A stretch of 64,000 bases of DNA, taken from Potamilus streckersoni. Lineage: Eukaryota. The position numbers were made by a program, and so were the translations under genes. The notes under the pieces are model-generated. The model was not told the DNA's origin. It saw nothing but the letters and a program-made list of their open reading frames with translations, and did no database searches. The stretch is from assembly GCA_016746295.1 (NCBI GenBank), contig JAEAOA010001935.1, positions 2,866,024-2,930,023 of the forward strand. Direction: 5' to 3'. Below, piece after piece: positions 1 through 64,000 of the stretch. Position 1 is the first letter of the stretch; the number at the start of each line of letters is the position of its first letter.

Positions 1-194
1 GGTAAGAATGATTCATTTTTACAATTTCTGGTTGCATAATATGTCAATGTAACATTATATTTCTCATATTACTGATCACAATTTTACTCCAGTGTAATAG
101 AGCTTTTCATACAGGTCATCCACACATTGATCTATATGGGTTGCTGTATAGAGCAACAAGTCTGAACAGATTTTTTACCTAGTTTTATTAACTT

Positions 195-495
195 ATCATC
201 CCTTTTGATTGTTGTACTTTTTGTTGAAGAGCTTATGGAGAAACTTTATTAATTGGTGGTTGGAAGCCTTTTTAGCTTGCATTGATTGATTCTTTAAAAA
301 AAAAACAAACACCTGACACCTTTACACTAATGATAGCCATAATTGCTGACTTTTTATGATAAATCTCATTTATACAAATTCAACAGATGCAAAATTACCA
401 ACTGTGTTTGTATGCAAATATTTTCATGCTTCTGTCACAATTATGAAGAGTTCATATTATGTTACTAGTGGCCTAATGTCATGTTATCATGTCAT
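195..495 (+). mobile_element. Copy 1 of a roughly 300-bp dispersed non-autonomous element (begins TCATCCCTTTTGATTG..., ends ...GTTATCATGTCATGTCAT)
   Basis: About 85-90% identical over about 295 bp to 5590-5885, with the same orientation and the same internal landmarks (GAGCTTATGGAGAAACTTTATTAA, CATTGATTGATT, TTTATGATAAATCTCATTTATACA, CTGTCACAATTAT). No coding capacity. Confidence 0.75.
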
Positions 496-769
496 GTCAT
501 ATGCATTACAAATATTTGTTTCTTAACATTTGAAGGATTTCATGGATTGAAAGCTGATTGGGATATGATATTTTAAATTGAGAAGGCCACATTAAAACTC
601 AGTCATCCAAATTGGAGACAAAATTGAGTGGAGTTACCGTCACCATGTTTGACTTACAACTCTGATCTTTAACTTGATCATGATACCTTGGTCAAAGTCA
701 ACTTAAAGCTTTATTTTGAATGATACAATTTTTTTTCTTCATTGGTTTTAACCTTTTTGTAATAAGAAA

Positions 770-965
770 TGCAATGTATCTGTTGCTTGCACAGAGCCAG
801 ATCTACCAACATATAATGTGCCAGCAGATCTGGATCTATACAGTTTTTTAGGAGTAATTAGTAGAAAAGACAGCATAGAACCTGATCTACAGGCACATTA
901 TACTATGGCAGATGAAGATAACTGTTGTTTGCAGTTGACTTGACTTATAATTGAGTAGATATGGT
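770..965. mobile_element. Palindromic MITE-like element, copy truncated or degenerate at its left end (CAGATCTG core, right end ...GACTTATAATTGAGTAGATATGG)
   Basis: Shares the CAGATCT..CCAGCAGATCTGG core and the ...TTTGCAGTTGACTTGACTTATAA..ATATGG terminus with the copies at 1511-1712, 19546-19768, 40528-40748 and others. Confidence 0.6.
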
Positions 966-1227
966 AGGTGTAGTGGGTGTGGTTGTCTTGTCTAAGTTTG
1001 TTTATCTTGTAATTTATGTATTGAAATATGCCTTTCTATGATCTATCACACTTCATTTTGTACATAGCCAACATCATACTGGTCAATCATAAAGTGTCAG
1101 CAATGTTGCCCGGCAAAGGCATAGATACATGTATTCCTATACAGTGACAACAATAAACATTGCACAGCAGTTCTCTCCGTTTTATTAATACAAAGACAAT
1201 AATAAATCTGCTGGTAATATTCATTGA

Positions 1228-1440
1228 TATATGATGGCAGTGATCATCACATATATCTATCAAACATAATGGCACTGAATTATCACTGATATGTCATACA
1301 CAATGGCAGTGATTACCACTGATATGTTATACACAATGGCAGTGATTACCACTGATATGTGCAGTGAATTATCACTGATGTATCATACAAAATGGCAGTG
1401 ATTATTACAGATATATCATACATAATGGAAGCATCATTGG
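1228..1440. repeat. 33-bp tandem repeat (ACACAATGGCAGTGATTACCACTGATATGTTAT), about 6 copies
   Basis: CAATGGCAGTG recurs at a 33-bp spacing (1301, 1334, ...). Head-to-tail copies with point variants. Confidence 0.85.
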
Positions 1441-1510
1441 ATCTATAATAATAAATATCATTACCATATGTGTTGCCACAAAATAACAGCTAAAAGAATA
1501 AAATAAATTC

Positions 1511-1712
1511 CATATAAACTCATTTATAAGTAAAGTCCAACATCAGATAACATAGACCCAGATCTGCTGTCACATGATGCATCAGCAGATCTGGTTCTAT
1601 GTTGTTCTACCAAATACTCCCACAAACACCATTCACCCAGATTTATCAAAGGCAGACTGGGTCTGTGCAGTTTGCAGTGGAAACTGACTTATAAATGTTT
1701 AAATAATGGTAC
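1511..1712. mobile_element. Full-length palindromic MITE-like element (about 200 bp; CCATATAAACTCATTTATAAG...CAGATCTG..CAGCAGATCTGG...TTTGCAGTGGAAACTGACTTATAAATG..ATGG)
   Basis: The termini are reverse complements of each other (CCATATA..TTATAAG / CTTATAA..TATGG). The internal core is GACCCAGATCTGC...CAGCAGATCTGG. At least 10 homologous copies lie in the window. Confidence 0.75.
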
Positions 1713-2454
1713 CCTTTCCCTGAGTCTACCAGACCTGCAAGGATTATGTTGAATCATGTTTTTCTCATAGCAAGTATTATAAAATTGGTAATAGGTCTCA
1801 AAAAATGTTTGAATTGTTATTGTAGTTGATTTGGTGTTTGCTGTGATTTCTCCAAACAAGTTAGGCTTTATACACCAGCCAGTCTAATTGATGGAGGAGG
1901 AACCTGGGAATACATCATCAACAACAACATGGGTTGTCAGTGATGATTAATTTTACAGAGAAACCAAACAAAATTCATCATTGAGATAAGTTAGGGTCAA
2001 AACTTTAATGTTTTAGACATCCTGTGTGTCTCAGTTAGTGAAGGTTGGTTGTTCTTTCTGGATCCTTCCTCCAGCAAATATTGTCTGCCATGTAAGCTAA
2101 AAATAGAACAGTGTTAAATGCTACATAATTAAGAATGACTCCTTCTTCCATCATTGTTATCACTGCAAGTATAATGAAATATTGTTGGTGGTATATTAGA
2201 TTTTTGCAGTGTGAGATGGAGTTTCTTCTTTGAATATGTTTGAGGGTCACAATAACATTAGGAATATAAACCCTCCAGACTAATCACTCCAAAACAAAAA
2301 TGATTCTGATTACCCATCTACATGGGGTGGATCCTGGATTAAGGATTCTGACATAACCTGAGACCCATGTGTTACGTCCTTGCCCAAACAATCCTTTCCT
2401 TCATGCCTACTAGCTCTTGTCTGGAGTCTAGCCTTGCAGCAGAAATAATTAAGG

Positions 2455-4258
2455 TCTGAATCAGTCATGGAAAGATGGCTCTCCACTAAATTAAAGGGAT
2501 GTGCTGAATCAGTCATGGAAAGATGGCCCTCCACTAAATTAAAGGGATGTGCTGAATCAGTCATGGAAAGATGGCCCTCCATTAAATTAAAGGGATGTGC
2601 TGAATCAGTCATGGAAAGATGGCCCTCCACTAAATTAAAGGGATGTGCTGAATCAGTCATGGAAAGATGGCCCTCCACTAAATTAAAGGGATGTGCTGAA
2701 TCAGTCATGGAAAGATGGCCCTCTACTTTAAATGGATGTGCTGAATCAGTCATGGAAAGATGGTCCTCCATTAAATTAAAGGAATGTGCTGAATCAGTCA
2801 TGGAAAGATGGCCCTCTACTTTAAATGGATGTGCTGAATCAGTCATGGAAAGATGGCCCTCCACTAAATTTAAGGGATGTGCTGAATCAGTCATGGAAAG
2901 ATGGCCCTCCACTAAATTAAAGGGATGTGCTGAATCAGTCATGGAAAGATGGCCCTCCACTAAATTAAATGGATGTGCTGAATCAGTCATGGAAAGATGG
3001 CCCTCTACTTTAAATGGATGTGCTGAATCAGTCATGGAAAGATGGCCCTCCACTAAATTAAAGGGATGTGCTGAATCAGTCATGGAAAGATGGCCCTCTA
3101 CTTTAAATGGATGTGCTGAATCAGTCATGGAAAGATGGTCCTCCACTAAATTAAAGGGATGTGCTGAATCAGTCATGGAAAGATGGCCCTCCACTAAATT
3201 AAAGGGATGTGCTGAATGAGTCATGGAAAGATGGCCCTCCACTAAATTAAAGGGATGTGTTGAATCATTCATGGAAAGATGGCCCTCCACTAAATTAAAG
3301 GAATGTGCTGAATCAGTCATGGAAAGATGGCCCTCCACTAAATTAAAGGGATGTGCTGAATCAGTCATGGATAGATGGCCCTCCACTAAATTAAATGGAT
3401 GTGCTGAATCAGTCATGGAATTATGGCCCTCCATTAAATTAAATGGATGTGCTGAATCAGTCATAGAAAGTTGGCCATCCACTAAATTAAATGGATGTGC
3501 TGAATCAGTCATGGAAAGATGGCCCTCCACTAAATTAAAGGGATGTGCTGAATCAGTCATGAAAAGATGGCCCTCTACTTTAAAGGGATGTGCTGAATCA
3601 GTCATGGAAAGATGGCCCTACACTAAATTAAATGGATGTGCTGAATCAGTCATGGCAAGATGGTCCTCCAATAAATTAAAGGGATGTACTGAATCAGTCA
3701 TGGAAAGATGGCCCTCCACTAAATTAAAGGGATATGCTGAATCATTCATGGAAAGATGGCCCTCCACTAAATTAAAGGGATGTGCTGAATCAGTCATGGA
3801 AAGATGGCCCTCCACTAAATTAAAGGGATGTGCTGAATCAGTCATGGAAAGATGGCCCTCCACTTTAAAGGGATGTGCTGAATCAGTCATGGAAAGATGG
3901 CCCTCCACTAAATTATAGGGATGTGCTGAATCAGTCATGAAAAGATGGCCCTCTACTTTAAAGGGATGTGCTGAATCAGTCATGGAAAGATGGCCCTCCA
4001 CTAAATTAAAGGGATGTGCTGAATCAGTCATGGAAAGATGGCCCTACACTAAATTAAATGGATGTGCTGAATCAGTCATGGCAAGATGGTCCTCCAATAA
4101 ATTAAAGGGATGTGCTGAATCAGTCATAGAAAGATGGCCCTCCACTAAATTAAAGGGATGTACTGAATCAGTCATGGAAAGATGGCCCTCCACTAAATTA
4201 AAGGGATGTGCTGAATCAGTCATGGAAAGATGGCCCTCCACTAAATTAAAGGGATGTG
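2455..4258. repeat. 48-bp satellite (TGCTGAATCAGTCATGGAAAGATGGCCCTCCACTAAATTAAAGGGATG), about 37 copies, with 45-bp variants (..CTACTTTAAATGGATG)
   Basis: Perfect and near-perfect head-to-tail 48-mers. Because the period is a multiple of 3, the 431-aa minus-strand ORF and the 250- and 231-aa plus-strand ORFs here are repeat artifacts. Confidence 0.95.
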
Positions 4259-5427
4259 GGCTCTAATTACCATGAAAGGTACATTGTAGTAGATAGGTTC
4301 TTGGTCATGACCTCTCAGACTTATTGTCCAACTTTGATTTCATTAAGCCAAAATTACAGTACTCAAATTCTTTTCCTAAGTGTTATATTTCCAGGGTTGT
4401 GACTTGGCAGAATTCAAACTCATTTTAACCTTTAAGCAGGACCTCAGTGAAGTTCCTTTTATACAAAACCTTTTTCCTGATAGCATTTGATTCAGCTTGC
4501 AGAGTCAGTAAATTACATGCCTATCTCTGTTGACCCAGCATTCCTTTGATCAATTGGCTCAGTGGTCCTTTTGACACAACCCAGTTTTGTCACCAGGAAT
4601 TGGTTGCCATCAGTGGGAATTCAAAAAGTCTTCATGCAACCTGTATTGACACAACCCAAGAGACTTTCAAAAAAAGACCTAATACATATGCTTTGACATT
4701 ATCTCTAACTGTCTGAGCTATTGTGGAGTTCAAAGACATCTCATTCCTTCCATTATTTTTTTTATGGAATTGCACCACAGTCTAATATTTTTGATGCAAA
4801 CTCCTTCATACGTTATCTGTTGAGTAACCTAGAAGGGTTCAATAGAGTCCATGCTTGATAATATGCCCATATCCTTACTTTGACCAAAGTTTGAAATATC
4901 AAATATAGGCATTGCTGATGGCATATCTATCACTTCAGTAACCTTTTCAAACAGTTTACAAGTTATTTCACCTGGGGTTCGCATTGTGTGAGAATATTGT
5001 ATACATCTTTAACCATTTTTGATATGAGACATATTCAAATTCACAATCATCACTTTTAAAACAGACATTTATTAAAAATGCAATGCCACATGGCAACCTG
5101 ATATTTATTGTATTGACTCCATGGTCACTTGTATTGTGCTTTATATGATGGGGTCAGATGTCATATTGTTTGATGTGGAATCAGACACATTATAATGCAG
5201 TCTAATCCTTACTATGACAAATATAGCTACTACCTGACAAGATAAAATCAATGTGATGTGCAGTTGGTATTGATTTTAGATGGGGAAATCCATCAGACTC
5301 TATCTAGTTGTTGCCACAAGAGTGCCAGACTGATAGAGAAAAGATAATAGAGTAATTTTTATGTTTTATACAAAGAAGACTCAGCCTAGGTGTCAAATCT
5401 TTCCAGCTCAGGGTTAAGACAGTTTTA

Positions 5428-5590
5428 AACTCCAGTCCAAAATATAACACTACAGGCCAAATATAACACTCAAGGATAAATATAACACAAGTCAAATATT
5501 ACATAACAAACAAAATATAAGTTTCCAGGCTAAAATATAACACTTCAAGTCAAATATAACACTAAAAGCCAAATATGACACTCCAGTCAC
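5428..5590. repeat. Roughly 20-22-bp tandem repeat (CCAAATATAACACTNNAGG), left part of an array split by an inserted element
   Basis: Repeated ..AAATATAACACT.. units. The same satellite resumes at 5890-6215, after the 300-bp element. Confidence 0.85.
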
Positions 5591-5885
5591 TCCACATCTC
5601 ATCCCTTTTGATTGCTGTACTTTTTGTTAAAGAGCTTATGGAGAAACTTTATTAAATGGATGTTGGAAGTCTTTTTAGCTTGCATTGATTGATTAAAAAA
5701 AACATGTGACACATTTACACTATTGATCTCCATAAGAGCTGACATTTTATGATAAATCTCATTTATACAGATTCAACAGATGCAAAAGTACTCACTGTGT
5801 TTGCGTGCAAACATTTTCATGCCTCTGTCACAATTATATAGAGTTTATATTGTGTTACTAGTGTCCTGATGTCCTGTTATCATGT
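5590..5885 (+). mobile_element. Copy 2 of the roughly 300-bp dispersed element, inserted inside the AAATATAACACT satellite
   Basis: Homologous to 195-495. Satellite units of the same family lie directly on both sides (5428-5590 and 5890-6215). Confidence 0.75.
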
Positions 5886-5889
5886 CACA

Positions 5890-6215
5890 AAAAATTTCTC
5901 CACTTCAGGTCAAATATACTGGTATCCCTGCAAGCAAAATGTAATACTACAAGTCAAATATAACACTTAGATAGCCAAATATAATACTCCAGTCAGATAC
6001 AACACTCTAGGCCAAGTACAACACTATGAGCTAAATATAACACTCCAGGCCAAGTACAACACTATGAGCTAAATATAACACTCTAGGCCAAGTACAATAT
6101 GAGCTAAATATAACACTCTAGGCCAAGTACAACACTATGAGCTAAATATAACACTCTAGGCCAAGTACAACACTATGAGCTAAATATAACACTCCAGGCC
6201 AAAAATTCACTACAT
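5890..6215. repeat. Continuation of the AAATATAACACT satellite, with a roughly 40-44-bp higher-order unit (GGCCAAGTACAACACTATGAGCTAAATATAACACTCTA)
   Basis: Direct tandem copies in 5995-6210. Same core motif as 5428-5590. Confidence 0.85.
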
Positions 6216-6611
6216 TTTTTAGCAGGAAACTCCGGCTCAAGCATTAAGTTTCAAAATTATAACATTCTGTAATCTTAATTGGAATAAATTTAGGATCTTG
6301 AACCTTACAGATTTTCTTGATTTCTCTTCATGCAAACCAATTTTCATTTATATATTGATGCTATATTTGGGAATATTTTGGAATCTGAGTTTCTTGATCT
6401 AAATGTTTTGAGATTAGCAGGCCTGTAATGAGCACAAACTAATATATTCACAGACAACATTGATAAGATTTCTCTACTGGAATTTTAAATATACAGTGAT
6501 TACCTTAAGCTGGTGTCTGAAGTTCTTGGCATGCTTTTTCTTATTTTCTCACATCCAGGCTATAGAAACCAATGCCTGTCAAAAATAGGGCTCCAAGTGG
6601 ACAACTTGCCT

Positions 6612-7200
6612 AAGTCCTGTACAGATCACTGACATCTCACTTCTGCATGGGTTTGAGTCTCAGTAAGGCATGAACAGATCATTACCATCTCACTTCTGCA
6701 TGGGTTTGAATCTCAGTAAGGCATGTACAAATCACTGACATCTCACTTCTGCATGGGTTTGAATCTCAGTAAGGCCTGAACAAATCACTGACATCTCACT
6801 TCTGCTTGGGTTTGAGAATCAGTAAGGCCAGAACAAATCACTGACATCTCATTTCTGCATGGGTTTGAGTCTCAGTACGGCCTATACAGATCACTGCCAT
6901 CTCACTTCTGCATGGGTTTGAGTCTCAGTAAGGCCTGAACAAATCACTGACATCTCACTTCTGCATGGATTTGAGTCTCAGTAAGGCCAGAACAAATCAC
7001 TGACATCTCACTTCTGCATGGGTTTGAGTCTCAGTAAGGCATGTACAGATCACTGACATCTCACTTCTGCATGGGTTTGAGTCTCAGTAAAGCATGTACA
7101 GATCACTGATATCTCACTTCTGCATGGGTTTGAGTCTCAGTAAGGCATGTACAGATCACAGACATCTCACTCTTGCATGGGTTTGAGTCTCAGGCTCGGC
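6612..7200. repeat. 61-bp satellite (..ACAGATCACTGACATCTCACTTCTGCATGGGTTTGAGTCTCAGTAAGGCATGT..), about 10 copies; the monomer is homologous to the 5' head of the adjacent SINE-like module
   Basis: Head-to-tail repeats. The last monomer runs directly into the module at 7185. The monomer motif GGGTTTGAGTCTCAG matches GTGAGTTCAAGTCTCAGG and GTGAGTTCGAGTCC in the other two module copies. Confidence 0.85.
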
Positions 7201-7340
7201 CAGTTTGGGTATGTGAGAAAGCTTGCCAGTGGCTTCCCGTGATTCACTGGCTCTTCTTGAGTTCTTTCTCCATCAGATGTACCACTATGCATAGATAATC
7301 ATGTACTGAAAAATGACATTAAACCCAAAACAAAAGACCT
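7185..7340 (+). mobile_element. SINE-like module copy 1 (GGGTTTGAGTCTCAGGCTCGGCCAGTTTGGGTATGTGAGAAAGCTTGCCAGTGGCTTCC...TACTGAAAAATGACATTAAACCCAAAACAAAAG); its 5' head is replaced or amplified as the 61-bp satellite
   Basis: Alignable, at about 65-70% identity, to 15655-15850 and 61535-61745, and to nowhere else. Tandem arrays of different families lie immediately upstream of all three copies. Confidence 0.65.
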
Positions 7341-7850
7341 GTAAAAAACTAATGAAATTCCAATTTCATTGGTTGAATCATTCTATCTGATACAGATGTG
7401 TCATTGATGACAGGTCTAAATGATCTGCAGAAGATCCAAATGACATTTATTAAGTACTTCTTGTTTTACTGGTATCATTTAAAGTTCAGTTTTATTTTTT
7501 TAAACTGAAATGTCATTCACTTGATGAAAATCACTCGGATAAATCCCATCAGAAAAACAAGAAGTTTCCATGATGTAAAACATACAATTTATATTCAGCA
7601 AAAGGTTCATGGGCAGACAATTTGTACAACACCACCACCCATGTGACCTAGACCTATTCATGCCTTAAGATAAATCAAAACACCCTCTTTTTAGAATGTT
7701 TTAAGGTTGTGAGTATAAAACAGAGATTACTAGATAAAAATAGATTATATAAAAAGAGGGTTCTTTTAAAAATATTTTGGAGCTTTTATATTTCTTATTT
7801 CATTGGGTGATTTCCCCCAAAACATTCTGTGATTTCCCCCAAAACTGATA

Positions 7851-7917
<67 letters not shown>
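7851..7917. repeat. (AAT)n microsatellite, about 22 units
   Basis: Pure AATAATAAT run. Confidence 0.95.
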
Positions 7918-7920
<3 letters not shown>

Positions 7921-8029
7921 CAGTAATTTAATAGGGCAACTCAATTAGTACATCCTACACTTTTTTGAAGCCCTCAACAAAACAAAAGCTAATGATCAAA
8001 ATAAAGATTACCCTTTTGTACCTCTCACA

Positions 8030-8032
8030 CAC

Positions 8033-8063
<31 letters not shown>

Positions 8064-8425
8064 TGTATGTATGTATGTATGTATGTATGTATGTATGTAT
8101 GTATGTATGTATGTATATATGTATGCATGTATGCATGTATGTATATGTACATGTATGTATGTATGTATGTATGTATGTATGTATGTATGTATGTATGTAT
8201 GCATGCATGCATGCATGCATGCATGCATGCATGCATGTATGTATGTATGTATGTATGTACGTAAATGTATGGATGGATGGATGTATGTATGTATGTATGT
8301 ATGTATGTATGTATGTATGTATGCATGCATGCATGCATGCATGCATGCATGCATGCATGCATGCATGCATGTATGTATGTATGTATGTATGTATGTATGT
8401 ATGTACAAACATAAGTATGTACATG

Positions 8426-8459
<34 letters not shown>

Positions 8460-8585
8460 TGTATGTATGTATATATGTACATGTATGTATGTATGTACAT
8501 GTATGTATATATGTATGTATGTACATGTATGCATGTATGTATGTATAATGCCTGCATGCATGCATGTATGTATGTTAGTATGTAT
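8030..8585. repeat. Compound tetranucleotide microsatellite (ATGT)n/(ATGC)n/(GGAT)n, about 550 bp
   Basis: Long runs of TGTATGTA and GCATGCAT blocks. All ORFs in 7955-8783 are low-complexity artifacts. Confidence 0.95.
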
Positions 8586-8594
8586 GAATGTATG

Positions 8595-8610
8595 TATATC
8601 TGTATTATTA

Positions 8611-8691
<81 letters not shown>

Positions 8692-8712
8692 TACTATTAT
8701 TATTATTATCTA
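8595..8712. repeat. (ATT)n microsatellite, about 38 units, reverse-complement motif of the (AAT)n at 7851
   Basis: Pure ATTATTATT run with a few ACT variants at the end. Confidence 0.95.
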
Positions 8713-11017
8713 AACTGGTCATGATATGGTTTGTCAAAATCAGAAAGGGAAATAAGTTTGTCCTGTCATACCTCACAAAATAATACCAAATAAAAAATGC
8801 AGAAGTAAATTTCCAGTTGTTATGAACTTACCAAACAAATTATTATCTGACACTAGATGAAAAAGGAATATTATTTAGTAATTAATTAATAATCATTTAA
8901 ACTGGATTGTACCTTTGTTGTTACATTAGCTAGCATAATTATGTAATTTAAGAGGATACACCTGTCATGGAAAATTTTGTTTTGTGGGTTCAACACCATT
9001 TTTCAGTAGATGAAAGGCTATACATTGCAGCCAGTATATTTGGTAGAAGACAAACCTGGGAAAACTCACAAACCAATGGAAAGTTACTGGCAAGCTTTGT
9101 TACATACCAGCATTTGTCAAGCCGAGACTCTAACCCACACAGACAAAGATGATAAGTCAGTGATCTGTCGGGGAGACAACTCATCCACCTGAGGCCACAC
9201 TGTCATTAGAGAAAACTCAAAGTATGACAAAATTTGCCCATTGTGTGCACTGTTATCTTGTACATATAGATTCAATAGTCAAGTGAAATGAAGAAAGGTT
9301 TGTACATGTTATGAGCAGGTTTTCATTGCTGTCTCAAGGTTGCATAAGAAAATTAGAAAATAACATACAATAACATCATTTTTATCTCTTTTTTTTGTCA
9401 CATTTAATGACACCAGAACACAAAAGTGTCTATATTGTGCCAACAAATATTAATTGTAATTTAAAAATAATTATATATTTAAAAGTATTTATACCCTTTG
9501 CATTACTTGTCCATAATTTGTAATCAATTACAATTACTGATTACCTTTTTTGCAGGAATTGATTACAATTACAATTTTTTATTTCAATTACTTAATTGAT
9601 TACTTTAATTCATTACTGTACTACACTGTAAAGGGCAAACCAAGCAGCCAAAGCTACCCAGCAGTCACCCATTTCTGAATAGAAGATTCCATATACTGAC
9701 CTCAAATATTGTGTGAATTAACATGTTTTTCATATTGACAAAATATGTAGAATGGAAATTCCATAAACAGGCATAAAAACATCCAACATTGTTCTGTGCA
9801 AAATGTGAATTAACCAATGAGAACTGTGAGCTGTGACAGACTGAACAGAAGTAATGTAAATGTACTCAAATTATGTGGATATAAAAGTACATGTAATTAA
9901 TTACTTCAGTGTGAAAGAGTAATTGTAATCAACTACAACAAGTAATTTTAATTTTAATTCATTGCCCTTACAACAGTAAAATACAACACTGGCCTTTGCA
10001 TTACCCATTATTCAGGGGGACTGTAGAGCAGCTTTGACTGCTTCATTTTAATTCTAAATAAATGGTTTTTTACAAGTGGAGAAAAGAATGGATGAACATG
10101 ACTTTAAAAATAATAAACATTACAATTGATGTATTAGATAAGTCATAATGGTAAATAAGACATGAATATTTTCTTTAAGAAGGATGCTTGTAGTTGAAAG
10201 AGCTGATATAGGACAGATTTTAATGTATTATATAGAATCAACTACTATGGCAGTTTTAATCTGACATCTGATGCCTTCTTGTCAGTCTGTAATCTCTCAC
10301 ACACACAAACACACAGTTACATGCACACACACAAACACAGCCTGTGAAGGAATCTACACATGTAGACATGGTCTGCATGTGGATACTGTTGACTTTAAAT
10401 GAGGTAAACACAGTTTGGAATGTAACTTTTGTCAGGTAGATGGCATACAGGTATGTTACAACTCCCGCTACTTTGGCTAAATGCCACTGTGAAGGCTAAG
10501 GGTCTCCACCGTCTTTTCAATCCCAGTTAAATGTGCTATCAAAATAGACACTGTCAATATTTCCCCCAAAGTCCTATTGGAGTAACAGGTAGTCAGCCAA
10601 TAAATGGTGTGTACTGCCATTCAGTATTGCCTCCAAAGACTGAATCAGTTATTAGTAACTGTTTCTCACAGAGTGGCAAGTTGGATTTAGTTCTTTTTAT
10701 GATTTTGTTCTAGTTTATGTGGATAAATTCAGGACATCTAAGAGTCATTCAATAAGGTATGAATATTGATTGATTATTGACTATTGGTTAAGGTTCAATT
10801 TAACAGGTGAAGTTGATAATTACTATCATAGCGTGTTGTCAAAATATTTCCTGACAACACTACATTGGCTTTTGGATGCAATATTGTCATTCCTAGGCAT
10901 AAAATGTGATGATACAGCAGTTTACTGTAGTATGCATTTTCAGAATAAACATGAAGCTAGCAATTCATTCATTGACATACAGTCTACATTTAAAGTCAAA
11001 ATCAAGTGATCACCTTA

Positions 11018-11300
11018 GTAAATGAAGTCAATGTCTACACATTTTTCATCTTTTACAGTATCTTTCTGACTCAATGTCTACACACTTTTCATCTTTTACA
11101 GTATCTTTCTGACTCAATGTCTACACACTTTTCATCTTTTACAGTATCTTTCTGACTCAATGTCTACACATTTTTCATCTTTTACACTACCTTTCTGACT
11201 TAATGTCTACACACTTTTCAGCTTTTACAATAATTATCGGACTCAATGTCTACACACTTTTCATCTTTACAATAATTATCCAAGTCAAGAGGTTACCCAT
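11018..11300. repeat. Roughly 59-bp tandem repeat (AATGTCTACACACTTTTCATCTTTTACAGTATCTTTCTGACTC), about 5 copies
   Basis: Direct head-to-tail copies with small variants. Confidence 0.85.
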
Positions 11301-11737
11301 TTTTCATTTTTAACATTTTCGACTCAAGGGGCATATAAAATGTACTTAAAGAAAAGCACCTCAGAATTTTCATTTGCTTGTACATAAGCAGTGAGTCAGT
11401 TTTTGAAAATTAGTTAGTAAGTTAGTACTTTGTTAACAATCCTTTAGTCTTTCAGTCCTTTAGATTCATAACCATATACCACAGTGTTAAACGCAGTGTT
11501 AGTCAATGCATGTAGACAAACCCATCTTTTAAAGTATCCTTTGTGACCAGCAGAAACTATCTATAATAAACAGCAATCAATATATTCCAGTACTGTCATG
11601 TGACCCACAGAAACTGGAAAGAATATTCTGGTACTATCATGTGACCAGCCCAATCTGGCCAGTATAAAGTAGCCAGCATGTGTTCTGGTACTGCAAGCTG
11701 AATTCTGAAAACTAATCTGATTTTATTTATTTTTCAT

Positions 11738-11885
11738 GTACCATAATGAATTTCAGTCAAGTCCCACTGCACAGACCCAGATCTTATATATATTTTGTTT
11801 GGAGTAGAACATGCAATCAGGTGCATGTAGCGAAGGCTGATCAAGGTCTGTGTTATCTGTGTTTAACTTGATTATATTCAAGAGG
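11738..11885. mobile_element. Degenerate fragment of the palindromic MITE-like family
   Basis: Contains ..GTCCCACTGCACAGACCCAGATCT.. and ..GATCAAGGTCTGTG..TTAACTTGATTATA.., but is much more diverged than the other copies. Confidence 0.35.
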
Positions 11886-12034
11886 TGACTGTCATAGTAG
11901 TACATATTATATTTGCAATCACATGACATTGTATTGCCATCACACTGTGGTCAAAAGCATGATTAATATATGGAAATTTCCATTGTGTGTTGTTGAATTA
12001 TCCTGAAGGAAATTTTAATATGTCATATATGTTT

Positions 12035-12315
12035 GTGTGTGTGTGATTTAGATTTTTTTTAAAAAAAATTCAGTCATATCGCTACAATATCTGCAGAGTG
12101 ACAGTTTATAGTGATGTCTAGCACTGGGGCTTCATGCCACAGACATGTGGCACGATGTCACAACCAGTCCCATTATCCTGACACAGGGCTGACCAGTCCT
12201 AACACTAACCTCTTAATGCTGTTAGTACCATTTTTTAAAGTCTTTGGTATGATTTGGCCTGGGTTCAAACCCATGACCTCCTGCATCCAAGGTAGATGTT
12301 CTAACCACTAGGACA
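12035..12315 (-). mobile_element. tRNA-derived SINE with a (CA)n tail (family A), copy 1
   Basis: The reverse complement of 12240-12315 gives a tRNA-like head, GCTCTGGTGTCCTAGTGGTTAGAACATCTACCTTGGATGCAGGAGGTCATGGGTTTGAACCC, with A-box-like TAGTGGTTAGAAC and B-box-like GGTTTGAACCC motifs. The body is homologous to the copies at 25140, 26010, 40150 and 55245. A (GT)7 tract at 12035-12049 gives a CA tail on the element strand. Confidence 0.7.
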
Positions 12316-12354
12316 CCAGAGCAGTTATTATTGTCTTAAGTAAAAGCATACTTT

Positions 12355-12520
12355 CAACAAATGAAAGTAATTGTCACAATAATTCAACACTTTCCTTGTA
12401 CCAATGAAAGTAATTACCACAATAATTCAACACCATTTCCTTGTACCAATGAAAGTAATTACCACATTAATTCAACAATGTTTCCTTGTACAAAGAAAGT
12501 AATTATAAATTAATTCAACA
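12355..12520. repeat. Roughly 55-bp tandem repeat (CAATGAAAGTAATTACCACAATAATTCAACACCATTTCCTTGTAC), about 3.5 copies
   Basis: Direct repeats visible in 12340-12525. Confidence 0.8.
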
Positions 12521-12548
12521 CTGTTTATTTGTATTTTATGCCAACACA

Positions 12549-12770
12549 TATTGTCTGTACTTGCCTACAGGTTGAGTCCAACTGCAAACAACATAGGCTC
12601 ACATAAAGTGCTGGCAGGTTAGGGTCTATAATGTTTGTTCTATTGATTATCTTGACAAACTGCATAGATTCAGATCTGCCAGCTCATTATGCAATGGCAG
12701 GTTTGTGCATGTGCAGATTGCTGTTGGATTTCAAATAACTGAGTACATACCATATTATCCAAAGGAACAA
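12549..12770. mobile_element. Palindromic MITE-like element copy (..CAGGTTGAGTCCAACTGCAAACAACATAGGCTC...CAGATCTGCCAGC...GGATTTCAAATAACTGAGTACATACCATAT)
   Basis: The left terminus is nearly identical to the family consensus GTTGAGTCCAACTGCAAACAACATAG. The internal part shows palindromic symmetry. Confidence 0.7.
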
Positions 12771-13334
12771 TCTCATAATTGATATCTATTGTACACAGCT
12801 ATCTTTTATTGCAATGTATTTATTACATTTTAAAATGGCATTATTCACAATCCTTGCATTATCTTATGAATATAAAAGACAATATTATTTTAGGTAGATA
12901 TGGTAGAAATACTAAAATTAAAACTTGTCAGGTCCCAAGCCAGAGCATATTTTCAATTTTATTCCAAATAATGTATGAACAGCTGTTGCTCCTTGTACTG
13001 ATTTTGGATAATATATATTCAACATTAGAATGTTATTAAGAATAAATGTTTTCAAGTTGTCTATTTATGCACTCTGTAAATTCATGAACAGCTACAGTAG
13101 GTGTCAATGTATGTACTGATTGCATGCATTGTAAGCTTGTAATTGGTCTTGTGTAAGAGTAATCAATAATCTTATTTAAATTATTGTTTTAAATGGTTGG
13201 TGATAAAAGCTGAATAGAGCTTGTGTTTTGTTTTGCCCATAATAAGGCAGAGCATATATTTGTTCTCCATGCAGGCATCCAGATGTCCCTTGGCTTGTTA
13301 CCAGTGGTTTCTGCACAATAACTTTTGTTGTCCA

Positions 13335-13935
13335 CCATCTACCAGTACCAAACATTGTGGATGGCTTGTACTTTAAGAAAGGAAGTAGTCTGATGATTTT
13401 GGGGTGAGAAGGGCAAGGTCACTGACTGAAAAGGCAAAATATTTTCTGCATAATGACTTGTTCTGCACAATCAACAATCATCAAAATTTATGGATGGTTT
13501 GCATTTGGAGATAGGATGAATCATATCAATTTGGCAATAAAAGCTTGAAGGTCAAGGTCATTTTAACTGAAAGAGGAAATATAGTCTCAATACAAAAGCT
13601 TCAGTTGGTACCAGATTTTGTGGATATCTTGCACATGCCTTAAGGAAGTATCTTATTTGTTTTTCAAAAGAGCAATGTCAATGTCACTGTAATGATAGTT
13701 TTAAAAAGGCTTGTACATAATGATTATATTTTAAACCAAAATGTTTTGGATGACTTGCACTTAGAAAAAAGAAAAGCCCATTTGATATATGGGTCATAAG
13801 GTCTCCATACAATAATTTTAGTTTTCTGCCATTTTTAATTGTCAAACTTTATGGATAGTTTGGGGTAAGAAAGAAACCTATTGATTTTGAGGTGAGAAAG
13901 TCAAAGGTCAGAACCACTTTTTCAACCAGGAGAAG
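13335..13935. repeat. Degenerate tandem repeat of about 140 bp (TTTRTGGATGGYTTGCAYTT...GGTCAAGGTCA..), about 5 copies
   Basis: TTTGTGGATGGCTTGTACTTTAAGAAAGGAAG / TTTATGGATGGTTTGCATTTGGAGATAGGATG / TTTGTGGATATCTTGCACATGCC / TTTTGGATGACTTGCACTTAG / TTTATGGATAGTTTGGGGTAAG recur at spacings of about 120-150 bp. Confidence 0.6.
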
Positions 13936-13984
13936 TAAAAATGGTTTATGAACATTAACTTAAATTACCAGTATTGCTATAACA

Positions 13985-15660
13985 TAAAATAAATGGATCC
14001 ATACATTACACTTAGTACTACTATCACACAATATCAAGGGATCTATACAGTCCACTAATTATTACTATCAGATAATATCAAGTGATCTCTACATTACACT
14101 TAGTATTACTATCAGATAATATTAAGTGATCCATACATTATACTTAGTATTACTATCAAATAATATTGAGTGATTCATACATTATATTTAGTATTATTAT
14201 CAGATAATATTGAGTGATCTCTACATTACACTTAGTATTACTATCAGATAATATTGAGTGATCTGTACATTAAACTTAGTATTACTATCACATAATATCA
14301 GGTGATCTGTACATTACACTTAGTATTACTATCACATAATATTGAGTGATCTCTACATTACACTTAGTATTACTATCAGATAATATTGAGTGATCTCTAC
14401 ATTACACTTAGTATTACTATCAGATAATATTGAGTGATCTCTACATTATACTTAGTATTACTATCAGATAATATTGAGTGATCTCTACATTACACTTAGT
14501 ATTGCTATCAGATAATATTGAGTGATCTCTACATTATACTTAGTATTACTATCAGATAATATTGAGTGATCTCTATATTATACTTAGTATTACTATCAGA
14601 TAATATTGAGTGATCTCTACATTATACTTAGTATTAATATCAGATAATATCAAGGGATCTATACATTACACTTAGTATTACTATCAGATAATATTGAGTG
14701 ATCTCTACATTATACTTAGTATTACTATCAGATAATATTGAGTGATCTCTATATTATACTTAGTATTACTATCAGATAATATTGAGTGATCTCTACATTA
14801 TACTTAGTATTACTATCAGATAATATTGAGTGATCTCTACATTATACTTAGTATTACTATCAGATAATATTGAGTGATCTCTACATTACACTTAGTATTA
14901 CTATCAGATAATATTAAGTGATCTCTACATTATACTTAGTATTACTATCACATAATATTGAGTGATCTCTACATTACACTTAGTATTACTATCACATAAT
15001 ATTGAGTGATCTCTACATTACACTTAGTATTACTATCACATAATATTGAGTGATCTCTACATTATACTTAGTATTACTATCAGATAATATCAAGTGATCC
15101 ATACATTATACTTAGTATTACTATCAGATAATATTGAGTGATCTCTACATTACAATTAGTATTATTATCACATAATATTGAGTGATCTCTACATTACACT
15201 TAGTATTACTATCACATAATATCAGATGATCTCTACATTACACTTAGTATTACTATCACATAATATCAGGTGATCAGTACATTACACTTAGTATTACTAT
15301 CACATAATATCAGGTGATCTGTACATTACACTTAGTATTACTATCACATAATATCAGGTGATCTGTACATTACACTTAGTATTACTATCACATAATATCA
15401 GGTGATCAGTACATTACACTTAGTATTACTATCACATAATATCAGGTGATCTGTACATTAGACTTAGTATTACTATCACATAATATCAGGTGATCTGTAC
15501 ATTACACTTAGTATTACTATCACATAAGTATCAAGTGATCCATTTATTACACTTGGTATTACTATCACATAAATATAAAGAGATCCATTCATTACCGGTA
15601 CACTTAGTATTACTATCACATAATATCAAAGTGATCCATACATTACTCTTTGTATTTCAC
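13985..15660. repeat. 44-bp satellite, subfamily A (CATTACACTTAGTATTACTATCAGATAATATTGAGTGATCTCTA), about 38 copies, with CACATAATATCAGGTGATCTGTA variants
   Basis: ATTGAGTGAT recurs at a 44-bp period (14341, 14385, ...). The 71-aa ORF at 15490..15705 is an artifact. Confidence 0.95.
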
Positions 15661-15850
15661 CTCTGTGTGAGTTCGAGTCCATGCTTGGCTAACGTGGTTA
15701 AGTGAAAAAGCCTGCCACTGTAGTTTCTCATGGGTTGGCAGTTCTTCCCAGGGTTTTCCAGGGTTCATCCTCCATTACTGATACTGGCCACCATGTATAG
15801 CCTATCTTGTGCTGAAAAATGGCATTAAACCCCATAACAACAACATCAGT
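15640..15850 (+). mobile_element. SINE-like module copy 2 (..CTCTGTGTGAGTTCGAGTCCATGCTTGGCTAACGTGGTTAAGTGAAAAAGCCTGCCACTG...GTGCTGAAAAATGGCATTAAACCCCATAACAACAAC), located between two 44-bp satellite subfamilies
   Basis: Homologous to 7185-7340 and 61535-61745. Contains a tRNA B-box-like GAGTTCGAGTCC at its 5' end. Confidence 0.65.
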
Positions 15851-16475
15851 TTGTATTACAATCACATAATATCAAGTGATCCATTCATTACACTTAGTAT
15901 TGCTATCACAAAATATTTAGTGACTAATTCATTACACTTATTATTAATATTACATGATATAAAGGGATCTATTCATTACACTTAGTATTACTATCACATA
16001 ATATTAAGTGACTAATTCATTACACTTATTATTACTATCACATGATATAAAGGGATCTATTCATTACACTTAGTATTACTATCACATGATATCAAGTGAT
16101 CAATGCATTATCCTTAGTATTACTATCACATATTAAAAAAGGGATCCATCCATTATACTTAGTATTCCTATCATGTGATATAAAGGGATCCATCCATTAT
16201 ACTTAGTATTCCTATCATGTGATATAAAGGGATCCATCCATTATACTTAGTATTCCTATCGTGTGATATAAAGGGATCCATCCATTATATTTACTATTCC
16301 TATCATGTGATATAAAGGGATCCATCTATTATACTTAATATTCCTATCATGTGATATAAAGGGATCCATCCATTATACTTAGTATTCCTATCATGTGATA
16401 TAAAGGGATCCATCCATTATACTTAGTATTCCTATCATGTGATATAAAGGGATCCATCCATTATACTTAGAATCA
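15845..16475. repeat. 44-bp satellite, subfamily B (CATTATACTTAGTATTCCTATCATGTGATATAAAGGGATCCATC), about 14 copies
   Basis: GGGATCCATC recurs at a 44-bp period (16141, 16185). Shares the core CATTAYACTTAGTATTMCTATCA with the 13985-15660 array. Confidence 0.9.
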
Positions 16476-16781
16476 TTATTGAGGCACCTTATAGTGAGAG
16501 ATTACTATCTTTCACCTTTTATTAAAGGATACCTTCTTGTAAAGACAACATTGTATGGCCCTGTTGTGACCTAATAGGGCTATTTCACTGGACTTAAATC
16601 TAATGCAGCCATTTGGTCATGTGACAGTAAAACTTACAGACCATGAGGCAATCTCTTGTGAATGCTTTATGGTTCAAAGGATAAAAATTTGTAGCTTACA
16701 TTAGTCTCATGATTGCTTTCTTCTACTTTTGTATAAATTATTAATTATTGTTAATTGTAGTCAATTATTCATTCTTTCAGG

Positions 16782-16875
16782 GCATGACTGGATTGGATGT
16801 GTACCTGATCACCAGAACCAGCACTTAGATGTTTTGGATTTATCATGTCAACACTGTTCAAAAATGTGCGACAGG
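16782..16875 (+). other. Candidate small exon (31 codons open, acceptor-like TTTCAG just upstream and donor-like CAG|GTAGG), cysteine-rich peptide HDWIGCVPDHQNQHLDVLDLSCQHCSKMCDR
   Basis: A polypyrimidine tract plus AG at 16770-16781, an open reading frame through 16875, and GTAGGG immediately after. There is no homolog I can name. The signal is weak. Confidence 0.15.
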
Positions 16876-18394
16876 TAGGGGTTTTTTTTTGTTTTGACAT
16901 GTATAATGCAATTAATTGTCTATTAAATGCAAATAATGTCAATTAACTGATCAGATAATTCCATTTATTGCTGGGGTTTTCTTTCTCCATAAGACCAGAA
17001 CAGCATACTTAGAACACCAGATAAACACAATAGGAAAATATAGTGAAGCCTACACAATCCTATCATTAAGGAAACAAAAACTCAGGCCACATTGGACATT
17101 GACTAATTGAATACTTAGTGTTAGATTATGGCTACACTGGACAGGTGCTTGAATACTGGGTGTTCAATTTGAATACTAAATGTTTAATTACAGCTACATT
17201 AGACTTGAAATATTTAGGGTCAAATGATGGCCAAACTGGACAATTCGAGCTAAAATACTTTGTGTCAAATTTAGCAATAAATGTCCATGGTAAGCTTATA
17301 CTGTATTACTTCCATGATAAACCCAGGGGCCGGCCCAGCATGTTTCTCAGAAAGCAGAGGTTATGCTTAGAAACAAAGATATCCTTGATAAATATTGGCC
17401 ACAATTTTGTCGGAATGGGGTGGACTTATCGTCAAGGATAGGTTTATTAGTGGATAAATGTGGTAATTGGCAAGATGGGCAAAGATCTGTGAAGTACCAC
17501 ACCCAAATATAAGCAGGCCCAAATGTATTTTTGGGAAATATTTTTAGTGGATGCAAAGTCTTAGATCCAGCTTGTCTTTCTTAATTTCCTTCCAATGTAG
17601 CACATCTTTTTAATATTCTAATATCACAATTTGGCCAGGTGGGTAAGACACCTTTTCAAGGGTATATGAAGAATGGGGAGGAAGGGCATTAACTAATTTT
17701 GCCCAGATGTGCCAATTTTTTTAACATGTACAGTCTCAAATGACAGACACAAATATATAACTTTTGGCAGAGGTAATTTTTTGTACACCATTCGACAATA
17801 ACAGGAGTGTCATGTGTAAACATTTTCTACAAAAGAAATAATAAAATCAAAATGTAAGACCATATTTATTGTCATTAGACCTATTTTAAAACAGTTCATA
17901 GTTGACCTATCAAGCAAAAATGTTTACTAATTTAGGTAATATGTCAACAGGGCACTGCATTTACCCCCTCCAAGGATTTATATGGGTATAATCTGATCCT
18001 AGTGTGGCAAATAGTCAAAGCTTGTCTATATTGGTCACTTTTAAATCCACCCTTATATTTTAAGGATGATAGAGTTTTCTCAGAAGAGTTGGCTTGAGCA
18101 GATAACTAAGGGTTAAGTTGTTCTGTTTTTGTGGTGTCAACCAAAAAGCTCACATACACATTCTCATTGATCTTTTTGATGTTTTTTATTCAGTTGACAT
18201 GTTATCTCAATCTGGGATGTCTTTTATGCACTGAATTCAAACTTTGTTTGTTTAATATGCCACTTATGTAAACAACAAATCTGTCTTGTCAGCTAATAGG
18301 CAATACAACCCTATCAAAGCATTCACTTCTAACAGTTTGTTTAGTGTCATATAATCCCATGTATGCATCTCCCATGGTCTCATCACCACCGTAT

Positions 18395-19255
18395 TTGCTC
18401 ATCTCATAATGCACCAGCAGATTTTGGTCTTTATCTTTTTGTACTTATGGTTTCAAATACAGATCCTGATCTGCCAGGAAATAATACACCAGTAGTTCTG
18501 GATCAAAGCTCTTCACTGTACTACTAATTTCAATGACAGACCTTGATCATATAAAGCACTAGCAGATTTGGGTCTATGTTCATTGTACTTTTTATTCAAA
18601 CACAGATCCAGCTGTCATATAATACACCAGCAGATCTGGGTCAAAGATCTTCACTGGACTACTGGTTTCAAGCACAGACCCAGATCTCTCATCATATGAT
18701 ACACAAGCAGATCTGGGTCAGGGCTTTTAATTGTATTATTGATTTAAAGCACAGACCCAAATCTGTCACACAAGCAGATCTGGGTCCGGGCTTTTAATTG
18801 TATTATTGATTTAAAGCACAGACCCAAATCTGTCACACAAGCAGATCTGGTCCAGCCTGTTATTGATTTAAATTGATCATGTCAAATTGATCATATTGAT
18901 TTAAAGCACAGACCCAGATCTGTCATATGATACACAAACAGATCTGGGTCCAGGCTGTTAATTGTATTATTGATTTCAAGCACAGAGCCAAATCTGTCAT
19001 ATGATAAACAAGCAGATCTATGCCCAGGCAGTTTATTGTATTATTGATTTAAAGCACAGACCCAGATCTGTCACACAAGCAGATCTGGGTCCAGGCTGTT
19101 AATTGTATTATTGATTTCAAGCACAGAGCCAAATCTGTCATATGATACACAAGCAGATCTGTGCCCAGGCTGTTTATTGTATTATTGATTTAAAGCACAG
19201 ACCCAGATCTGTCACACAAGCAGATCTGGGTCCAGGTTGTTAATTGTAATGTTGA
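18395..19255. repeat. MITE-derived satellite: about 12 tandem monomers of 67-74 bp (ACAGACCCAGATCTGTCACACAAGCAGATCTGGGTCCAGGCTGTTAATTGTATTATTGATTTAAAGC), with a 151-bp dimeric higher-order unit toward the right end
   Basis: The monomer is the palindromic core (GACCCAGATCTG...CAGCAGATCTGGGTC) of the MITE-like family. GGGCTTTTAATTG recurs at 67 bp (18721, 18788), and AAAGCACAGACCCAGATCTG recurs at 151 bp (19041, 19192). Confidence 0.9.
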
Positions 19256-19321
19256 TTTCACAAACTCAATACATGTATGCTATGGCAGCTCTTAGTCTTT
19301 CTTATTCATTGATGGGTACAT

Positions 19322-19400
<79 letters not shown>
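19322..19400. repeat. (TA)n microsatellite, about 38 units
   Basis: Pure TATATA run. It produces spurious ORFs on both strands. Confidence 0.95.
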
Positions 19401-19402
<2 letters not shown>

Positions 19403-19545
19403 TATCATTAACAGTTTTGTTTCTAGCCTGGTTACAGGAGAGTTCTTTACCCTGTACTCCCTAGGTGGTGTCCTGCCTTCTCTGTGCTGCATCATGCGTG
19501 TCTTGGAGGCTGCCATGTCTTAAATCTCAGAATGTTTAATACTGT

Positions 19546-19768
19546 ATATACTCACTTTTTAAAGTTGAGTCAAACTGCAAACAACAAAGATCCTGATCTC
19601 CCATAGCATCATATGACTATAGATCCAGGTCTATGTTGTTTGTTCTACAGATTAGTCCTAACAAACAACACAGACACAGACAGACCAGCCAGTGCATTAT
19701 GCACCAGATGATCAAGGTCTGTGCAGTTTGCAGTTGGACTGAACTTATAAGCGAGCATATATGGCACA
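19546..19768. mobile_element. Full-length palindromic MITE-like element copy (TATATACTCACTTTTTAAAGTTGAGTCAAACTGCAAACAAC...GGTCTGTGCAGTTTGCAGTTGGACTGAACTTATAAGCGAGCATATATGG)
   Basis: The best-preserved copy: both termini are mutual reverse complements, and it consists of two palindromic halves of about 100 bp each. Confidence 0.8.
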
Positions 19769-19894
19769 TAAAAAAATGTAATATTCAACATGTGCATTTT
19801 GTGCATTCAACTTATCAACCTCTGCTTTGTCACATACTGTACATCTAATACTGTATAACAAATACTCATATACTGAGGTTGATGTCTTCAATAG

Positions 19895-20290
19895 AGATTT
19901 TACAGCACTTCCAATGCATAGTGATCTTGGGACAGCATTAAATGTCATTTACAGCTGTATGAAATGACCTGACAGGCAACTAGCACTAGTTCTGTTCCCA
20001 CTGGTGGTCTTGGAACAGCATTAAATGGTATATGTATACAGCTGTATGAAATGACCTGACAAGCAACTAGCACTAGTTCTGTTCCCACTGGTGGTCTTGG
20101 AACAGCATTAAATGGTATATGTATACAGCTGAATGAAATGACCTGACAGGCAGCTAGCCCTAGTTCTGTTCCCACTAGTGGTCTTAAGGCATGTTAAATA
20201 TTATATACATCTGTATGAAATAGCCTGACAGGCAACTAACAATTTTAATGTCCCCAATGTTGTGGTCTTAGGACAACATTAACTGTCATA
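19895..20290. repeat. 87-bp tandem repeat (ACAGCTGTATGAAATGACCTGACAGGCAACTAGCACTAGTTCTGTTCCCACTGGTGGTCTTGGAACAGCATTAAATGGTATATGTAT), about 4.5 copies
   Basis: TAGCACTAGT recurs at 19981, 20068 and 20155 (87 bp). The 76-aa minus-strand ORF is an artifact, since 87 = 3 x 29. Confidence 0.9.
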
Positions 20291-20428
20291 TACAGCTGTG
20301 TGAAAATACAGAATAAAGACAAAACACAATGATATGACATTTTTTTGTGACTGCTGTCAACTGTGCTTTAGGTTATTAAAGCAGCAAGTTATAACCAGAA
20401 TATTATGTTTATATATGCTTCTAACTTA

Positions 20429-20430
<2 letters not shown>

Positions 20431-20516
<86 letters not shown>
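20431..20516. repeat. (TA)n microsatellite, about 43 units
   Basis: Pure TA run. Confidence 0.95.
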
Positions 20517-20522
<6 letters not shown>

Positions 20523-21094
20523 CAGAGTTATAATACACTGTATGTGTACCAAGACTTGAAAAAAATGGAAATTTATTTGCATTTTTTCATTATTATCACA
20601 TGAAATCAATTAACTAAACTTGTAAAAGATCACTGCTGACATAGATACTATATTTGATATAATACTTTAATTTTGTGCTTAAAAAAATTATTCTTTAGAT
20701 TTATTTTATGAAGTTGTTATCAGAATAAACATACAGGCATCAACTGACTTTGTGAATTTCACATTAACATGAATTTTTATGCACTTTTTTTAGATTTAAT
20801 ACTTAAATGAATCATATTAAAGTTAATTGAATTGTGTATTTTTCAATTACAATTAAAGAAGGTGAAACCAAAATTTTGAACATTGTGATTTGGGAATGAA
20901 GCTATTGTATAAGTCATTTTTTTTAGCTGTATACCAACAATGTCGTAAATGATGTCACAAACAATGTCACAATCACATATGTGCATATTTGAAGAGTTAG
21001 CTCCTTTAGACATTATAAGGAGCTCTTGTCTGGTTGAGCATTGATTCCCAGTATGGTCACACTGAATAAAACCTATGTAAGATCTCTAAATTTT

Positions 21095-23695
21095 GGCACT
21101 GGTCAAGCCACAGAGTTATGTAGTAATGAAACACCAAGCTTGCATGATGACTGATTAAACCAGAGTTATGTAGTACTGAGGCACCAAGTTTGCATGATGA
21201 CTGATTAAAACAGAGTTATGTAGTACTGAGGCACCAAGCTTGTATGATGACTGATTAAACCAGAGTTATGTAGTACTGAGGCACCAAGCTTGCATGATGA
21301 CTGATTAAACCAGAGTTATGTAGTACTGAGGCAACAGGCTTGCATGGTAGCACTGATTAAACTACAAATTTAAGAAGTAAGGAGACACCAGGCTTGCATG
21401 GTAGCACTGATTAAACTACAAAGTTAAGTAGTAATTGAGACACCAGGCTTGCATGGTAGCACTGATTAAACTACAAAGTTAAGAAGTAAGGAGACACCAG
21501 GCTTGCATGGTAGCACTGATTAAACTACAAAGTTAGAAAGTAAGGAGACACCAGGCTTGCATGGTAGCACTGATTAAACTACAAAGTTAAGAAGTAAGGA
21601 GACACCAGGCTTGCATGGTAGCACTGATTAAAGACAAAGTTAAGTAGTAAGGGGACACCAGGCTTTCATGGTAGCACTGATTAAACTACAAAGTTAAGTA
21701 GTAATTGAGACACCAGTCTTGCATGGTAGCACTGATTAAACTACAAAGTTAAGTAGTAAGGAGATACCAGATTTGCATGGTAGCACTGATTAAACTACAA
21801 AGTTAAGAAGTAAGGAGACACCAGGCTTGCATGGTAGCACTGATTAAACTACAAAGTTAAGTAGTAAGGAGACACCAGGCTTGCATGGTAGCACTGATTA
21901 AACTACAAAGTTAAGAAGTAAGGAGACACCAGGCTTGCATGATAGCACTGATTAAACTACAAAGTTAGAAAGTAAGGAGACACCAGGCTTGCATGGTAGC
22001 ACTGATTAAAGACAAAGTTAAGTAGTAAGGAGACACCAGACTTGTATGGTAGCACTGATTAAACTACAAAGTTAGGAAGTAAGGAGACACCAGGCTTGCA
22101 TGCTAGCACTGATTAAAGACAAAGTTAAGTAGTAAGGAGACACCATGCTTTCATGGTAGCACTGATTAAACTACAAAGTTAAGAAGTAAGGAGACACCAG
22201 GCTTGCATGGTAGCACTGATTAAAGACAAAGTTAAGTAGTAAGGAGACACCATGCTTTCATGGTAGCACTGATTAAACTACAAAGTTAAGAAGTAAGGAG
22301 ACACCAGGTTTGCATGGTGGCACTGATTAAAGACAAAGTTAAGTAGTGTTGAGACTTGCATGGTAGCACTGATTAAACTACAAAGTTAAGTAGTAAGGAG
22401 ACACCAGGCTTGCATGGTAAAAATGATTAAACTACAAATTAAGTAGTAAGGAGACACCAGACTTGCATGGTAGCACTGATTAAACTACAAAGTTAAGAAG
22501 TATTGAGACACCAGGCTTGCATGGTAGCACTGATTAAACTACAAAGTTAAGTAGTAAGGAGACTACAGGCTTGCATGGTAGCACTGATTAAACTACAAAG
22601 TTAAGAAGTAAGGAGACACCAGTCTTGCATGGTAGCACTGATTAAAGACAAAGTTAAGTAGTAAGGAGACACCAGGCTTTCATGGTAGCACTGATTAAAG
22701 ACAAAGTTAAGTAGTAAGGAGACACCATGCTTTCATGGTAGCACCGCTTGAACTACAAAGTTAAGAAGTAAGGAAACACCAGGCTTGCATGGTAGCACTG
22801 ATTAAAGACAAAGTTAAGTAGTAAGGAGACACCATGCTTTCATGGTAGCACTGATTAAACTACAAAGTTAAGAAGTAAGGAGACACCAGGTTTGCATGGT
22901 GGCACTGATTAAAGACAAAGTTAAGTAGTGTTGAGACTTGCATGGTAGCACTGATTAAACTACAAAGTTAAGTAGTAAGGAGACACCAGGCTTGCATGGT
23001 AAAAATGATTAAACTACAAATTAAGTAGTAAGGAGACACCAGGCTTGCATGGTAGCACTGATTAAACTACAAAGTTAAGAAGTATTGAGACACCAGGCTT
23101 GCATGGTAGCACTGATTAAACTACAAAGTTAAGTAGTAAGGAGACTACAGGCTTGCATGGTAGCACTGATTAAACTACAAAGTTAAGAAGTAAGGAGACA
23201 CCAGGCTTGCATGGTAGCACTGATTAAAGACAAAGTTAAGTAGTAAGGAGACACCAGGCTTTCATGGTAGCACTGATTAAAGACAAAGTTAAGTAGTAAG
23301 GAGACACCATGCTTTCATGGTAGCACCGCTTGAACTACAAAGTTAAGAAGTAAGGAAACACCAGGCTTGCATGGTAGCACTGATTAAACTACAAAGTTAA
23401 GAAGTAAGGAGACACCAGATTTGTATGGTAGCACTGATTAAAGACAAAGTTAAGTAGTGTTGAGACACCAGGCTTGCATGGTAGCACTGATTAAACTACA
23501 AAGTTAAGTAGTAAGGAGACACCAGGCTTGCATGGTAAAAATGATTAAACTACAAATTAAGTAGTAAGGAGACACCAGGCTTGCATGGTAGCACTGATTA
23601 AACTACAAAGTTAAGTAGTATTGAGACACCAGGCTTGCATGGTAGCACTGATTAAACTACAAAGTTAAGTAGTAAGGAGACACCAGGCTTGCACA
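21095..23695. repeat. 54/55-bp satellite (CTACAAAGTTAAGAAGTAAGGAGACACCAGGCTTGCATGGTAGCACTGATTAAA), about 48 copies; a 50-bp variant block lies at 21095-21340 (CAGAGTTATGTAGTACTGAGGCACCAAGCTTGCATGATGACTGATTAAAC); has higher-order periodicity of about 545-585 bp
   Basis: AAGTTAAG recurs at 55 bp (21421, 21476). The diagnostic variant string ..TGGTGGCACTGATTAAAGACAAAGTTAAGTAGTGTTGAGACTTGCATGG.. recurs at about 22310, 22895 and 23440. Confidence 0.95.
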
Positions 23696-23879
23696 ACGGC
23701 ATGTCCCATGAAATTCATATTTTACATGCAGGTTTTAGTACATGTTTCCTTTGCATGAGGCAATCTACACATGCACTTTAGAAAGGATTTTTATGTTTGT
23801 TTTGGACAAAAAGAGGGGAGTGGTTTTTTTTAAGGGATATTTGGTTATATTACATCAGATATGTGACATTCATGTAGTA

Positions 23880-24055
23880 CATGTAGATTGATACCCCCAG
23901 TAAAGCATCATTGACAAGAAAGGAATCAATAGAGTCTACATGTATTAGATCTATACCCCCAGTAAAGCATCATTGATAAAAAGGGAATCAATAGAGTCTA
24001 CATGTGTTAGATCTATTCCCCCTATAAAGCATCTCTGATAATTAGAAAATCCAAA
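23880..24055. repeat. Roughly 60-bp tandem repeat, 3 copies (GATCTATACCCCCAGTAAAGCATCATTGATAAAAAGGGAATCAATAGAGTCTACATGTRTTA)
   Basis: Three consecutive diverged copies. Confidence 0.8.
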
Positions 24056-25139
24056 AACCTTGTCTTCTTTTGTAGAAATCAAACTGTTGGAAAGATAAAA
24101 CACGAAAAAAATCACTTCCTTCTGTAATTTAATATATTTAACTTTCAAAGGAGAAAAATAGTTGAGTACTCAATGTCTTTTTGAAAGAGTGGAAAATATT
24201 TCTGTTGACATGATTGAATATAATTAATTTATTTGCAAGTAAACATGTCACATATAAATGTCAAACTTAATCCAAACAGTGTCTAAATTATAACATAAGA
24301 TTTTTTTCCCCTCCCTTACCTGCAAGACAACTTTATCCCTATTTAATTGTATAGAGCCTCTTCAATTACTTTTGTGGTAGATAACATTGACCAAGATCTC
24401 CTTGAATTAAATATTTATGTTTTGTTGATGGCCTTGTGAAAGATAACATGGCTAAACAAGCAAAATAAAGGAGATTTCTTTTTCTGTCTTTTCTTATAAG
24501 TTTAAATTTGCTAGGCCATAAAGAATTTGCAAAACTCTTGTCATATCTTGATAGCTAGTAGCAATAAAGGATGGGTGTACCATTGAGCATGGTTCTATTC
24601 TCAGAGAATATAATACAACTGTATATTCCATAACCTGTTCTACCACAAAGCTAATATGGAATTCTTTATATGCCCCACTTTTTCTCCAACCCATTCAGTT
24701 TTGTGTTTAAGTCATGCAGTTTTCAACCTCTGTGGGTGGGCTTTCATGTTCAATTGATATATCTCTAATTTCTTTTCTTACCTTTATATATTTTCTTAGC
24801 CTTACAGCATAATTTTTGATGGGTGGGGTGGAGTTGGGGTGATGCCCAAACTACATTTGTTGGTCATGGAAGATTATTACACTTTGTTCCAAAAAATGAG
24901 GAAAATGTAAATGTACCTGGAGTTTGATTATTATTTATTAGCACCTCAGTAAGCTTTTTCTGGCCACACATTTTTCATATAATAGTAGAATTCTGAGTGA
25001 CACTGTTCATAAAAAATTAAATGTAAGTTCATTTTAAGTCTTCAACAATTTTGTGAACATTCAACTGTTCAGACCTTACACTTTATATTTTGTAAATTGT
25101 CCCACTAATTTAGAAATTCATTGATTGGCAAACTGCTCC

Positions 25140-25400
25140 AGTGGCCTAATACATTAAAACAATGCCTCAGATGATCATAGTTTCAAACCCTGGCTGAGCA
25201 TGGTGTATAAAAATGGTACTAGCAGCTGCCTTGCTTTGTGCTCAGCATTAAGAGGTTAGTGTTAGGACTGGTCAGCCTGGTGTCAGGATAATGTAACTGA
25301 ATGGGTCCTTACACAGGATATTGTGACCTGGGTGGGACATCACATGTCTTCAGTATGATGCCCCAGTGCTAGACATGACTATACATTGCCACAGCTGATG
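25140..25400 (+). mobile_element. tRNA-derived SINE (family A), copy 2; head degraded, 3' tail absent
   Basis: The body ..AAAATGGTACTAGCAGCTGCCTTGCTTTGTGCTCAGCATTAAGAGGTTAGTGTTAGGACTGGTCAGCCTGGTGTCAGGATAATGT..GGGACATCACATG..CCCCAGTGCTAGACATGACTATACATTGCCACAG is homologous to 40150-40476 and to the minus-strand copies. Confidence 0.65.
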
Positions 25401-25840
25401 CCTTATGAAATGGCAGATCAAGGACTTTGTTGCTTCCCTTTGGATTCAACTGGTAAGCAATTTTATATGACATCTATAAAATCTGAAAAGACCCATTAGC
25501 CTGTGAAATGGCACTTTTCATGGTTGAGCTGTACAGAATTTTTCAAATGAGCTGATATGATTGAATAAATATGCATGGATTTGTTTAAGTGGATATCAGA
25601 TTTACCCATTTTAACATTTGTATTGCTCCAATCAAGTAACAAAATGCAAGTTCTTGTCACTTTTCACATCGATCATGCACATAAGTATAGGCAGTTTCCA
25701 TCTCAGGTTGTAATTTAATGTGGTTCTCCTCACTGTATAAAAATGAGAATACATTGTCAAAACTAATAACACTATCATAATTAATGTTGTAGATCTGCTA
25801 ATTACCATATACATAATTATTATACATCAGTATCTCATGA

Positions 25841-26040
25841 TTAGCAATCCACATAAGTGTGTGTGTTTGTGGTGGGTGTTGGTGTGTGTGTATAGCAATT
25901 CATATAAGTGTGTGTGTGTGTGTCTCTGTGTGTGTGTTTATGGTGGGTATTGGTGTGTGTAGTGTGTGTGTATGTATGTATGTATGTGTATGTGTGTAGC
26001 AATCCATATAAGTGTGTGTGTTGGATTTTTAACACAGCTT
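25841..26040. repeat. (TG)n-rich minisatellite with the recurring unit TAGCAATCCATATAAGTGTGTGTGT; forms the CA-rich tail region of the adjacent minus-strand SINE
   Basis: The unit ..GCAATYCATATAAGTGTGTGTG.. occurs three times, interspersed with GT runs. The 64-aa ORF here is an artifact. Confidence 0.8.
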
Positions 26041-26290
26041 TAACAATTTTTCCAGTTATATTGCTATGATGTGAGCAATGTGGCAGTTTGTAGTGATGTC
26101 TAGCACTGGGTCATTATGCCACAGACATGATGTCCCACCCAGTCACATTATCCTGACACCAAGCCGACCTGTCCTAACAATAACCTCTTAATGATGAGTG
26201 CCAAGCAATGCAAGCTTTTGGTACCATTTTTATAAATCTTTGGTATGACTCAACAGGGAATTGATCCTGTGACCTCCTGCATCCAGTTTT
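26010..26290 (-). mobile_element. tRNA-derived SINE (family A), copy 3; 5' head partly truncated
   Basis: GT tract, then TTGGATTTTTAACACAGCTTTAACA...GGCAGTTTGTAGTGATGTCTAGCACTGG...CCTCCTGCATCCAG. Collinear with the copies at 12035-12315 and 55245-55528. Confidence 0.65.
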
Positions 26291-26834
26291 AAAATAAACA
26301 GACCCTGATCTGCCTGTTAGGCTGATGAATATGTCCCAACAATGACCATCCTAAAACTTTTTATTGGAAGAGATTTATCAGCAGGTGATTTGATAATGGA
26401 GTTGGATTAGCACTTTTGGGCAAATGTCAAACAAAGATAACTAAGGTAATTGCATGTGGCCATTTTAAATCTGTTTCATTTTGTCATCATTTCATAATAA
26501 ATACTGTTAGACCTTTTTTACACTCCAGAGTATCAGAGTAAGGTGTATGAAATTTGCAGTTGAACAAGTTCAACCAACATTTACAACTCTTGAAGGCTGA
26601 GATTTCAACTAAGTATGATCTCTCTGGTTGGCAAACCATCAACTTGAAATAGCAACCACTTTACCTAACCTCAGGCAGAAATGGGGATCAAAGAGTAGTG
26701 GATAAGCATGTTACCACTGCAATATCCAGGCAACTTAATAAAAGTCAAGGTTTCTGGTCCTTGTATGTATTAAACAACTGCTGATGCATTTTTCCATGAA
26801 ATATAACTCATTTATAGTTTAAATAAATATCACT

Positions 26835-27215
26835 CATATTTATTGTGTCTCCAACACATTTATTTTTATTATGTCCACACCACATTTATTTTCACTGACC
26901 CCACCATATTCTTTATTATGTCCCCACCATATTTATTTTTATTAACTCCTCACCACATTTATTCTTGCTATGTCCCCACTACATTTATTTTGACTATGCC
27001 CCCACTATATTTATGTTCTTGAGTCCCCACCACATTTATTCTTGTTATGTCCCCACCACATTTATTCTTGTTATGTCCCCACAACATTTATTTTTATTAT
27101 GTCCCCACCACATTTATTTTTATTAATGTTCCCACCACATTTATTTTTATTATGTCCCCACCACATTTTTTATATTATGTTCCCACCACATTTATGGAGG
27201 AGGCTAAAATGTTGG
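26835..27215. repeat. Roughly 37-43-bp tandem repeat (TGTCCCCACCACATTTATTTTTATTATG), about 10 copies
   Basis: CCACATTTATT recurs at about 40-bp intervals. The ORFs at 27042-27281 are artifacts. Confidence 0.85.
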
Positions 27216-28246
27216 GTATGTGCATCCATCCCATCTTTTCTTGTTAGAAACTTGGTTTCTGCTCCCCCCCAAAAGTTTTGAAGGACTTCATCACCTGAAA
27301 TCAAATTTGTTAAATTTTACATTAAGGAGAAAAAAGTTAAGTTTAAAGTTTGACTTTAACTATTAAATGATTCAAATTAATGGTATGGTCACCTCATTAC
27401 GGCTTAGAATGTTGCTCCTAATTAAATTATGTTAGCAGGGGACCGCCGTTAAATTTGAAACATTGCCTTTAATTACATTACTGTATATTGTCAGATAATG
27501 ATCTGCATAATATGAACACATTTCCAGCTAACTGATATCCATTGAAGCTTGATTAACATGGCACATAAAGTCAACATTTGATACCTACATGGGACAAAAT
27601 TTTGTATGCAGTAATGCAACTTTAAGGAAAATTCTAAACCATACCTCCAGTGTCCTGCATAATTTAAAGTGTCAGCTACTAAATCAATCTCTATCACAAA
27701 GGGGACATTAAACACTTTGTGTATAATTGATCCAAGAAAGCACCAAGTTTCAAGTTACCTTTTTTAATTCATATGCATGAAATTGTGACACACAATTTAG
27801 CTTGACCTTGATTGATTCAACTTTGAATGGTATTATGAATCAAGTTTTATTTTGGTTGTATGAAAACAAATGATTGCATTAATTTAGCCCCTTTAAATTG
27901 AATTCTAAAAATATATGAAATAACAATCTTTAACCTGCTAATGCCAGTTCAGTTCTTTTTTCTTTGTTAATTTGATGTGACTTCTAAACTGTTTGTATCT
28001 CAGTTAGACCTAGCAATTATTTGTAATTTATATGCACAGATACCTTGTCATGAATTTTATCTCAGATTTAAAACTTCATAGGCTGTCATGCTGAGCTTAT
28101 CAGAGTCACCTCAATTGCATGCTCCAACATGAGAAATACTTTATATACCTGATTATGAACTCTACTTTTGTGACAACCATTGACCTAGATCTGCATCATT
28201 CCATCTACCTGCCAAGCTCAGATTCTTATTCTGCATCACATAATAT

Positions 28247-29290
28247 ACTTGCTTATCATCTCCAGGTGTTACATTGCATCACATAATGTATATGGTGATC
28301 TCCAGGTGTTACATTGCATCACATAATGTATATGGTAATCTCCAGGTGTTACATTGCATCACCTAATGTACATGGTGATCTCCAGGTGTTACATTGCATC
28401 ATATAATGTACAGGGTGATCTCCAGGTGTTATGTTTCATCACATAATGTATATGGTGATCTCCAGATGTTACATTACATCACATAATGTTCAGAGTGATC
28501 TCCAGGTGTTACATTGCATCACATACTGTACAGACTGATCTCCAGGTGTTACATTGCATCACATAACCTACAGGGTGATCTCCAGGTGCAATGTTGCATC
28601 ACATAAAGTACTGGCTGATCTCCAGGAGTTACATTGCAACATATAATGTACTGGCTGATCTCCAGGTGTTATATTGCATCATGTAATGTTCAGGGTCATC
28701 TCCAGGTGTTATGTTTCATCACATAATGTATATGGTGATCTCCAGGTGTTACATTGCATCACATAATGTACATGGTGATCTCCAGGTGTTGCATTGCATC
28801 ATATAATGTACAGGGTGATCTCCAGGTGTTATGTTTCATCACATAATGTATATGGTGATCTACAGGTGTTACATTACATCACATACTGTACAGACTGATC
28901 TCCAGGTGTTACATTGCATCACATAACCTACAGGGTGATCTCCAGGTGCAATGTTGCATCACATAATGTACTGGCTGATCTCCAGGTGTTACATTGCATC
29001 ATATAATGTACTAGCTGATCTCCAGCTGTTACATTGAATCACATAATGTACTGGCTGATCTCCAGCTGTTACATTGCATTGCATAATGTACAGGGTGATC
29101 TCTAGGTGTTACATTGCATCACATAATGTACATGGTGATTTCCAGGTGTTACATTGCATTACATAATGTACAGGGTGATCTCCAGGTGTTATGTTGCATA
29201 ACATAATCTAGTGACTAATCTTTAGGTGTTATGCCTCATTACAAGTTGCACTGCCCAATCTCCAGGTGTCATGCTGCATCACATAATTTA
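28247..29290. repeat. 40-bp satellite (TCCAGGTGTTACATTGCATCACATAATGTACAGGGTGATC), about 26 copies
   Basis: TCCAGGTGTT recurs at 28261 and 28301 (40 bp), continuing to 29290 with point variants. Confidence 0.95.
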
Positions 29291-29469
29291 CTGCCCAATC
29301 TTCCTATACTTGAATTCTGACAATCTTTGTCAATCTTTACCTATAAACTTCATTTAATTTAAGATTTATATTTTGAGGAAGAGGTTGAAAGTGAGTGTGA
29401 ATGGATCAGATATATTATGATCATTTATATGTTTTCAAATCAACTTCTGGACAACTGAAAACTCAGTAT

Positions 29470-29625
<156 letters not shown>

Positions 29626-30429
29626 ATACATCTATATATACTGAGTTTTTGAATTTGAAGGACAGTGTGAAAAGGCTCAGCACTAGAGCCAAGTGCCTCC
29701 CCGTGGACCCTGGCTGAACACTAACCTGGGGAGGTTATTGGAGGCCCACACCTTTGAGGGGGGCCATCTGGACCCCTTTGGGGACTACAACAGTTGCCAA
29801 GCATTGACTGCATATTCGACTTAAATTACTTTCTTCGGTTCTGTTGTTGAAAGAGGTGGGGATTTGAAGAGAGTGAAAAGTAACCATTAAAGAAATATGT
29901 AGCCTAGACATCTGTTTTGTTTGCTCTACCAGCTAATTCCCCAAAGTAGCTGCCACCCACACACAAATAACAAAGACAACAGTTTTATAGCACAACTACA
30001 TACATTTTGGTGCAGCTAATTACAGCAGTTATTTCTGTGTCTGTGAGTCTAAGTGAATTTAAGAATGCAAGTCAGATATTAAGTCTTAGTAAATCTGGGT
30101 GTATTAATCTAAGTACAAATAAAAGTGAGACTAAGTTTAAAGAGCATCTGAGAATTAGTGAGTCTCATTATAAGTGAATCTGAGTATCAGTGAGTCTCAT
30201 TATGACTTTGTATTTTACATTTTTTAGTCTTAGTTCAGCATATATGTTCTGACAGTTTCATGACAGGGGTGGGTGGGGTGCCAACACAGAATGATCTGTG
30301 CTTTATTTTAGTTTGTTGAAGATTATGTATCATCAAATTCTGTAACCACGGAAATAAATTTTATTGCAAATGGTATAAATATTTCATCTACAATATTCAA
30401 GTTGTATAAATCACAGTTCAGTATTCAAG

Positions 30430-30435
<6 letters not shown>

Positions 30436-30486
<51 letters not shown>
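30436..30486. repeat. (TA)n microsatellite, about 25 units
   Basis: Pure TA run. Confidence 0.95.
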
Positions 30487-30493
<7 letters not shown>

Positions 30494-31429
30494 AAGAGTA
30501 CTGTAAATAAAACTATGGAACTATGGGATTACTGTCACTGCTTTACTGGTGTATCACACATTAGTACTTTAACAGATGTGCAACTCAGATTTACAACTTC
30601 AGGAAGCAAAGTCTGACAACTTCTTGTTTTAAATCACAGAAAGGTAGTAAACTGAGGCAGTTTGCCTGTATAAATAATAGACAAATGAAAAGGATATATA
30701 AATGAAGATTAGTTTTCATGAAGTTGATGTTTTTTTTTTTAAAATCTGGTAATGACAAATAATGATAATAATATTGCAGTGTCACCCAAATCATTTTTGT
30801 TTGTATTTATTTACTGGTGTATTGAGGAGAAGCAGACAGTCTGCAGTGAATTCATGCCAGTCATGGCAGATGAGGCATAATGGATATTTCAAAGGAATGG
30901 ATAAGGCACTTTGAATCCAACAAGAAAAAACCATTAAAGCAAAAAATACTGTCCAACTTGTAGTTCTCATGTCCTTATTTTCCCTCCTCTTTCCCTACCC
31001 AATGCCAGACTACTATGAAAACTTGACCTATATGCAGCTCAGTTCCATTAAATTTCAAGAATATATACATAAACAACAGATAGGATCCTACAAGAAAATA
31101 CATGATAATATGAAAATAATAACTGAAATTAATAATGGAAAAAGGTTAGAAGATTTCTATTTCATCCTATGCTGAGATTCAAACCTGGAATTTGGCAGGC
31201 TAGGGGATGGTCTACTATCTAAGTAATGCAATGGGTATCATAACCTAGACTCAGATCTTCTAGAGATAAATTAAAAGTTATCTAACCTGTATGATCATAG
31301 TGTATGTAATTGCACTTTGTATTATCACACATCCTCCTTTAGGATCCAGCAATAGTACTTTCCAATCCATCTCATGTAACTTTCCCTATTAGCCTTCCTA
31401 TGGATTGATTTTTGTCAGAAGCATTCAGT

Positions 31430-31615
31430 GTGACTATGTACTTCATTGCAGGTACTTACCAGGTAAGTGTGTCTACCAGCACACTTGCCTCTAGGTGTAC
31501 TTCACTGAGAGGTAATTACCAGGTAAATGTGTCTACCAGCACACTTGCCTCTATGTGTACTTCAGTGAGAGGTAATTACCAGGTAAGTGTGTCTACCAGC
31601 ACACTTGCCTCTATG
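31430..31615. repeat. 60-bp tandem repeat, 3 copies (GTACTTCAGTGAGAGGTAATTACCAGGTAAGTGTGTCTACCAGCACACTTGCCTCTATGT)
   Basis: Three near-identical consecutive copies. The 95-aa ORF at 31412..31699 is a period-60 artifact. Confidence 0.9.
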
Positions 31616-31967
31616 CATTACATGTACTATGTTCTATCAGCACTCATCCAAAATGCATGGAACTTTGTGCATGCAGACAAGGCAATAGATAAGTCATAAC
31701 ACATAGACTCTGGTTCAAATCTTAGTAGAGGAAGAATTAAACATTCTCAAACCTGCATGTAAATGTTCTTTATCCATTTTTGTTATTTTATTATTAGGGA
31801 TTGTAATGTATATAAAGTGAGCTCTACTGTAGACTATATAGACATAAATTAGCCAATGCAGGGTAATATATAATGTAATGGTTCCATCTGTAATTTCAAA
31901 CAAGCAGTATAGATCATGACCTCCATGTACTTTATGTGATGGTAGGTAGTCTAGGTCTATGCAAACT

Positions 31968-32200
31968 TAATAGAAACTCTTTCATAGCTCAAGTCTATCA
32001 CAAGATGGCATGAGTTTATAATGGGATTTTTGTATTAGTTCTTTAAACAAAATTTCTTACTAGAGAACCCAACATGCTGAACTTAATAGAAATTCTTTCA
32101 TTGCTCAAGTCTATCACAAGATGGATGAGTTTATTATGGGATTTTTGATTTAGTTCTTCAAGCAAAATTTCTTACTAGAAAACCCAACATGCTGATGGTA
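31968..32200. repeat. Roughly 115-bp direct duplication (CTTAATAGAAAYTCTTTCATWGCTCAAGTCTATCACAAGATGG..ATGAGTTTATWATGGGATTTTTG..TTAGTTCTTYAARCAAAATTTCTTACTAGARAACCCAACATGCTGA)
   Basis: Two adjacent copies at about 90% identity. Confidence 0.85.
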
Positions 32201-32956
32201 TGCTAATGCCCCAAACAAGGAGTGCCATCTGAAGCACAGAGCTCACTTTACATTGGGGTATATATGGTAAGCATTGCTGTGTTGTCAGGAAAATTCACTG
32301 AACAAAATTACTATTACTAAGACATAAGATAGTAAAATTACCCATCATACCCAAAGAGGGATAAATTTGATGATTTGGATATTTATATTGCTAATCCTGC
32401 AAATTTTATTTTGTTTGTTTTTCTTTCAAAGCAGTAGTTGTAAAGCTTTAAAAGATTGTGAAAGGAATTTGGTGTCATTTGGTACAGTTAAAAGCATTTT
32501 TTTCAATCCAAGAACCACACCGTCAAGTCTAAATTTGTGGTACGATAGTTTCTGAGTATGCAAATCAGTAATGATTTTTGCCATCAAAGTTAGTATCCTA
32601 AATTATTGAAATTAAGCCAGCCTCAAAAGTAAGCAATTCAAACTTCATAATGTTTATCTCTTTGACAAAACTACACATTTTGTTGATTGTTTTGTATGAG
32701 GATATTGTTGCCAAGCTTGCCTAACCAAGCTATTCAGACATCAAAAAAGAGCATTTATGATTATTGATCTCTTTGGTAAATATTATATAGATGCCATTCA
32801 AGCAATGATTAACATTAACCTTTCCTTCCTTTTCAAACTTTAATGGATGCAGTATCATTTGTAAATATTCATACTTAGGGTCTTTGGATGTTTGGCTGTA
32901 AATAGTTGTAAATTACAAATCGGGCCAAGAGCAATTAGCAATCAATGAATAAAGAC

Positions 32957-32957
32957 T

Positions 32958-33031
<74 letters not shown>
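32957..33031. repeat. (TAG)n microsatellite, about 24 units
   Basis: Pure AGTAGTAGT run. Confidence 0.95.
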
Positions 33032-34739
33032 CATATTATGTCAGAAAATAATTAAAATTATGGCATATATAACTGTGCATATCTGCATGTGTGCTCAACA
33101 GTAAACTGGTGATCAATAATTAGTGTTTGGCATTAAATTTATTTACAGGTTAAAAAGAAACAAGTTGCTATAACAAAATATTCAGAACTTTTCATAAAAT
33201 TTATGGACCTCCCTTAGAATTTGTTTCATTTATGCCTTTAAAGCCAATTTCTTTTATTTATTTCTTTGTTGTAATTATTCTTCATTTACCAAACTTTTTT
33301 AATTAAAAGAATTTGTTAGTTTTAATATCATTTTGAGTTAATAGCACAGACTATTTTTTGTCAGTACATTATAACATGACCAGTCTGATTACACATTGTT
33401 GGTAAAGGACATACCTTACAGGTGGATATATAAATTGCTGTTCTTACAGGTGGATACCTATATGTATAAATTGCTGTCATCTCCCTGTTCAAATTTTACA
33501 CCATTTTTTTCACTACAAAGTATCTGCCCATTATTCTGGTTTTGGAAATATTGTCATTATCAATAAATGTAGTTGAAAATTCTTCAGTTGAAATCTGATA
33601 ATATCCATGGCATCAATTAAGGATCAAATATGTAAGGTGTTGATTTCAAGTAGGTATTATGTTTAAATAAAGACTGTATACAGGTCAGGGCATGTTCTGA
33701 AAGGAGATCCAATTTTGTGATAACTGATTTAAGAAAAGCCTTTCAAAACTTTTCTGTAGCTGGATATATCCTGAGGTTATCTATATGCCTTGTGGATGAA
33801 TCCCAATGTTATCTAAATGCCCTGGGGTTGAATCCCATAGGTTAATTTTTTTTATGGAAATCATAGTAACCTTTAGGAGTTATTTGGGGGTGGGGGAGAG
33901 AGAGAGTATGGATTAAAATACTTGACCTCTCTATGCATATTTCAAGAATTTTAAATGTTTTCTGATGAAATATTTTTAACATTGACAAAATTACAAAATA
34001 AATCTGACAATTTCAAGTGAAAAATGCATGCATGAATTTGAGTACTCCTCTTTAAGTTTTAATTTAATTTAATAATCTTTATGTGCTTGATTATTCCTGT
34101 TGTAATATTTAATTAACTGAAAATTTTATGGATCTTTGTAATCATGTAATTAAAACATTTCCATTCATTTAGGCATCAAAGTAACTAAATCTGCCAAAAT
34201 TCAATATTTCACGATACTTTTAACATTTCAAGTCATATTGTAACCAAACATTTTCACATTCTATCATTTTGCTACATCAACATCACTTCACTAAATTAGT
34301 ATTATTTCATTATATAAAATTTGTTTCATCAAATCAGTGATTATTTTTTGTAGCTTAATGATATGTCTCCCACTTCCCTCCTTTACAAAATTTTGGCAAA
34401 TATTTCCAACAAATATCTTTGATATTAAGTCCATATTCCCTACTTCTTGACAAATTTATTATTCTCACCCCCTAGCCTTGTAACGAGAGATACACTTTAC
34501 CATTTGTTTTGAGTATGCATGAAAAGAGAGATTTAACACACAAGATGGATCATTATGGGCAACTAGTATGTTTTGGTTAGAAAAACAGGTCTACTCTGTT
34601 TTCATATCCATATTATGGCTGATTGCAAAACCTGATCTTGTATGAAATTTAACCTTGACAATTGCATGAAAGGACATTTGGTTGACTTTAGATGGTGTGA
34701 TAATACTTTTCCTTCATTAGAGCATATTAGTATTCATAA

Positions 34740-35570
34740 TCCAGCTTCTGGTCTTCTGACAAGCACAGTGTTAGTCTTGACAATCCATTGTCAGGTCTTC
34801 TGACAAACACAGTGTTAGTCTTGACAATCCATTGTCAGGTCTTCTGACAAACACAGTGTTAGTCTTGACAATCCATTGTCAGGTCTTCTGACAAACACAG
34901 TGTTAGTCTTGACAATCCATTGTCAGGTCTTCTGACAAACACAGTGTTAGTCTTGATAATCCATTATCAGGTCTTCTGACAAACACAGTGTTAGTCTTGA
35001 CAATCCATTGTCAGGTCTTCTGACAAACACAGTGTTAGTCTTGACAATCCATTGTCAGGTCTTCTGACAAACACAGTGTTAGTCTTGACAATCCATTGTC
35101 AGGTCTTCTGACAAACACAGTGTTAGTCTTGACAATCCATTGTCAGGTCTTCTGACAAGCACAGTGTTAGTCTTGATAATCCATTATCAGGTCTTCTGAC
35201 AAACACAGTGTTAGTCTTGACAATCCATTGTCAGGTCTTCTGACAAGCACAGTGTTAGTCTTGACAATCCATTATCAGGTCTTCTGACAAGCACAGTGTT
35301 TGTCTTGACAATCCATTGTCAGGTCTTCTGACAAACACAGTGTTAGTCTTGACAATCCATTGTCAGGTCTTCTGACAAGCACAGTGTTAGTCTTGACAAT
35401 CCATTATCAGGTCTTCTGACAAGCACAGTGTTAGTCTTGACAATCCATGTCAGGTTTTCTGACAAGCAAAGTTTTAGTCTTGATAATCCATTGTCAGGTC
35501 TTCTGACAAACACAGTGTTAGTCTTGACAATCCATTGTCAGGTCTTCTGACAAACACAGTGTTAGTCTCC
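34740..35570. repeat. 44-bp satellite (TGACAAACACAGTGTTAGTCTTGACAATCCATTGTCAGGTCTTC), about 19 copies; unrelated in sequence to the 44-bp family at 13985-16475
   Basis: TGACAAACAC recurs at 34801 and 34845 (44 bp). AAACAC/AAGCAC and CATTGTC/CATTATC variants. Confidence 0.95.
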
Positions 35571-37767
35571 ACACAGCCCCATTCCAGTCAACAATCCTAA
35601 TTCAGAGCTGACCTCTTGGCATTTGGGGCAGTAGATCCTAACCCTTTCCCTAAAGAAAAGGGAGGACAGTAGTATGGACTTACTCTGTCTCCTGCAGTGT
35701 GTTTTATTCCATCAGTTCCTGTAGGTGCCAGGCTTAATCATTTTGACATGCTTAATTAGGTATCTCAGATAGAAGGTGGGTCCTCTTTACCATACCAGGA
35801 AGATAATGATTTTGGTTTTTAGATTTTCCTGTTTAAGTTAGTTCCTCTATGTACTTCAGCCAGTTGAATCTGATGTTGCTAAAGGACTCTGTTGACATAT
35901 TTTTAATGAAGAATAATTTCATTTGCCAATATTTTTACTACACTTAGGTAGCAGAGAAGCATTTTGTGAAAGTGACATTACAAATCCAAAATATGGACAC
36001 TCCAACTTTTATTACTTGCATCATCAACAAGTAATTTCATTTTATCACTGACTTTGGGTTGTGTGTTTCAGCACAGTTGTGCTTTCATCTTTGAGTACAG
36101 TATTACAAATGAGATTCACAATTGTAGCTCAGTGAATTTTCAAGTGATTGTCTCCAAAATTAGGCTAAAATTACCTCATTTGTTTCATGCATGAAATGAC
36201 TTCAGCACCATTTGTATTGACCTACAGACACACCACTTATTCCATATGTGCTGAAAAAGAAGAATCTTTATACATGTAATCTGTCATGTTCTTCCTCAAC
36301 TTTTTGTTATTTCATATAAGACTGATGTGTTTTTGAAGTTATTACATGTCACTGGATTGTTTTTACTTGCTCATATTTCTGCTTAATGTAAGTTTATAAT
36401 ATGATTTGTGTAATGTGCAGACAATATTTGTTAACCTGTGGCATCAACAACTCCCAAAACAGCTCAGTCCAGAATAAAACATGATACTACATAACCAAAA
36501 GACCAACAATACAGTTTACATGTACATAGAAAACTCATTTTCAGCATTTATCAAATAAAAGGTGTTATTTTCATACAAATATTTAAAAATCACATGACAT
36601 AAATTTATCTACATTTCAAGATCTTGATATGAATATCATTTACAGTGTTGAGTTTAAGAAACTTTCTTTGTTAATATATTTAATTTGAGTTCTATCATTT
36701 TATTTGAGTTCAGTCATTTTAAAGCAACTCTCTGAGCTTGTTTTTTTGCATCATCTAATACTATATCTGCATGGAAAGTAGGCCACTGTGATTTTATTTT
36801 TATGCATCTGACTCAGCAAATGCATGTAGAAATTCATTTAAGGAAAGACAGCATAGATGATAAATTTCAGGAAAAGACTAAATTTAAACTCCAGAGTTGT
36901 TCTTCATATTGTTCACAACTTTTCTAAGGCAAGGAGGTTACAGTGACCCATTTATTTCTAGATCAGTTATCAAATATATACTCAACCAGTAAGATAAAAG
37001 TAAGATATCTTCTAACAATTTCTTTAAGGTTATTTTAGATCTTGCCTTGTTCTATTTTAGGTTCATAATAAATTGATTTTATTGTACCTATATGCACCTG
37101 ACAGAATAAGCTCTCCCACAATTGTTATTGTCAAGTTGAATTGCTGATTTGCATAGAATGTCTGCATGACGTAATTCTGTAATTCTTCATGACAGTATTA
37201 ACTATACCAACAGTTCCACAACAGTTTATTGCAAATGTTGAACTATAGCTGAATTCAAGCATCCTAACAAGAATATTTGCAAATTATTCTTCTTGCAAAC
37301 TCATCCCAGCTTATTTTGAAAACATCCAAAATGCAATAAATGAATGATATTAAAATGTTAAATGAACAAATATTTGTGAGAAAGGCCAGTTTATATGCAG
37401 AGTTTAGAATAATATGGCCTATTATCTATAAGAATTATTTCATGCAAGAAAAGAAAGTAAGACTCATAATTAAGATAATCAGCTCTCCATTCCAAAGCCA
37501 AATAAAGAAATGTTTCCATCATTCAGGGGCTACTAATTTGGAGTAACAATTTCTCTACCAGGGTTGTGACAGTGTATATAAGCAAGTAAAAGAGGTCAAC
37601 AAAAAGAGGATTAGTTGTGTCACCCTTTGATTGTGTCATAGTCTTTAAACAAAGTTGTTATTATTAACGTAAAGATTTCTTAACAAAGCATTTTATGTAA
37701 ATTGACCTTTCTACCACTCTACCCACCTGACTCACATGCCTATGGTCAGACCAATCACATGTAATAA

Positions 37768-39968
37768 TTGATTGCTGATAAGACCTAATTAATTGTACAT
37801 GCACAACTGATAGACCTAATTAATTGTACATGCACAACTGATAGACCTAATTAATTGTACATGCACAACTGATAGACCTAATTAATTGTACATGTACAAC
37901 TGATAGACCTAATTAATTGTACATGTACAACTGATAGACCTAATTAATTGTACATGCACAACTGATAGACCTAATTAATTGTACATGTACAACTGATAAG
38001 ACCTAATTAATTATACATGCACAACTGATAAGAACTAATTAATTGTACATGCACAACTGATAGACCTAATTAATTGTACATGTACAACTGATAGACCTAA
38101 TTAATTGTACATGCACAACTGATAAGACCTAATTAATTGTACATGCACAACTGATAGACCTAATTAATTGTACATGCACAACTGATAGATCTAATTAATT
38201 GTACATGTACAACTGATAAGACCTAATTAATTGTACATGCACAACTGATAAGAACTAATTAATTGTACATGCACAACTGATAGACCTAATTAATTGTACA
38301 TGTACAACTGATAGACCTAATTAATTGTACATGCACAACTGATAAGACCTAATTAATTGTACATGCACAACTGATAGACCTAATTAATTGTACATACACA
38401 ACTGATAAGACCTAATTAATTGTACATGCACAACTGATAAGAACTAATTAATTGTACATGCACAACTGAGAGACCTAATTAATTGTACATGTACAACTGA
38501 TAAGACCTAATTAATTGTACATGCACAACTGATAAGAACTAATTAATTGTACATGCACAACTGATAGACCTAATTAATTGTACATGTACAACTGATAGAC
38601 CTAATTAATTGTACATGCACAACTGATAAGACCTAATTAATTGTACATGCACAACTGATAGACCTAATTAATTGTACATGCACAACTGATAAGAACTAAT
38701 TAATTGTGCATGCACAACTGATAGACCTAATTAATTGTACATGTACAACTGATAGACCTAATTAATTGTACATGCACAACTGATAGACCTAATTAATTGT
38801 ACATGTACAACTGATAGACCTAATTAATTGTACATGCACAACTGATAGACCTAATTAATTGTATATGCACAACTGATAAGACCTAATTAATTGTACATGC
38901 ACAACTGATAGACCTAATTAATTGTATATGCACAACTGATAAGAACTAATTAATTGTACATGCACAACTGATAGACCTAATTAATTGTACATGTACAACT
39001 GATAGACCTAATTAATTGTACATGTACAACTGATAGACCTAATTAATTGTACATGCACAACTGATAGACCTAATTAATTGTACATGTACAACTGATAAGA
39101 CCTAATTAATTATACATGCACAACTGATAAGAACTAATTAATTGTACATGCACAACTGATAGACCTAATTAATTGTACATGTACAACTGATAGACCTAAT
39201 TAATTGTACATGCACAACTGATAAGACCTAATTAATTGTACATGCACAACTGATAAGAACTAATTAATTGTACATGCACAACTGAGAGACCTAATTAATT
39301 GTACATGTACAACTGATAAGACCTAATTAATTGTACATGCACAACTGATAAGAACTAATTAATTGTGCATGCACAACTGATAGACCTAATTAATTGTACA
39401 TGTACAACTGATAGACCTAATTAATTGTACATGCACAACTGATAGACCTAATTAATTGTACATGTACAACTGATAGACCTAATTAATTGTACATGCACAA
39501 CTGATAGACCTAATTAATTGTATATGCACAACTGATAAGACCTAATTAATTGTACATGCACAACTGATAGACCTAATTAATTGTATATGCACAACTGATA
39601 AGAACTAATTAATTGTACATGCACAACTGATAGACCTAATTAATTGTACATGTACAACTGATAGACCTAATTAATTGTACATGTACAACTGATAGACCTA
39701 ATTAATTGTACATGCACAACTGATAAGACCTAATTAATTGTACATGCACAACTGATAGACCTAATTAATTGTACATGTACAACTGATAGACCTAATTAAT
39801 TGTACATGCACAACTGATAAACCTAATTAATTGTACATGTACAACTGATAGACCTAATTAATTGTACATGCACAACTGATAGACCTAATTAATTGTACAT
39901 GTACAACTGATAGACCTAATTAATTTTACATGCACAACTTATAAGACCTAATTAATTGTACATACACA
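37768..39968. repeat. 31/32-bp satellite (TAGACCTAATTAATTGTACATGCACAACTGA), about 70 copies, with GATAAGACC, GATAAGAAC and ACATGTACAACTG variants
   Basis: GCACAACTGA recurs at a 31-bp period (37801, 37832). 2.2 kb of head-to-tail copies. Confidence 0.95.
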
Positions 39969-40149
39969 AAAAAGACACTTTTACTACCTACCTGTTTTAG
40001 TTAATTCTGTTTAACTTTTAATATAACTTCTGAGCAAATTAATTAAATATATAAAATTTAGGAATTAAACTCACATTAGTATCATATTTTTACAATTTCA
40101 TAAAAAAATGTTGACAAATCTAAAACTGATGAATAAGGAGGAAATTAAG

Positions 40150-40446
40150 CTCTTCTATTGACCTAAGTAGTTAGAGTGTCCACCTTGGATGCAGGAGGTA
40201 ACAAGTTCGAACCCCAGCCAAATCATAAGACTTACAAAAATGGTATGAGCAGCTGCCTTGCTAGGTGCTCAACATTAAGAGGTTAGTACAAGGATTGGTC
40301 AGTCTGGTGTCAGGATAATGTGACTTGGTGGGACATCATGCTGCATACCTGTGGCATGATTTCCCAGTGCTAGACATCACTATTAACTGCCACACTGCAG
40401 ACATCATAGCAAAATGAATTGTTAAAGCTACTTTTAGAATCCATAT

Positions 40447-40476
<30 letters not shown>
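40150..40476 (+). mobile_element. tRNA-derived SINE (family A), full-length reference copy with a (CA)15 tail
   Basis: The 5' head, GACCTAAGTAGTTAGAGTGTCCACCTTGGATGCAGGAGGTAACAAGTTCGAACCCCAGCC, has an A-box-like AGTAGTTAGAG motif and a B-box-like GTTCGAACCCC motif. The body is homologous to the other four copies. It ends ..CAGACATCATAGCAAAATGAATTGTTAAAGCTACTTTTAGAATCCATAT(CA)n at 40446-40475. Confidence 0.75.
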
Positions 40477-40477
<1 letters not shown>

Positions 40478-40527
40478 TTCTAGACAGGTCACTCATAAAT
40501 GAAAAATTTGCTTTTCTTTCACGTTTT

Positions 40528-40748
40528 ACCATATATGCTTGCTTATAAGAGTCCTCCTGCAGCAAGCAGCTCAGACCCAGATCTGCCATTGCATAATGCT
40601 CCAGCAGATCTGAGTCTGGCAGTTTGTTAAGAATAATCAGTAAAACAAACAATATATACCCTGATCTGCAGGCATATTAAGTCATGGCAGATCAGGATCT
40701 TTATTATTTACAGTTTTATGTGACTTATAAGTGAGTATATGTGGGACC
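40528..40748. mobile_element. Full-length palindromic MITE-like element copy (CCATATATGCTTGCTTATAAGAGTCC..CAGACCCAGATCTGCCATTGCATAATGCTCCAGCAGATCTGAG...GTGACTTATAAGTGAGTATATGTGGG), about 50 bp downstream of the SINE tail
   Basis: The termini CCATATATGC..CTTATAAG and CTTATAAGTGAGTATATGTGG are reverse complements. Internal paired CAGATCTG motifs. Confidence 0.8.
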
Positions 40749-43700
40749 CATAAAGGCTTAATAGCAATTGAAGATGATAAAAGCAATCATTTTATAAAGC
40801 ACTTAGGATTTTGTCCTGAAATCCAATTATTTGACTGGGTAACAGACAGACAGTAAGGTAAAGGTAAAATATCCTGCAGTGTTCATCAATCAATTTTAAA
40901 TTACAATAACCTGTGTGCCATATGTTTTATGTTTATACACAAGCTTATATCTTTGTAATTCATTATCAACCCATTTTCAGATAACTTCCAAGTATTTTTG
41001 ACAAGGAGGTTCATTTTAATCATACCAACTTATACATTTTTGTTGTTAGATTGTTATGAACATCCATTTAATTTTGAAACATGAACATAAAAGCCAATTT
41101 AGACATTCATAGATTTGCTTTACTATTAAAGTTTGATTTTCAAATGCAAAGCAATCTTTATTCAAGTTTAAACTCAGCTGGAAATATCATTCATCTATTG
41201 AATGTCTAATTCACCCAATTTATTTTCTTGAATTGAAGTCATATTTCATGGCACATAAACTTGTAGACTGATGCCTGATATTTTTTGCAAATTATTTTTC
41301 TGTTGTGTTATAAAATTGGAACACATGAACTAAATTATGTCAATAGTTTTGGGATCATTGGATACACACAAGGTCATGAAGGTCATAACTACAGTTCACT
41401 TGGCTCCAATACTGATGTACTAGAGTGTTCCAATACAGAGATAAGAGCCCTATTAGTTTCTGGAGAGAGTCAATATTTACAAAGTGCTATGGCCTTAGTT
41501 ATCAATGGCTGAAACATTCAGGATGAGTTTACTATTGGAAGACTTGGTTACTGTTTGTTGGACTATTAAATTTGTTCACCTTTGATCTTAGCCAGTAAAT
41601 CTGGGAGCTAACTTGTTGAAAGCTGTAAATTATTAGCACTTTCAGGAATGTATTATGTATGTTCAGTCTGTTCAACTGTCAGTTTTAAACATGAATTGGA
41701 AATAATTTTACAGTTTCCACACAAACTGAATGAGAGAAAAAAGACAAACAGGTTTGCTCAGAGGAATTAGATATTTCACTCTTGGTACTTGTAATAATGA
41801 TTTGATTAAACACATCTTTTATTTACACATTAAAACAACATGTACCCTCCTCACCCAATGTACATGTTTAATTGCTGGCATGTATTTTCAGGCCCAGCCA
41901 CATCCCTAATACACTAAGACAATTGTCACTTTGGATTTAAATAACCAATAATAAAAAGTTGTAAACTTTTTACTATCCCCTCATTAAAAAAATTGTTATG
42001 GGATACACTGTATAGTAAATATATTTTATGTTGTTTATATATTTATTATGTCTTCATTACACTCTCATTATCTTGGACCATTTTTACACATACACTCATG
42101 AAATTATGTTTATTCATTTTGAGGTAACTGCCAAAATTAGGTTGCTGTGATTTAATGTTTATGCTTGAGCTATTATTTCATTATACCTTTAATATTTTGA
42201 ATCATATTATATCTATACTGCATCTATGAAAGAGAAACTGATAATACTAAAACTGGGTCACTGTGACCTAATTATCTGCTTTAGTGATTTATGTATTTTC
42301 AGCTATTTTTTTATTATGCCTTTACTTTTTGGATGATATTACATCTAAGCTCATCAAGCCTTTTCAGTGGACATAGCTTTTGTGGAGTTACTCCACCAAA
42401 GTAATGTGACCTGATTCTCTATCAAGAGTGATTTGTATATATTCTGTATACTCCATAATACAAAAAAGATATGTTACTTTGACTTAATTGACAGGCTTGA
42501 GTATCATTTGTATTTTCAGCAGTTAATTTATTACACATCTGTAACTGTTATATTTTTATTCATTATACTTTGTATGTGGACACATATCCAGGAAGTTCCT
42601 GGACTCGGAACCAATGGGTTACAAATTTGAAAACTGTCCATACCAGCTTGGTTCTCTAACCAAAATGCCCCACTCCCATTACCTCTGAATAAGTTATCTA
42701 TACCAGCCTGTATATTGTTGACTACTTCCTGTTGGGGAGGGATTGTATTTATGAGTAAACAACTTGTTTCTTGTTTTATTTTTGATTTTGGTTCTCTATC
42801 TGATACAATGATCTTGCTGTCAGACCTATTTTGGGGTAGTTTCAAAATTATCACCCTTTTAAAAGAAACTGAATTTTAGTGGAGTATTTTTTTAAAAATT
42901 CTACCCAAATATAAATAGGAAACAGGAGTGATAATTAAAATCAAGATTCTGATTAACAATTAAAATCTCACTTTCAGCACTGTATCATTTTTAATGCTTT
43001 CCAGTTTTATTGTTTTATTATCCATGACAGTTATAATTTATTGTGAAGTAATTTTTATGCTTGTTCCATTAATTTAAGACAGGCATTTCTTGAGTTTAAT
43101 ACTGGTGTACATTATATTCAAATAGGTATGAAAAGAGAGCAGATGTAGGTTGTTTTCTTCTTCTGAAAATAGTTATGTTACTCCCCTCCTTCCCAAAGAT
43201 CAAGTTATTAGTGTCTAAATGTAGTTTGTGGAATGACTAATTTGATTTCTAATCACTTAAAAATGTACATATTATGGCTTCTGGTATGTCTCTTTACAAA
43301 AAAATTGCATTTAATACCTACAACTGATTCACAAAAAGGGCAAAAAAAAATAAAAAATCAAAATTGGGAGGCATTCTGGGTTTATTTGCATGTAAATGCT
43401 TCCCACCATGCCCATAAATAGTCTTACCAAGTTACAATGAAGTGTAAATTATATAAAAAATCATGGTCTTTATTTACATATGCAAGATTGGGTACCAGTA
43501 TGGTACTGTATGGTACAATACAGAACACATGTGAATGATGTTTTGCAAGATCTATGATGTAATTTAGTAGTGCAAGGGAATTTAAAATCACTGACTGGGG
43601 AAAATGTTTGATTTATGATGCACTAGTTATCAAAATGAATGGACTGTTTGTGAAAAAATAAATATTGTATTCATTACTTATTCCATTTTGACCTTATAAT

Positions 43701-44974
43701 AAAAAATGGGTGTTTACCTTATAATTTTTCAGGTTTTGAATTATTACATGCCTCAAGGCAAATTAGTTCCATTGTGCAATTAATTGTCATCCACATTAAA
43801 TAAAATAATTGTAATTTCTTCTTCTTATTATTATTATAATTATTATTATTAATATAATTATTATTATGAGTAGCATGTACTTTTTAAGTGCACTGTATTT
43901 GGTACAAAACTTCTCTATTTTTTATTACATTGTTTACTGTATAATGTCATGAATGAAAGAATACCTGATTCATAGTTACATGTCTTTCATGTCAGTAAAA
44001 TAAAAAAGACTTGTTATTTTGTGTATCGGAATGCCTGTTGTAAATTCAAAAAAAAGGGTTTCTATTATGTACTGTGATTTCACAATTATTGTTAATTGGG
44101 TTTTCATTGATTTATTGGATGATAAAACCACAAACTAAAAATTCCAGTGATCAGTTATCTTTTTTTTAAATTTCCCATTCAATGAAATTAAGTGTATAAG
44201 ATGTAATATTTTATAAAACAAAAACAAATATTAATTTGCACTAAATCATTACTTCTACAGTGCATTTTTTTTAGCAGATGATACATGTTACAGACTTGCT
44301 TTAAGAGTTTTATTAAAGTTTTTCATATATGAAAACCCTCCCCTGTAGCTTCTTGGTGGTATATTGTAAAGCATTTAGACAGGATTAAGTGTCTATGGTG
44401 ATTTACAAGGCACCCATGAACTGCAGGATATTGAACTATTCAGTGCTAGATTTCATTTTAATGTTCAGATTCTGGTGTGATCAAAGGTACTCAATAGTCA
44501 CCAAGTTAGTAGTCTTCAATTGTTTGCCAACTCCTTACAAAGTAAAAAGTCAATAACATCTAGTACATGGGTAAACCTATACATAGGAGTATCATAGTAG
44601 GTAAACTATTTAACACCTTTCTGCTATCATCTGGTCACTTTTATGATGATAAAGGGTTCTTCGGTGCCATCCCCCTCCTGATCAGTGGATGAAAGATAAC
44701 AAAGATGACTCTTTTGATGTTACATTATTTTTAGTCTGGATTTAATTGGTAGCACAGGTAAGGTAGGTCTCTGATTGCAAATTTGCCTTAGTATGTAGAT
44801 AATATGAGAAAACATGCATGCATTCTTTTAAAACAAAAAGTAGCATAAGGTGACAAACAGTCAGTTTCTGCAGCTTTTGCAGTATTGCAGAAAATTTTTG
44901 TTTGCAGCTCTTGGATAGGGTACTTTACATACTGTATATAATGTCTGTGATAATGTCTTGGATAGGGTAATTTA

Positions 44975-45172
44975 CTTACTTTATACACTTCCAAGTTGAT
45001 CCATCTGCAAACAACATAGACATTGATCTGTCATTGCATAATGTGACAGCAGATCGGGTCGTGTTCTACTGATTACTCCTTACCTACTGCACATTATCCA
45101 ATGACAGATCAGGGTCTGTGTTCTACTGATTACTCCTCACCTACTGCACATTATGCAGTGTCAGATCTGTGT
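44975..45172. mobile_element. Palindromic MITE-like element copy (left terminus ..TTTATACACTTCCAAGTTGATCCATCTGCAAACAACATAGAC..), with a 40-bp internal duplication (GTGTTCTACTGATTACTCCTYACCTACTGCACATTAT x2); the right terminus is replaced by the 60-bp satellite
   Basis: Its left half matches the family consensus. After ..CAGTGTCAGATCTGTGTCAGGATGG the sequence continues directly as the first monomer of the 45160-46165 array. Confidence 0.7.
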
Positions 45173-46165
45173 CAGGATGGTACTATACTTTTCATGTCTG
45201 GTACTTCATACTTTTATACTATGCAAGTCAGGATGGTACTATACTTTTCATGTCTGGTACTTCATGCTTTTTTTACTATTCAAGTCAGGATGGTACTATA
45301 CTTTTCATGTCAGGTACTTCATACTTTTGTACTATTCAAGTCAGGATGTTACTATACTTTTCATGTCTGGTACTTCATACTTTTTTACTATTCAAGTCAG
45401 GATGGTACTATACTTTTCATGTCTGGTACTTCATACTTTTTTACTATGCAAGTCAGGATGGTACTATACTTTTCATGTCTGGTACTTCATACTTTTTTTT
45501 ACTATGCAAGTCAGGATGGTACTATACTTTTCATGTCTGGTACTTCATACTTTTTTACTATGCAAGTCAGGATGATGCTATACTTTTCATGTCTGGTACT
45601 TCATACTTTTTTTTACTATGCAAGTCAGGATGGTACTATACTTTTCATGTCTGGTACTTCATACTTTTTTTTACTATGCAAGTCAGGATGTTACTATACT
45701 TTTCATGTCTGGTACTTCATGCTTTTTTACTATTCAAGTCAGGATGGTACTATACTTTTCATGTCTGGTACTTCATACTTTTTTACTATTCAAGTCAGGA
45801 TGGTACTATACTTTTCATGTCTGGTACTTCATACTTTTTTACTATGCAAGTCAGGATGTTACTATACTTTTCATGTCTGGTACTTCATACTTTTTTACTA
45901 TGCAAGTCAGGATGGTACTATACTTTTCATGTCTGGTACTTCATACTTTTTTACTATTCAAGTCAGGATGGTACTATACTTTTCATGTCTGGTACTTCAT
46001 ACTTTTTTACTATGCAAGTCAGGATGGTACTATACTTTTCATGTCTGGTACTTCATACTTTTTTACTATTCAAGTCAGGATGGTACTATACTTTTCATGT
46101 CTGGTACTTCATACTTTTTTTACTATGCAAGTCAGGATGGTACTATACTTTTATGTCTGTAATAC
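45160..46165. repeat. 59/60-bp satellite (CAAGTCAGGATGGTACTATACTTTTCATGTCTGGTACTTCATACTTTTTTACTATG), about 17 copies
   Basis: Head-to-tail copies. The 353-, 352-, 189- and 140-aa plus-strand ORFs are period-60 artifacts rich in F, Y and L, encoded by the low-complexity sequence. Confidence 0.95.
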
Positions 46166-46344
46166 TTTATGTTTGTCAGATATTTAAATTTGTGTTGGTA
46201 GTGTATAGTTATTTTAAATCATTTTAGTTTTTATGAAAATATAAAAGAAAGATTGAACAAAAATTAACACTTTATTTTGGCTTATTTCAATAATTCAGCT
46301 GTTCTACAATAGATTTTTATAATGATACAAGCAATGATTGTATG

Positions 46345-47110
46345 CAAATTATCCAGATGCATAGTGTGTGATAATATCCAGATGCATAGTGTATAATAAT
46401 ATCCAGATACATATTGTGTGTGATAATGTCAAGATAGATAATGTGTGACAATATCCAGATGCGTAATGTGTGATAAAATCCAGATGCATAGTGTGTAATA
46501 ATATCCAGATACATATTGTGTGTGATAATGTCCAGATAGATAATATGTGACAATATCCAGATGCATAGTGTGTGATAATATCCAGATGCATATTGTGTGA
46601 TAATGTCCAGATATATATTGTGTGTGATAATGTCCAGATAGATAATGTATGATAATATCCAGATGCATAGTGTTTGATAATATCCAGATGCATTGTGTGT
46701 GATAATATCCAGATACATAGTATGTGTGATAATGTCCAGATACATAGTGTGTGATAATGTCCAGATACATAGTGTGTGTGATAATATCCAGATACATTGT
46801 GTGTGATATAATCTCAAGATAATATCATGTGTGTGATAATGTCCAGATAGATAATGAGTGATAATATCTAGATGCATAGTGTGTGATAATATCCAGATGC
46901 ATTGTGTGTGATAATATCCTGATGCATTGTGTGTGTGATAATGTCCAGATACATAGTGTGTGATAATATCCAGATGCATAGTATGTGATAATATCCAGAT
47001 GCATTGTGTGTGATAATATCCAGATGCATTGTGTGTGTGATAATGTCCAGATACATATTGTGTGTGATAATGTTCAGATAGATAAATGTGTGATAATATC
47101 TAGATGCATG
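46345..47110. repeat. 25-27-bp satellite (ATCCAGATGCATAGTGTGTGATAAT, with ATCCAGATACATATTGTGTGTGATAATGTC and AGATAGATAATGTGTGACAAT variants), about 30 copies
   Basis: ATCCAGATGC recurs at 46351 and 46376 (25 bp). The minus-strand ORFs of 220, 122 and 114 aa are artifacts. Confidence 0.9.
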
Positions 47111-48069
47111 GTGTATGATATATATCCTGTTATGACCCTGTAGTTAAAATTACATTTGTGTTAAAATTTGAATTCTTTTTTTTAATTTTTTCCTTTTTAT
47201 TTCATTTTTATATCATTAAATATAATTATTAATATGATGATTATTATGTTGGCAGGGTCGGATAAAAGCTTGTTAGAAGCATCATACATGTATTTATTTA
47301 AAACATAAATGTGACTCATGTAAGCACGATTTTTGTGTGACTGTTTTGTCATATTAAGTTTACAGTCAGAAATAAATATGTAAATGATTGAGTGTGACAG
47401 GTCATTGCTAATAATATTTGTTGACATTCTATACTAGGTTGCTGATATTTCAAAATCTTCATGATTTCTTCATGCGTGTGCATGGGATGATGTATTATTT
47501 TGCTTTAAATGCTTATGTACTTGCAAAATAGTCAGTCATAGTTGAGAGTCATTTTTTAACATTTTAGAGAGTCAATTTATAACATCTTACAGAGTTTCTA
47601 ATACCTTAAGAAAAGGTATTCCTGTGCTAGAAAGAGTTGTTGTTTGTATGTATGAAGAATTACATGTGTTTTGTTATTAAGGATCATAATTGTACTTAAT
47701 ATACCTTCTAAAAAATAATTAAATTCCTTGGAGAACTACACAACTGGCTTTACAACTGGCTTTAGACAAAGACATTTGCTGAAATTATTTCTAAATTGTT
47801 ACAGAACAATACAAATCGTGATTCACAATGAAAATTTGGACATTTGTGTTAACCTTTGTCTGACATCATCATCCACCATCTTGGAATGGGACTGAGATTC
47901 ATACGACATCAATTTAGAACTGTTTAGTCACAGGACTTATGTGTTTTCACAATTTTAGGACCAAATTTGGATCTTCTTCATAAATTGTAAGTCTTGTTTC
48001 ATATTTTTACCTCTTCAGCTTACAAAGCTTGTTGTCTCCGCACTATTCCTTATATTACTTTAAATGAGC

Positions 48070-48640
48070 CAATAATTAACAATCCAGATACATATAGTAT
48101 ATGATAATATCCAGATACATAGTGTATGATAATGTCCAGATACCTATAGTATAAAATAATATCCAGATACATATAGTGTATGATAATATCTAGATAGATG
48201 ATGTGTGGTAATATCTGGATACATATTGTGTGTGATAATATCCAGATAGATAATGTGTGGTAATATCTGGATACATATGATGTGATAAAATCCAGGTACA
48301 GATGATGTGTGATAATATCCAGATACATATAGTGTATGATAATATTCCAATACATATAGTGTAAAATAACATCCAGATACTTTTAGTCTATGATAATATC
48401 TAGATACATATAGTGTATGATAACATCCAGATACATATAGTGTGTGATAATATTCCAATACATATAGTGTATGATAACATCCAAATACATATGGTGTTTG
48501 ATAATATCCAGATACATATAGTCTGTGATAAAATACATATACATATAGTTTATCATAATATCCAGAGACATATAGAGTGTGATAATATTTCAATACATAT
48601 TGTGTGTGATGATATCCAGATACATATTGTACTGGAGATA
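48070..48640. repeat. Second array of the ATCCAGATACATATAGTGTATGATAAT satellite family (25-27 bp), about 21 copies, more diverged
   Basis: Same core motif, ATCCAGATACATA..GTGT.TGATAAT, as 46345-47110. The two arrays are separated by about 1 kb of AT-rich unique sequence. Confidence 0.9.
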
Positions 48641-49860
48641 ATTATAATCATGTATTTTTATACATTATGTCTGGTAATTCCCAGCCATAGTGAGAACACT
48701 GTTTATATAATTAGTGTCTTGTTAATAAAGTATGTTATATTATAATGGATTTTAGCCTTCAGATAAGAAAGGTTACATGTACAGAGGACACTCACACCAA
48801 GTCCCCTCAGTACAACACTGTCCCACATGTAATACAGAGATGAGAATAGAATCCATTGTAATTTACTCACTAACATTAATCTGATTTCCATATTTTCAAA
48901 ATGTGTTAGTTTTCTTAAAACTTTTTGACACAAACAAGCTCTATAAAACAAAAGAAAAATTCAAGTCTGAACATAAACTAAGGGATGTTTTGCCCCTATG
49001 CGGAACCAGGAGATTAAAGAGATGATCATAAAACCACTTTTATTACTCAAATAATAGCCCATGTTCTTCTGGCTTTCACAGCTTATGTTATTTTTACTAC
49101 CAGCTTAGAGAAAAAAAGACTGGCAGATAACCAAATTGAATGGTATTTATTTCTTTAATCACTATATTATCACCACTCTGTCATCTTATCTAAACAATTT
49201 ATAGTGGTGAAATGGTGTGCACAGAGAGCCCAAACAAATTTATTTTCCATACACTCTACCTTAAAAATCAAACTTCCTTTCCTGTGTAGAGGCTGTCATA
49301 TTTTCAGGACTGATGCCCATTTTTTATGTTTATTATCACAATTGTTTTGACTTAGTCACTATTATTGTGACTTAACAAGTGTTACATTTATCATGTAGAT
49401 TTTTTTTGGTAACCAAGAATACAATGCAATGCAGGTGATATAAAACACTTCCAACTGGCACTGAGCATGCTGTGTGCATCAGTACACAACATAAATATTA
49501 ATCATTGAAACACATTAACAATTATAATTTTATTTTGGATTATTTATTCCATATAAAATTTATTTTTAAATATCATAATTATCTGATGTATTATGGTAGT
49601 GTGGTTATCTTTATTACTTAATTGGTTTCATGTTTGTTCCTGTTTGTTGTGAATCAATTATAATATGGTTCCACATCATGATGTACCCTAATATTGTAAT
49701 GTTACTGTACACAATATATTACAATATGCACATAATATACCTCATTGTAAGGTAGCCTCACTTAAAATGGAGTACATTTGAATGGGACCCATAATAATGT
49801 TATATTGAGGAACAAGCTAGTGATAAAATATTATGAAACACAAATCCACTGGAATGGGAC

Positions 49861-49916
49861 ATAGAGTTGGTTGGTTGATTGGTTGGTTGTGGCTGGTTGG
49901 TTGGTTGGTTGGTTGG
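49861..49916. repeat. (GGTT)n microsatellite, about 13 units, with GATT and GTGG variants
   Basis: GGTTGGTTGATTGGTTGGTTGTGGCTGGTTGGTTGGTTGGTTGGT. Confidence 0.9.
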
Positions 49917-50040
49917 TATCAAAGGGCACTTACAGCACATTATTAGGCAGCTAACCCAGGCTGACCTGGTTGACGTCAAATTATAGACCATTATATCATG
50001 AGTCAGAAACTCTACCAACTGAGCTATCATGGCACCCTTT
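49917..50040 (-). mobile_element. tRNA-related SINE-head-like fragment (reverse complement GGGTGCCATGATAGCTCAGTTGGTAGAGTTTCTGACTCATGATATAATGG...GGTCAGCCTGGGTTAGCTGCC) abutting the (GGTT)n tract
   Basis: Contains the canonical tRNA D-arm/A-box string TAGCTCAGTTGGTAGAG, but it cannot be folded into an anticodon arm and has no clean T-arm. This makes it a pol III SINE-type head or a tRNA pseudogene fragment rather than a functional tRNA. Confidence 0.3.
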
Positions 50041-50194
50041 GCCCCATGAGGTTATATTTAGTAAAACTTGTGTAAACTGGCAAAAATAAAGTTTCAGCTA
50101 ATTTAGGAATTGAACTTTGGGTCTGGGAGATAATCGTCCACTTAAGGTGTATCGTAGAAGCCTCAAGTTGGAGGGTTCTTACTGATATTTGTGG

Positions 50195-50815
50195 TGCCTA
50201 GAGTAAGACTGCAGTGGAAGACAAGCTGTTATACTAGAGTAAGACTGCAGTGGAAGACAGCTGTTATACTAGAGTAAGACTGCAGTGGAAGACAAGCTGT
50301 TATACTAGAGTAAGACTGCATTAGAAGACAAGCTGTTATACTAGAGTAAGACTGCAGTGGAAGACAAGCTGTTATACTAGAGTAAGACTGCATTAGAAGA
50401 CAAGCTGTTATACTAGAGTAAGACTGCATTGGAAGACAAGCTGTTATACTAGAGTAAGACTGCAGTGGAAGACAAGCTGTTATACTAGAGTAAGACTGCA
50501 TTGGAAGACAAGCTGTTATACTAGAGTAAGACTGCATTGGAGGACAAGCTATTATACTAGAGTAAGACTGCATTGGAGGACAAGCTATTATACTAGAGTA
50601 AGACTGCATTAGAAGACAAGCTGTTATACTAGAGTAAGACTGCAGTGGAAGACAAGCTGTTATACTAGAGTAAGACTGCATTGGAAGACAAGCTGTTATA
50701 CTAGAGTAAGACTGCATTGGAGGACAAGCTATTATACTAGAGTAAGACTGCATTGGAAGACAAGCTATTATACTAGAGTAAAACTGCATTGGAGGACAAG
50801 CTGTTATACTTTTTC
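50195..50815. repeat. 36-bp satellite (ATACTAGAGTAAGACTGCAGTGGAAGACAAGCTGTT), about 17 copies, with CATTGGAGGACAAGCTATT variants
   Basis: ATACTAGAGT recurs at 50231, 50266 and 50302. The 197-aa minus-strand ORF is a period-36 artifact. Confidence 0.95.
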
Positions 50816-51780
50816 TGTTCAATAAAGATTTGATAAGTCATCTGAGTAATCTATTGGTCATAATGGCAGTCATTATAATCTTAATGGAAAGTTGTAACCT
50901 AAGTGGGTCAGAAACTAATGTGTACAATATAAACACTTCTTCTATGATAAATCCAGTGTCTTCAGATGTAATCACTGATAATTTAATCCAATTTACCTGT
51001 CTGCAAGTAGAATCTTGTCTTGAACAAAAATTCCAATAGCTCATCCTGAAAATTAATATTGTAACCCTATGCTTATGAAATATTTTATACAACATGAAAT
51101 GGACAGAAAACAAGAAAAGTAATATAATTATTAAATGTTCCAAAAATTACATCTTTTTCTGCTGCATATTTGCTATGACTTTACAATTAGTGTTATCCTT
51201 ACATAACTTACCGGTTTATTCACAATAGATTTTTCAAATCATTCTTTTTTTAAACACTATACTATTGAATTTAATCCAGCAACTATATTTTTCTCTACTC
51301 TACTGTTTTTAAAAGAAATTATCTGACATCACACAGACTTACTACCACATAACATGATAAAGTTGTGTCTGATGAGATTTCCAGATAAGTCTTGGAGGAC
51401 GATAATAAAAATCTGTTATTGTTGCTCATATACATTTTGCTCATTGCAGTCTTCATTTCACATATTTTCTCTTAAAGATATGATGTGCAATACAATTCTA
51501 TAAAAAAGCCACATTGGGTGAGGGACTTTGTAATGTTTATATTAAGTAGGTTCAGTAGCAATTGTTCAATTTTAGGTCCTTTTTGTAAGTCCATGGAGAT
51601 GAACATATGATGCAGAATTCAGTAATCCTTATTGTTGTTTGCATCTTTATCAAAGTTATGGCTTTGTGTCTTGTGCAAGAGGGACCTTTACGTAGTTGTT
51701 ATGATACAATGTTGTTATGGAAAGTTTACTATTCTGCTTCTATGCATTATTTAATCCTAAAAAGATATACGAGGATAATA

Positions 51781-51784
51781 AAAA

Positions 51785-51869
<85 letters not shown>

Positions 51870-51880
51870 GTTGTTGTTGT
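51781..51880. repeat. (ATT)n, about 30 units, followed by (GTT)n, about 8 units
   Basis: Pure trinucleotide runs. Confidence 0.95.
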
Positions 51881-51904
51881 TGTTGTTGTTTTATAAATTG
51901 ATCT

Positions 51905-53880
51905 AAATATGATTAAGTTGCAGTCAATGGAGTCATGTAGTGAGACTGCCTTATTGTGAAGTACACCATACAATCAATACTCCTTAATTATGTTGCAGTC
52001 AAAGGAGTCATGTAGTGAGACTGCCTTATAATGAAGTACACCATACAATCAATACTCTTTAATTATGTTGCAGTCAATGGAGTCATGTAGTGAGACTGCC
52101 TTATTGTGAAGTACACCATACAATCAATACTCCCTAATTATGTTGCAGTCAAAGGAGTCATGTAGTGAGACTGCCTTATCATGAAGTACACCATACAATC
52201 AATACTCCTTAATTATGTTGCAGTCAATGGAGTCATGTAGTGAGACTGCCTTATTGTGAAGTATACCATACAATCAATACTCCTTAATTATATTGCAGAC
52301 AAAGGAATCATGTAGTAAGACTGCAGCATGATGAAGTACACCATAGATACAATACTAAATTTGTTATATTTGGGAGCCATGGAGTATACTTCATTATGAT
52401 GAGATTGCTTTTTAATGAAGTTTACTTATATACAATATTTCATCATTATAGTACTGTAAAAGGGAGTCCTAGAGTATACCGGCTTATAATCAAATAGACT
52501 ATACATACAGTACTCCCTGATTATATTACTGTAAAAGGGAGTCATAGATTTTACTGGCTTATAATGAAATAGACTATACATACAGTACTCCCTGATTATA
52601 TTACTGTAAAAGGGAGTCATAGATTATACTGGCTTATAATGAAATAGACTATACATACAGTACTCCTTAATTATACTACTGTAAAAGGGAGTCATAGAGT
52701 ATACTGGCTTATAATGAAATAGACTATACATACGGTACTCCCTAATTGTACTACTGTAAAAGGGAGTCCTAGTGTATACTGGCTTATAATGAAGTCCACT
52801 ATACATACAGTACTCCCTGATTATACTACTGTAAAAGGGAGTCCTAGAGTATACTGGCTTATAATAAAGTACACTATACATACAGTACTCTCTGATTATA
52901 TTACTAAGAAGGGGAACCATTGAGTATACTGCACTTTAGTGAGACTGCCTTCTTATGAAGTAAACTATACATATAATACTCACTCATTATCATGCTACTG
53001 TATATATGAAAACCATTAATTATATTTGCCTTATACTAAGACTGCCTTAAAATGAAGTACAGTATGTATATAATGCTTCCTGTTTACATTGCTGTCCCAA
53101 AGTGTCATTGAGTTTGCCACTCTATAATGAAGTACAATATGCATATACATGTACTATGCCCTCATTTTAATACTGTACATGAGAGCCTTCTAGTTTGCCA
53201 CTGTAAAATGAAGTACAGCATTTGCATATAATGTTTTCTCATTATAATGCCAACCCCTTTAGTTTGCTAATCTACATTGAAGTACAATATGCATATAATA
53301 TTCCCTCATTATAATGCTGTCCATTGGAGCCTTTTAATATGGCACTGTAAAATGAAGTACAGTATGCATGTAATATTCCTTCATTATAATGCTGTGCATG
53401 AGAAACCCTTTAGTTTGCTAATCTACATTGAAGTACATTATGCATATAATATTCCCTCATTATAATGCTGTGCATTGGAGCCTTTTAATATGGCACTGTA
53501 AAATGAAGTACAGTATGCATGTAATATTCCTTCATTATAATGCTGTGCATGAGAAACCCTTTAGTTTGCTAATCTACATTGAAGTACATTATGCATATAA
53601 TATTCCCTCATTATAATTCTGTCTATTGGAGCCTTTTAATATGGCACTGTAAAATGAAGTACAGTATGCATGTAATATTCCTTCATTATAATGCTGTGCA
53701 TGAGAACCAGTTAGTATGCTACTCTATAATGAAGTACAATGTGGATAAAATATTCCCTCATTATATTACTGTGCATAAGAGCCTTTTAGTATGTCACTCT
53801 ATAATGAAGTACAATATGCATGTCTACATGTATGTAAGTATGCATGTTGATGACTTGCTAGATAAATATAAAACTTAATG
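51905..53880. repeat. 75-bp satellite family in three diverged blocks: 51905-52300 (GTTGCAGTCAATGGAGTCATGTAGTGAGACTGCCTTATTGTGAAGTACACCATACAATCAATACTCCTTAATTAT), 52430-52920 (..CTGGCTTATAATGAAATAGACTATACATACAGTACTCCCTGATTATATTACTGTAAAAGGGAGTCATAGA..), and 52920-53880 as a 151-bp dimeric higher-order repeat
   Basis: GTTGCAGTC recurs at 51917 and 51992 (75 bp). ATAATGAAAT recurs at 52561 and 52636 (75 bp). Identical ORF starts at 53277, 53428 and 53579 give a 151-bp period. The shared substring AATGAAGTACA..TATGCAT.TAATATTCC.TCATTATAATGCTGT links the blocks. Confidence 0.9.
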
Positions 53881-54384
53881 TGCAATGTGTCACAATTTAG
53901 TTTTTAATTATTTATTATAGTGGCATGTTTTGTTCGTGTCATTCAGAATAATGAACAAAATTATCATTATTTATGAACAACATCAAGTTCCCATTGTAAT
54001 TAAAACTGCAAGAAGTTGGAATTTCCCCATTGTAATTTTCAGTCAGATGACATCAAGACAATATGCTTTATCCATGGCAAATATCCCTTTCAAATACCAT
54101 CATTCAAATTTCATTTGTTTCAGTTTTCAGAGGCATGTTCAGCTTTAGAAATCACAATTTATGGCCTGGTAAATAATCCTATTGTAAATCAAGCATAATC
54201 CATATGATTTTCAATGTGAAAATAGAACAAGAAATTCAACCTTCCCTGCAGGCAGTAAAACTGTGTTTAATGAGGTGGTTCAAAGTGAAGGTTTTCTCCT
54301 CTTCAGCCAGTTGTGTAAGCCATATTTTTTAAAGCCTAATGTTGTTACAAAGCTAAATATGTTAATGCATAAAAAGCTCCCACA

Positions 54385-55150
54385 TGATAAGATAGAAATA
54401 TTTTAAGATATAGAGTTCCCCATGATAAGATAGAAATATGTTAAGATATAGAGTTCCCCATGATAAGATAGAAATATGTTAAGATATAGAGTTCCCCATG
54501 ATAAGATAGAAATATGTTAAGATATAGAGTTCCCATGATAAGATAGAAATATGTTAAGATATAGAGTTCCCCATGATAAGATAGAAATATGTTAAGATAT
54601 AGAGTTCCCATGATAAGATAGAAATATGTTAAGATATAGAGTTCCCCATGATAAGATAGAAATATGTTAAGATATAGAGTTCCCCATGATAATATAGAAA
54701 TATGTTAAGATATAGAGTTCCCTATGATAAGATAGAAAATGTTAAGATATAGAGTTCCCCATGATAATATAGAAATATGTTCAAATATAGAGTTCCCCAT
54801 GATAAGATAGAAAATGTTAAGATATAGAGTTCCCCATGATAAGATAGAAATATGTTAATGTATAAAGAGCTACCCCATGATAAGGTAGAAATATGTAAAG
54901 ATAATAGAGTTCCCCATGATAAGATAGAAATATGTTAAGATATAGAGTTCACCATGATAAGGTAGAAACATGTAGAAAAATGTTAATGAATAAAGAATTC
55001 AACATAAGGTATAAAAATGTTAATAAAAAAATTCCCAATGATAAGGTAGAAACATATTAATGAATTTGAATTAGGAATTCTCTATGATAAAGTAGAAACA
55101 TTTTAATATATAAAGAGTTACCCATGATAAGGTAGAAACATGGTAATGAA
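54385..55150. repeat. 38-bp satellite (ATAGAGTTCCCCATGATAAGATAGAAATATGTTAAGAT), about 20 copies, degenerating toward the 3' side
   Basis: CATGATAAGA recurs at 54421 and 54459 (38 bp). The later copies (54840-55150) are progressively diverged (GGTAGAAACATG variants). Confidence 0.95.
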
Positions 55151-55244
55151 TAAATAGTTCTCTTTGATATTTTAAGAAAATATTAAATGTTCCACTTGAT
55201 ATGGTAGACATGTTATTGAATAAAAAAAGTTCCCCATGATAAGG

Positions 55245-55528
55245 TGTGTGTGTGTGTGTTTTGGATTTTCAACATAGCTTGAACAGTTTTTTCATATCGA
55301 TATGATGTCTGCAGTATGGCAGTTTATAGTGATGTGATGTCTAACACTGGGGCATCATGTCCCACACAGTCACATTATCCAAACACCAAGCTGACCAGTT
55401 CTAACACTAACCTTGTAATGCTGATCGCCAAGAGAGGAAGCTGTTTGCACCATTTTTATGTCTTTCATATGACTCTGCCTTGGTTTTAACCTACAACTTC
55501 ACACATCCAATTAGACACTCTAACCAAT
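55245..55528 (-). mobile_element. tRNA-derived SINE (family A), copy 5, near full length with a (CA)n tail
   Basis: (GT)8 at 55245-55262, then TTTTGGATTTTCAACATAGCTTGAACAGTTTTTTCATATCGATATGATGTCTGCAGTATGGCAGTTTATAGTGATGT..CTAACACTGGGGCATCATGTCCCACAC.., collinear with the other minus-strand copies. The reverse complement of 55470-55528 gives the head ..CAGTTGCCTAATTGGTTAGAGTGTCTAATTGGATGTGTGAAGTTGTAGGTTAAAACC. Confidence 0.7.
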
Positions 55529-55934
55529 TAGGCAACTGGAGTGGTCCCCATGATAAGGTAGAATAATGTTAGTGAATAAAGAATTGCCTGTGATAGGGAA
55601 GAAGAATGGTAAATTGCATCTTGGTGGATGTTATGTTATGCACATTCATCAGATAGACTGGTTTGTTTTTATTTCAGTAAATAATTAGTTTTTAATTATT
55701 GTGAATCAGTCTTTCAAAGAACTTATGCTCTCAAATTTTTTTTGAGATATTGTCCATGGTACATTTGACCTACAAAAAGACATTACACTATTTAAATAAG
55801 CATGCAAAAGTACTTTATAAGATTTCTTTACCATTGAGCTAGATATTTGTCTTGAGAGCATTCTTAATACAATGATTTGAAATGCAAATATTTGTAGTGC
55901 CTAATGGATTAAACCAGTAATTGAAGATCTATAT

Positions 55935-56158
55935 ACTATATTTACTCATGTATAAGACAAGTCCAGCTGCCAAAACAACATGGACATTGATCTACCATTG
56001 CACTGTGTGCTAATTTATCAGGATCTATGATGTCTGTTCTTCTGATAACTTGTAACAAACTGAATAGACCTTAATCTGCCGGCACATTCATAATACAATA
56101 GCAGATCTGGCTCTGACTAGTTTTCAATTGGACTCGACTTATAAGCAAGTTTAGATGG
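55935..56158. mobile_element. Palindromic MITE-like element copy (TATACTATATTTACTCATGTATAAGACAAGTCCAGCTGCCAAAACAACATGGAC...CAGATCTGGCTCTGACTAGTTTTCAATTGGACTCGACTTATAAGCAAGTTTAGATGG)
   Basis: The termini match the family: CATGTATAAGACAAGTCCAGCTGC and CTTATAAGCAAGT..ATGG. Confidence 0.75.
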
Positions 56159-56564
56159 TTGAAGAAAATTAATTATAAGGCACACATGGTGTTACATGAC
56201 CTCCAATATTTCTTTAAACAGTGTACAATGGACATACACAAGTTTTATACTGTAATTTAAGATTCTGTTTGATAACAGGAGCTGCCAAAGTAGGACCTCC
56301 TTGACTTGTGTGTGCTTGTAAATTGTTGATAACAGCAGATGACTCTTCCCCTCTCTGTGTGATTGGAAATAACAATGGTGTTATTTATGTATTATGCAGG
56401 GTGAAGGCATTTTTCACTGGGTTCTTGACTTTGCACTTTAATGGAACTAATTAACTTGATATAGAAAGGGTTTGGGCTTTATAAACATCAGTCTTCTAAA
56501 AGTTTAGATTTGCATCGTGGTATTTAGTATGGATAATTTTGGAGTCCAAATATATTCTACCTGT

Positions 56565-56900
56565 GATAGTCTTCACCATTGTATATAACTTATTCAAGAA
56601 AATTAGTCTTCACCATTGTATATAACTTATTCAAGAAAATTAGTCTTCACCATTGTATATAACTTATTCAAGAAAATTAGTCTTCACCATTGTATATAAC
56701 TTATTCAAGAAAATTAGTCTTCACCATTGTATATAACTTATTCAAGAAAATTAGTCTTCACCATTGTATATAACTTATTCAAGAAAATTAGTCTTCACCA
56801 TTGTATATAACTTATTCAAGAAAATTAGTCTTCACCATTGTATATAACTTATTCAAGAAAATTAGTCTTCACCATTGTATATAACTTATTCAAGAAAATT
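56565..56900. repeat. 37-bp satellite (TAGTCTTCACCATTGTATATAACTTATTCAAGAAAAT), 9 near-perfect copies
   Basis: TAGTCTTCAC recurs at 56604 and 56641. Confidence 0.95.
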
Positions 56901-56977
56901 GCAATGTTAGAAACATAAAAATGGAAAAGATGAAATCATTTTGTGATTGTGTTGAAAATTGTTTCAGACAACCATGG

Positions 56978-59828
56978 TAAAGGATCATAGTTAAATAGTA
57001 AAAAAGCATAACTGGATTACAATGCCATATAGAAAGTTGGATCAAAGTTGAATAGTAGAAAAGCATAACTGGATTACAATGCCATATGGAAAGTTGGATC
57101 ATATTTAAATAGTAAAAAAGCATAACTGGATTAAAATACCATATGGAAAGTTGGATCATATTTAAATAGTAAAAAAGCATAACTGGATTACAATGCCATA
57201 TGGAAAGTTGGATCATAGTTAAATAGTAAAAAAGCATAACTGGATTACAATGCCATATGGAAAGTTGGATCATATTTAAATAGTAAAAAAGCATAACTGG
57301 ATTAAAATACCATATGGAAAGTTGGATCATATTTAAATAGTAAAAAAGCATAACTGGATTACAATGCCATATGGAAAGTTGGATCATATTTAAATAGTAA
57401 AAAAGCATAACTGGATTAAAATACCATATGGAAAGTTGGATCATATTTAAATAGTAAAAAAGCATAACTGGATTACAATGCCATATGGAAAGTTGGATCA
57501 TAGTTAAATAGTAAAAAAGCATAACTGGATTACAATGCCATATGGAAAGTTGGATCATATTTAAATAGTAAAAAAGCATAACTGGATTAAAATACCATAT
57601 GGAAAGTTGGATCATATTTAAATAGTAAAAAAGCATAACTGGATTACAATGCCATATGGAAAGTTGGATCATAGTTAAATAGTAAAAAAGCATAACTGGA
57701 TTACAATGCCATATGGAAAGTTGGATCATAGTTAAATAGTAAAAAAGCATAACTGGATTACAATGCCATATGGAAAGTTGGATCATAGTTAAATAGTAAA
57801 AGAGCATAACTGGATTACAATGTCATATGGAAAGTTGGATCATAGTTAAATAGTAAAAAAGCATAACTGGATTACAATGCCATATGGAAATTTTGATCAT
57901 AGTTAAATAGTAAAAAAGCATAACTGGATTACAATGCCATATGGAAAGTTGGATCATAGTTAAATAGTAAAAAAGCATAACTGGATTACAATGTCATATG
58001 GAAAGTTGGATCATATTTAAATAGTAAAAAAGCATAACTGGATTACAATACCATATGGAAAGTTGGATCATATTTAAATAGTAAAAAAGCATAACTGGAT
58101 TACAATGCCATATGGAAAGTTGGATCATAGTTAAATAGTAAAAAAGCATAACTGGATTACAATACCATATGGAAAGTTGGATCATAGTTAAATAGTAAAA
58201 AAGCATAACTGGATTACAATACCATATGGAAAGTTGGATCATAGTTAAATAGTAAAAAAGCATAACTGGATTACAATGCCATATGGAAATTTTGATCATA
58301 GTTAAATAGTAAAAAAGCATAACTGGATTATAATGCCATATGGAAAGTTGGATCATAGTTAAATAGTAAAAAAGCATAACTGGATTACAATGTCATATGG
58401 AAAGTTGGATCATAGTTAAATAGTAAAAAAGCATAACTGGATTACAATGCCATATGGAAAGTTGGATCATAGTTAAATAGTAAAAAGCATAAATGGATTA
58501 CAATGCCATATGGAAAGTTGGATCATAGTTAAATAGTAAAAAAGCATAACTGGATTACAATGCCATATGGAAAGTTGGATCATAGTTAAATAGTAAAAAA
58601 GCATAACTGGATTACAATGCCATATGGAAAGTTGGATCATAGTTAAATAGTAAAAAGCATAACTGGATTACAATGCCATATGGAAAGTTGGATCATAGTT
58701 AAATAGTAAAAAAGCATAACTGGATTACGATGCCATATGGAAAGTTGGATCATATTTAAATAGTAAAAAAGCATAACTGGATTACAATGCCATATGGAAA
58801 GTTGGATCATAGTTAAATAGTAAAAAAGCATAACTGGATTACAATGCCATATGGAAAGTTGGATCATAGTTAAATAGTAAAAAAGCATAACTGGATTACA
58901 ATGCCATATGGAAAGTTGGATCATTGTTAAATAGTAAAAAAGCATAACTGGATTACATTGCCATATGGAAAGTTGGATCATAGTTAAATAGTAAAAAGCA
59001 TAACTGGATTACAATGCCATATGGAAAGTTGGATCATAGTTAAATAGTAAAAAGCATAACTGGATTACAATGCCATATGGAAAGTTGGATCATAGTTAAA
59101 TAGTAAAAAAGCATAACTGGATTACAATGCCATATGGAAAGTTGGATCATAGTTAAATAGTAAAAAAGCATAACTGGATTACAATGCCATATGGAAAGTT
59201 GGATCATAGTTAAATAGTAAAAAAGCATAACTGGATTACAATGCCATATGGAAAGTTGGATCATAGTTAAATAGTAAAAAAGCATAACTGGATTACGATG
59301 CCATATGGAAAGTTGGATCATATTTAAATAGTAAAAAAGCATAACTGGATTACAATGCCATATGGAAAGTTGGATCATAGTTAAATAGTAAAAAAGCATA
59401 ACTGGATTACAATGCCATATGGAAAGTTGGATCATAGTTAAATAGTAAAAAAGCATAACTGGATTACAATGCCATATGGAAAGTTGGATCATTGTTAAAT
59501 AGTAAAAAAGCATAACTGGATTACATTGCCATATGGAAAGTTGGATCATAGTTAAATAGTAAAAAGCATAACTGGATTACAATGCCATATGGAAAGTTGG
59601 ATCATAGTTAAATAGTAAAAAGCATAACTGGATTACAATGCCATATGGAAAGTTGGATCATAGTTAAATAGTAAAAAAGCATAACTGGATTACAATGCCA
59701 TATGGAAAGTTGGATCATAGTTAAATAGTAAAAAAGCATAACTGGATTACAATGCCATATGGAAAGTTGGATCATAGTTAAATAGTAAAAAAGCATAACT
59801 GGATTACAATGCCATATGGAAAGTTGGA
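56978..59828. repeat. 57-bp satellite (GCATAACTGGATTACAATGCCATATGGAAAGTTGGATCATAGTTAAATAGTAAAAAA), about 50 copies, with ATTAAAATACC, CATATTTAAAT and A5/A6 length variants
   Basis: CATAACTGGA recurs at 57121 and 57178 (57 bp = 3 x 19). This explains the minus-strand ORFs of 305, 169, 127 and 112 aa (MLFYYLTMIQLSIWHCNPV repeats). Confidence 0.95.
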
Positions 59829-59864
59829 ACCTTCTGTGTAAGAAAGGTAATGGTTTTCAACTTC

Positions 59865-60225
59865 TTCATTATTGCCTCTATAAAGTCCCTCTGAGTCCCA
59901 TGTATAGTCATGATCATTGCCTCTGTAAAGTCCCTTTGAGCCCCATATTGATCATTGCCTGTATAAAGTCCCTCTAAGTCCCATGTATACTCTTGATCAT
60001 TGAATCTGTAAAGTCCCTCTAAGTCCCATGTATACTCTTGATTATTGAATCTGTAAAGTCCCTTTGATTCCCATATTGATCATTGGCTCTATAAAGTCCC
60101 TCTAAGTCCCATGTATACTCTTGATTATTGCCTTTGTAAAGTCCCATTGAGTACCATATTGATCATTGCCTGTATAAAGTCCCTTTAAGTCCCATGTATA
60201 CTCTTGATTATTGCCTATATATACT
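59865..60225. repeat. Roughly 45-bp degenerate tandem repeat (GTAAAGTCCCTCTAAGTCCCATGTATACTCTTGATTATTGAATCT), about 8 copies
   Basis: AAAGTCCCT recurs at about 59963, 60009, 60051 and 60091. The array ends exactly where the MITE copy at 60216 starts. Confidence 0.85.
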
Positions 60226-60414
60226 TGCTTATAAGCTGAGTCCAGCTACAGACAACATAGATCCTGAACTGCCATTGTATAATAGTAGATCATGGTCAAT
60301 TTTTGTTCTACTGATTACTCCTAAGAAACTACATAGACCAGAGTATTATTCAATGGCAGAACTGGATTAGTGCTGTTTCCAGTTGGACTCCACTTACAAG
60401 CAAGTATATATAGT
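60216..60414. mobile_element. Palindromic MITE-like element copy (CTATATATACTTGCTTATAAGCTGAGTCCAGCTACAGACAACATAGATCC...GTTTCCAGTTGGACTCCACTTACAAGCAAGTATATATAG)
   Basis: The termini are reverse complements and the internal structure matches the family. An extra partial terminus, ACTGCTTGCTTATAAATAATG, follows at 60414-60436. Confidence 0.8.
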
Positions 60415-60984
60415 AACTGCTTGCTTATAAATAATGTGTTGTTGTGAATCCCTATTAAACTGGTTAATTATCATTTTGTCATTTCTAATTAATTTTTAAT
60501 TTGTCAATTGTCATTTTGTCATTATCACTTTGTTATCTCTCATAATTTGTCAATTGTCATTTTGTCATTACCACTTTGTTATCTCTCAGTGGTGTAACAA
60601 GAAATTTTGCTTGGCCTCCCTGCAAACTTAATTCTTGGGAGCACCCACACAAAAAAAAAAGTTGTTGATGGGAAGTTTGGCTTCCCTCCTCCCTGTCTGT
60701 GTGGGTAGCTTGGGGCAGTTGCTATGTCACTGATCTATGTGTTTTCCTAAAAAGTGTTGGGGATGTTGTGATATTGTAACCATTTGTCTGTCTTTCCATT
60801 CACCTGTCCATTACCACAGCTTAAACCACTAGGTAGAATTTCACTAAACCCTACTTTGCTGCCCCTTGTGGTGACAGTCTGTAATAAGGGTGACATTATT
60901 AACTCCCAACCTTCAGGGGTCCCTAGGCATGGTGTAGAATATTTATTTTGCAAGCAAATTTTATATTTTAAATTGTTACATATA

Positions 60985-61230
60985 TGTGATAGATCTTGCA
61001 TTATGACCTATTGATCACAATGGGGGAGTATGGGTGATGGATGTTGCATATGACCTATGACCTATAGGTCACAATGGGGGAGTATGGGTGATGGATGTTG
61101 CATATGACCTGTGGATCACTGTTGGGGAAAAAGGTTTAATGGTTCTTGCATTATGACCTATGTGTCACTGTCAGGGACTATGGTTGATGGAGCTTGCAGT
61201 ATGAACTATGAGTAACAGTTGGGAAGTAAG
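60985..61230. repeat. Roughly 58-bp tandem repeat (TGACCTATAGGTCACAATGGGGGAGTATGGGTGATGGATGTTGCATA), about 4 copies
   Basis: Two near-identical copies followed by two diverged copies (..GGATCACTGTTGGGGAAAAAGG.., ..GTCACTGTCAGGGACTATGGTTGATGGAGC..). Confidence 0.85.
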
Positions 61231-61239
61231 TTTGATTGA

Positions 61240-61440
61240 TTGCATAGTACACCTAACCCTACCATTGTGCAGTAAACCTAACCCTACCATTGCACAGTTA
61301 ACCTAACCCTACCATTGCACAGTTAACCTAACCCTACCATTGCACAGTTAACCTAACCCTACCATTGCACAGTTAACATAACCCTACCATTGCACAGTTA
61401 ACCTAACTCTACCATTACACAGTTAACCTAACCCTACCAT
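61240..61440. repeat. 23-bp minisatellite (CCTAACCCTACCATTGCACAGTTAA), about 8 copies
   Basis: Perfect 23-mers at 61285-61400. Confidence 0.9.
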
Positions 61441-61479
61441 TAATAGCACACTAAACCTAACCCTACCAAGCTAAACTTA

Positions 61480-61745
61480 ACAAGAAAATTTACAAGTGGT
61501 CTAATGCAATGTACTCACTGTTCCAGATCACTGCCTCTTGACTCCTTCTAGGTGAGTTCAAGTCTCAGGCTGGGCTAATGTGGGTATTCCAGAAAGCTGG
61601 CCGGTAGCTTCTCATGGGTCAGTGGTTCTTATGGGGTTATCTAGGGTTATTACTCCATTAGTTATACTGGATGCCTTGTATAACTTATCTTGTGATGAAA
61701 ATAGCATTAAATCATGCAACAAGCAACAAAAATAGCTGGAGCACA
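61480..61745 (+). mobile_element. SINE-like module copy 3, the most complete: tRNA-like head (..ACAAGTGGTCTAATGCAATG..(about 45 nt)..GGTGAGTTCAAGTCTCAGG) plus the conserved body ending ..GTGATGAAAATAGCATTAAATCATGCAACAAGCAACAAAAATAG
   Basis: An A-box-like AGTGG motif at about 61497 and a B-box-like GAGTTCAAGTC motif at about 61548, spaced about 50 nt apart. The body aligns to 7185-7340 and 15655-15850. It lies directly 3' of the 23-bp minisatellite. Confidence 0.6.
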
Positions 61746-63045
61746 AAAACAATCTAGCTTTTTTCTGGTATTTTCTGTTTTTAATCCTTCAGGTTTTCAA
61801 GCTTTTCAAGTAACAGACTATCTGACAAGAGCAAAAGGTAGATTATGAAGGGTATTTAATAGAAGTGGCCAGTAAACAGTGTCAGTTCGTTTGGTATATA
61901 TGATGGAAAATCTGTTTAATGCAGAATGTATACATGTAGTCAGTCTGGTAAAGTTAATGCTAATTAAGGATAGATTCTTCATTGTGATATTTTTTTCTTT
62001 AATCATAACTGTATTTATACCAGTTAATAAAGCCATCTAAATAGCAACACCTTATTGTAATAATATAACATCTTACATACATATCTAAATTTGTGCTTTC
62101 TAATTTGTTGTTCAATCCATGCACTACATTTCTCATGTACATTTTAAACTACTTATGTTTTTGTAATTTGTTTTAAAGAATACATTGTATTTAATTGGAG
62201 TTTCTTTTTTTCCTCTATACATTTAAAATATACAGTGTACCTTCATTAAAGGGGCCCATTTCTAAACCTTATGCAGACTGGATACATATTTTGGTCACAA
62301 TGGAACCAGTGCAGTTTTAATCAACCTCTCTAAACTGGTCCCTTTGTAACCCAACCTCCTATGTGGACTAGTTTGCATATTTTTGTCCCAAGCAGTAATT
62401 AACCTCTTGAAATGATCTCTTTATAATCTGGATTTTTCTGCAGTCTGGTCAATATAGACCTAATACACTAGTATTAATAAACCTCTCTAAACTGAACACT
62501 TTGTTATCCAGATTCTCCTATAGACTGGACACATACTTTATGATCCTTATGGGGCCACTGCAATAATATTTAAACTCTTTCTCCACCAGCCAGCTCTATC
62601 AAAATAGCCAATGACTTGGGTCTCAGTCCAACGGTGGCCTTTTCAGGTTTCACTGTAGTTATAATGTCACTATAGGAATATGTTTGAATATTGATTTCAT
62701 TGAAAGATCCATAATAATCAATAATCATTATATCTATTTAAGAAGAAAAAAAGATTTTTTTTCATTTGTCAAGCTGCTTTATTAGAAAGCTGTGTAATTG
62801 TTAAATCTATATTTAATATCTGACAAATACTCATTTCCTTCTGTTATGTGTAACAGTTTTTAGTGTTTGATTTTTGTATGTATTGCGGTAGGCAGATGAG
62901 AATAAAGGTAAAATTTCCAGGTACAGTAAACTGATATAGTAAATAAGAAAACTAAACCAGAAGTCAATAATGGTTTCAGGTAAATGACATCTGGTTAATT
63001 GCATCTATAATTTATTTCAAGAAAAAAAATGGCATTTCACTTATG

Positions 63046-63267
63046 TAATATGAATACTCAATTTTAGGTTGAGTCCAACTGCAAAAAAAACCCATAAACC
63101 CTGATTTACTGTCACATACAGAACTGACTTATCAGGGTGAATATTATATGTTCTCCTGATCACTCCCAACAAACTTCATAGACCCTGATTTGCCAGCACA
63201 TTATAGTATGGCATATCTGGGTCTGTGCAGCTTGCAACAATTAGTCTTATAAATGAGCATATATGGT
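63046..63267. mobile_element. Full-length palindromic MITE-like element copy (..ATATGAATACTCAATTTTAGGTTGAGTCCAACTGCAAAAAAAACCCATAAACCCTGATTT...GGTCTGTGCAGCTTGCAACAATTAGTCTTATAAATGAGCATATATGG)
   Basis: The right terminus is nearly identical to 19720-19768. The left terminus is GTTGAGTCCAACTGCAAA. Two palindromic halves. Confidence 0.8.
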
Positions 63268-63484
63268 ATGTACATGTGACTTTATATTGAATGGGAAAAT
63301 AAATTCAGTAGAAATTATGATTTGCCTACTTATACCACACTAATCATCAGCAACATTTGTTTATTTTCCAGATTAATTAAACAGTCAAGAAAAATAGAAA
63401 AATCAGTGGCAAAATTTGGATTCTCAATCCAAGCATAGCATTTAGTGTGCACATTGCTTTACAGCTTTCAGTTACCTAGTATGT

Positions 63485-63667
63485 ATGTATGTATGTATGT
63501 ATGTATGTATGTATGTATGTATGTATGTATGTATGTATGTATGTATGTATGTATGTATGTATGTATGTATGTATGTATGTATGTATGTATGTATGTATGT
63601 ATGTATGTATGTATGTATGTATGTATGTATGTATGTATGTATGTATGTATGTATGTATGTATGTATG

Positions 63668-63750
<83 letters not shown>
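63485..63750. repeat. Compound microsatellite: (ATGT)n of about 46 units, then (TA)n of about 38 units
   Basis: Pure tetranucleotide run followed by a pure dinucleotide run. All ORFs in 63445-63934 are artifacts. Confidence 0.95.
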
Positions 63751-63752
<2 letters not shown>

Positions 63753-64000
63753 TGTGTGTGTATGACCTTTATATACAAATAATTATGGGTAAATCTATTA
63801 TATTCATCTTTTGGTATTCATTTTACAAAGTGTTAATGGAAAGGGAGAAGAAAAAAAAACTTACCAAAATAAAGTACATGCATGTGAAAATGTTAGGTAC
63901 AACACTATCCATGTATCTTCTCATGTGTCATTAATAATTATCATTTATTAAGTATTTTTGTTCATATTTGGTACACATTTTGAACATATTGTAGTCCATT

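Follow-up and report, generated by a model that had tools for sequence, protein, structure and literature searches.

A TA-flanked palindromic MITE family, probably of Tc1/mariner type, and a satellite-like array formed from its inner module

A family of short palindromic elements, made up of 13 scattered copies (some of them fragmentary) and one amplified locus (18395-19260), was found in the analysed stretch of DNA (64 kb, hereafter the window) at a density of about one copy per 5 kb. The family probably represents relics of a non-autonomous class II element, a long-TIR, Stowaway-like MITE of Tc1/mariner type. In its features it resembles common cut-and-paste elements and not a relative of Helitrons. 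The inner part of the element is also the source of the satellite-like array at the amplified locus.

A previous reading of the sequence alone (the sequence-only reading) had proposed a MITE-like palindromic family that includes the amplified locus, and this proposal was borne out. The nhmmer profile, built from seven of the nine copies listed in that reading, placed all nine within a few bases of where they had been reported (E = 1e-60 to ~1e-22), and the consensus suggested there matches the one rebuilt here. Further members were detected at 25392-25474, 26298-26335 and ~31808-31987 (Table 1). The copy described as degenerate at 11738-11885 is real, but it proves to be short yet complete, spanning 11741-11897 and bordered by TA at each end. 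The inner motif AGACCCWGATCTGCC occurs 44 times with up to 3 mismatches, compared with 1.4 occurrences expected from shuffles, and the TIR motif occurs 7 times compared with 0.37 expected. The copies are independent insertions and not segmental duplicates, because their flanking sequences are unrelated. Copy lengths range from 157 to 223 bp, and the family is old, its present copies differing by 19-32% from the consensus. A search of public metagenome contigs and prokaryotic genome contigs with a gapped two-arm pattern and an 18-mer revealed no family copies; 23 metagenome or prokaryotic loci matched only the seed, failed the family profile and were rejected as chance hits. A peptide from the consensus arm had no match in a protein-word search of a 5.8-billion protein set, and no paper was matched by MITE and SINE sub-sequences used as literature text strings.

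Table 1. Members of the palindromic family in the window, with supporting evidence, flanking dinucleotides and structural remarks
Feature	Position	Strand	Evidence	Flanks and remarks
MITE copy	775..965	-	nhmmer E=4.5e-39; 80.6% identity to consensus	outer ~30 bp of window-left TIR lost or unrecognisable; TA at 966-967 after right end; oriented by asymmetric centre AGGAGTAATTAGTAGAA
Complete MITE copy	1510..1709	+	nhmmer E=6.6e-48; K2P to consensus 0.30	left TT, right TA
Complete short variant, 157 bp	11741..11897	-	nhmmer E=7e-7, consensus alignment, direct reading	one inner hairpin module absent; TA at 11739-11740 and 11898-11899
Complete MITE copy	12551..12752	+	nhmmer E=1.2e-51	TA both sides
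Satellite-like array of internal module	18395..19260	.	TRF periods 67/74/77/141; multiple nhmmer matches	
Complete MITE copy	19542..19764	+	nhmmer E=4.4e-60; fold -41.4 kcal/mol, z=-7.2	left TA, right CA
Half copy (one inner motif + one TIR)	25392..25474	+	nhmmer E=1e-8, model positions 146-226	fused directly to 3'-truncated SINE A
Small fragment	26298..26335	+	perfect 15-mer AGACCCTGATCTGCC at 26300-26314; nhmmer E=0.08	adjoins 5'-truncated head of another SINE A copy
Degenerate full-length copy	31808..31987	-	nhmmer E=1.2e-6; alignment to consensus positions 2-215	terminal ~24 bp within first unit of two-copy 115-bp tandem duplication 31964-32195 (TRF)
Complete MITE copy	40529..40744	-	nhmmer E=1.2e-54; fold -38.5 kcal/mol, z=-5.1	left TA, right GA; orientation from asymmetric centre
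Copy without right TIR	44975..45170	+	nhmmer E=1e-21; consensus alignment	left TIR, hairpin 1, centre, 57-bp internal tandem duplication (TRF 45050-45167, period 57)
Complete MITE copy	55936..56158	+	nhmmer E=1.3e-56	left TA, right TT
Complete MITE copy	60215..60413	+	nhmmer E=5.5e-54	right TA; best preserved palindrome, arms 71% alike
Complete MITE copy	63048..63266	+	nhmmer E=1.2e-56	TA both sides

The reconstructed consensus is a near-perfect palindrome of 220 bp (DNA fold -96.1 kcal/mol, z = -25), built of a ~36-bp outer inverted repeat, two inner hairpins with 25-bp stems and an asymmetric centre of 15 nt. The ancestral element of ~220 bp would have had the layout TA, outer TIR CCATATATACTCACTTATAAGTTGAGTCCAACTG, hairpin 1, 15-nt centre, hairpin 2, outer TIR' and TA. 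The stem of each hairpin comprises ~25 bp (CAAACAACATAGACCCWGATCTGCC), and the second hairpin repeats the first in reverse-complementary form; therefore, the element as a whole is a single palindrome in which a 25-bp motif occurs four times, and these motifs are putative transposase-binding sites. The arms of the consensus match at ~90% across the first ~100 nt. The near-perfect palindrome and 100-bp hairpin of the sequence-only reading hold for the consensus; in the real copies the two arms match each other with an identity of 0.51-0.71 (null 0.50), and the MFE amounts to about -38 to -41 kcal/mol (copies 40529 and 19542). Paired cells account for 75.9% in the copies and 75.6% in column shuffles, 185 of 500 shuffles reaching the observed value, and the RNAalifold consensus of the copies is essentially nil (-0.7 kcal/mol). 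Because the arms of the present copies are 51-71% alike and carry no compensatory changes, the hairpin is ancestral and the palindrome is decaying neutrally. None of the six frames of the consensus is open. Within the window, no ORF outside the arrays, in or near the copies, has a Pfam match, and no transposase gene was found.

These data also bear on the possibility that the family is a foldback-type element or a functional hairpin (a small-RNA precursor, a structural or a replication element) with a palindrome under selection, which is very improbable. Foldback (FB-like) elements have very long TIRs of tandem subrepeats and a ~9-bp TSD, whereas the arms described here hold inverted, not tandem, motif copies and the flanks carry no 9-bp direct repeat. 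A functional hairpin would be in keeping with the ~100-bp fold of the consensus and with the origin of miRNA genes from palindromic MITEs such as Made1 (PMC1784062), but the shuffle-like level of pairing, the absence of RNAalifold structure and the low identity of the arms all argue against it. Moreover, no copy has an Rfam match, and Rfam (gathering and E-value thresholds) and ARAGORN returned only low-complexity noise on the window, with no RNA-family or tRNA signal.

The termini of the element read 5'-CCATATATAC...GTATATATGG-3', i.e. CCATAT... and ...ATATGG. From base one (CCATATATAC), the left ends can be aligned with the reverse complements of the right ends, and the inverted repeats reach both ends. 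When homologous ends are aligned, similarity breaks off after one flanking dinucleotide, which is TA at 10 of the 17 scored ends (P = 1.6e-6 at a background TA frequency of 0.105); two further TA ends were read directly in copy 11741-11897, the scoring thus covering ~19 ends of old copies in one 64-kb window. Most of the remaining flanks are one substitution off TA, and the TA retention of ~60-65% is in line with the ~80% per-site conservation of the copies. Position -3 is background-like (A7/T5/G3/C2). As read from occupied sites only, the pattern ...TA-element-TA... includes A...T, and T is present at -2 in 14 of 17 ends, which would be unexpected for TSD-free insertion between A and T, the mode of canonical Helitrons. 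No nested insertion giving a paralogous empty site occurs within the window. No copy-specific direct repeat of 3-10 bp was detected at the flanks in either boundary register, which speaks against hAT, PIF, piggyBac/Kolobok, Mutator, P and similar superfamilies. The flanking TA appears to represent the target-site duplication. The element is short (<600 bp) and non-coding, its TIRs extend to the very ends and TA lies on the flanks, as in a Tc1/mariner-type (Stowaway-like) MITE.

Tc1/mariner termini usually begin with CAGT or CCAGGT. The CCATAT terminus is atypical for this group and counts against the assignment. It would suit a cut-and-paste MITE from a different or unknown TIR superfamily, whose outermost TIR bases are TA and whose real TSD is missing, very short or decayed beyond recognition. 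TA is also conserved about as well as internal positions, as would be a terminal TIR base pair. This alternative is nevertheless rather unlikely: when TA is counted inside the element, the next 2-10 bp match no better than in mismatched copy pairs, and a TSD of 8-9 bp should match at ~60% at ~20% divergence, while ~27% was observed. Under the preferred Tc1/mariner assignment, the element would most likely have been mobilised in trans by a DDE transposase of that presumed superfamily. The sequence-only reading had regarded TA target-site duplications together with short TIRs and no genome-wide association with tandem repeats as the sign of an ordinary Tc1/mariner-type MITE; judging by occupied sites, the flanks agree with this description, but the TIRs are long. 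Stowaway-like MITEs are recognised by the resemblance of their TIRs to those of autonomous Tc1/mariner elements from the same genome (PMC3814204).

The amplified locus at 18395-19260 consists of ~12 tandem units of 67-77 bp and has no outer TIRs on either side. Each unit comprises a hairpin arm, the centre, a hairpin arm and a loop. The nhmmer matches in this locus (E down to 6e-14) are confined to model positions ~42-195, and the units score z = 6.6-7.8 against the consensus, which shows that the locus is made of the internal module of the element; the earlier view had assigned the locus to the family. The duplicated 57-bp unit of copy 44975 scores z = 13.4 in the same comparison. The number of ~70-bp inner modules amounts to 0.5 in copy 11741, 1.5 in the canonical element, 2.5 in copy 44975 and ~12 at 18395-19260. 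Because of this variation, it can be stated that the element seeded one satellite-like array through local tandem duplication. The internal duplications may have been promoted by hairpin-prone DNA; stem-loop-based models of the conversion of MITEs to tandem repeats are attributed to Hikosaka & Kawahara and Izsvak et al. in PMC8268682.

Tandem repeats make up 41% of the window, and five junctions between copies and arrays had been claimed. Two of them truly abut: the 56-bp x17.5 array at 45171-46159 (TRF) begins where copy 44975 stops, and the left end of copy 60215 (first given as 60216) adjoins the end of the 45/83-bp array 59863-60221. The other three copies lie at a distance, the one first placed at 12549 starting 17 bp past the end of the array 12358-12533, and those placed at 1511 and 19546 lying ~81 and ~156 bp away, respectively. 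The periods of 55 and 60 bp given for two of the arrays are not those found by TRF, which are 45/88 bp (12358-12533) and 56 bp. In total, 4 of 12 copies are located within 20 bp of an array (p ~0.006, a post hoc value calculated from the same data that suggested the idea). Two unrelated SINE families lie just as near to arrays or nearer (median distance 83 bp versus 415 bp expected, p = 0.005), and the placement described as non-random is a weak effect that is not specific to the element. The proximity to arrays is best explained mostly as a regional effect, because tandem repeats occupy so much of the window and interspersed repeats of every kind gather close to them. The surplus of copies lying 20 bp or less from an array is not fully accounted for.

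Each of the five SINE A copies has a MITE copy or fragment no more than ~400 bp away, and the (CA)n tail of one of them stops ~51 bp before the copy at 40528/40529, practically as reported earlier (52 bp). SINE A and the MITE as one composite element were rejected, their order and orientation being inconsistent. A derivation of the abutting arrays from the element was likewise rejected, the 33-, 45-, 56-, 87- and 115-bp units having no significant similarity to it. Weak resemblances of 20-33 nt are seen with the 75-bp repeats of 51912-52931 and the 40-bp repeat of 28258-29207 (p = 0.002-0.11); they fail correction for ~45 tests, and these arrays were not accepted as element-derived.

The junctions would be explained if the palindromic element promoted the birth of arrays at or near its insertion site, through fork stalling at a hairpin or cruciform, slippage or template switching. 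The inner module was amplified in situ, both as the 57-bp duplication in copy 44975 and as the ~12 units at 18395-19260, the 115-bp duplication at 31964 starts within a TIR, one-third of the copies lie within 20 bp of arrays, and stem-loop models of this kind are published (cited in PMC8268682). Nevertheless, such an effect is improbable. The units of the abutting arrays (45, 56, 33 and 87 bp) are without significant similarity to the element, the weak similarities found in the 75-bp and 40-bp repeats fail after correction, non-palindromic SINEs lie at an equal or smaller distance from arrays, and the proximity statistic was computed on the data that suggested the effect. A reading of low probability takes the element as a local seed or boundary of arrays, whose hairpin-prone DNA amplifies its inner module (18395-19260 and copy 44975) and its junctions (31964); the contact of one-third of the copies with an array could have the same cause. 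If this were true genome-wide, the family would add measurably to the exceptional load of short satellite-like arrays in the host.

The sequence-only reading leaned towards a Helitron or Helentron with cargo tandem repeats, which is contradicted by the termini, the TA flanks, the two-fold symmetry and the intact copies free of arrays. On this view, the family would be a non-autonomous Helitron/Helentron derivative (HINE/DINE-1/Cg_HINE-like), mobile by rolling-circle replication and carrying or capturing tandem repeats; this origin is largely refuted and hardly credible. In its favor are the hairpin-forming sequence near both ends of the element, the 4 of 12 copies close to arrays and, if the host is a bivalve, the abundance in the Pacific oyster of non-autonomous Helentron elements with central tandem repeats (PMC7492417). 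However, canonical Helitrons have 5'-TC and 3'-CTRR ends and a palindrome of 16-20 nt confined to the 3' side, ~11 bp from that end (PMC4067079), whereas the two ends of the present element are mirror images, with no 5'-TC/CTRR-3' and no 3'-only palindrome. HINE, DINE-1 and Cg_HINE elements are characterized by 11-15 bp subTIRs at unequal distances from the two ends (2-4 nt at the 5' end, 38-60 nt at the 3' end), and by a fixed order and orientation of 5' inverted repeat with microsatellite, central tandem repeats and 3' palindrome; HINEs prefer TT or T-rich sites, have T-runs at their boundaries and insert without a TSD (PMC7492417, PMC4067079). Such asymmetric subTIRs are absent here, the inverted repeats being terminal, symmetric and ~100 nt long in the consensus, and the flanks are TA and not TT or T-runs. 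The alignment of eight copies contains no microsatellite and no foreign central repeats, and seven complete copies are without a foreign array. Where a complete copy has an array as its neighbor, the array lies outside the copy, on one side or the other, and has no sequence relationship to it; SINEs of unrelated families are just as close to arrays. The two hairpins described here are mutually reverse-complementary, and not direct copies on one strand, as an HUH enzyme with strand specificity would require.

Summarizing, the clean consensus, the boundaries and the likely superfamily would help to mask repeats and annotate TEs in the host genome, and a false lead towards Helitron-like biology is removed. 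The graded series of modules (0.5, 1.5, 2.5 and ~12) within one window illustrates the way from an inverted-repeat element to a satellite-like array, a process that is already described in other organisms. The wider setting is perhaps more interesting than the MITE itself, with 41% tandem repeat and at least two arrays originating from transposable elements. Among known systems, the long-TIR Stowaway-like MITEs include Milord, Cele1/2, Tc6 and mosquito Stowaway-like families, according to PMC3814204. The present family resembles them in being short, non-coding, TA-flanked and of high copy number, with a family-specific TIR much longer than that of typical autonomous Tc1/mariner elements, a likeness that rests on occupied sites; it differs in the extra inner hairpin of each arm (four 25-bp motifs) and in the CCATAT terminus. 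Made1, a nearly perfect palindromic MITE derived from human Hsmar1, has 80 bp, with two 37-bp TIRs and 6 bp between them (PMC1784062). The present element is also essentially one palindrome, with a consensus that folds to a very stable hairpin, but it has ~220 bp, nested hairpins and an asymmetric 15-nt centre. With elements of Cg_HINE, DINE-1 and pearl type it shares abundance, short non-coding and hairpin-forming sequence, and a place among tandem repeats in a repeat-rich and perhaps molluscan genome, but it shows none of the subTIRs, 5' inverted repeat with microsatellite, central foreign repeats, 3' palindrome and TT insertion of HINEs. Although the amplification found here is a single ~0.9-kb array within one window, it follows the same course as the MITE tandem repeats of Xenopus (Hikosaka & Kawahara 2004) and the model of Izsvak et al. 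1999 (PMC8268682), in which an inner module becomes a satellite-like array, and as the Drosophila virilis foldback element Tetris (PMC4079207), an inverted-repeat element with an amplified inner module whose number varies among copies.

The palindromic family of ~220-bp non-coding elements, here called the MITE, is an ordinary element of a known kind with long outer terminal inverted repeats (TIRs), and its earlier observation in a sequence-only reading was largely confirmed. With a profile derived from seven of the nine copies listed there, nhmmer recovered all nine (E = 1e-60 to 1e-22). The same profile also recovered the copy at 11738 and gave many matches over 18395-19320, so that both this copy and the amplified locus from 18395 belong to the family, as had been proposed; a half copy and a degenerate copy were added (see the table). 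In the window, the inner motif AGACCCWGATCTGCC occurs 44 times against 1.4 expected (≤3 mismatches), a count that includes a small MITE fragment at 26300 holding a perfect 15-mer, and for the TIR motif there are 7 occurrences where 0.37 would be expected. The copies share 66-77% pairwise identity and lie at K2P distances of 0.19-0.32 from the nine-copy consensus. Since the similarity ends at the element boundaries, they are old independent insertions and not segmental duplicates of one locus, the alternative that had been raised. Beyond copy 60215-60413, after a gap of 4 bp on its right side, lies a 13-nt partial TIR (CTTGCTTATAA..., 60418-60430), which may have been left by a second insertion or by aberrant repair.

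The copies were oriented by their asymmetric 15-nt centre (eight on the + strand, four on the - strand), and the resulting alignment gave a 220-bp consensus. From left to right, flanked by TA on both sides, it comprises the outer TIR (CTATATATACTCACTTATAAGTTGAGTCCAACTG), hairpin 1 (CAAACAACATAGACCCTGATCTGCC-loop-GCAGATCAGGGTCTATGTGTTTG), the centre TTCTACTGATTACTCCTAA, hairpin 2, and outer TIR'. In hairpin 2, the sequence of hairpin 1 recurs in reverse complement, loop included, which results in the two-fold symmetry of the whole element. When folded as single-stranded DNA, the consensus forms one ~100-bp hairpin (-96.1 kcal/mol, z = -25), as predicted. The near-perfect palindrome claimed earlier thus holds for the consensus, but not for the real copies, which are characterized by an arm identity of 0.51-0.71 (null 0.50) and fold at ~ -38 to -41 kcal/mol. 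The long hairpin is a property of the ancestral MITE. RNAalifold found almost no structure in common over the real copies. Under the consensus-derived structure, 75.9% of cells were paired versus 75.6% in column shuffles, which indicates that the arms decayed independently, without compensation; this comparison gave no indication of selection on the hairpin.

To describe the termini, left ends were aligned with reverse-complemented right ends, and 17 ends were scored. The similarity starts at CCATATATAC, directly after the flanking dinucleotide, and the terminus reads TACCATATATACTC.... The dinucleotide is TA in 10/17 ends (P = 1.6e-6; background TA frequency 0.105), nearly all other flanks (TT, TG, TC, AA) are one substitution away from TA, and position -3 is background-like. 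Retention of ~60-65% is as expected, because per-site conservation is ~80%. The short variant has TA at both ends, two more beyond the 17 scored. Copy-specific direct repeats of 3-10 bp were absent whether TA was counted inside or outside the element. The picture agrees with that of TA-targeting Tc1/mariner-type (Stowaway-like) MITEs, in which TA is always duplicated and TIRs are unusually long in several families (PMC3814204). TA is thus probably a duplicated target, but may instead form the terminal dinucleotide of the TIR.

The inner ~70-bp module, which consists of hairpin arm, centre, hairpin arm and loop, varies in copy number, and the series is a small example of the transition from a MITE to a satellite-like array. 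The internal duplications probably arose from slippage in hairpin-prone DNA; stem-loop-based models for such conversion already exist, as summarised in PMC8268682. The 53-bp array (10.8 units) is a second array of TE origin: its unit corresponds to the 53 bp at the 5' end of SINE B (z = 13.5 versus shuffles), a tRNA-derived family with a B-box-like GAGTTCGAGTCTC. This array continues straight into the body of the SINE B copy at 7178-7333.

The window is AT-rich eukaryotic non-coding DNA (GC ~33%), of which 41% (26.1 kb) was assigned by Tandem Repeats Finder to 59 merged arrays with units of 19-151 bp, many mutually unrelated. No genes were detected over 1-64000; all ORFs of at least 110 aa are tandem repeats in translation, the shorter ORFs outside arrays had no Pfam matches, and the window contained neither tRNA genes nor Rfam families above noise. 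Five MITE copies had been placed at array junctions. Copies 44975 and 60216 truly abut an array, but 12549 lies at 17 bp, 1511 at ~81 bp and 19546 at ~156 bp. In a post hoc test of 12 copies, with positions drawn at random outside arrays as the null (arrays ≥100 bp), 4/12 copies were within 20 bp of an array versus 0.8 expected (p = 0.006), and the median distance was 184 bp versus 414 bp expected (p = 0.04). The four close cases are heterogeneous, as one is a two-copy 115-bp duplication beginning within the TIR and another is without the right TIR; the arrays that abut copies have units unrelated to the MITE. Moreover, nine SINE copies of two tRNA-derived families unrelated to the MITE are no farther from arrays than the MITE copies (median 83 bp versus 415 bp expected, p = 0.005). 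Therefore, closeness to arrays is a trait of the interspersed repeats of this region and not, as had been suggested, of the mechanism of MITE transposition. Stretches of 20-33 nt in the mutually related 75-bp arrays resemble the outer TIR (p = 0.002, 0.11) and a likeness to the hairpin-loop region was seen in the 40-bp array (p = 0.007); after ~45 tests, neither likeness is significant, and both serve as leads only.

SINE A (~330 bp, tRNA-derived, with an A- and B-box-like head and a (CA)n tail) lies 0-400 bp from a MITE copy or fragment in all five copies; a single composite was rejected, because order and orientation are inconsistent. At 25393/25392, a SINE A lacking its 3' end is joined directly to the MITE half copy, and at 26290/26298 a 5'-truncated one is joined directly to the fragment with the perfect 15-mer of the inner motif, which points to the hairpin motif as a site of deletions or insertions. 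All four SINE B copies lie within ~270 bp of an array. The two 44-bp arrays, ~76% alike with a SINE B copy between them, look like one array split by a SINE insertion, the halves having then diverged or homogenised separately. The 25-bp and 27-bp arrays, ~1 kb apart, represent one family split by ~950 bp of other sequence, as indicated by their ~76% identity. The window also contains two copies, 86% identical, of a 299-bp unclassified dispersed repeat.

Positions of repeat features in the window
Feature	Position	Strand	Remark
MITE, short variant	11741-11897		0.5 inner modules
MITE, canonical copies			1.5 inner modules
MITE, copy 44975	44975		2.5 inner modules, via 57-bp duplication
MITE, amplified locus	18395-19260		~12 inner modules, outer TIRs absent
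MITE, half copy	25392-25474
MITE, degenerate copy	~31808-31987
SINE A	25150-25393	+
SINE A	40165-40475	+
SINE A	12030-12330	-
SINE A	26012-26290	-
SINE A	55244-55540	-
SINE B	15667-15829
SINE B	61552-61711
SINE B	8977-9143	-
SINE B	7178-7333
Array	2456-4258		example of >2 kb
Array	21096-23693		example of >2 kb
Array	37775-39969		example of >2 kb
Array	56982-59828		example of >2 kb
53-bp array	6621-7193
44-bp array	14002-15656
44-bp array	15853-16470
40-bp array	28258-29207
25-bp array	46350-47127
27-bp array	48082-48627
75-bp array	51912-52356
75-bp array	52445-52931
75-bp array	53048-53823
Dispersed repeat	196-494
Dispersed repeat	5599-5887

The family is quite likely a non-autonomous cut-and-paste element mobilised by a TA-targeting Tc1/mariner-superfamily DDE transposase. 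Such an enzyme would have acted in trans, with the four 25-bp motifs as putative binding sites. The family is now extinct or very old and subject to neutral decay. It may already be catalogued in TE libraries. The derivation from Helitrons or Helentrons favoured earlier is not supported. A canonical Helitron starts with 5'-TC, ends in CTRR-3' and has a palindrome near its 3' end only. HINEs carry asymmetric subTIRs of 11-15 bp, a 5' inverted repeat with a microsatellite, foreign tandem repeats in the centre and a palindrome on the 3' side; they target TT or T-rich sites and produce no target-site duplication (PMC4067079, PMC7492417). The MITE has none of these defining features; foreign arrays are absent from all seven of its complete canonical copies, and internal repeats in its copies consist solely of its own module. 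Among known MITEs, Made1 is likewise a nearly perfect palindrome (PMC1784062).

Follow-up and report, generated by a model that had tools for sequence, protein, structure and literature searches.

An internal 53-bp segment of a SINE-like element repeated 11 times in tandem within a single insertion

Tandem repeats derived from SINEs

Satellites derived from SINEs (sSat) have been described in squamates by Vassetzky, Kosushkin & Ryskov in 2023 (PMC10702118). The unit of the snake satellite sSat3, which is derived from the Squam3 SINE, is 67 nt long; it takes in the 3′ portion of the head with box B and some of the body. Units of this satellite are 89% alike, against 64% for copies of the SINE itself, and those at the ends of an array carry on into SINE sequence (PMC10702118). 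In the blood clam Scapharca broughtonii there are tandem-like structures of the form TSD1-(SINE)n-TSD1 (Martelossi et al. 2024, PMC11481361), and the same authors note that their own cut-offs would miss arrays of small fragments (PMC11481361). In the limpet Patella caerulea, the satellite PcH-sat is derived from Nin-SINE (PMC11121367).

The locus considered here lies in a window (i.e., the whole stretch of DNA that was analysed) of 64 kb, and its overall form is that of an sSat. Structurally, an sSat has at least four tandem units homologous to part of a SINE, with one or more terminal units continuing into the SINE; here, there are 11 such units, with the head of a SINE-like element on the left and its body on the right.

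The array, its parent insertion and the other copies of the element

The array occupies positions 6611-7193 on the plus strand and, sliced in register from 6611, divides into exactly 11 units of 53 bp, none of which has an indel, for a total of 583 bp; TRF calls the array at 6621-7193, with a period of 53, 10.8 copies and 91% matches. The consensus unit is TAAGGCCTGTACAGATCACTGACATCTCACTTCTGCATGGGTTTGAGTCTCAG, the box-B-like motif GGTTTGAGTCT is present in every unit, and the junction between one unit and the next is GAGTCTCAG followed by TAAGGC. Pairwise identity among the 11 units, compared in the same register, has a mean of 90% and a range of 83-98%. A derived variant, ACAAATC, is common to the central units 2-4, 6 and 7, the units at the edges have kept the family state ACAGATC, as found in two other copies of the element (c4 and c2, described below), and units 4 and 7 differ from each other at one position. 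The last unit passes without interruption into the body of the element, which starts at 7194 with GCTCGGCCAGTTTGGG. The preliminary description of this DNA had recognised the array, quoted the sequence of its monomer correctly and seen that the last monomer runs unbroken into the adjoining module; its period of 61 bp, however, has to be replaced by one of 53 bp.

The copy of the element that holds the array (copy 1, c1) can be followed on both sides of it. Upstream, the 25 bp at 6586-6610 on the plus strand (TAGGGCTCCAAGTGGACAACTTGCC) align collinearly with the head of c4 and contain a box-A-like motif, GGGCTCCAAGTGG, at 6588-6600, which matches at 9 of 12 positions with one extra base. The similarity of the two heads is modest, as GGCTCCAAGTGGACAACTTGCCT in c1 and GGCCTCAGGTGGATGAGTTGTCT in c4 are identical at 16 of 23 positions, a value reached by 94 of 5000 shuffles (~2%), and similarity to c2 is limited to the heptamer CAAGTGG; despite this, the position of 6586-6610 and the target-site duplication support its assignment as SINE head. 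Downstream, the body and a CAAA-type tail extend over 7194-7337 on the plus strand and are matched to c3, c4 and c2 by blastn and nhmmer (62-68% identity in alignment; nhmmer E = 1.8e-55). The flanks share an 11-bp duplication, CCTGT(C)AAAAA, with one indel and a local score reached by 3 of 1000 shuffles: its 5′ member, CCTGTCAAAAA at 6575-6585 on the plus strand, matches CCTGTAAAAA(A) at 7338-7348, the position of the 3′ member, CCTGTAAAAAA, on the same strand.

This duplication encloses all 752 bp from the head through the array and the body to the tail (6586-7337), and removal of the ten extra units leaves 222 bp, about the size of c4 (228 bp). Therefore, the array lies inside one SINE insertion and is not terminal. 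The repeated unit is an internal segment of the SINE, approximately positions 26-78 of the ~222-bp element; it begins directly behind the box-A region and ends shortly beyond the box-B-like motif. The earlier view that the unit was the terminus of a mobile element is thus not borne out, given that a real 5′ end with GGGCTCCAAGTGG lies upstream of the array and that the target-site duplication brackets the whole. Nor is the array bounded by inverted partial copies, as had been proposed from a likeness in the left flank: the reverse complement of 6480-6584 scores 11 against the module of copy 1, with a null of 10.0 +/- 1.7 and 322 of 1000 shuffles reaching the score, i.e., chance level, and the region is outside the target-site duplication. 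By nhmmer, there is no minus-strand match to the element on the left flank.

Five copies of the element, 95-247 bp in length when c1 is counted at its collapsed 222 bp and 57-69% identical in pairwise comparisons, were found in the 64-kb window by blastn and by an nhmmer profile built from the copies. Three had been listed before; the additional ones are c4 and c5, both on the minus strand. Copy c4 (8969-9196; nhmmer E = 9.5e-68) is full length, carries one 53-bp unit and is flanked by ATGACAG(G)TGT, a duplication of 10-11 bp with a score that 17 of 1000 shuffles attain. Copy c2 (approximately 61484-61730, plus strand; nhmmer E = 2e-66) is near full length and also carries one unit; its boundaries are approximate, and comparison of its flanks with shuffles gave no clear target-site duplication at these ends. 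Copy c5 is a 3′ fragment consisting of the last ~95 nt only (1819-1913; nhmmer E = 8.1e-10, with a blastn match). Copy c3 (15657-15849, plus strand, 193 bp) is 5′-truncated, lacking ~60 nt of the head, and interrupts what is otherwise one array of a 44-bp satellite (14002-15656 and 15853-16470). It has an 8-bp target-site duplication, TTTGTATT, at 15649-15656 and 15850-15857, and deletion of 201 bp (the 193 bp of c3 plus the 8-bp duplication) restores the register of the satellite with no gap. Copy c3 is demonstrably a discrete insertion into a pre-existing, unrelated satellite, which is why it adjoins an array. One of the four head-bearing or head-adjacent copies contains the 53-bp array, and the other three carry a single unit.

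The relationship between the unit and the element is apparent from copies that are independent of the array. The consensus unit has a local score of 25 against c4 (9196..8969, minus strand), where the null from shuffles is 8.5 +/- 1.5 (z ~11), and of 19 against c2 (61484-61730), where the null is 8.6 +/- 1.5 (z ~7); none of 2000 shuffles reaches the score in either case. Against the 5′-truncated c3 the score is 14, which is reached by 6 of 2000 shuffles. The 53-bp stretch is single-copy in c4 and in c2. Since the unit is significant against both of these copies, the homology of monomer and module claimed in the preliminary description stands with the junction copy left out, and the alignment to independent module copies that it had recommended gives the same answer; its proposal that the array was made from the element's own sequence, the box-B-like motif included, is supported by this homology. 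That motif does not open the module, as had been stated, because c4 and c2 reach ~30-45 bp further in the 5′ direction and copy 1 also extends beyond it (6586-6610), and GTGAGTTC, which had been placed at 61543 in c2, starts at 61552.

Judging by its sequence, the ~225-bp interspersed element behaves like a SINE-like retroposon, as had been suggested previously. Its copies are diverged, two of them (c3 and c5) are 5′-truncated with the 3′ end kept, and the target-site duplications vary between 8 and 11 bp (c1, 11; c4, 10-11; c3, 8). The 3′ ends are short repeats of the CAAA/CAA type, a tail type also on record for SINEs of bivalves (PMC4758252). Copies c1, c3 and c4 lack terminal inverted repeats when compared with shuffles; in c2, the corresponding score is above that of most shuffles (21 of 1000 reach it), but the ends of c2 are approximate. 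The element is short, non-coding and multi-copy, with no ORFs or Pfam domains found in it. In the head, box-A-like and box-B-like motifs ~50 nt apart resemble those of a Pol III promoter and are putative motifs of this kind. When compared with GGTTCGANNCC, with the two N positions counted as matches, box B agrees at 10 of 11 positions in c3 and at 9 of 11 in c1 and c4, the latter two having T or A where a tRNA has C56. The best match in a box B scan of c2 (8/11) lay elsewhere, and the aligned AGTTCAAGTCT also has 8/11 by manual count. Box A matches at 9-10 of 12 positions, only when one extra base is allowed.

Several more specific identities were considered and not adopted. For a tRNA identity of the head, Rfam gave no tRNA match for c4 or c2 at E <= 10 or in gathering mode, which is a weak negative because the Rfam tRNA model also missed a second SINE family in the window whose head is visibly tRNA-like; ARAGORN gave no tRNA at default settings and weak cloverleaf models only at the 70% threshold, and a tRNA origin is at most putative. 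Assignment to a superfamily (Deu/V-type) is a lead only, as the head and core of a teleost SINE align to c1 and c3 at z ~6 with inconsistent registers. A hairpin in the body, GCTGGTATGTAACAAAGCTTGCCAGT at 9085-9111 on the minus strand, with equivalents in other copies, has a weak match to mir-7147 (E = 0.43; 17 bits compared with a gathering score of 90), which was judged to be due to chance. There is no LINE in the 64-kb window. The tail motifs of the SINE had 2, 11 and 0 matches in metagenome, prokaryote-genome and viral collections, respectively, all of them confined to the seeded ~25 nt and amounting to chance 20-mers, and a full-text sequence search of the literature found neither element nor unit sequences in print.

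The surrounding window

The window is AT-rich (33% GC), clearly eukaryotic and non-coding: no coding sequence was found in it, and every long ORF is either a tandem repeat in translation or a random frame in AT-rich sequence, none having a Pfam domain. There are 31 minisatellite arrays with a period of at least 20 bp (periods 25-151 bp; lengths up to 2.8 kb), which cover 36% of the window, and all tandem repeats, including microsatellites, amount to 41%. Of these arrays, only that of 53 bp has a dispersed homologue by blastn. A profile search adds one further array, at 18400-19306, with units of 67/74/77 bp, which is homologous to the internal hairpin module (GCACAGACCCAGATCTG...GCAGATCTGGGTC) of a MITE-like family, with z ~20 compared with shuffles; it is a second array in the window that is derived from a mobile element.

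The MITE-like family is palindromic, its consensus of ~213 bp aligning to its own reverse complement over the whole length. Copies are located at 788-971, 1482-1730, 12532-12778, 19517-19793, 40507-40770, 55916-56180, 60200-60437 and 63026-63289, and fragments at 44965-45122, 25393-25483, 31815-31964 and 11733-11881; several of the copies adjoin the ends of tandem arrays. The second SINE family, which is ~330 bp long and unrelated to the first, is found at 40128-40475 and 25129-25419 on the plus strand and at 12347-12023, 26320-25979 and 55566-55242 on the minus strand. It has the tRNA-like head mentioned above (..AGTAGTTAGAGTGTCCACCTTGGATGCAGGAGGTAACAAGTTCGAACCCCAGCC..) and a (CA)n tail, so that several of the window's (CA)n/(GT)n microsatellites are explained as tails of this family. 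A dispersed duplicate of 304 bp, at 191-494 and 5594-5887 (86% identity), is unrelated to the SINE or MITE families.

Some of the arrays are related to one another. A pair of neighbouring arrays with periods of 25 and 27 bp (46350-47127 and 48082-48627) has diverged but related units, and so have three arrays of 75 bp (51912-52356, 52445-52931 and 53048-53823), whose units are mutually related, a pattern that suggests duplication of array blocks with later divergence. A 25-bp array, ATTGCACAGTTAACCTAACCCTACC, at 61239-61468 has a telomere-like core, CCTAACCCTA, and ends ~15 bp before c2. A subtelomeric location was considered and rejected, as there are no TTAGGG repeats anywhere in the window.

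Origin of the array and its place among known systems

The interpretation that we favour, with a probability of roughly 0.78, is that 6586-7337 is one SINE insertion of ~222 bp in which an internal segment of 53 bp was amplified in tandem to 11 units at the DNA level. An initial tandem duplication of this segment would have been followed by stepwise growth, by replication slippage or unequal sister-chromatid exchange, the setting being a chromosomal region that is unusually prone to the formation of minisatellites. The anatomy of the insertion, the homology of the unit, the target-site duplications and the lack of an array in the other copies are observed directly. That the amplification happened in place, after insertion, and by a molecular mechanism of this kind, is what we infer from the structure. 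The units are 90% alike and the SINE copies 57-69% alike; this greater similarity of the units, with derived variants in the centre and the family state at the edges, is as expected for stepwise growth with partial homogenisation in the array. The boundaries of the unit show no microhomology. Slippage driven by hairpins was considered and set aside, as the unit and its dimer, folded as single-stranded DNA, fold no better than shuffles. With neither boundary microhomology nor unusual secondary structure, the sequence therefore favours no particular mechanism for the duplication. Arrays are frequent in the window and a second one is derived from a mobile element; therefore, local tandem amplification of arbitrary sequence is common here, and the 53-bp array can be read as the result of a local amplification process that happened to catch a piece of a SINE. 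Most likely, the array is without function and is an early-stage tandem repeat derived from a SINE.

The same structure could have arisen at the RNA level, if the transcript of a transposing SINE variant already held the array and was inserted as an element of 752 nt. This would agree with a target-site duplication that encloses the whole array-bearing element, with the absence from copy 1 of a T4 terminator (a run of at least four T) that would stop Pol III, and with the existence of SINEs with internal duplications and of dimeric SINEs (PMC10702118). However, the window's other three head-bearing or head-adjacent copies have a single unit each, and the variants, derived in the centre and of the family type at the edges, fit growth within the array, although such growth could have taken place in a master copy too; we regard this origin as quite unlikely. 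Somewhat less unlikely, but still of low probability, is a reading near to that of the preliminary description, namely that the 53-bp unit forms a genome-wide satellite of many loci, of which this locus is one, or is the ancestor, not yet separated from its SINE. In snakes, a unit of nearly identical type (the 3′ part of the head with box B) is present at hundreds to thousands of loci (PMC10702118), and homogenisation has made the units here more alike than the SINE copies are. Yet in 64 kb with five SINE copies and 31 arrays the unit is in tandem only inside copy 1, the array is only 583 bp long, and the 24-mer at the array junction has 0 matches among metagenome contigs, in a collection which may not contain this organism.

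It is barely credible that the element is a carrier of tandem repeats of the DNA-transposon type (a MITE, or a pearl-like or Helentron/HINE-like element of the sort described from bivalves), with the array as its variable core. It is true that all three plus-strand copies adjoin tandem arrays and that the window contains a palindromic MITE-like family in which one internal module has turned into an array. However, since tandem repeats make up 41% of the window, an adjoining array is to be expected by chance; c3 was inserted into a satellite that was already there and is unrelated, and the array beside c2 is unrelated to the element. Terminal inverted repeats are missing from c1, c3 and c4, only c2 with its approximate ends scoring above most shuffles, the target-site duplications are variable in length, and 5′-truncated copies exist. 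Furthermore, the unit is the element's own sequence and not a foreign one, and as three of the four head-bearing or head-adjacent copies are without the array there is no core common to the copies. A more speculative reading is that the 53-bp unit has seeded a SINE-derived satellite of several loci in a genome that is not squamate and is probably invertebrate. The segment amplified is the part of the head with box B in snakes and here alike, and on this reading its choice may not have been random; we consider this improbable. A candidate mechanism for such a choice would be that TFIIIC or Pol III at box B stalls replication forks, which could lead to template switching.

The closest counterpart is snake sSat3. 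Both have a unit smaller than the SINE that includes the 3′ part of the head with the promoter box B, both have terminal units that continue into the SINE, in both the units are ~89-90% alike and the SINE copies ~60-70%, and in both sub-variants alternate among the units. They differ in that the unit here is 53 nt long and lies within the head, whereas that of sSat3 is 67 nt long and extends into the body; in that one locus is known here, from a 64-kb window, compared with hundreds to thousands in snakes; and in that the SINE families are unrelated. Unlike the main form of sSat, the array here has SINE sequence at both ends and a target-site duplication, an arrangement that is a minor variant in the squamate material (PMC10702118). 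In this respect it is like the arrays of Scapharca, in which one pair of target-site duplications encloses the whole, the head is complete in the first unit and the tail in the last, and the units between them are truncated on either side; such a structure is the signature of internal tandem duplication within one insertion. In Scapharca, however, most of the SINE is repeated, in a survey restricted to hits of at least 150 bp; the unit here is 53 bp, below the length and score cut-offs of that survey, by which it would have been missed.

PcH-sat of the limpet is similar in that its tandem monomer is homologous, in a mollusc, to part of a tRNA-type SINE (Nin-SINE), but it is abundant, chromosome-wide and detached from intact SINEs, whereas here a single short array remains within its parent copy. 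Internally duplicated and dimeric SINEs (cited in PMC10702118) likewise have an internal SINE segment duplicated; in those, one or two copies have become fixed in a family that transposes, unlike the 11 found here in one of five copies. The route from SINE to tandem repeat is already established, and this locus is a new instance of it from an unnamed SINE, the array revealing no new mechanism or function. Its value is that of a clean snapshot of the first step from interspersed element to tandem repeat, with the parent, the target-site duplication and the single-unit sister copies together in one window, and it extends the squamate pattern, and that of the whole-SINE tandems of the clam, to a small sub-SINE unit of the kind that published surveys of bivalves would filter out.

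Follow-up and report, generated by a model that had tools for sequence, protein, structure and literature searches.

Old, probably SINE-type retroposons in an array-dense region of the Potamilus streckersoni genome, with an apparent SINE-derived minisatellite and an apparent insertion into a satellite

Results

A 64-kb window rich in tandem arrays

The stretch of DNA analysed here, referred to below as the window, is 64,000 nt long and comes from Potamilus streckersoni (assembly GCA_016746295.1, JAEAOA010001935.1:2,866,024-2,930,023, forward strand). No gene was found in it: every ORF of at least 110 aa (25/25) is a translated tandem repeat or microsatellite, no ORF of this size lies outside tandem or simple repeats, and the window contains no LINE. 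Tandem repeats are abundant. TRF returned 109 rows, which were merged into 35 arrays (period of at least 10 bp, length of at least 100 bp) that together make up 23.8 kb, i.e., 37% of the window, or 40% when a 30-bp margin is included.

Several dispersed repeats lie among these arrays. Besides the module described below, the window holds a second SINE, tRNA-like and ending with a (CA)n tail, in 5 copies, and a MITE of ~215 bp in ~12 copies, for instance at 40529-40744, which has terminal inverted repeats and forms two hairpins in its interior. The hairpin core of this MITE is the source of the arrays at 18400-19292.

Five homologous copies of a short module

The original prediction had singled out three stretches of this window as copies of one module, each adjacent to a different tandem array. 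The homology between them was borne out: the stretches, at ~7178-7337 (copy 1), 15657-15849 (copy 2) and 61490-61739 (copy 3), align by blastn with 75% identity over 164 bp (copies 2 and 3), 74% over 86 bp (copies 1 and 3) and 81% over 53 bp (copies 1 and 2), and are detected by nhmmer with E-values of 1e-28 to 1e-71. The combination of blastn and nhmmer searches raised the number of copies in the 64-kb window to five. The count of "three out of three" copies next to arrays was thus incomplete, as two copies on the reverse strand, both without an adjacent array, had been missed:

8969..9196, reverse strand: copy 4 (9196-8969), 228 nt, the fullest copy, in unique sequence; nhmmer E=1.7e-68
1821..1925, reverse strand: copy 5 (1925-1821), a related SINE represented by its 3' part alone and strongly 5'-truncated; nhmmer E=4.6e-09, model positions 148-229

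No array is present within 200 bp of the 5' end of copy 4 or of copy 5, and the closest array on the 5' side of copy 5 begins 530 bp off. An independent nhmmer profile was built from copies 3 and 4 only, copies 1 and 2 being excluded from the model; this profile recovered copy 2 with E=8.6e-33 and copy 1 with E=9.4e-28. The copies are 105-250 nt long, except copy 1, which reaches ~760 nt with its internal array, and none of the five contains an ORF of at least 110 aa. As pairwise identity in the aligned parts is 62-70%, the copies are old. When the conserved 21-mer CTGAAAAATGRYRTTRAACCC was compared with non-eukaryotic sequences (metagenome and viral contigs), 22 metagenome loci and 0 viral loci were retrieved; these 22 loci were rejected as additional copies since the nhmmer match was confined to the 21-mer, as expected from chance. 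The analysis of the family presented here covers the five copies of one 64-kb window.

The module has the anatomy of a SINE

A conserved 3' block, CTGAAAAATGRCATTAAACCC, is common to all copies and precedes a short A/C-rich tail that varies between them (AAAACAAAAGA, CATAACAACAACATCAG or ACAAAACAAAATTTTCC). Their 5' ends differ: on the profile built from copies 3 and 4, nhmmer places them at positions ~2, 16-20, 65-71 and 148, three of the five (copies 4, 1 and 3) starting at positions 2-20, within ~20 nt of one another. A B box-like motif, GGTTCGANNCC, is found with 1-2 mismatches in copies 1, 2 and 4 and with 3 mismatches in copy 3. The A box is represented only by a degenerate CA[AG]GTGG, located 16-24 nt upstream of the conserved CAGATCAC in copies 1, 3 and 4, and pairwise alignments of the head alone, upstream of CAGATCAC, are not significant. 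Neither ARAGORN nor Rfam (at gathering thresholds, and in E-value mode on copy 4) detected a tRNA in the head; the sole Rfam match, to mir-7147 (E=0.46), is weak and meaningless. The Rfam E-value scan was also tRNA-negative on another SINE-like repeat of the window whose head is more tRNA-like by eye, so these tRNA negatives may carry little weight.

The segment that follows the B box and the TTCCCAGGGTTTTCCAGGGTTCATCCTCC stretch may resemble the vertebrate V-domain; members of the V-SINE/Vhc superfamily carry this conserved domain, a 39-bp Vhc block, in their body. With an approximate zebrafish V-type SINE sequence as query, Smith-Waterman scores exceeded those of 96-99.6% of shuffles depending on the copy, which is a weak match, and nhmmer yielded no match with the same approximate query.

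Direct repeats of 8-11 bp flank copies 1, 2 and 4, with a different sequence at each copy. Shuffling of the flanks gave P ~0.02 for copy 2, ~0.02 for copy 4 and ~0.05, a marginal value, for copy 1. At copy 4, the repeats are ATGACAGTGT (9206-9197) and ATGACAGGTGT (8968-8958), i.e., ATGACAG(G)TGT, an alignment whose score was reached in 38/2000 shuffles; no homology is found upstream of copy 4, which is bounded there by the direct repeat. The original prediction had proposed looking both for such SINE-type target-site duplications (TSDs) and for a Helitron-type 3' hairpin with a CTRR end. The former are present at copies 2 and 4 and marginally at copy 1, the candidate at copy 3 being at chance level. 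Of the latter, neither was found: the copies end with AAGA, TCAG and TTCC, not CTRR, and hairpins with stems of 6 bp or more are absent from the last 90 nt of copies 1, 2 and 4, copy 3 having one that is internal and non-conserved. Nor are the ends of any copy or composite joined by inverted repeats, whether terminal or subterminal. The description of the module as "SINE-like" is well founded, with its common 3' end, variable 5' truncation, B box, A/C-rich tail and 8-11 bp TSDs.

We consider it probable that the copies belong to one old family of SINE-type retroposons of ~230-250 nt, decayed and non-coding, and that its array associations reflect three separate events with no cargo mechanism. 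The element would begin with a 5' head, in which a degenerate A-box-like motif and a pol III-type B box are located, and continue with a body, the 3' block CTGAAAAATGRCATTAAACCC and a short A/C-rich tail. Judging from the common 3' end, the 5' truncation to varying degrees and the duplications of 8-11 bp, the copies would have been made by LINE-dependent target-primed reverse transcription.

Copy 2 interrupts a 44-bp array

The original prediction placed each copy at the 3' edge of an array and gave 61, 44 and 23 bp as the periods. The period of 44 bp was confirmed, but TRF yielded 53 and 25 bp for the two others. Copies 1 and 3 do have an array on their 5' side; the array next to copy 2, however, continues downstream of the copy for 14 further units:

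14002..15656, forward strand: 44-bp array, part upstream of copy 2 (TRF), holding the 5' TSD TTTGTATT at 15649-15656
15657..15849, forward strand: copy 2, 5'-truncated SINE starting at profile position ~65, with a tail ending ...CATAACAACAACATCAG; nhmmer E=8.6e-33, model positions 71-253
15850..16470, forward strand: 44-bp array, part downstream of copy 2 (TRF 15853-16470), opening with the 3' TSD TTTGTATT at 15850-15857

The two halves of the array are homologous to each other. Copy 2 starts just before the B box (AGTTCGAGTCC, 1 mismatch). Over the 46 monomer positions of the array, TTAGTATT is found at 43, and TTTGTATT at 2, one at each junction with copy 2 and nowhere else. In addition, TT[AT]GTATT occurs at 15604 and 15649 on the upstream side and at 15850 and 15894 on the downstream side, and cutting out 15657-15857 leaves spacings of 45 and 44 bp. 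Because the array lies on both sides, TTTGTATT is restricted to the junctions and the register is restored by the excision, the sequence identifies copy 2 as a 5'-truncated SINE inserted into a pre-existing 44-bp array with an exact 8-bp TSD. The truncated copy would have retroposed into an existing satellite, 8 bp from a single monomer being duplicated in the process. The monomers themselves bear no relation to the element: neither the 44-bp nor the 25-bp monomer gave an nhmmer match to the SINE profile at E<=10.

The 53-bp array of copy 1 matches the head of the element

A different organisation was found at copy 1:

6575..6585, forward strand: candidate 5' TSD of copy 1, CCTGTCAAAAA, matching CCTGTAAAAAA at 10/11 positions; tentative
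6586..6610, forward strand: probable 5' head of copy 1, with the CAAGTGG A-box-like motif, upstream of the internal array
6611..7193, forward strand: internal array of copy 1, exactly 11 units of 53 bp (TRF period 53, 91% matches)
7194..7337, forward strand: body and A/C-rich tail of copy 1, ending ...CATTAAACCCAAAACAAAAGA; nhmmer match 7150-7337, E=9.4e-28 with the profile lacking copy 1
7338..7348, forward strand: candidate 3' TSD of copy 1, CCTGTAAAAAA, pairing with CCTGTCAAAAA

The monomer is TAAGGCATGTACAGATCACTGACATCTCACTTCTGCATGGGTTTGAGTCTCAG. Each unit is a contiguous segment of the SINE that ends with the B box GGTTTGAGTCT and CTCAG; successive motifs lie exactly 53 bp apart in all ten intervals, and identity between units ranges from 83 to 98%. 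With the model from copies 3 and 4, all units (11/11) match profile positions ~47-94, a segment that is single-copy in copies 2, 3 and 4. The reverse derivation, in which the head of the SINE would come from a 53-bp satellite, was rejected on account of this single-copy state. As judged from sequence comparison, the array of copy 1 was built from the element's own head segment, namely its 3' part including the B box.

The position of the array relative to the ends of the element was also considered. On its upstream side, the first unit adjoins without interruption a sequence that extends the match to profile position 20 (6589-6663 aligns with model positions 20-94, the other monomers beginning at 47), and the last unit passes unbroken into the SINE body, GCTCGGCCAG... 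The candidate TSD pair (6575-6585 and 7338-7348) lies outside the whole composite of head, array and body; the score of its alignment, CCTGT(C)AAAAA, was reached in 108/2000 flank shuffles (P ~0.05) and is marginal. We consider an array internal to the element likely but not established, given the marginal TSD and the lack of significance of the head-only alignments; alternatively, the array may have grown out of the 5' end of a truncated copy. With an internal array, a 53-bp segment of the head would have been duplicated and then grown to 11 units, likely by replication slippage or unequal exchange, and the product, head-(unit)11-body-tail, would probably sit within one TSD pair as a SINE-derived minisatellite. 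The original prediction had supposed a 5' region prone to tandem expansion. This holds for copy 1, with its 53-bp unit taken from the head, but does not extend to the 44-bp and 25-bp arrays, which are unrelated to the element.

Copy 3 lies close to an unrelated 25-bp array

The third association involves a nearly complete copy:

61239..61482, forward strand: 25-bp array, ATTGCACAGTTAACCTAACCCTACC, 9 units and a degenerate end (TRF), unrelated to the SINE
61490..61739, forward strand: copy 3, SINE of near full length (nhmmer)

The array ends at 61468, or at 61482 if the degenerate last unit is counted, and copy 3 starts at ~61488-61492, i.e., within ~10-25 bp of the array end. The array does not resume downstream of copy 3. 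The TSD candidate of this copy, AACAA(G)AAAAT, is at chance level (score reached in 1079/2000 shuffles) because the tail is A/C-rich. The relation between copy 3 and the 25-bp array is positional only: the copy would have inserted, or may merely sit, a few bp past an unrelated array.

Proximity to arrays is at chance level

According to the original prediction, the association of the copies with arrays was unlikely by chance. Adjacency was evaluated with the four copies that carry no self-derived array (copy 1 was left out), a copy being counted as near when located in an array or at most 30 bp from one. Two of these four copies are in or near an array. With 37-40% of the window covered by arrays, this is the chance expectation (P=0.51 in a binomial test, 50,000 random placements being in agreement). 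The claim therefore fails, and the preferential insertion at array ends that had been offered as one explanation is not needed, adjacency in the window being at chance level. For strict adjacency to an array edge of at least one of the four copies, P was ~0.10.

As a separate observation, the ~215-bp MITE lies within 25 bp of unrelated arrays at 4/12 loci, which is above random placement (P ~0.002, post hoc). The question of a link with arrays, if there is any, would be better put to this MITE than to the SINE.

Discussion

The original prediction favoured a reading in which every copy brings along a satellite of its own as cargo, in the manner of Helentron-derived elements. The module would then be the 3' flank of a Helentron/Helitron-type non-autonomous element that moves by rolling circle and contains a different central satellite in each copy. 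Three copies do have an array on their 5' side, and the array of copy 1 does appear to belong to the element. However, the 44-bp and 25-bp monomers are dissimilar to the element, the same array is found on either side of copy 2, two copies lack an array, and self-comparison revealed no conserved left flank upstream of the three arrays. The 3' end shows neither a conserved hairpin nor CTRR, and direct repeats are present at three copies. The hallmarks of oyster HINEs are likewise absent from the module. HINEs possess subterminal inverted repeats of 11-12 bp, a left flank with an inverted repeat and a microsatellite, and a 3' palindrome (PMC7492417); they lack TSDs, insert into oligo-T targets, and their pair of flanks is consistently tied, in a fixed orientation, to one array family (PMC7492417). 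The likeness of the P. streckersoni loci to Cg_HINE/pearl elements, i.e., short satellite-like arrays in euchromatin-like sequence with a recurring bounding module, is superficial, as every HINE feature testable here is lacking from the SINE module (PMC7492417). In place of one array family, the monomers (53, 44 and 25 bp) are of three kinds with no relation to one another, two copies are array-free and one copy has its array on both sides; the targets of copies 1, 2 and 4 are not oligo-T, and TSDs are present. The cargo-array reading is already contradicted inside the window and is rejected; we accord it almost no credence.

Two further explanations were considered. Instead of a SINE, the copies could represent 3' ends of a LINE left after heavy 5' truncation, or retroposed fragments of another kind, that have the last ~230 nt in common. 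The tRNA-likeness of the head is unproven, and variable 5' truncation with a common 3' end would fit a LINE as well; but the 5' starts of three of the five copies cluster within ~20 nt, the B-box motif is at the expected place, and at the 5' end of copy 4 the homology stops and a direct repeat begins, which renders this origin highly improbable. It is also conceivable that the SINE, or the endonuclease of its partner LINE, targets arrays or their immediate surroundings, or that copies are preferentially retained there, arrays being neutral landing sites. Copy 2 lies inside an array and copy 3 within ~10-25 bp of the end of another, an edge-adjacent copy among four has P ~0.10, and SINE insertions in bivalve satellites are on record (PMC5139131). 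Yet two copies out of four is exactly what an array coverage of 37-40% predicts (P=0.51), the TSDs have no common sequence, and copies 4 and 5 reside in unique sequence. We regard such targeting as improbable, and retain the interpretation of the module as an ordinary old SINE family whose association with arrays arose through three separate events.

All three situations described here are known: SINE-derived arrays and SINE insertions into satellites have already been published, including in bivalves. In snakes, the 67-nt unit of SINE-derived satellites spans the 3' portion of the head, in which box B lies, and some of the body (Vassetzky et al. 2023, PMC10702118). Copy 1 is very similar in this respect, its 53-bp unit being a SINE sub-segment that ends with the B box, and the squamate sSats also form short locus-specific arrays; the host phylum and the SINE family differ, however, and a single locus was found in the present window (PMC10702118). 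In bivalves, the HCD-SINE arrangement TSD1-(SINE)n-TSD1 lies within a single TSD pair; its first unit has a complete head, its last unit has a complete tail, and the units in between are truncated on either side (PMC11481361). Copy 1, at 6575-7348, has the same layout with a marginal TSD (PMC11481361). The bivalve survey of tandem SINEs counted only consecutive SINE insertions of at least 150 bp (PMC11481361), whereas the unit here is 53 bp, below this size limit, and would be missed by it (PMC11481361). Other precedents are a limpet satellite derived from Nin-SINE (PMC11121367) and older cases, tabulated in a review, of satellites derived from the tRNA-related region of SINE-like elements (PMC9659126).

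For copy 2, the closest parallel by description is RUDI, a SINE of the V-SINE superfamily that splits a monomer of the DTHS3 satellite in Donax/Ruditapes clams, with no TSD in the RUDI case (PMC5139131). Both are copy-and-paste insertions into a satellite monomer without loss of host sequence (PMC5139131); by contrast, copy 2 has an 8-bp TSD and a 5' truncation, the comparison with RUDI being one of descriptions and not of sequences (PMC5139131). In its general organisation the family is also reminiscent of the mollusc Vhc/MESC tRNA-derived SINEs, in which a pol III head and a body are followed by an unrelated tail with terminal repeats of the (CA)n/(CAAA)n type (PMC4758252).

A broader role of such elements may be envisaged, in which the B-box segment of the SINE would seed tandem amplification genome-wide: the 53-bp repeat would then be one of a class of SINE-born minisatellites bearing a pol III promoter, and many of the 35 unrelated arrays would be TE-seeded. 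We consider this doubtful. Independently of the SINE, the MITE-core arrays at 18400-19292 are a second visible case of a TE-seeded array.

In conclusion, the window is dense in arrays and harbours a SINE family that is old and ordinary; on sequence evidence, one of its copies is a clear case of a SINE-derived minisatellite and another an equally clear case of insertion into a satellite. In array-rich genomes, a dispersed repeat found beside several arrays is what chance predicts. Before claims of cargo are made, each junction should be dissected: whether the array lies on both sides, whether there is a TSD, and whether the monomer is homologous to the element. Copy 1, for its part, appears to be a clean example in which part of a SINE head, B box included, has become a minisatellite, in the layout recently reported for snakes and for the bivalve Scapharca broughtonii (PMC11481361).

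Tandem and simple repeats in the window

Tandem repeats are extremely dense in the 64-kb window, 37% of which is made up of 35 arrays with periods of 19–151 bp and mostly unrelated sequences. Long microsatellites are also present ((TATG)n at 8034–8605, (GTAT)n at 63479–63764 and several (TA)n tracts), and no ORF of at least 110 aa was found outside repeats in the 64 kb.

The monomer subtype of the 44-bp array 14002–16470 shifts along its length, from ..GAGTGATCTCTACATTA.. to ..CAGGTGATCTGTACATTA.. and then to ..AAGTGATCCATTCATTA.., the opposite ends sharing only ~77% identity. Copy 2, a 5'-truncated member of the SINE family under study, lies within the last subtype block and not where two subtypes meet. 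The 25-bp array beside copy 3 of the same family (61239–61468) has the monomer ATTGCACAGTTAACCTAACCCTACC; the CCTAACCCTA stretch that it includes looks like the complement of a TTAGGG-type telomeric repeat.

Other dispersed elements

The window also holds a distinct, second SINE family:

12031–12340, (-), copy
25933–26357, (-), copy
55172–55594, (-), copy
40102–40511, (+), copy
25130–25398, partial copy

Read on its true strand, its head (AGTGGTTAGAG ... GGTTCGAACCC) is tRNA-like as judged by eye, and is followed by a body of ~280 nt. The element ends in a (CA)n tail, and two microsatellites of the window, (GT)n/(CA)n at 25908–25997 and 40447–40475, are such tails. The head of one copy is ~15 bp away from a 45-bp array (12358–12533), and the tail of another adjoins the array 54355–55169.

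A 299-bp dispersed repeat is present in two copies of 86% identity:

196–494, first copy
5599–5887, second copy

The second copy is flanked by two related 19/38-bp arrays (5440–5586 and 5997–6202) and is possibly a further insertion into an array.

Arrays built from a MITE

A MITE of ~215 bp was found at the following loci, and as weaker fragments at further ones:

731–1005
1473–1704
12542–12770
19489–19789
40501–40772
44971–45175
55900–56196
60203–60446
63015–63307

It has terminal inverted repeats (e.g., 40529–40549 and 40724–40744) enclosing two hairpins of the CAGATCTGGGTC type. Four of 12 MITE loci lie within 25 bp of unrelated arrays, more than expected from random placement (P ~0.002, post hoc). 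The arrays at 18400–19292, with periods of 67, 74 and 77 bp, match the hairpin core (nhmmer, best E 1.5e-13). These arrays are the MITE hairpin core amplified in tandem, a second case in the window of an array of transposable-element origin.

Follow-up and report, generated by a model that had tools for sequence, protein, structure and literature searches.

The route from transposon to tandem repeat is already well documented. In Xenopus, the MITE, the tandem array, and intermediates of the Xstir family coexist (Hikosaka and Kawahara, 2004, as summarized in PMC12628747). The same summary describes miDNA4, a Xenopus Tc1/mariner MITE with an internal satellite (Scalvenzi and Pollet, 2014), together with a model in which decay of the termini leaves behind arrays without inverted repeats. 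In bivalve DTC84/pearl elements, each core repeat inside the MITE holds a palindrome that has been proposed as a hotspot for changes in copy number (PMC3879986), and in Drosophila virilis the internal repeats of the foldback transposon Tetris, related to the TIR-220 satellite, build tandem arrays (PMC4079207).

The tandem array described here lies in a 64-kb window—the term used below for the whole stretch of DNA that was analyzed—alongside a dispersed MITE-like family. It is best explained, with a probability of roughly 0.6, as a minisatellite-scale array that arose from the internal part of a MITE through misalignment of hairpin repeats, in two phases, with the element termini now unrecognizable and the whole undergoing neutral turnover. 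Read in this way, the array would be a clean, internally dated case in which the hairpin-plus-spacer core of a transposon became tandemly arrayed and later acquired a dimeric higher-order organization.

A MITE-like family with two internal palindromes

With a profile HMM built from seven dispersed copies, the array being left out, nhmmer recovered 11–12 copies or fragments of the family in the 64 kb, with unrelated flanks (Table 1); the matches lie on both strands and span HMM positions 2–216. The element is ~215 bp long (195–225 bp in individual copies), codes for nothing beyond short chance ORFs, and ends in inverted repeats (TIRs) of 35–40 bp (CCATATATRCTC..TTATAAGT..AGTCCAACTGCAAAC), which are present at both ends in at least seven copies. 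The features of the MITE class, namely short length (under ~800 bp), lack of coding capacity, TIRs, and many dispersed copies, are all seen. The dinucleotide TA adjoins eight of the 14 scorable ends, compared with ~10% expected (binomial estimate, ~2e-5), with TA at both ends of one copy being rare and the termini themselves being TA-rich; this pattern suggests a decayed TA target-site duplication of the Tc1/mariner type. The copies differ pairwise by 34% (K2P 0.46), indicating that the family is old. The three dispersed copies named in an earlier note on this DNA all exist (first three rows of Table 1) and are accompanied by at least eight further copies or fragments, and the one nearest to the array is, as had been stated, intact over its full length. 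Its nearness, which had been pointed out, is ordinary at a density of one copy per ~5 kb.

Alignment of the dispersed copies gives the order TIR, first palindrome (pal1), spacer, second palindrome (pal2), TIR. The two palindromes (pal1, ..CCTGATCTGCC-loop-GCAGATCAGGGTC..; pal2, ..CCCAGATCTGCC-loop-GGCAGATCTGGGTC..) are each ~48 bp long and form direct repeats 84 bp apart, with a central spacer of ~35 bp (GTTGTTTGTTCTACTGATTACTCCTAACAAACTG) between them. Each element was thought to hold the palindromic core in single copy; it holds two, with the exact core motif intact in only two copies. By inspection of the alignment, pal1 and pal2 differ consistently by a compensated arm change (CCTGATC...GATCAGG in pal1 and CCAGATC...GATCTGG in pal2), and because the change is compensated in both arms, stem pairing has been kept in both palindromes. 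Among the array monomers (m00–m11, described below), m03–m11 are of the pal2 type, and m01 and m02 join a left arm of the pal1 type to a right arm of the pal2 type. Folded as single-stranded DNA, the copy at 40528–40744 forms two internal hairpins (−39.4 kcal/mol, z = −5.8).

Homology ties the array monomer to the internal palindrome and spacer of this element, at a level far beyond chance. The MITE HMM, from whose construction the array had been excluded, matches the array repeatedly at E = 1e-9 to 1e-11, and these matches run from HMM position ~35/57 to ~172/186, thus covering pal1, spacer, and pal2 and never the termini. Reciprocally, an HMM of the monomer alone matches the palindromes of dispersed copies (1554–1606, E = 7e-10; 791–846, E = 5e-8; 40572–40624, E = 1e-7). 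The best E values in 10 dinucleotide-shuffled windows (640 kb) were 0.55 for the MITE HMM and 0.41 for the monomer HMM. Furthermore, the monomer is colinear with the palindrome and central spacer of the MITE, the comparison over the whole unit giving z = 4–8. The link between monomer and MITE core that had been noticed earlier is thus borne out by reciprocal profiles and shuffled controls, with the monomer corresponding to an internal segment of the element.

Table 1. Positions of MITE copies, array segments, and neighboring repeats in the 64-kb window
Feature	Position	Strand	Evidence and details
Dispersed MITE	1509–1705	−	nhmmer, multiple alignment
Full-length solo MITE, TIR-pal1-spacer-pal2-TIR	19546–19768	+	nhmmer, HMM 2–216, E = 1.1e-59
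Best-preserved dispersed MITE	40528–40744	−	nhmmer, E = 3.3e-60; exact CAGATCTG...CAGATCTGGGTC motif
MITE copy or fragment	762–965		
MITE copy or fragment	11755–11871		weak
MITE copy or fragment	12555–12749		adjoins an array
MITE copy or fragment	25392–25469		end only
MITE copy or fragment	31812–31967		weak; adjoins an array
MITE copy or fragment	55939–56159		
MITE copy or fragment	60215–60414		adjoins an array
MITE copy or fragment	63051–63267		
MITE with internal duplication, left TIR and pal1 kept, right TIR absent	44982–45176	+	nhmmer, HMM 6–175 and 74–173; adjoins an array
Old left block of the array, m00–m03	18385–18673		starts 18385, 18459, 18536, 18602; lengths 74, 77, 66, 72 bp; each a decayed palindrome plus linker
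m04–m06	18674–18907		starts 18674, 18751, 18818; lengths 77, 67, 90 bp; 91–97% alike; TRF 67 bp × 2.2 at 98%
Young block of the array, m07–m11, dimeric higher-order repeat	18908–19270		starts 18908, 18982, 19056, 19123, 19197; A(74)-B(74)-A(67)-B(74)-A(74, last)
Degenerate terminal half-palindrome (loop plus right arm)	19271–19299		nhmmer, 19193–19299 on MITE HMM 37–172
(TA)38 microsatellite	19324–19400		TRF; 24 bp right of the array
Second dispersed family, ~280 bp	12031–12309; 25206–25393; 26012–26285; 40162–40443; 55244–55532		

Structure and relative age of the array

The array had been placed at 18395–19255 and credited with about 12 monomers. It is real, extends over 18385–19299 (~0.9 kb; TRF periods of 67, 74, 77, and 141 bp), and consists of 12 monomers of 66–90 bp (m00–m11, delimited by the ACAGA with which the left palindrome arm starts) followed by a degenerate half unit; the 67-bp monomer quoted earlier matches 19056–19122 at 98.5%. 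The stretch at 18395–18720, formerly taken for a diverged left half of a MITE, is made up of four or five old monomers that fall on HMM 41–186 and include no TIR. Similarity alternates within the left block (identity of 86% between m01 and m03 and of 81% between m00 and m02), and nhmmer aligns m00 plus m01 to MITE HMM 57–186 and m02 plus m03 to HMM 41–183. The alternation suggests that a two-palindrome unit of ~145 bp may have been duplicated early. In the middle of the array, m06 is closed by an irregular junction (18863–18907) that contains small local duplications (aaattgatcat occurs twice).

The right part of the array shows higher-order periodicity, though over 2.6 units only, with a 141-bp period (67 + 74 bp) at 93% matches compared with 81–82% at the monomer period (TRF). 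Within this young block, alternate monomers are closer to each other than neighbors are (identities of 93–99% for A/A, 96% for B/B, and 82–91% for A/B). The A and B types differ by substitutions as well as in loop length; the A-type hairpin has a folding energy of −14.4 kcal/mol (z = −4.6), and the B-type hairpin has decayed (z = 0.07). Of the dimeric higher-order repeat reported earlier, the dimer itself stands, in the young right block, and its size is to be corrected from 151 to 141 bp. The 7-bp insertion (TATGATA) by which alternate monomers had been said to differ is instead a loop deletion in the 67-bp form: the long loop is found in the MITE and in the older monomers, the 74- and 77-bp forms keep CATATGATACAC, and the 67-bp form is without 7 bp of the loop, so that it is this form that carries the derived state. 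The deletion is common to m05, m06, m09, and m11 and is missing from m07, a monomer that otherwise shares 99% identity with m09, indicating conversion or unequal exchange.

Mean K2P distances fall from 0.42 among the left-block monomers to 0.10 for the right block and 0.04 inside the A or B type, compared with 0.46 among the MITE copies, showing a two-phase history in which an old event was followed, much later, by re-amplification of one lineage. Since divergence among the left monomers nearly equals that among the MITE copies, the first duplications must be about as old as the dispersal of the family; the array thus records an old event, and not the "direct snapshot" of a transition described earlier. 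The designation as a satellite goes too far as well, since in place of many kilobases and/or many loci there is one 0.9-kb array in the window.

No second locus of the array unit was found in the 64-kb window, in metagenome and viral contigs, or in the protein collection. Two matches to the gapped pattern in metagenomes lie in GC-rich, bacterial-type coding sequence in which the pattern alone fits, and both were set aside as chance matches, the first after a formal check. The exact gapped pattern has no match in the viral contigs, and neither the six-frame translations of the 141-bp unit nor the translation of the MITE consensus and the ORFs from five other arrays have a match in the protein collection. 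A full-text literature search with k-mers drawn from the monomer and the MITE, as well as from other arrays and the SINE-like family described below, returned unrelated primers only.

Origin of the array and competing explanations

In the preferred reading, misalignment between pal1 and pal2, the two hairpin-forming direct repeats, would have generated extra palindrome-plus-spacer units, either by unequal exchange or during replication, through slippage or template switching where hairpins extrude, with each event adding one unit. Of the two phases, the ancient one accounts for the MITE-like last unit at the right edge and, at the left edge, for the four monomers that have diverged strongly. 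Much later, one monomer lineage with a shortened loop and linker was re-amplified; it is now diverging into the 141-bp A/B dimer, with the 7-bp loop deletion spread in a patchy manner by conversion or unequal exchange. Nothing points to a cellular function of the array, which is best read as a product of neutral repeat turnover.

A second, incipient, and independent case of MITE-core duplication lies 26 kb from the array, in the copy at 44982–45176, where a unit composed of the spacer and the right half of pal2 is duplicated (45050–45167; 57 bp × 2.1, TRF; z = 19.9 against the MITE consensus). This copy, with its 2.1 internal units and left TIR, is the one candidate intermediate in the window, in which no MITE that combines at least three full units with both TIRs was found. 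The duplication runs straight into an unrelated array of 56 bp × 17.5 (45171–46159), and derivation of that array from the adjoining 57-bp MITE unit was rejected (z = −1.4).

The direction from MITE to array is favored, with moderate strength and short of proof, as the more parsimonious of the two. The loop forms a graded series from the MITE (CATTATGCA) through m00 (CATAATGCA) and m03/m04 (CATATAATACA/CATATGATACA) to the form with the 7-bp deletion. The last linker (m11), which lies just before the terminal half-palindrome, still bears the MITE-like spacer motif CACAAACTCAAT; compared with the MITE spacer as a whole, it gives z = 3.6, with 0 of 2000 shuffles as good, and the linker of m02 gives p = 0.003. 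The linkers of interior monomers are marginal in their similarity to the MITE spacer, and those of m01 and m03 have no significant match to the MITE spacer or TIR. An origin of the m01 and m03 linkers from the inner right TIR, with which they have the 8-mer TGGACTAC in common, was also considered and is not significant. Since array edges escape homogenization and the edges here are MITE-like, the MITE-like state is probably ancestral. The strength of this polarity argument is moderate because there is no clear trend from edge to center in how closely the monomers as a whole match the MITE consensus, polarity being visible only in loop and linker characters.

Whether MITE termini flank the array had been named as a check, and none were found. 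In an nhmmer search of the array flanks (600-base search space, and also with the (TA)38 tract collapsed), HMM positions 1–35 and 186–216 gave no match; in a scan with the TIR consensus, the TIR-likeness of the flanks stays within background (empirical p = 0.21 on the left and 0.10 on the right); and no inverted or direct repeat joining the two flanks was found. The flanks are unique within the window, and the array is not bounded by element termini as a composite form would be. With neither a TIR nor a target-site duplication at the array, an in situ origin from an inserted MITE is no more than plausible, and the termini, which are no longer recognizable, were either lost or never part of the amplified piece. 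That the (TA)38 tract is tied to a former MITE terminus (TATATATGG followed by TA) is only a guess.

This absence of termini is what an alternative explanation, which is unlikely but carries some weight, would lead one to expect: an internal MITE fragment without TIRs may have been deposited by abortive gap repair following excision, by ectopic conversion, or by circular DNA that reinserted, and only then amplified. Both ends of the array do lie inside MITE-homologous sequence (left end at HMM ~57, right end at ~172), and beyond them come unique flanks in which no termini are seen. However, divergence of 30–40% since the event could alone have erased termini of 35 bp, the loss of termini is the exact prediction of the miDNA4 model as outlined in PMC12628747, and direct evidence for a mechanism of fragment transfer is absent.

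A little less probable again is the reverse polarity, with the hairpin tandem repeat coming first, a dimer of it being captured between TIRs and dispersed as the MITE, and the array being what is left of the source. In divergence the oldest monomers equal the MITE family, so that age cannot order array and MITE; in addition, the core of the MITE already has the form of a dimer of the unit, the array has no flanking TIRs, and, according to the summary in PMC12628747, capture of a repeat has been proposed for miDNA4. Against this order stand the 11–12 TIR-bearing copies in the window compared with one array, the derived loop and linker deletions of the interior monomers compared with the MITE-like state of the edge monomers, and the fact that an array of this unit was found nowhere else in the window or the public collections searched. 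The direction proposed in the earlier note is thus supported by the edge and interior monomers but not proven, and capture by the MITE stands as the alternative to it.

Finally, although short palindromes recur randomly in AT-rich DNA, a chance or convergent resemblance between unrelated palindromes around a BglII-like AGATCT core has next to no probability and is refuted by the profile searches (reciprocal E of 1e-9 to 1e-11 against a best value of ~0.4 in shuffled sequence), by an exact 20-base gapped pattern seen eight times where none is expected, and by colinearity that reaches into the spacer.

Repeat load of the window and comparison with known systems

The window consists of eukaryotic non-coding DNA (33% G+C) in which no tRNA, no Rfam family at the gathering threshold, and no credible ORF was found. 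Its observed/expected CpG ratio is 0.055 (95 CpGs in 64 kb), with a TG/CA ratio of 1.4 and normal GpC; this value is several-fold below that of typical vertebrate genomes. Such extreme depletion implies either germline CpG methylation that is very heavy and of long standing or a CpG mutability that is unusually high. A second dispersed family (Table 1) has a head resembling the A and B boxes of pol III promoters (TGGCCTAATGGTTAG ... GGTTCRAACCC) and a (CA)n tail, and from these features looks like a tRNA-derived SINE; its consensus is not called a tRNA by ARAGORN, and one copy scanned (40100–40500) has no Rfam tRNA match. All five of its copies sit 0–400 bp from a MITE copy.

Tandem repeats make up 41% of the window, in 56 arrays (TRF), most of which are distinct minisatellites with units of 25–115 bp and a length of 0.2–2.8 kb each. 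By their consensus units, some neighboring arrays look related (14002–15656 and 15853–16470; 46350–47127 and 48082–48627; and arrays within 51912–53823). An array of 45 bp × 8 (59863–60221) stops exactly at the left TIR of the MITE copy starting at 60215 and does not resume past the element; its unit is weakly TIR-like (CCATGTATACTC..TATAAAGTCC..AAGTCC), at z = 5.1 with 4 of 5000 shuffles as good, a value uncorrected for 33 arrays. The unit of the array at 61002–61236 (54/48 bp) has TTGCATAATG..CCTATAGATCA..GGG.TATG in common with pal1 of the MITE, at z = 3.4 with 29 of 5000 shuffles as good. This resemblance is not significant after correction, and the array is at most a much older MITE-derived one.

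MITE copies adjoin unrelated tandem arrays more often than expected: of the 12 copies, four have an array of 100 bp or longer no more than 25 bp away (Table 1), compared with 0.49 by chance (P = 0.0006, 5000 random placements). It is conceivable, but rather doubtful, that the hairpin MITE family acts as a general nucleator of tandem arrays, built from its own core (18385–19299 and 45050–45167), from its terminus (59863–60221), and from adjacent unrelated sequence. If this were true, MITE hairpins would be a main cause of the extraordinary minisatellite load. The main value of the locus would be that it offers a way into asking, genome-wide, whether MITEs seed the unusually dense minisatellites of this genome.

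With respect to the systems described so far, the array resembles Xstir in that the tandem unit derives from internal MITE sequence and in that, as reported in PMC12628747, stem-loop formation has been invoked as the driver. By the description given there, Xstir arrays are abundant throughout the genome, whereas the window holds one 0.9-kb array and one 2.1-copy duplication in 64 kb. With miDNA4, as portrayed in the same source, it has in common a MITE, here probably with a TA duplication, that holds a repeat unit of variable copy number. The authors of the miDNA4 study are described as favoring capture of a pre-existing repeat, whereas the polarity within the present array favors the direction from MITE to array, and, unlike in the case of miDNA4 so described, no composite element that has both TIRs together with more than two units is seen in this window.

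The DTC84/pearl elements also carry core repeats inside a MITE and have a microsatellite at one end of the array, comparable with the (TA)38 tract here. They hold up to five core repeats of the ~160-bp class, which are enclosed by short inverted repeats and whose variants follow a fixed order, and their duplication is AA; the unit described here measures 67–77 bp, TA is the probable target-site duplication, and there are no flanking modules around the array. The likeness to Tetris lies in a non-autonomous element with an inverted-repeat architecture whose internal repeats serve as the building blocks of arrays. TIR-220 is located inside long TIRs and forms kilobase-sized arrays in beta-heterochromatin, as confirmed by FISH, whereas here the repeated piece is the central palindrome with its spacer, in an array that stays below 1 kb. 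Overall, the locus adds a case to an established model, rather than posing a new question.
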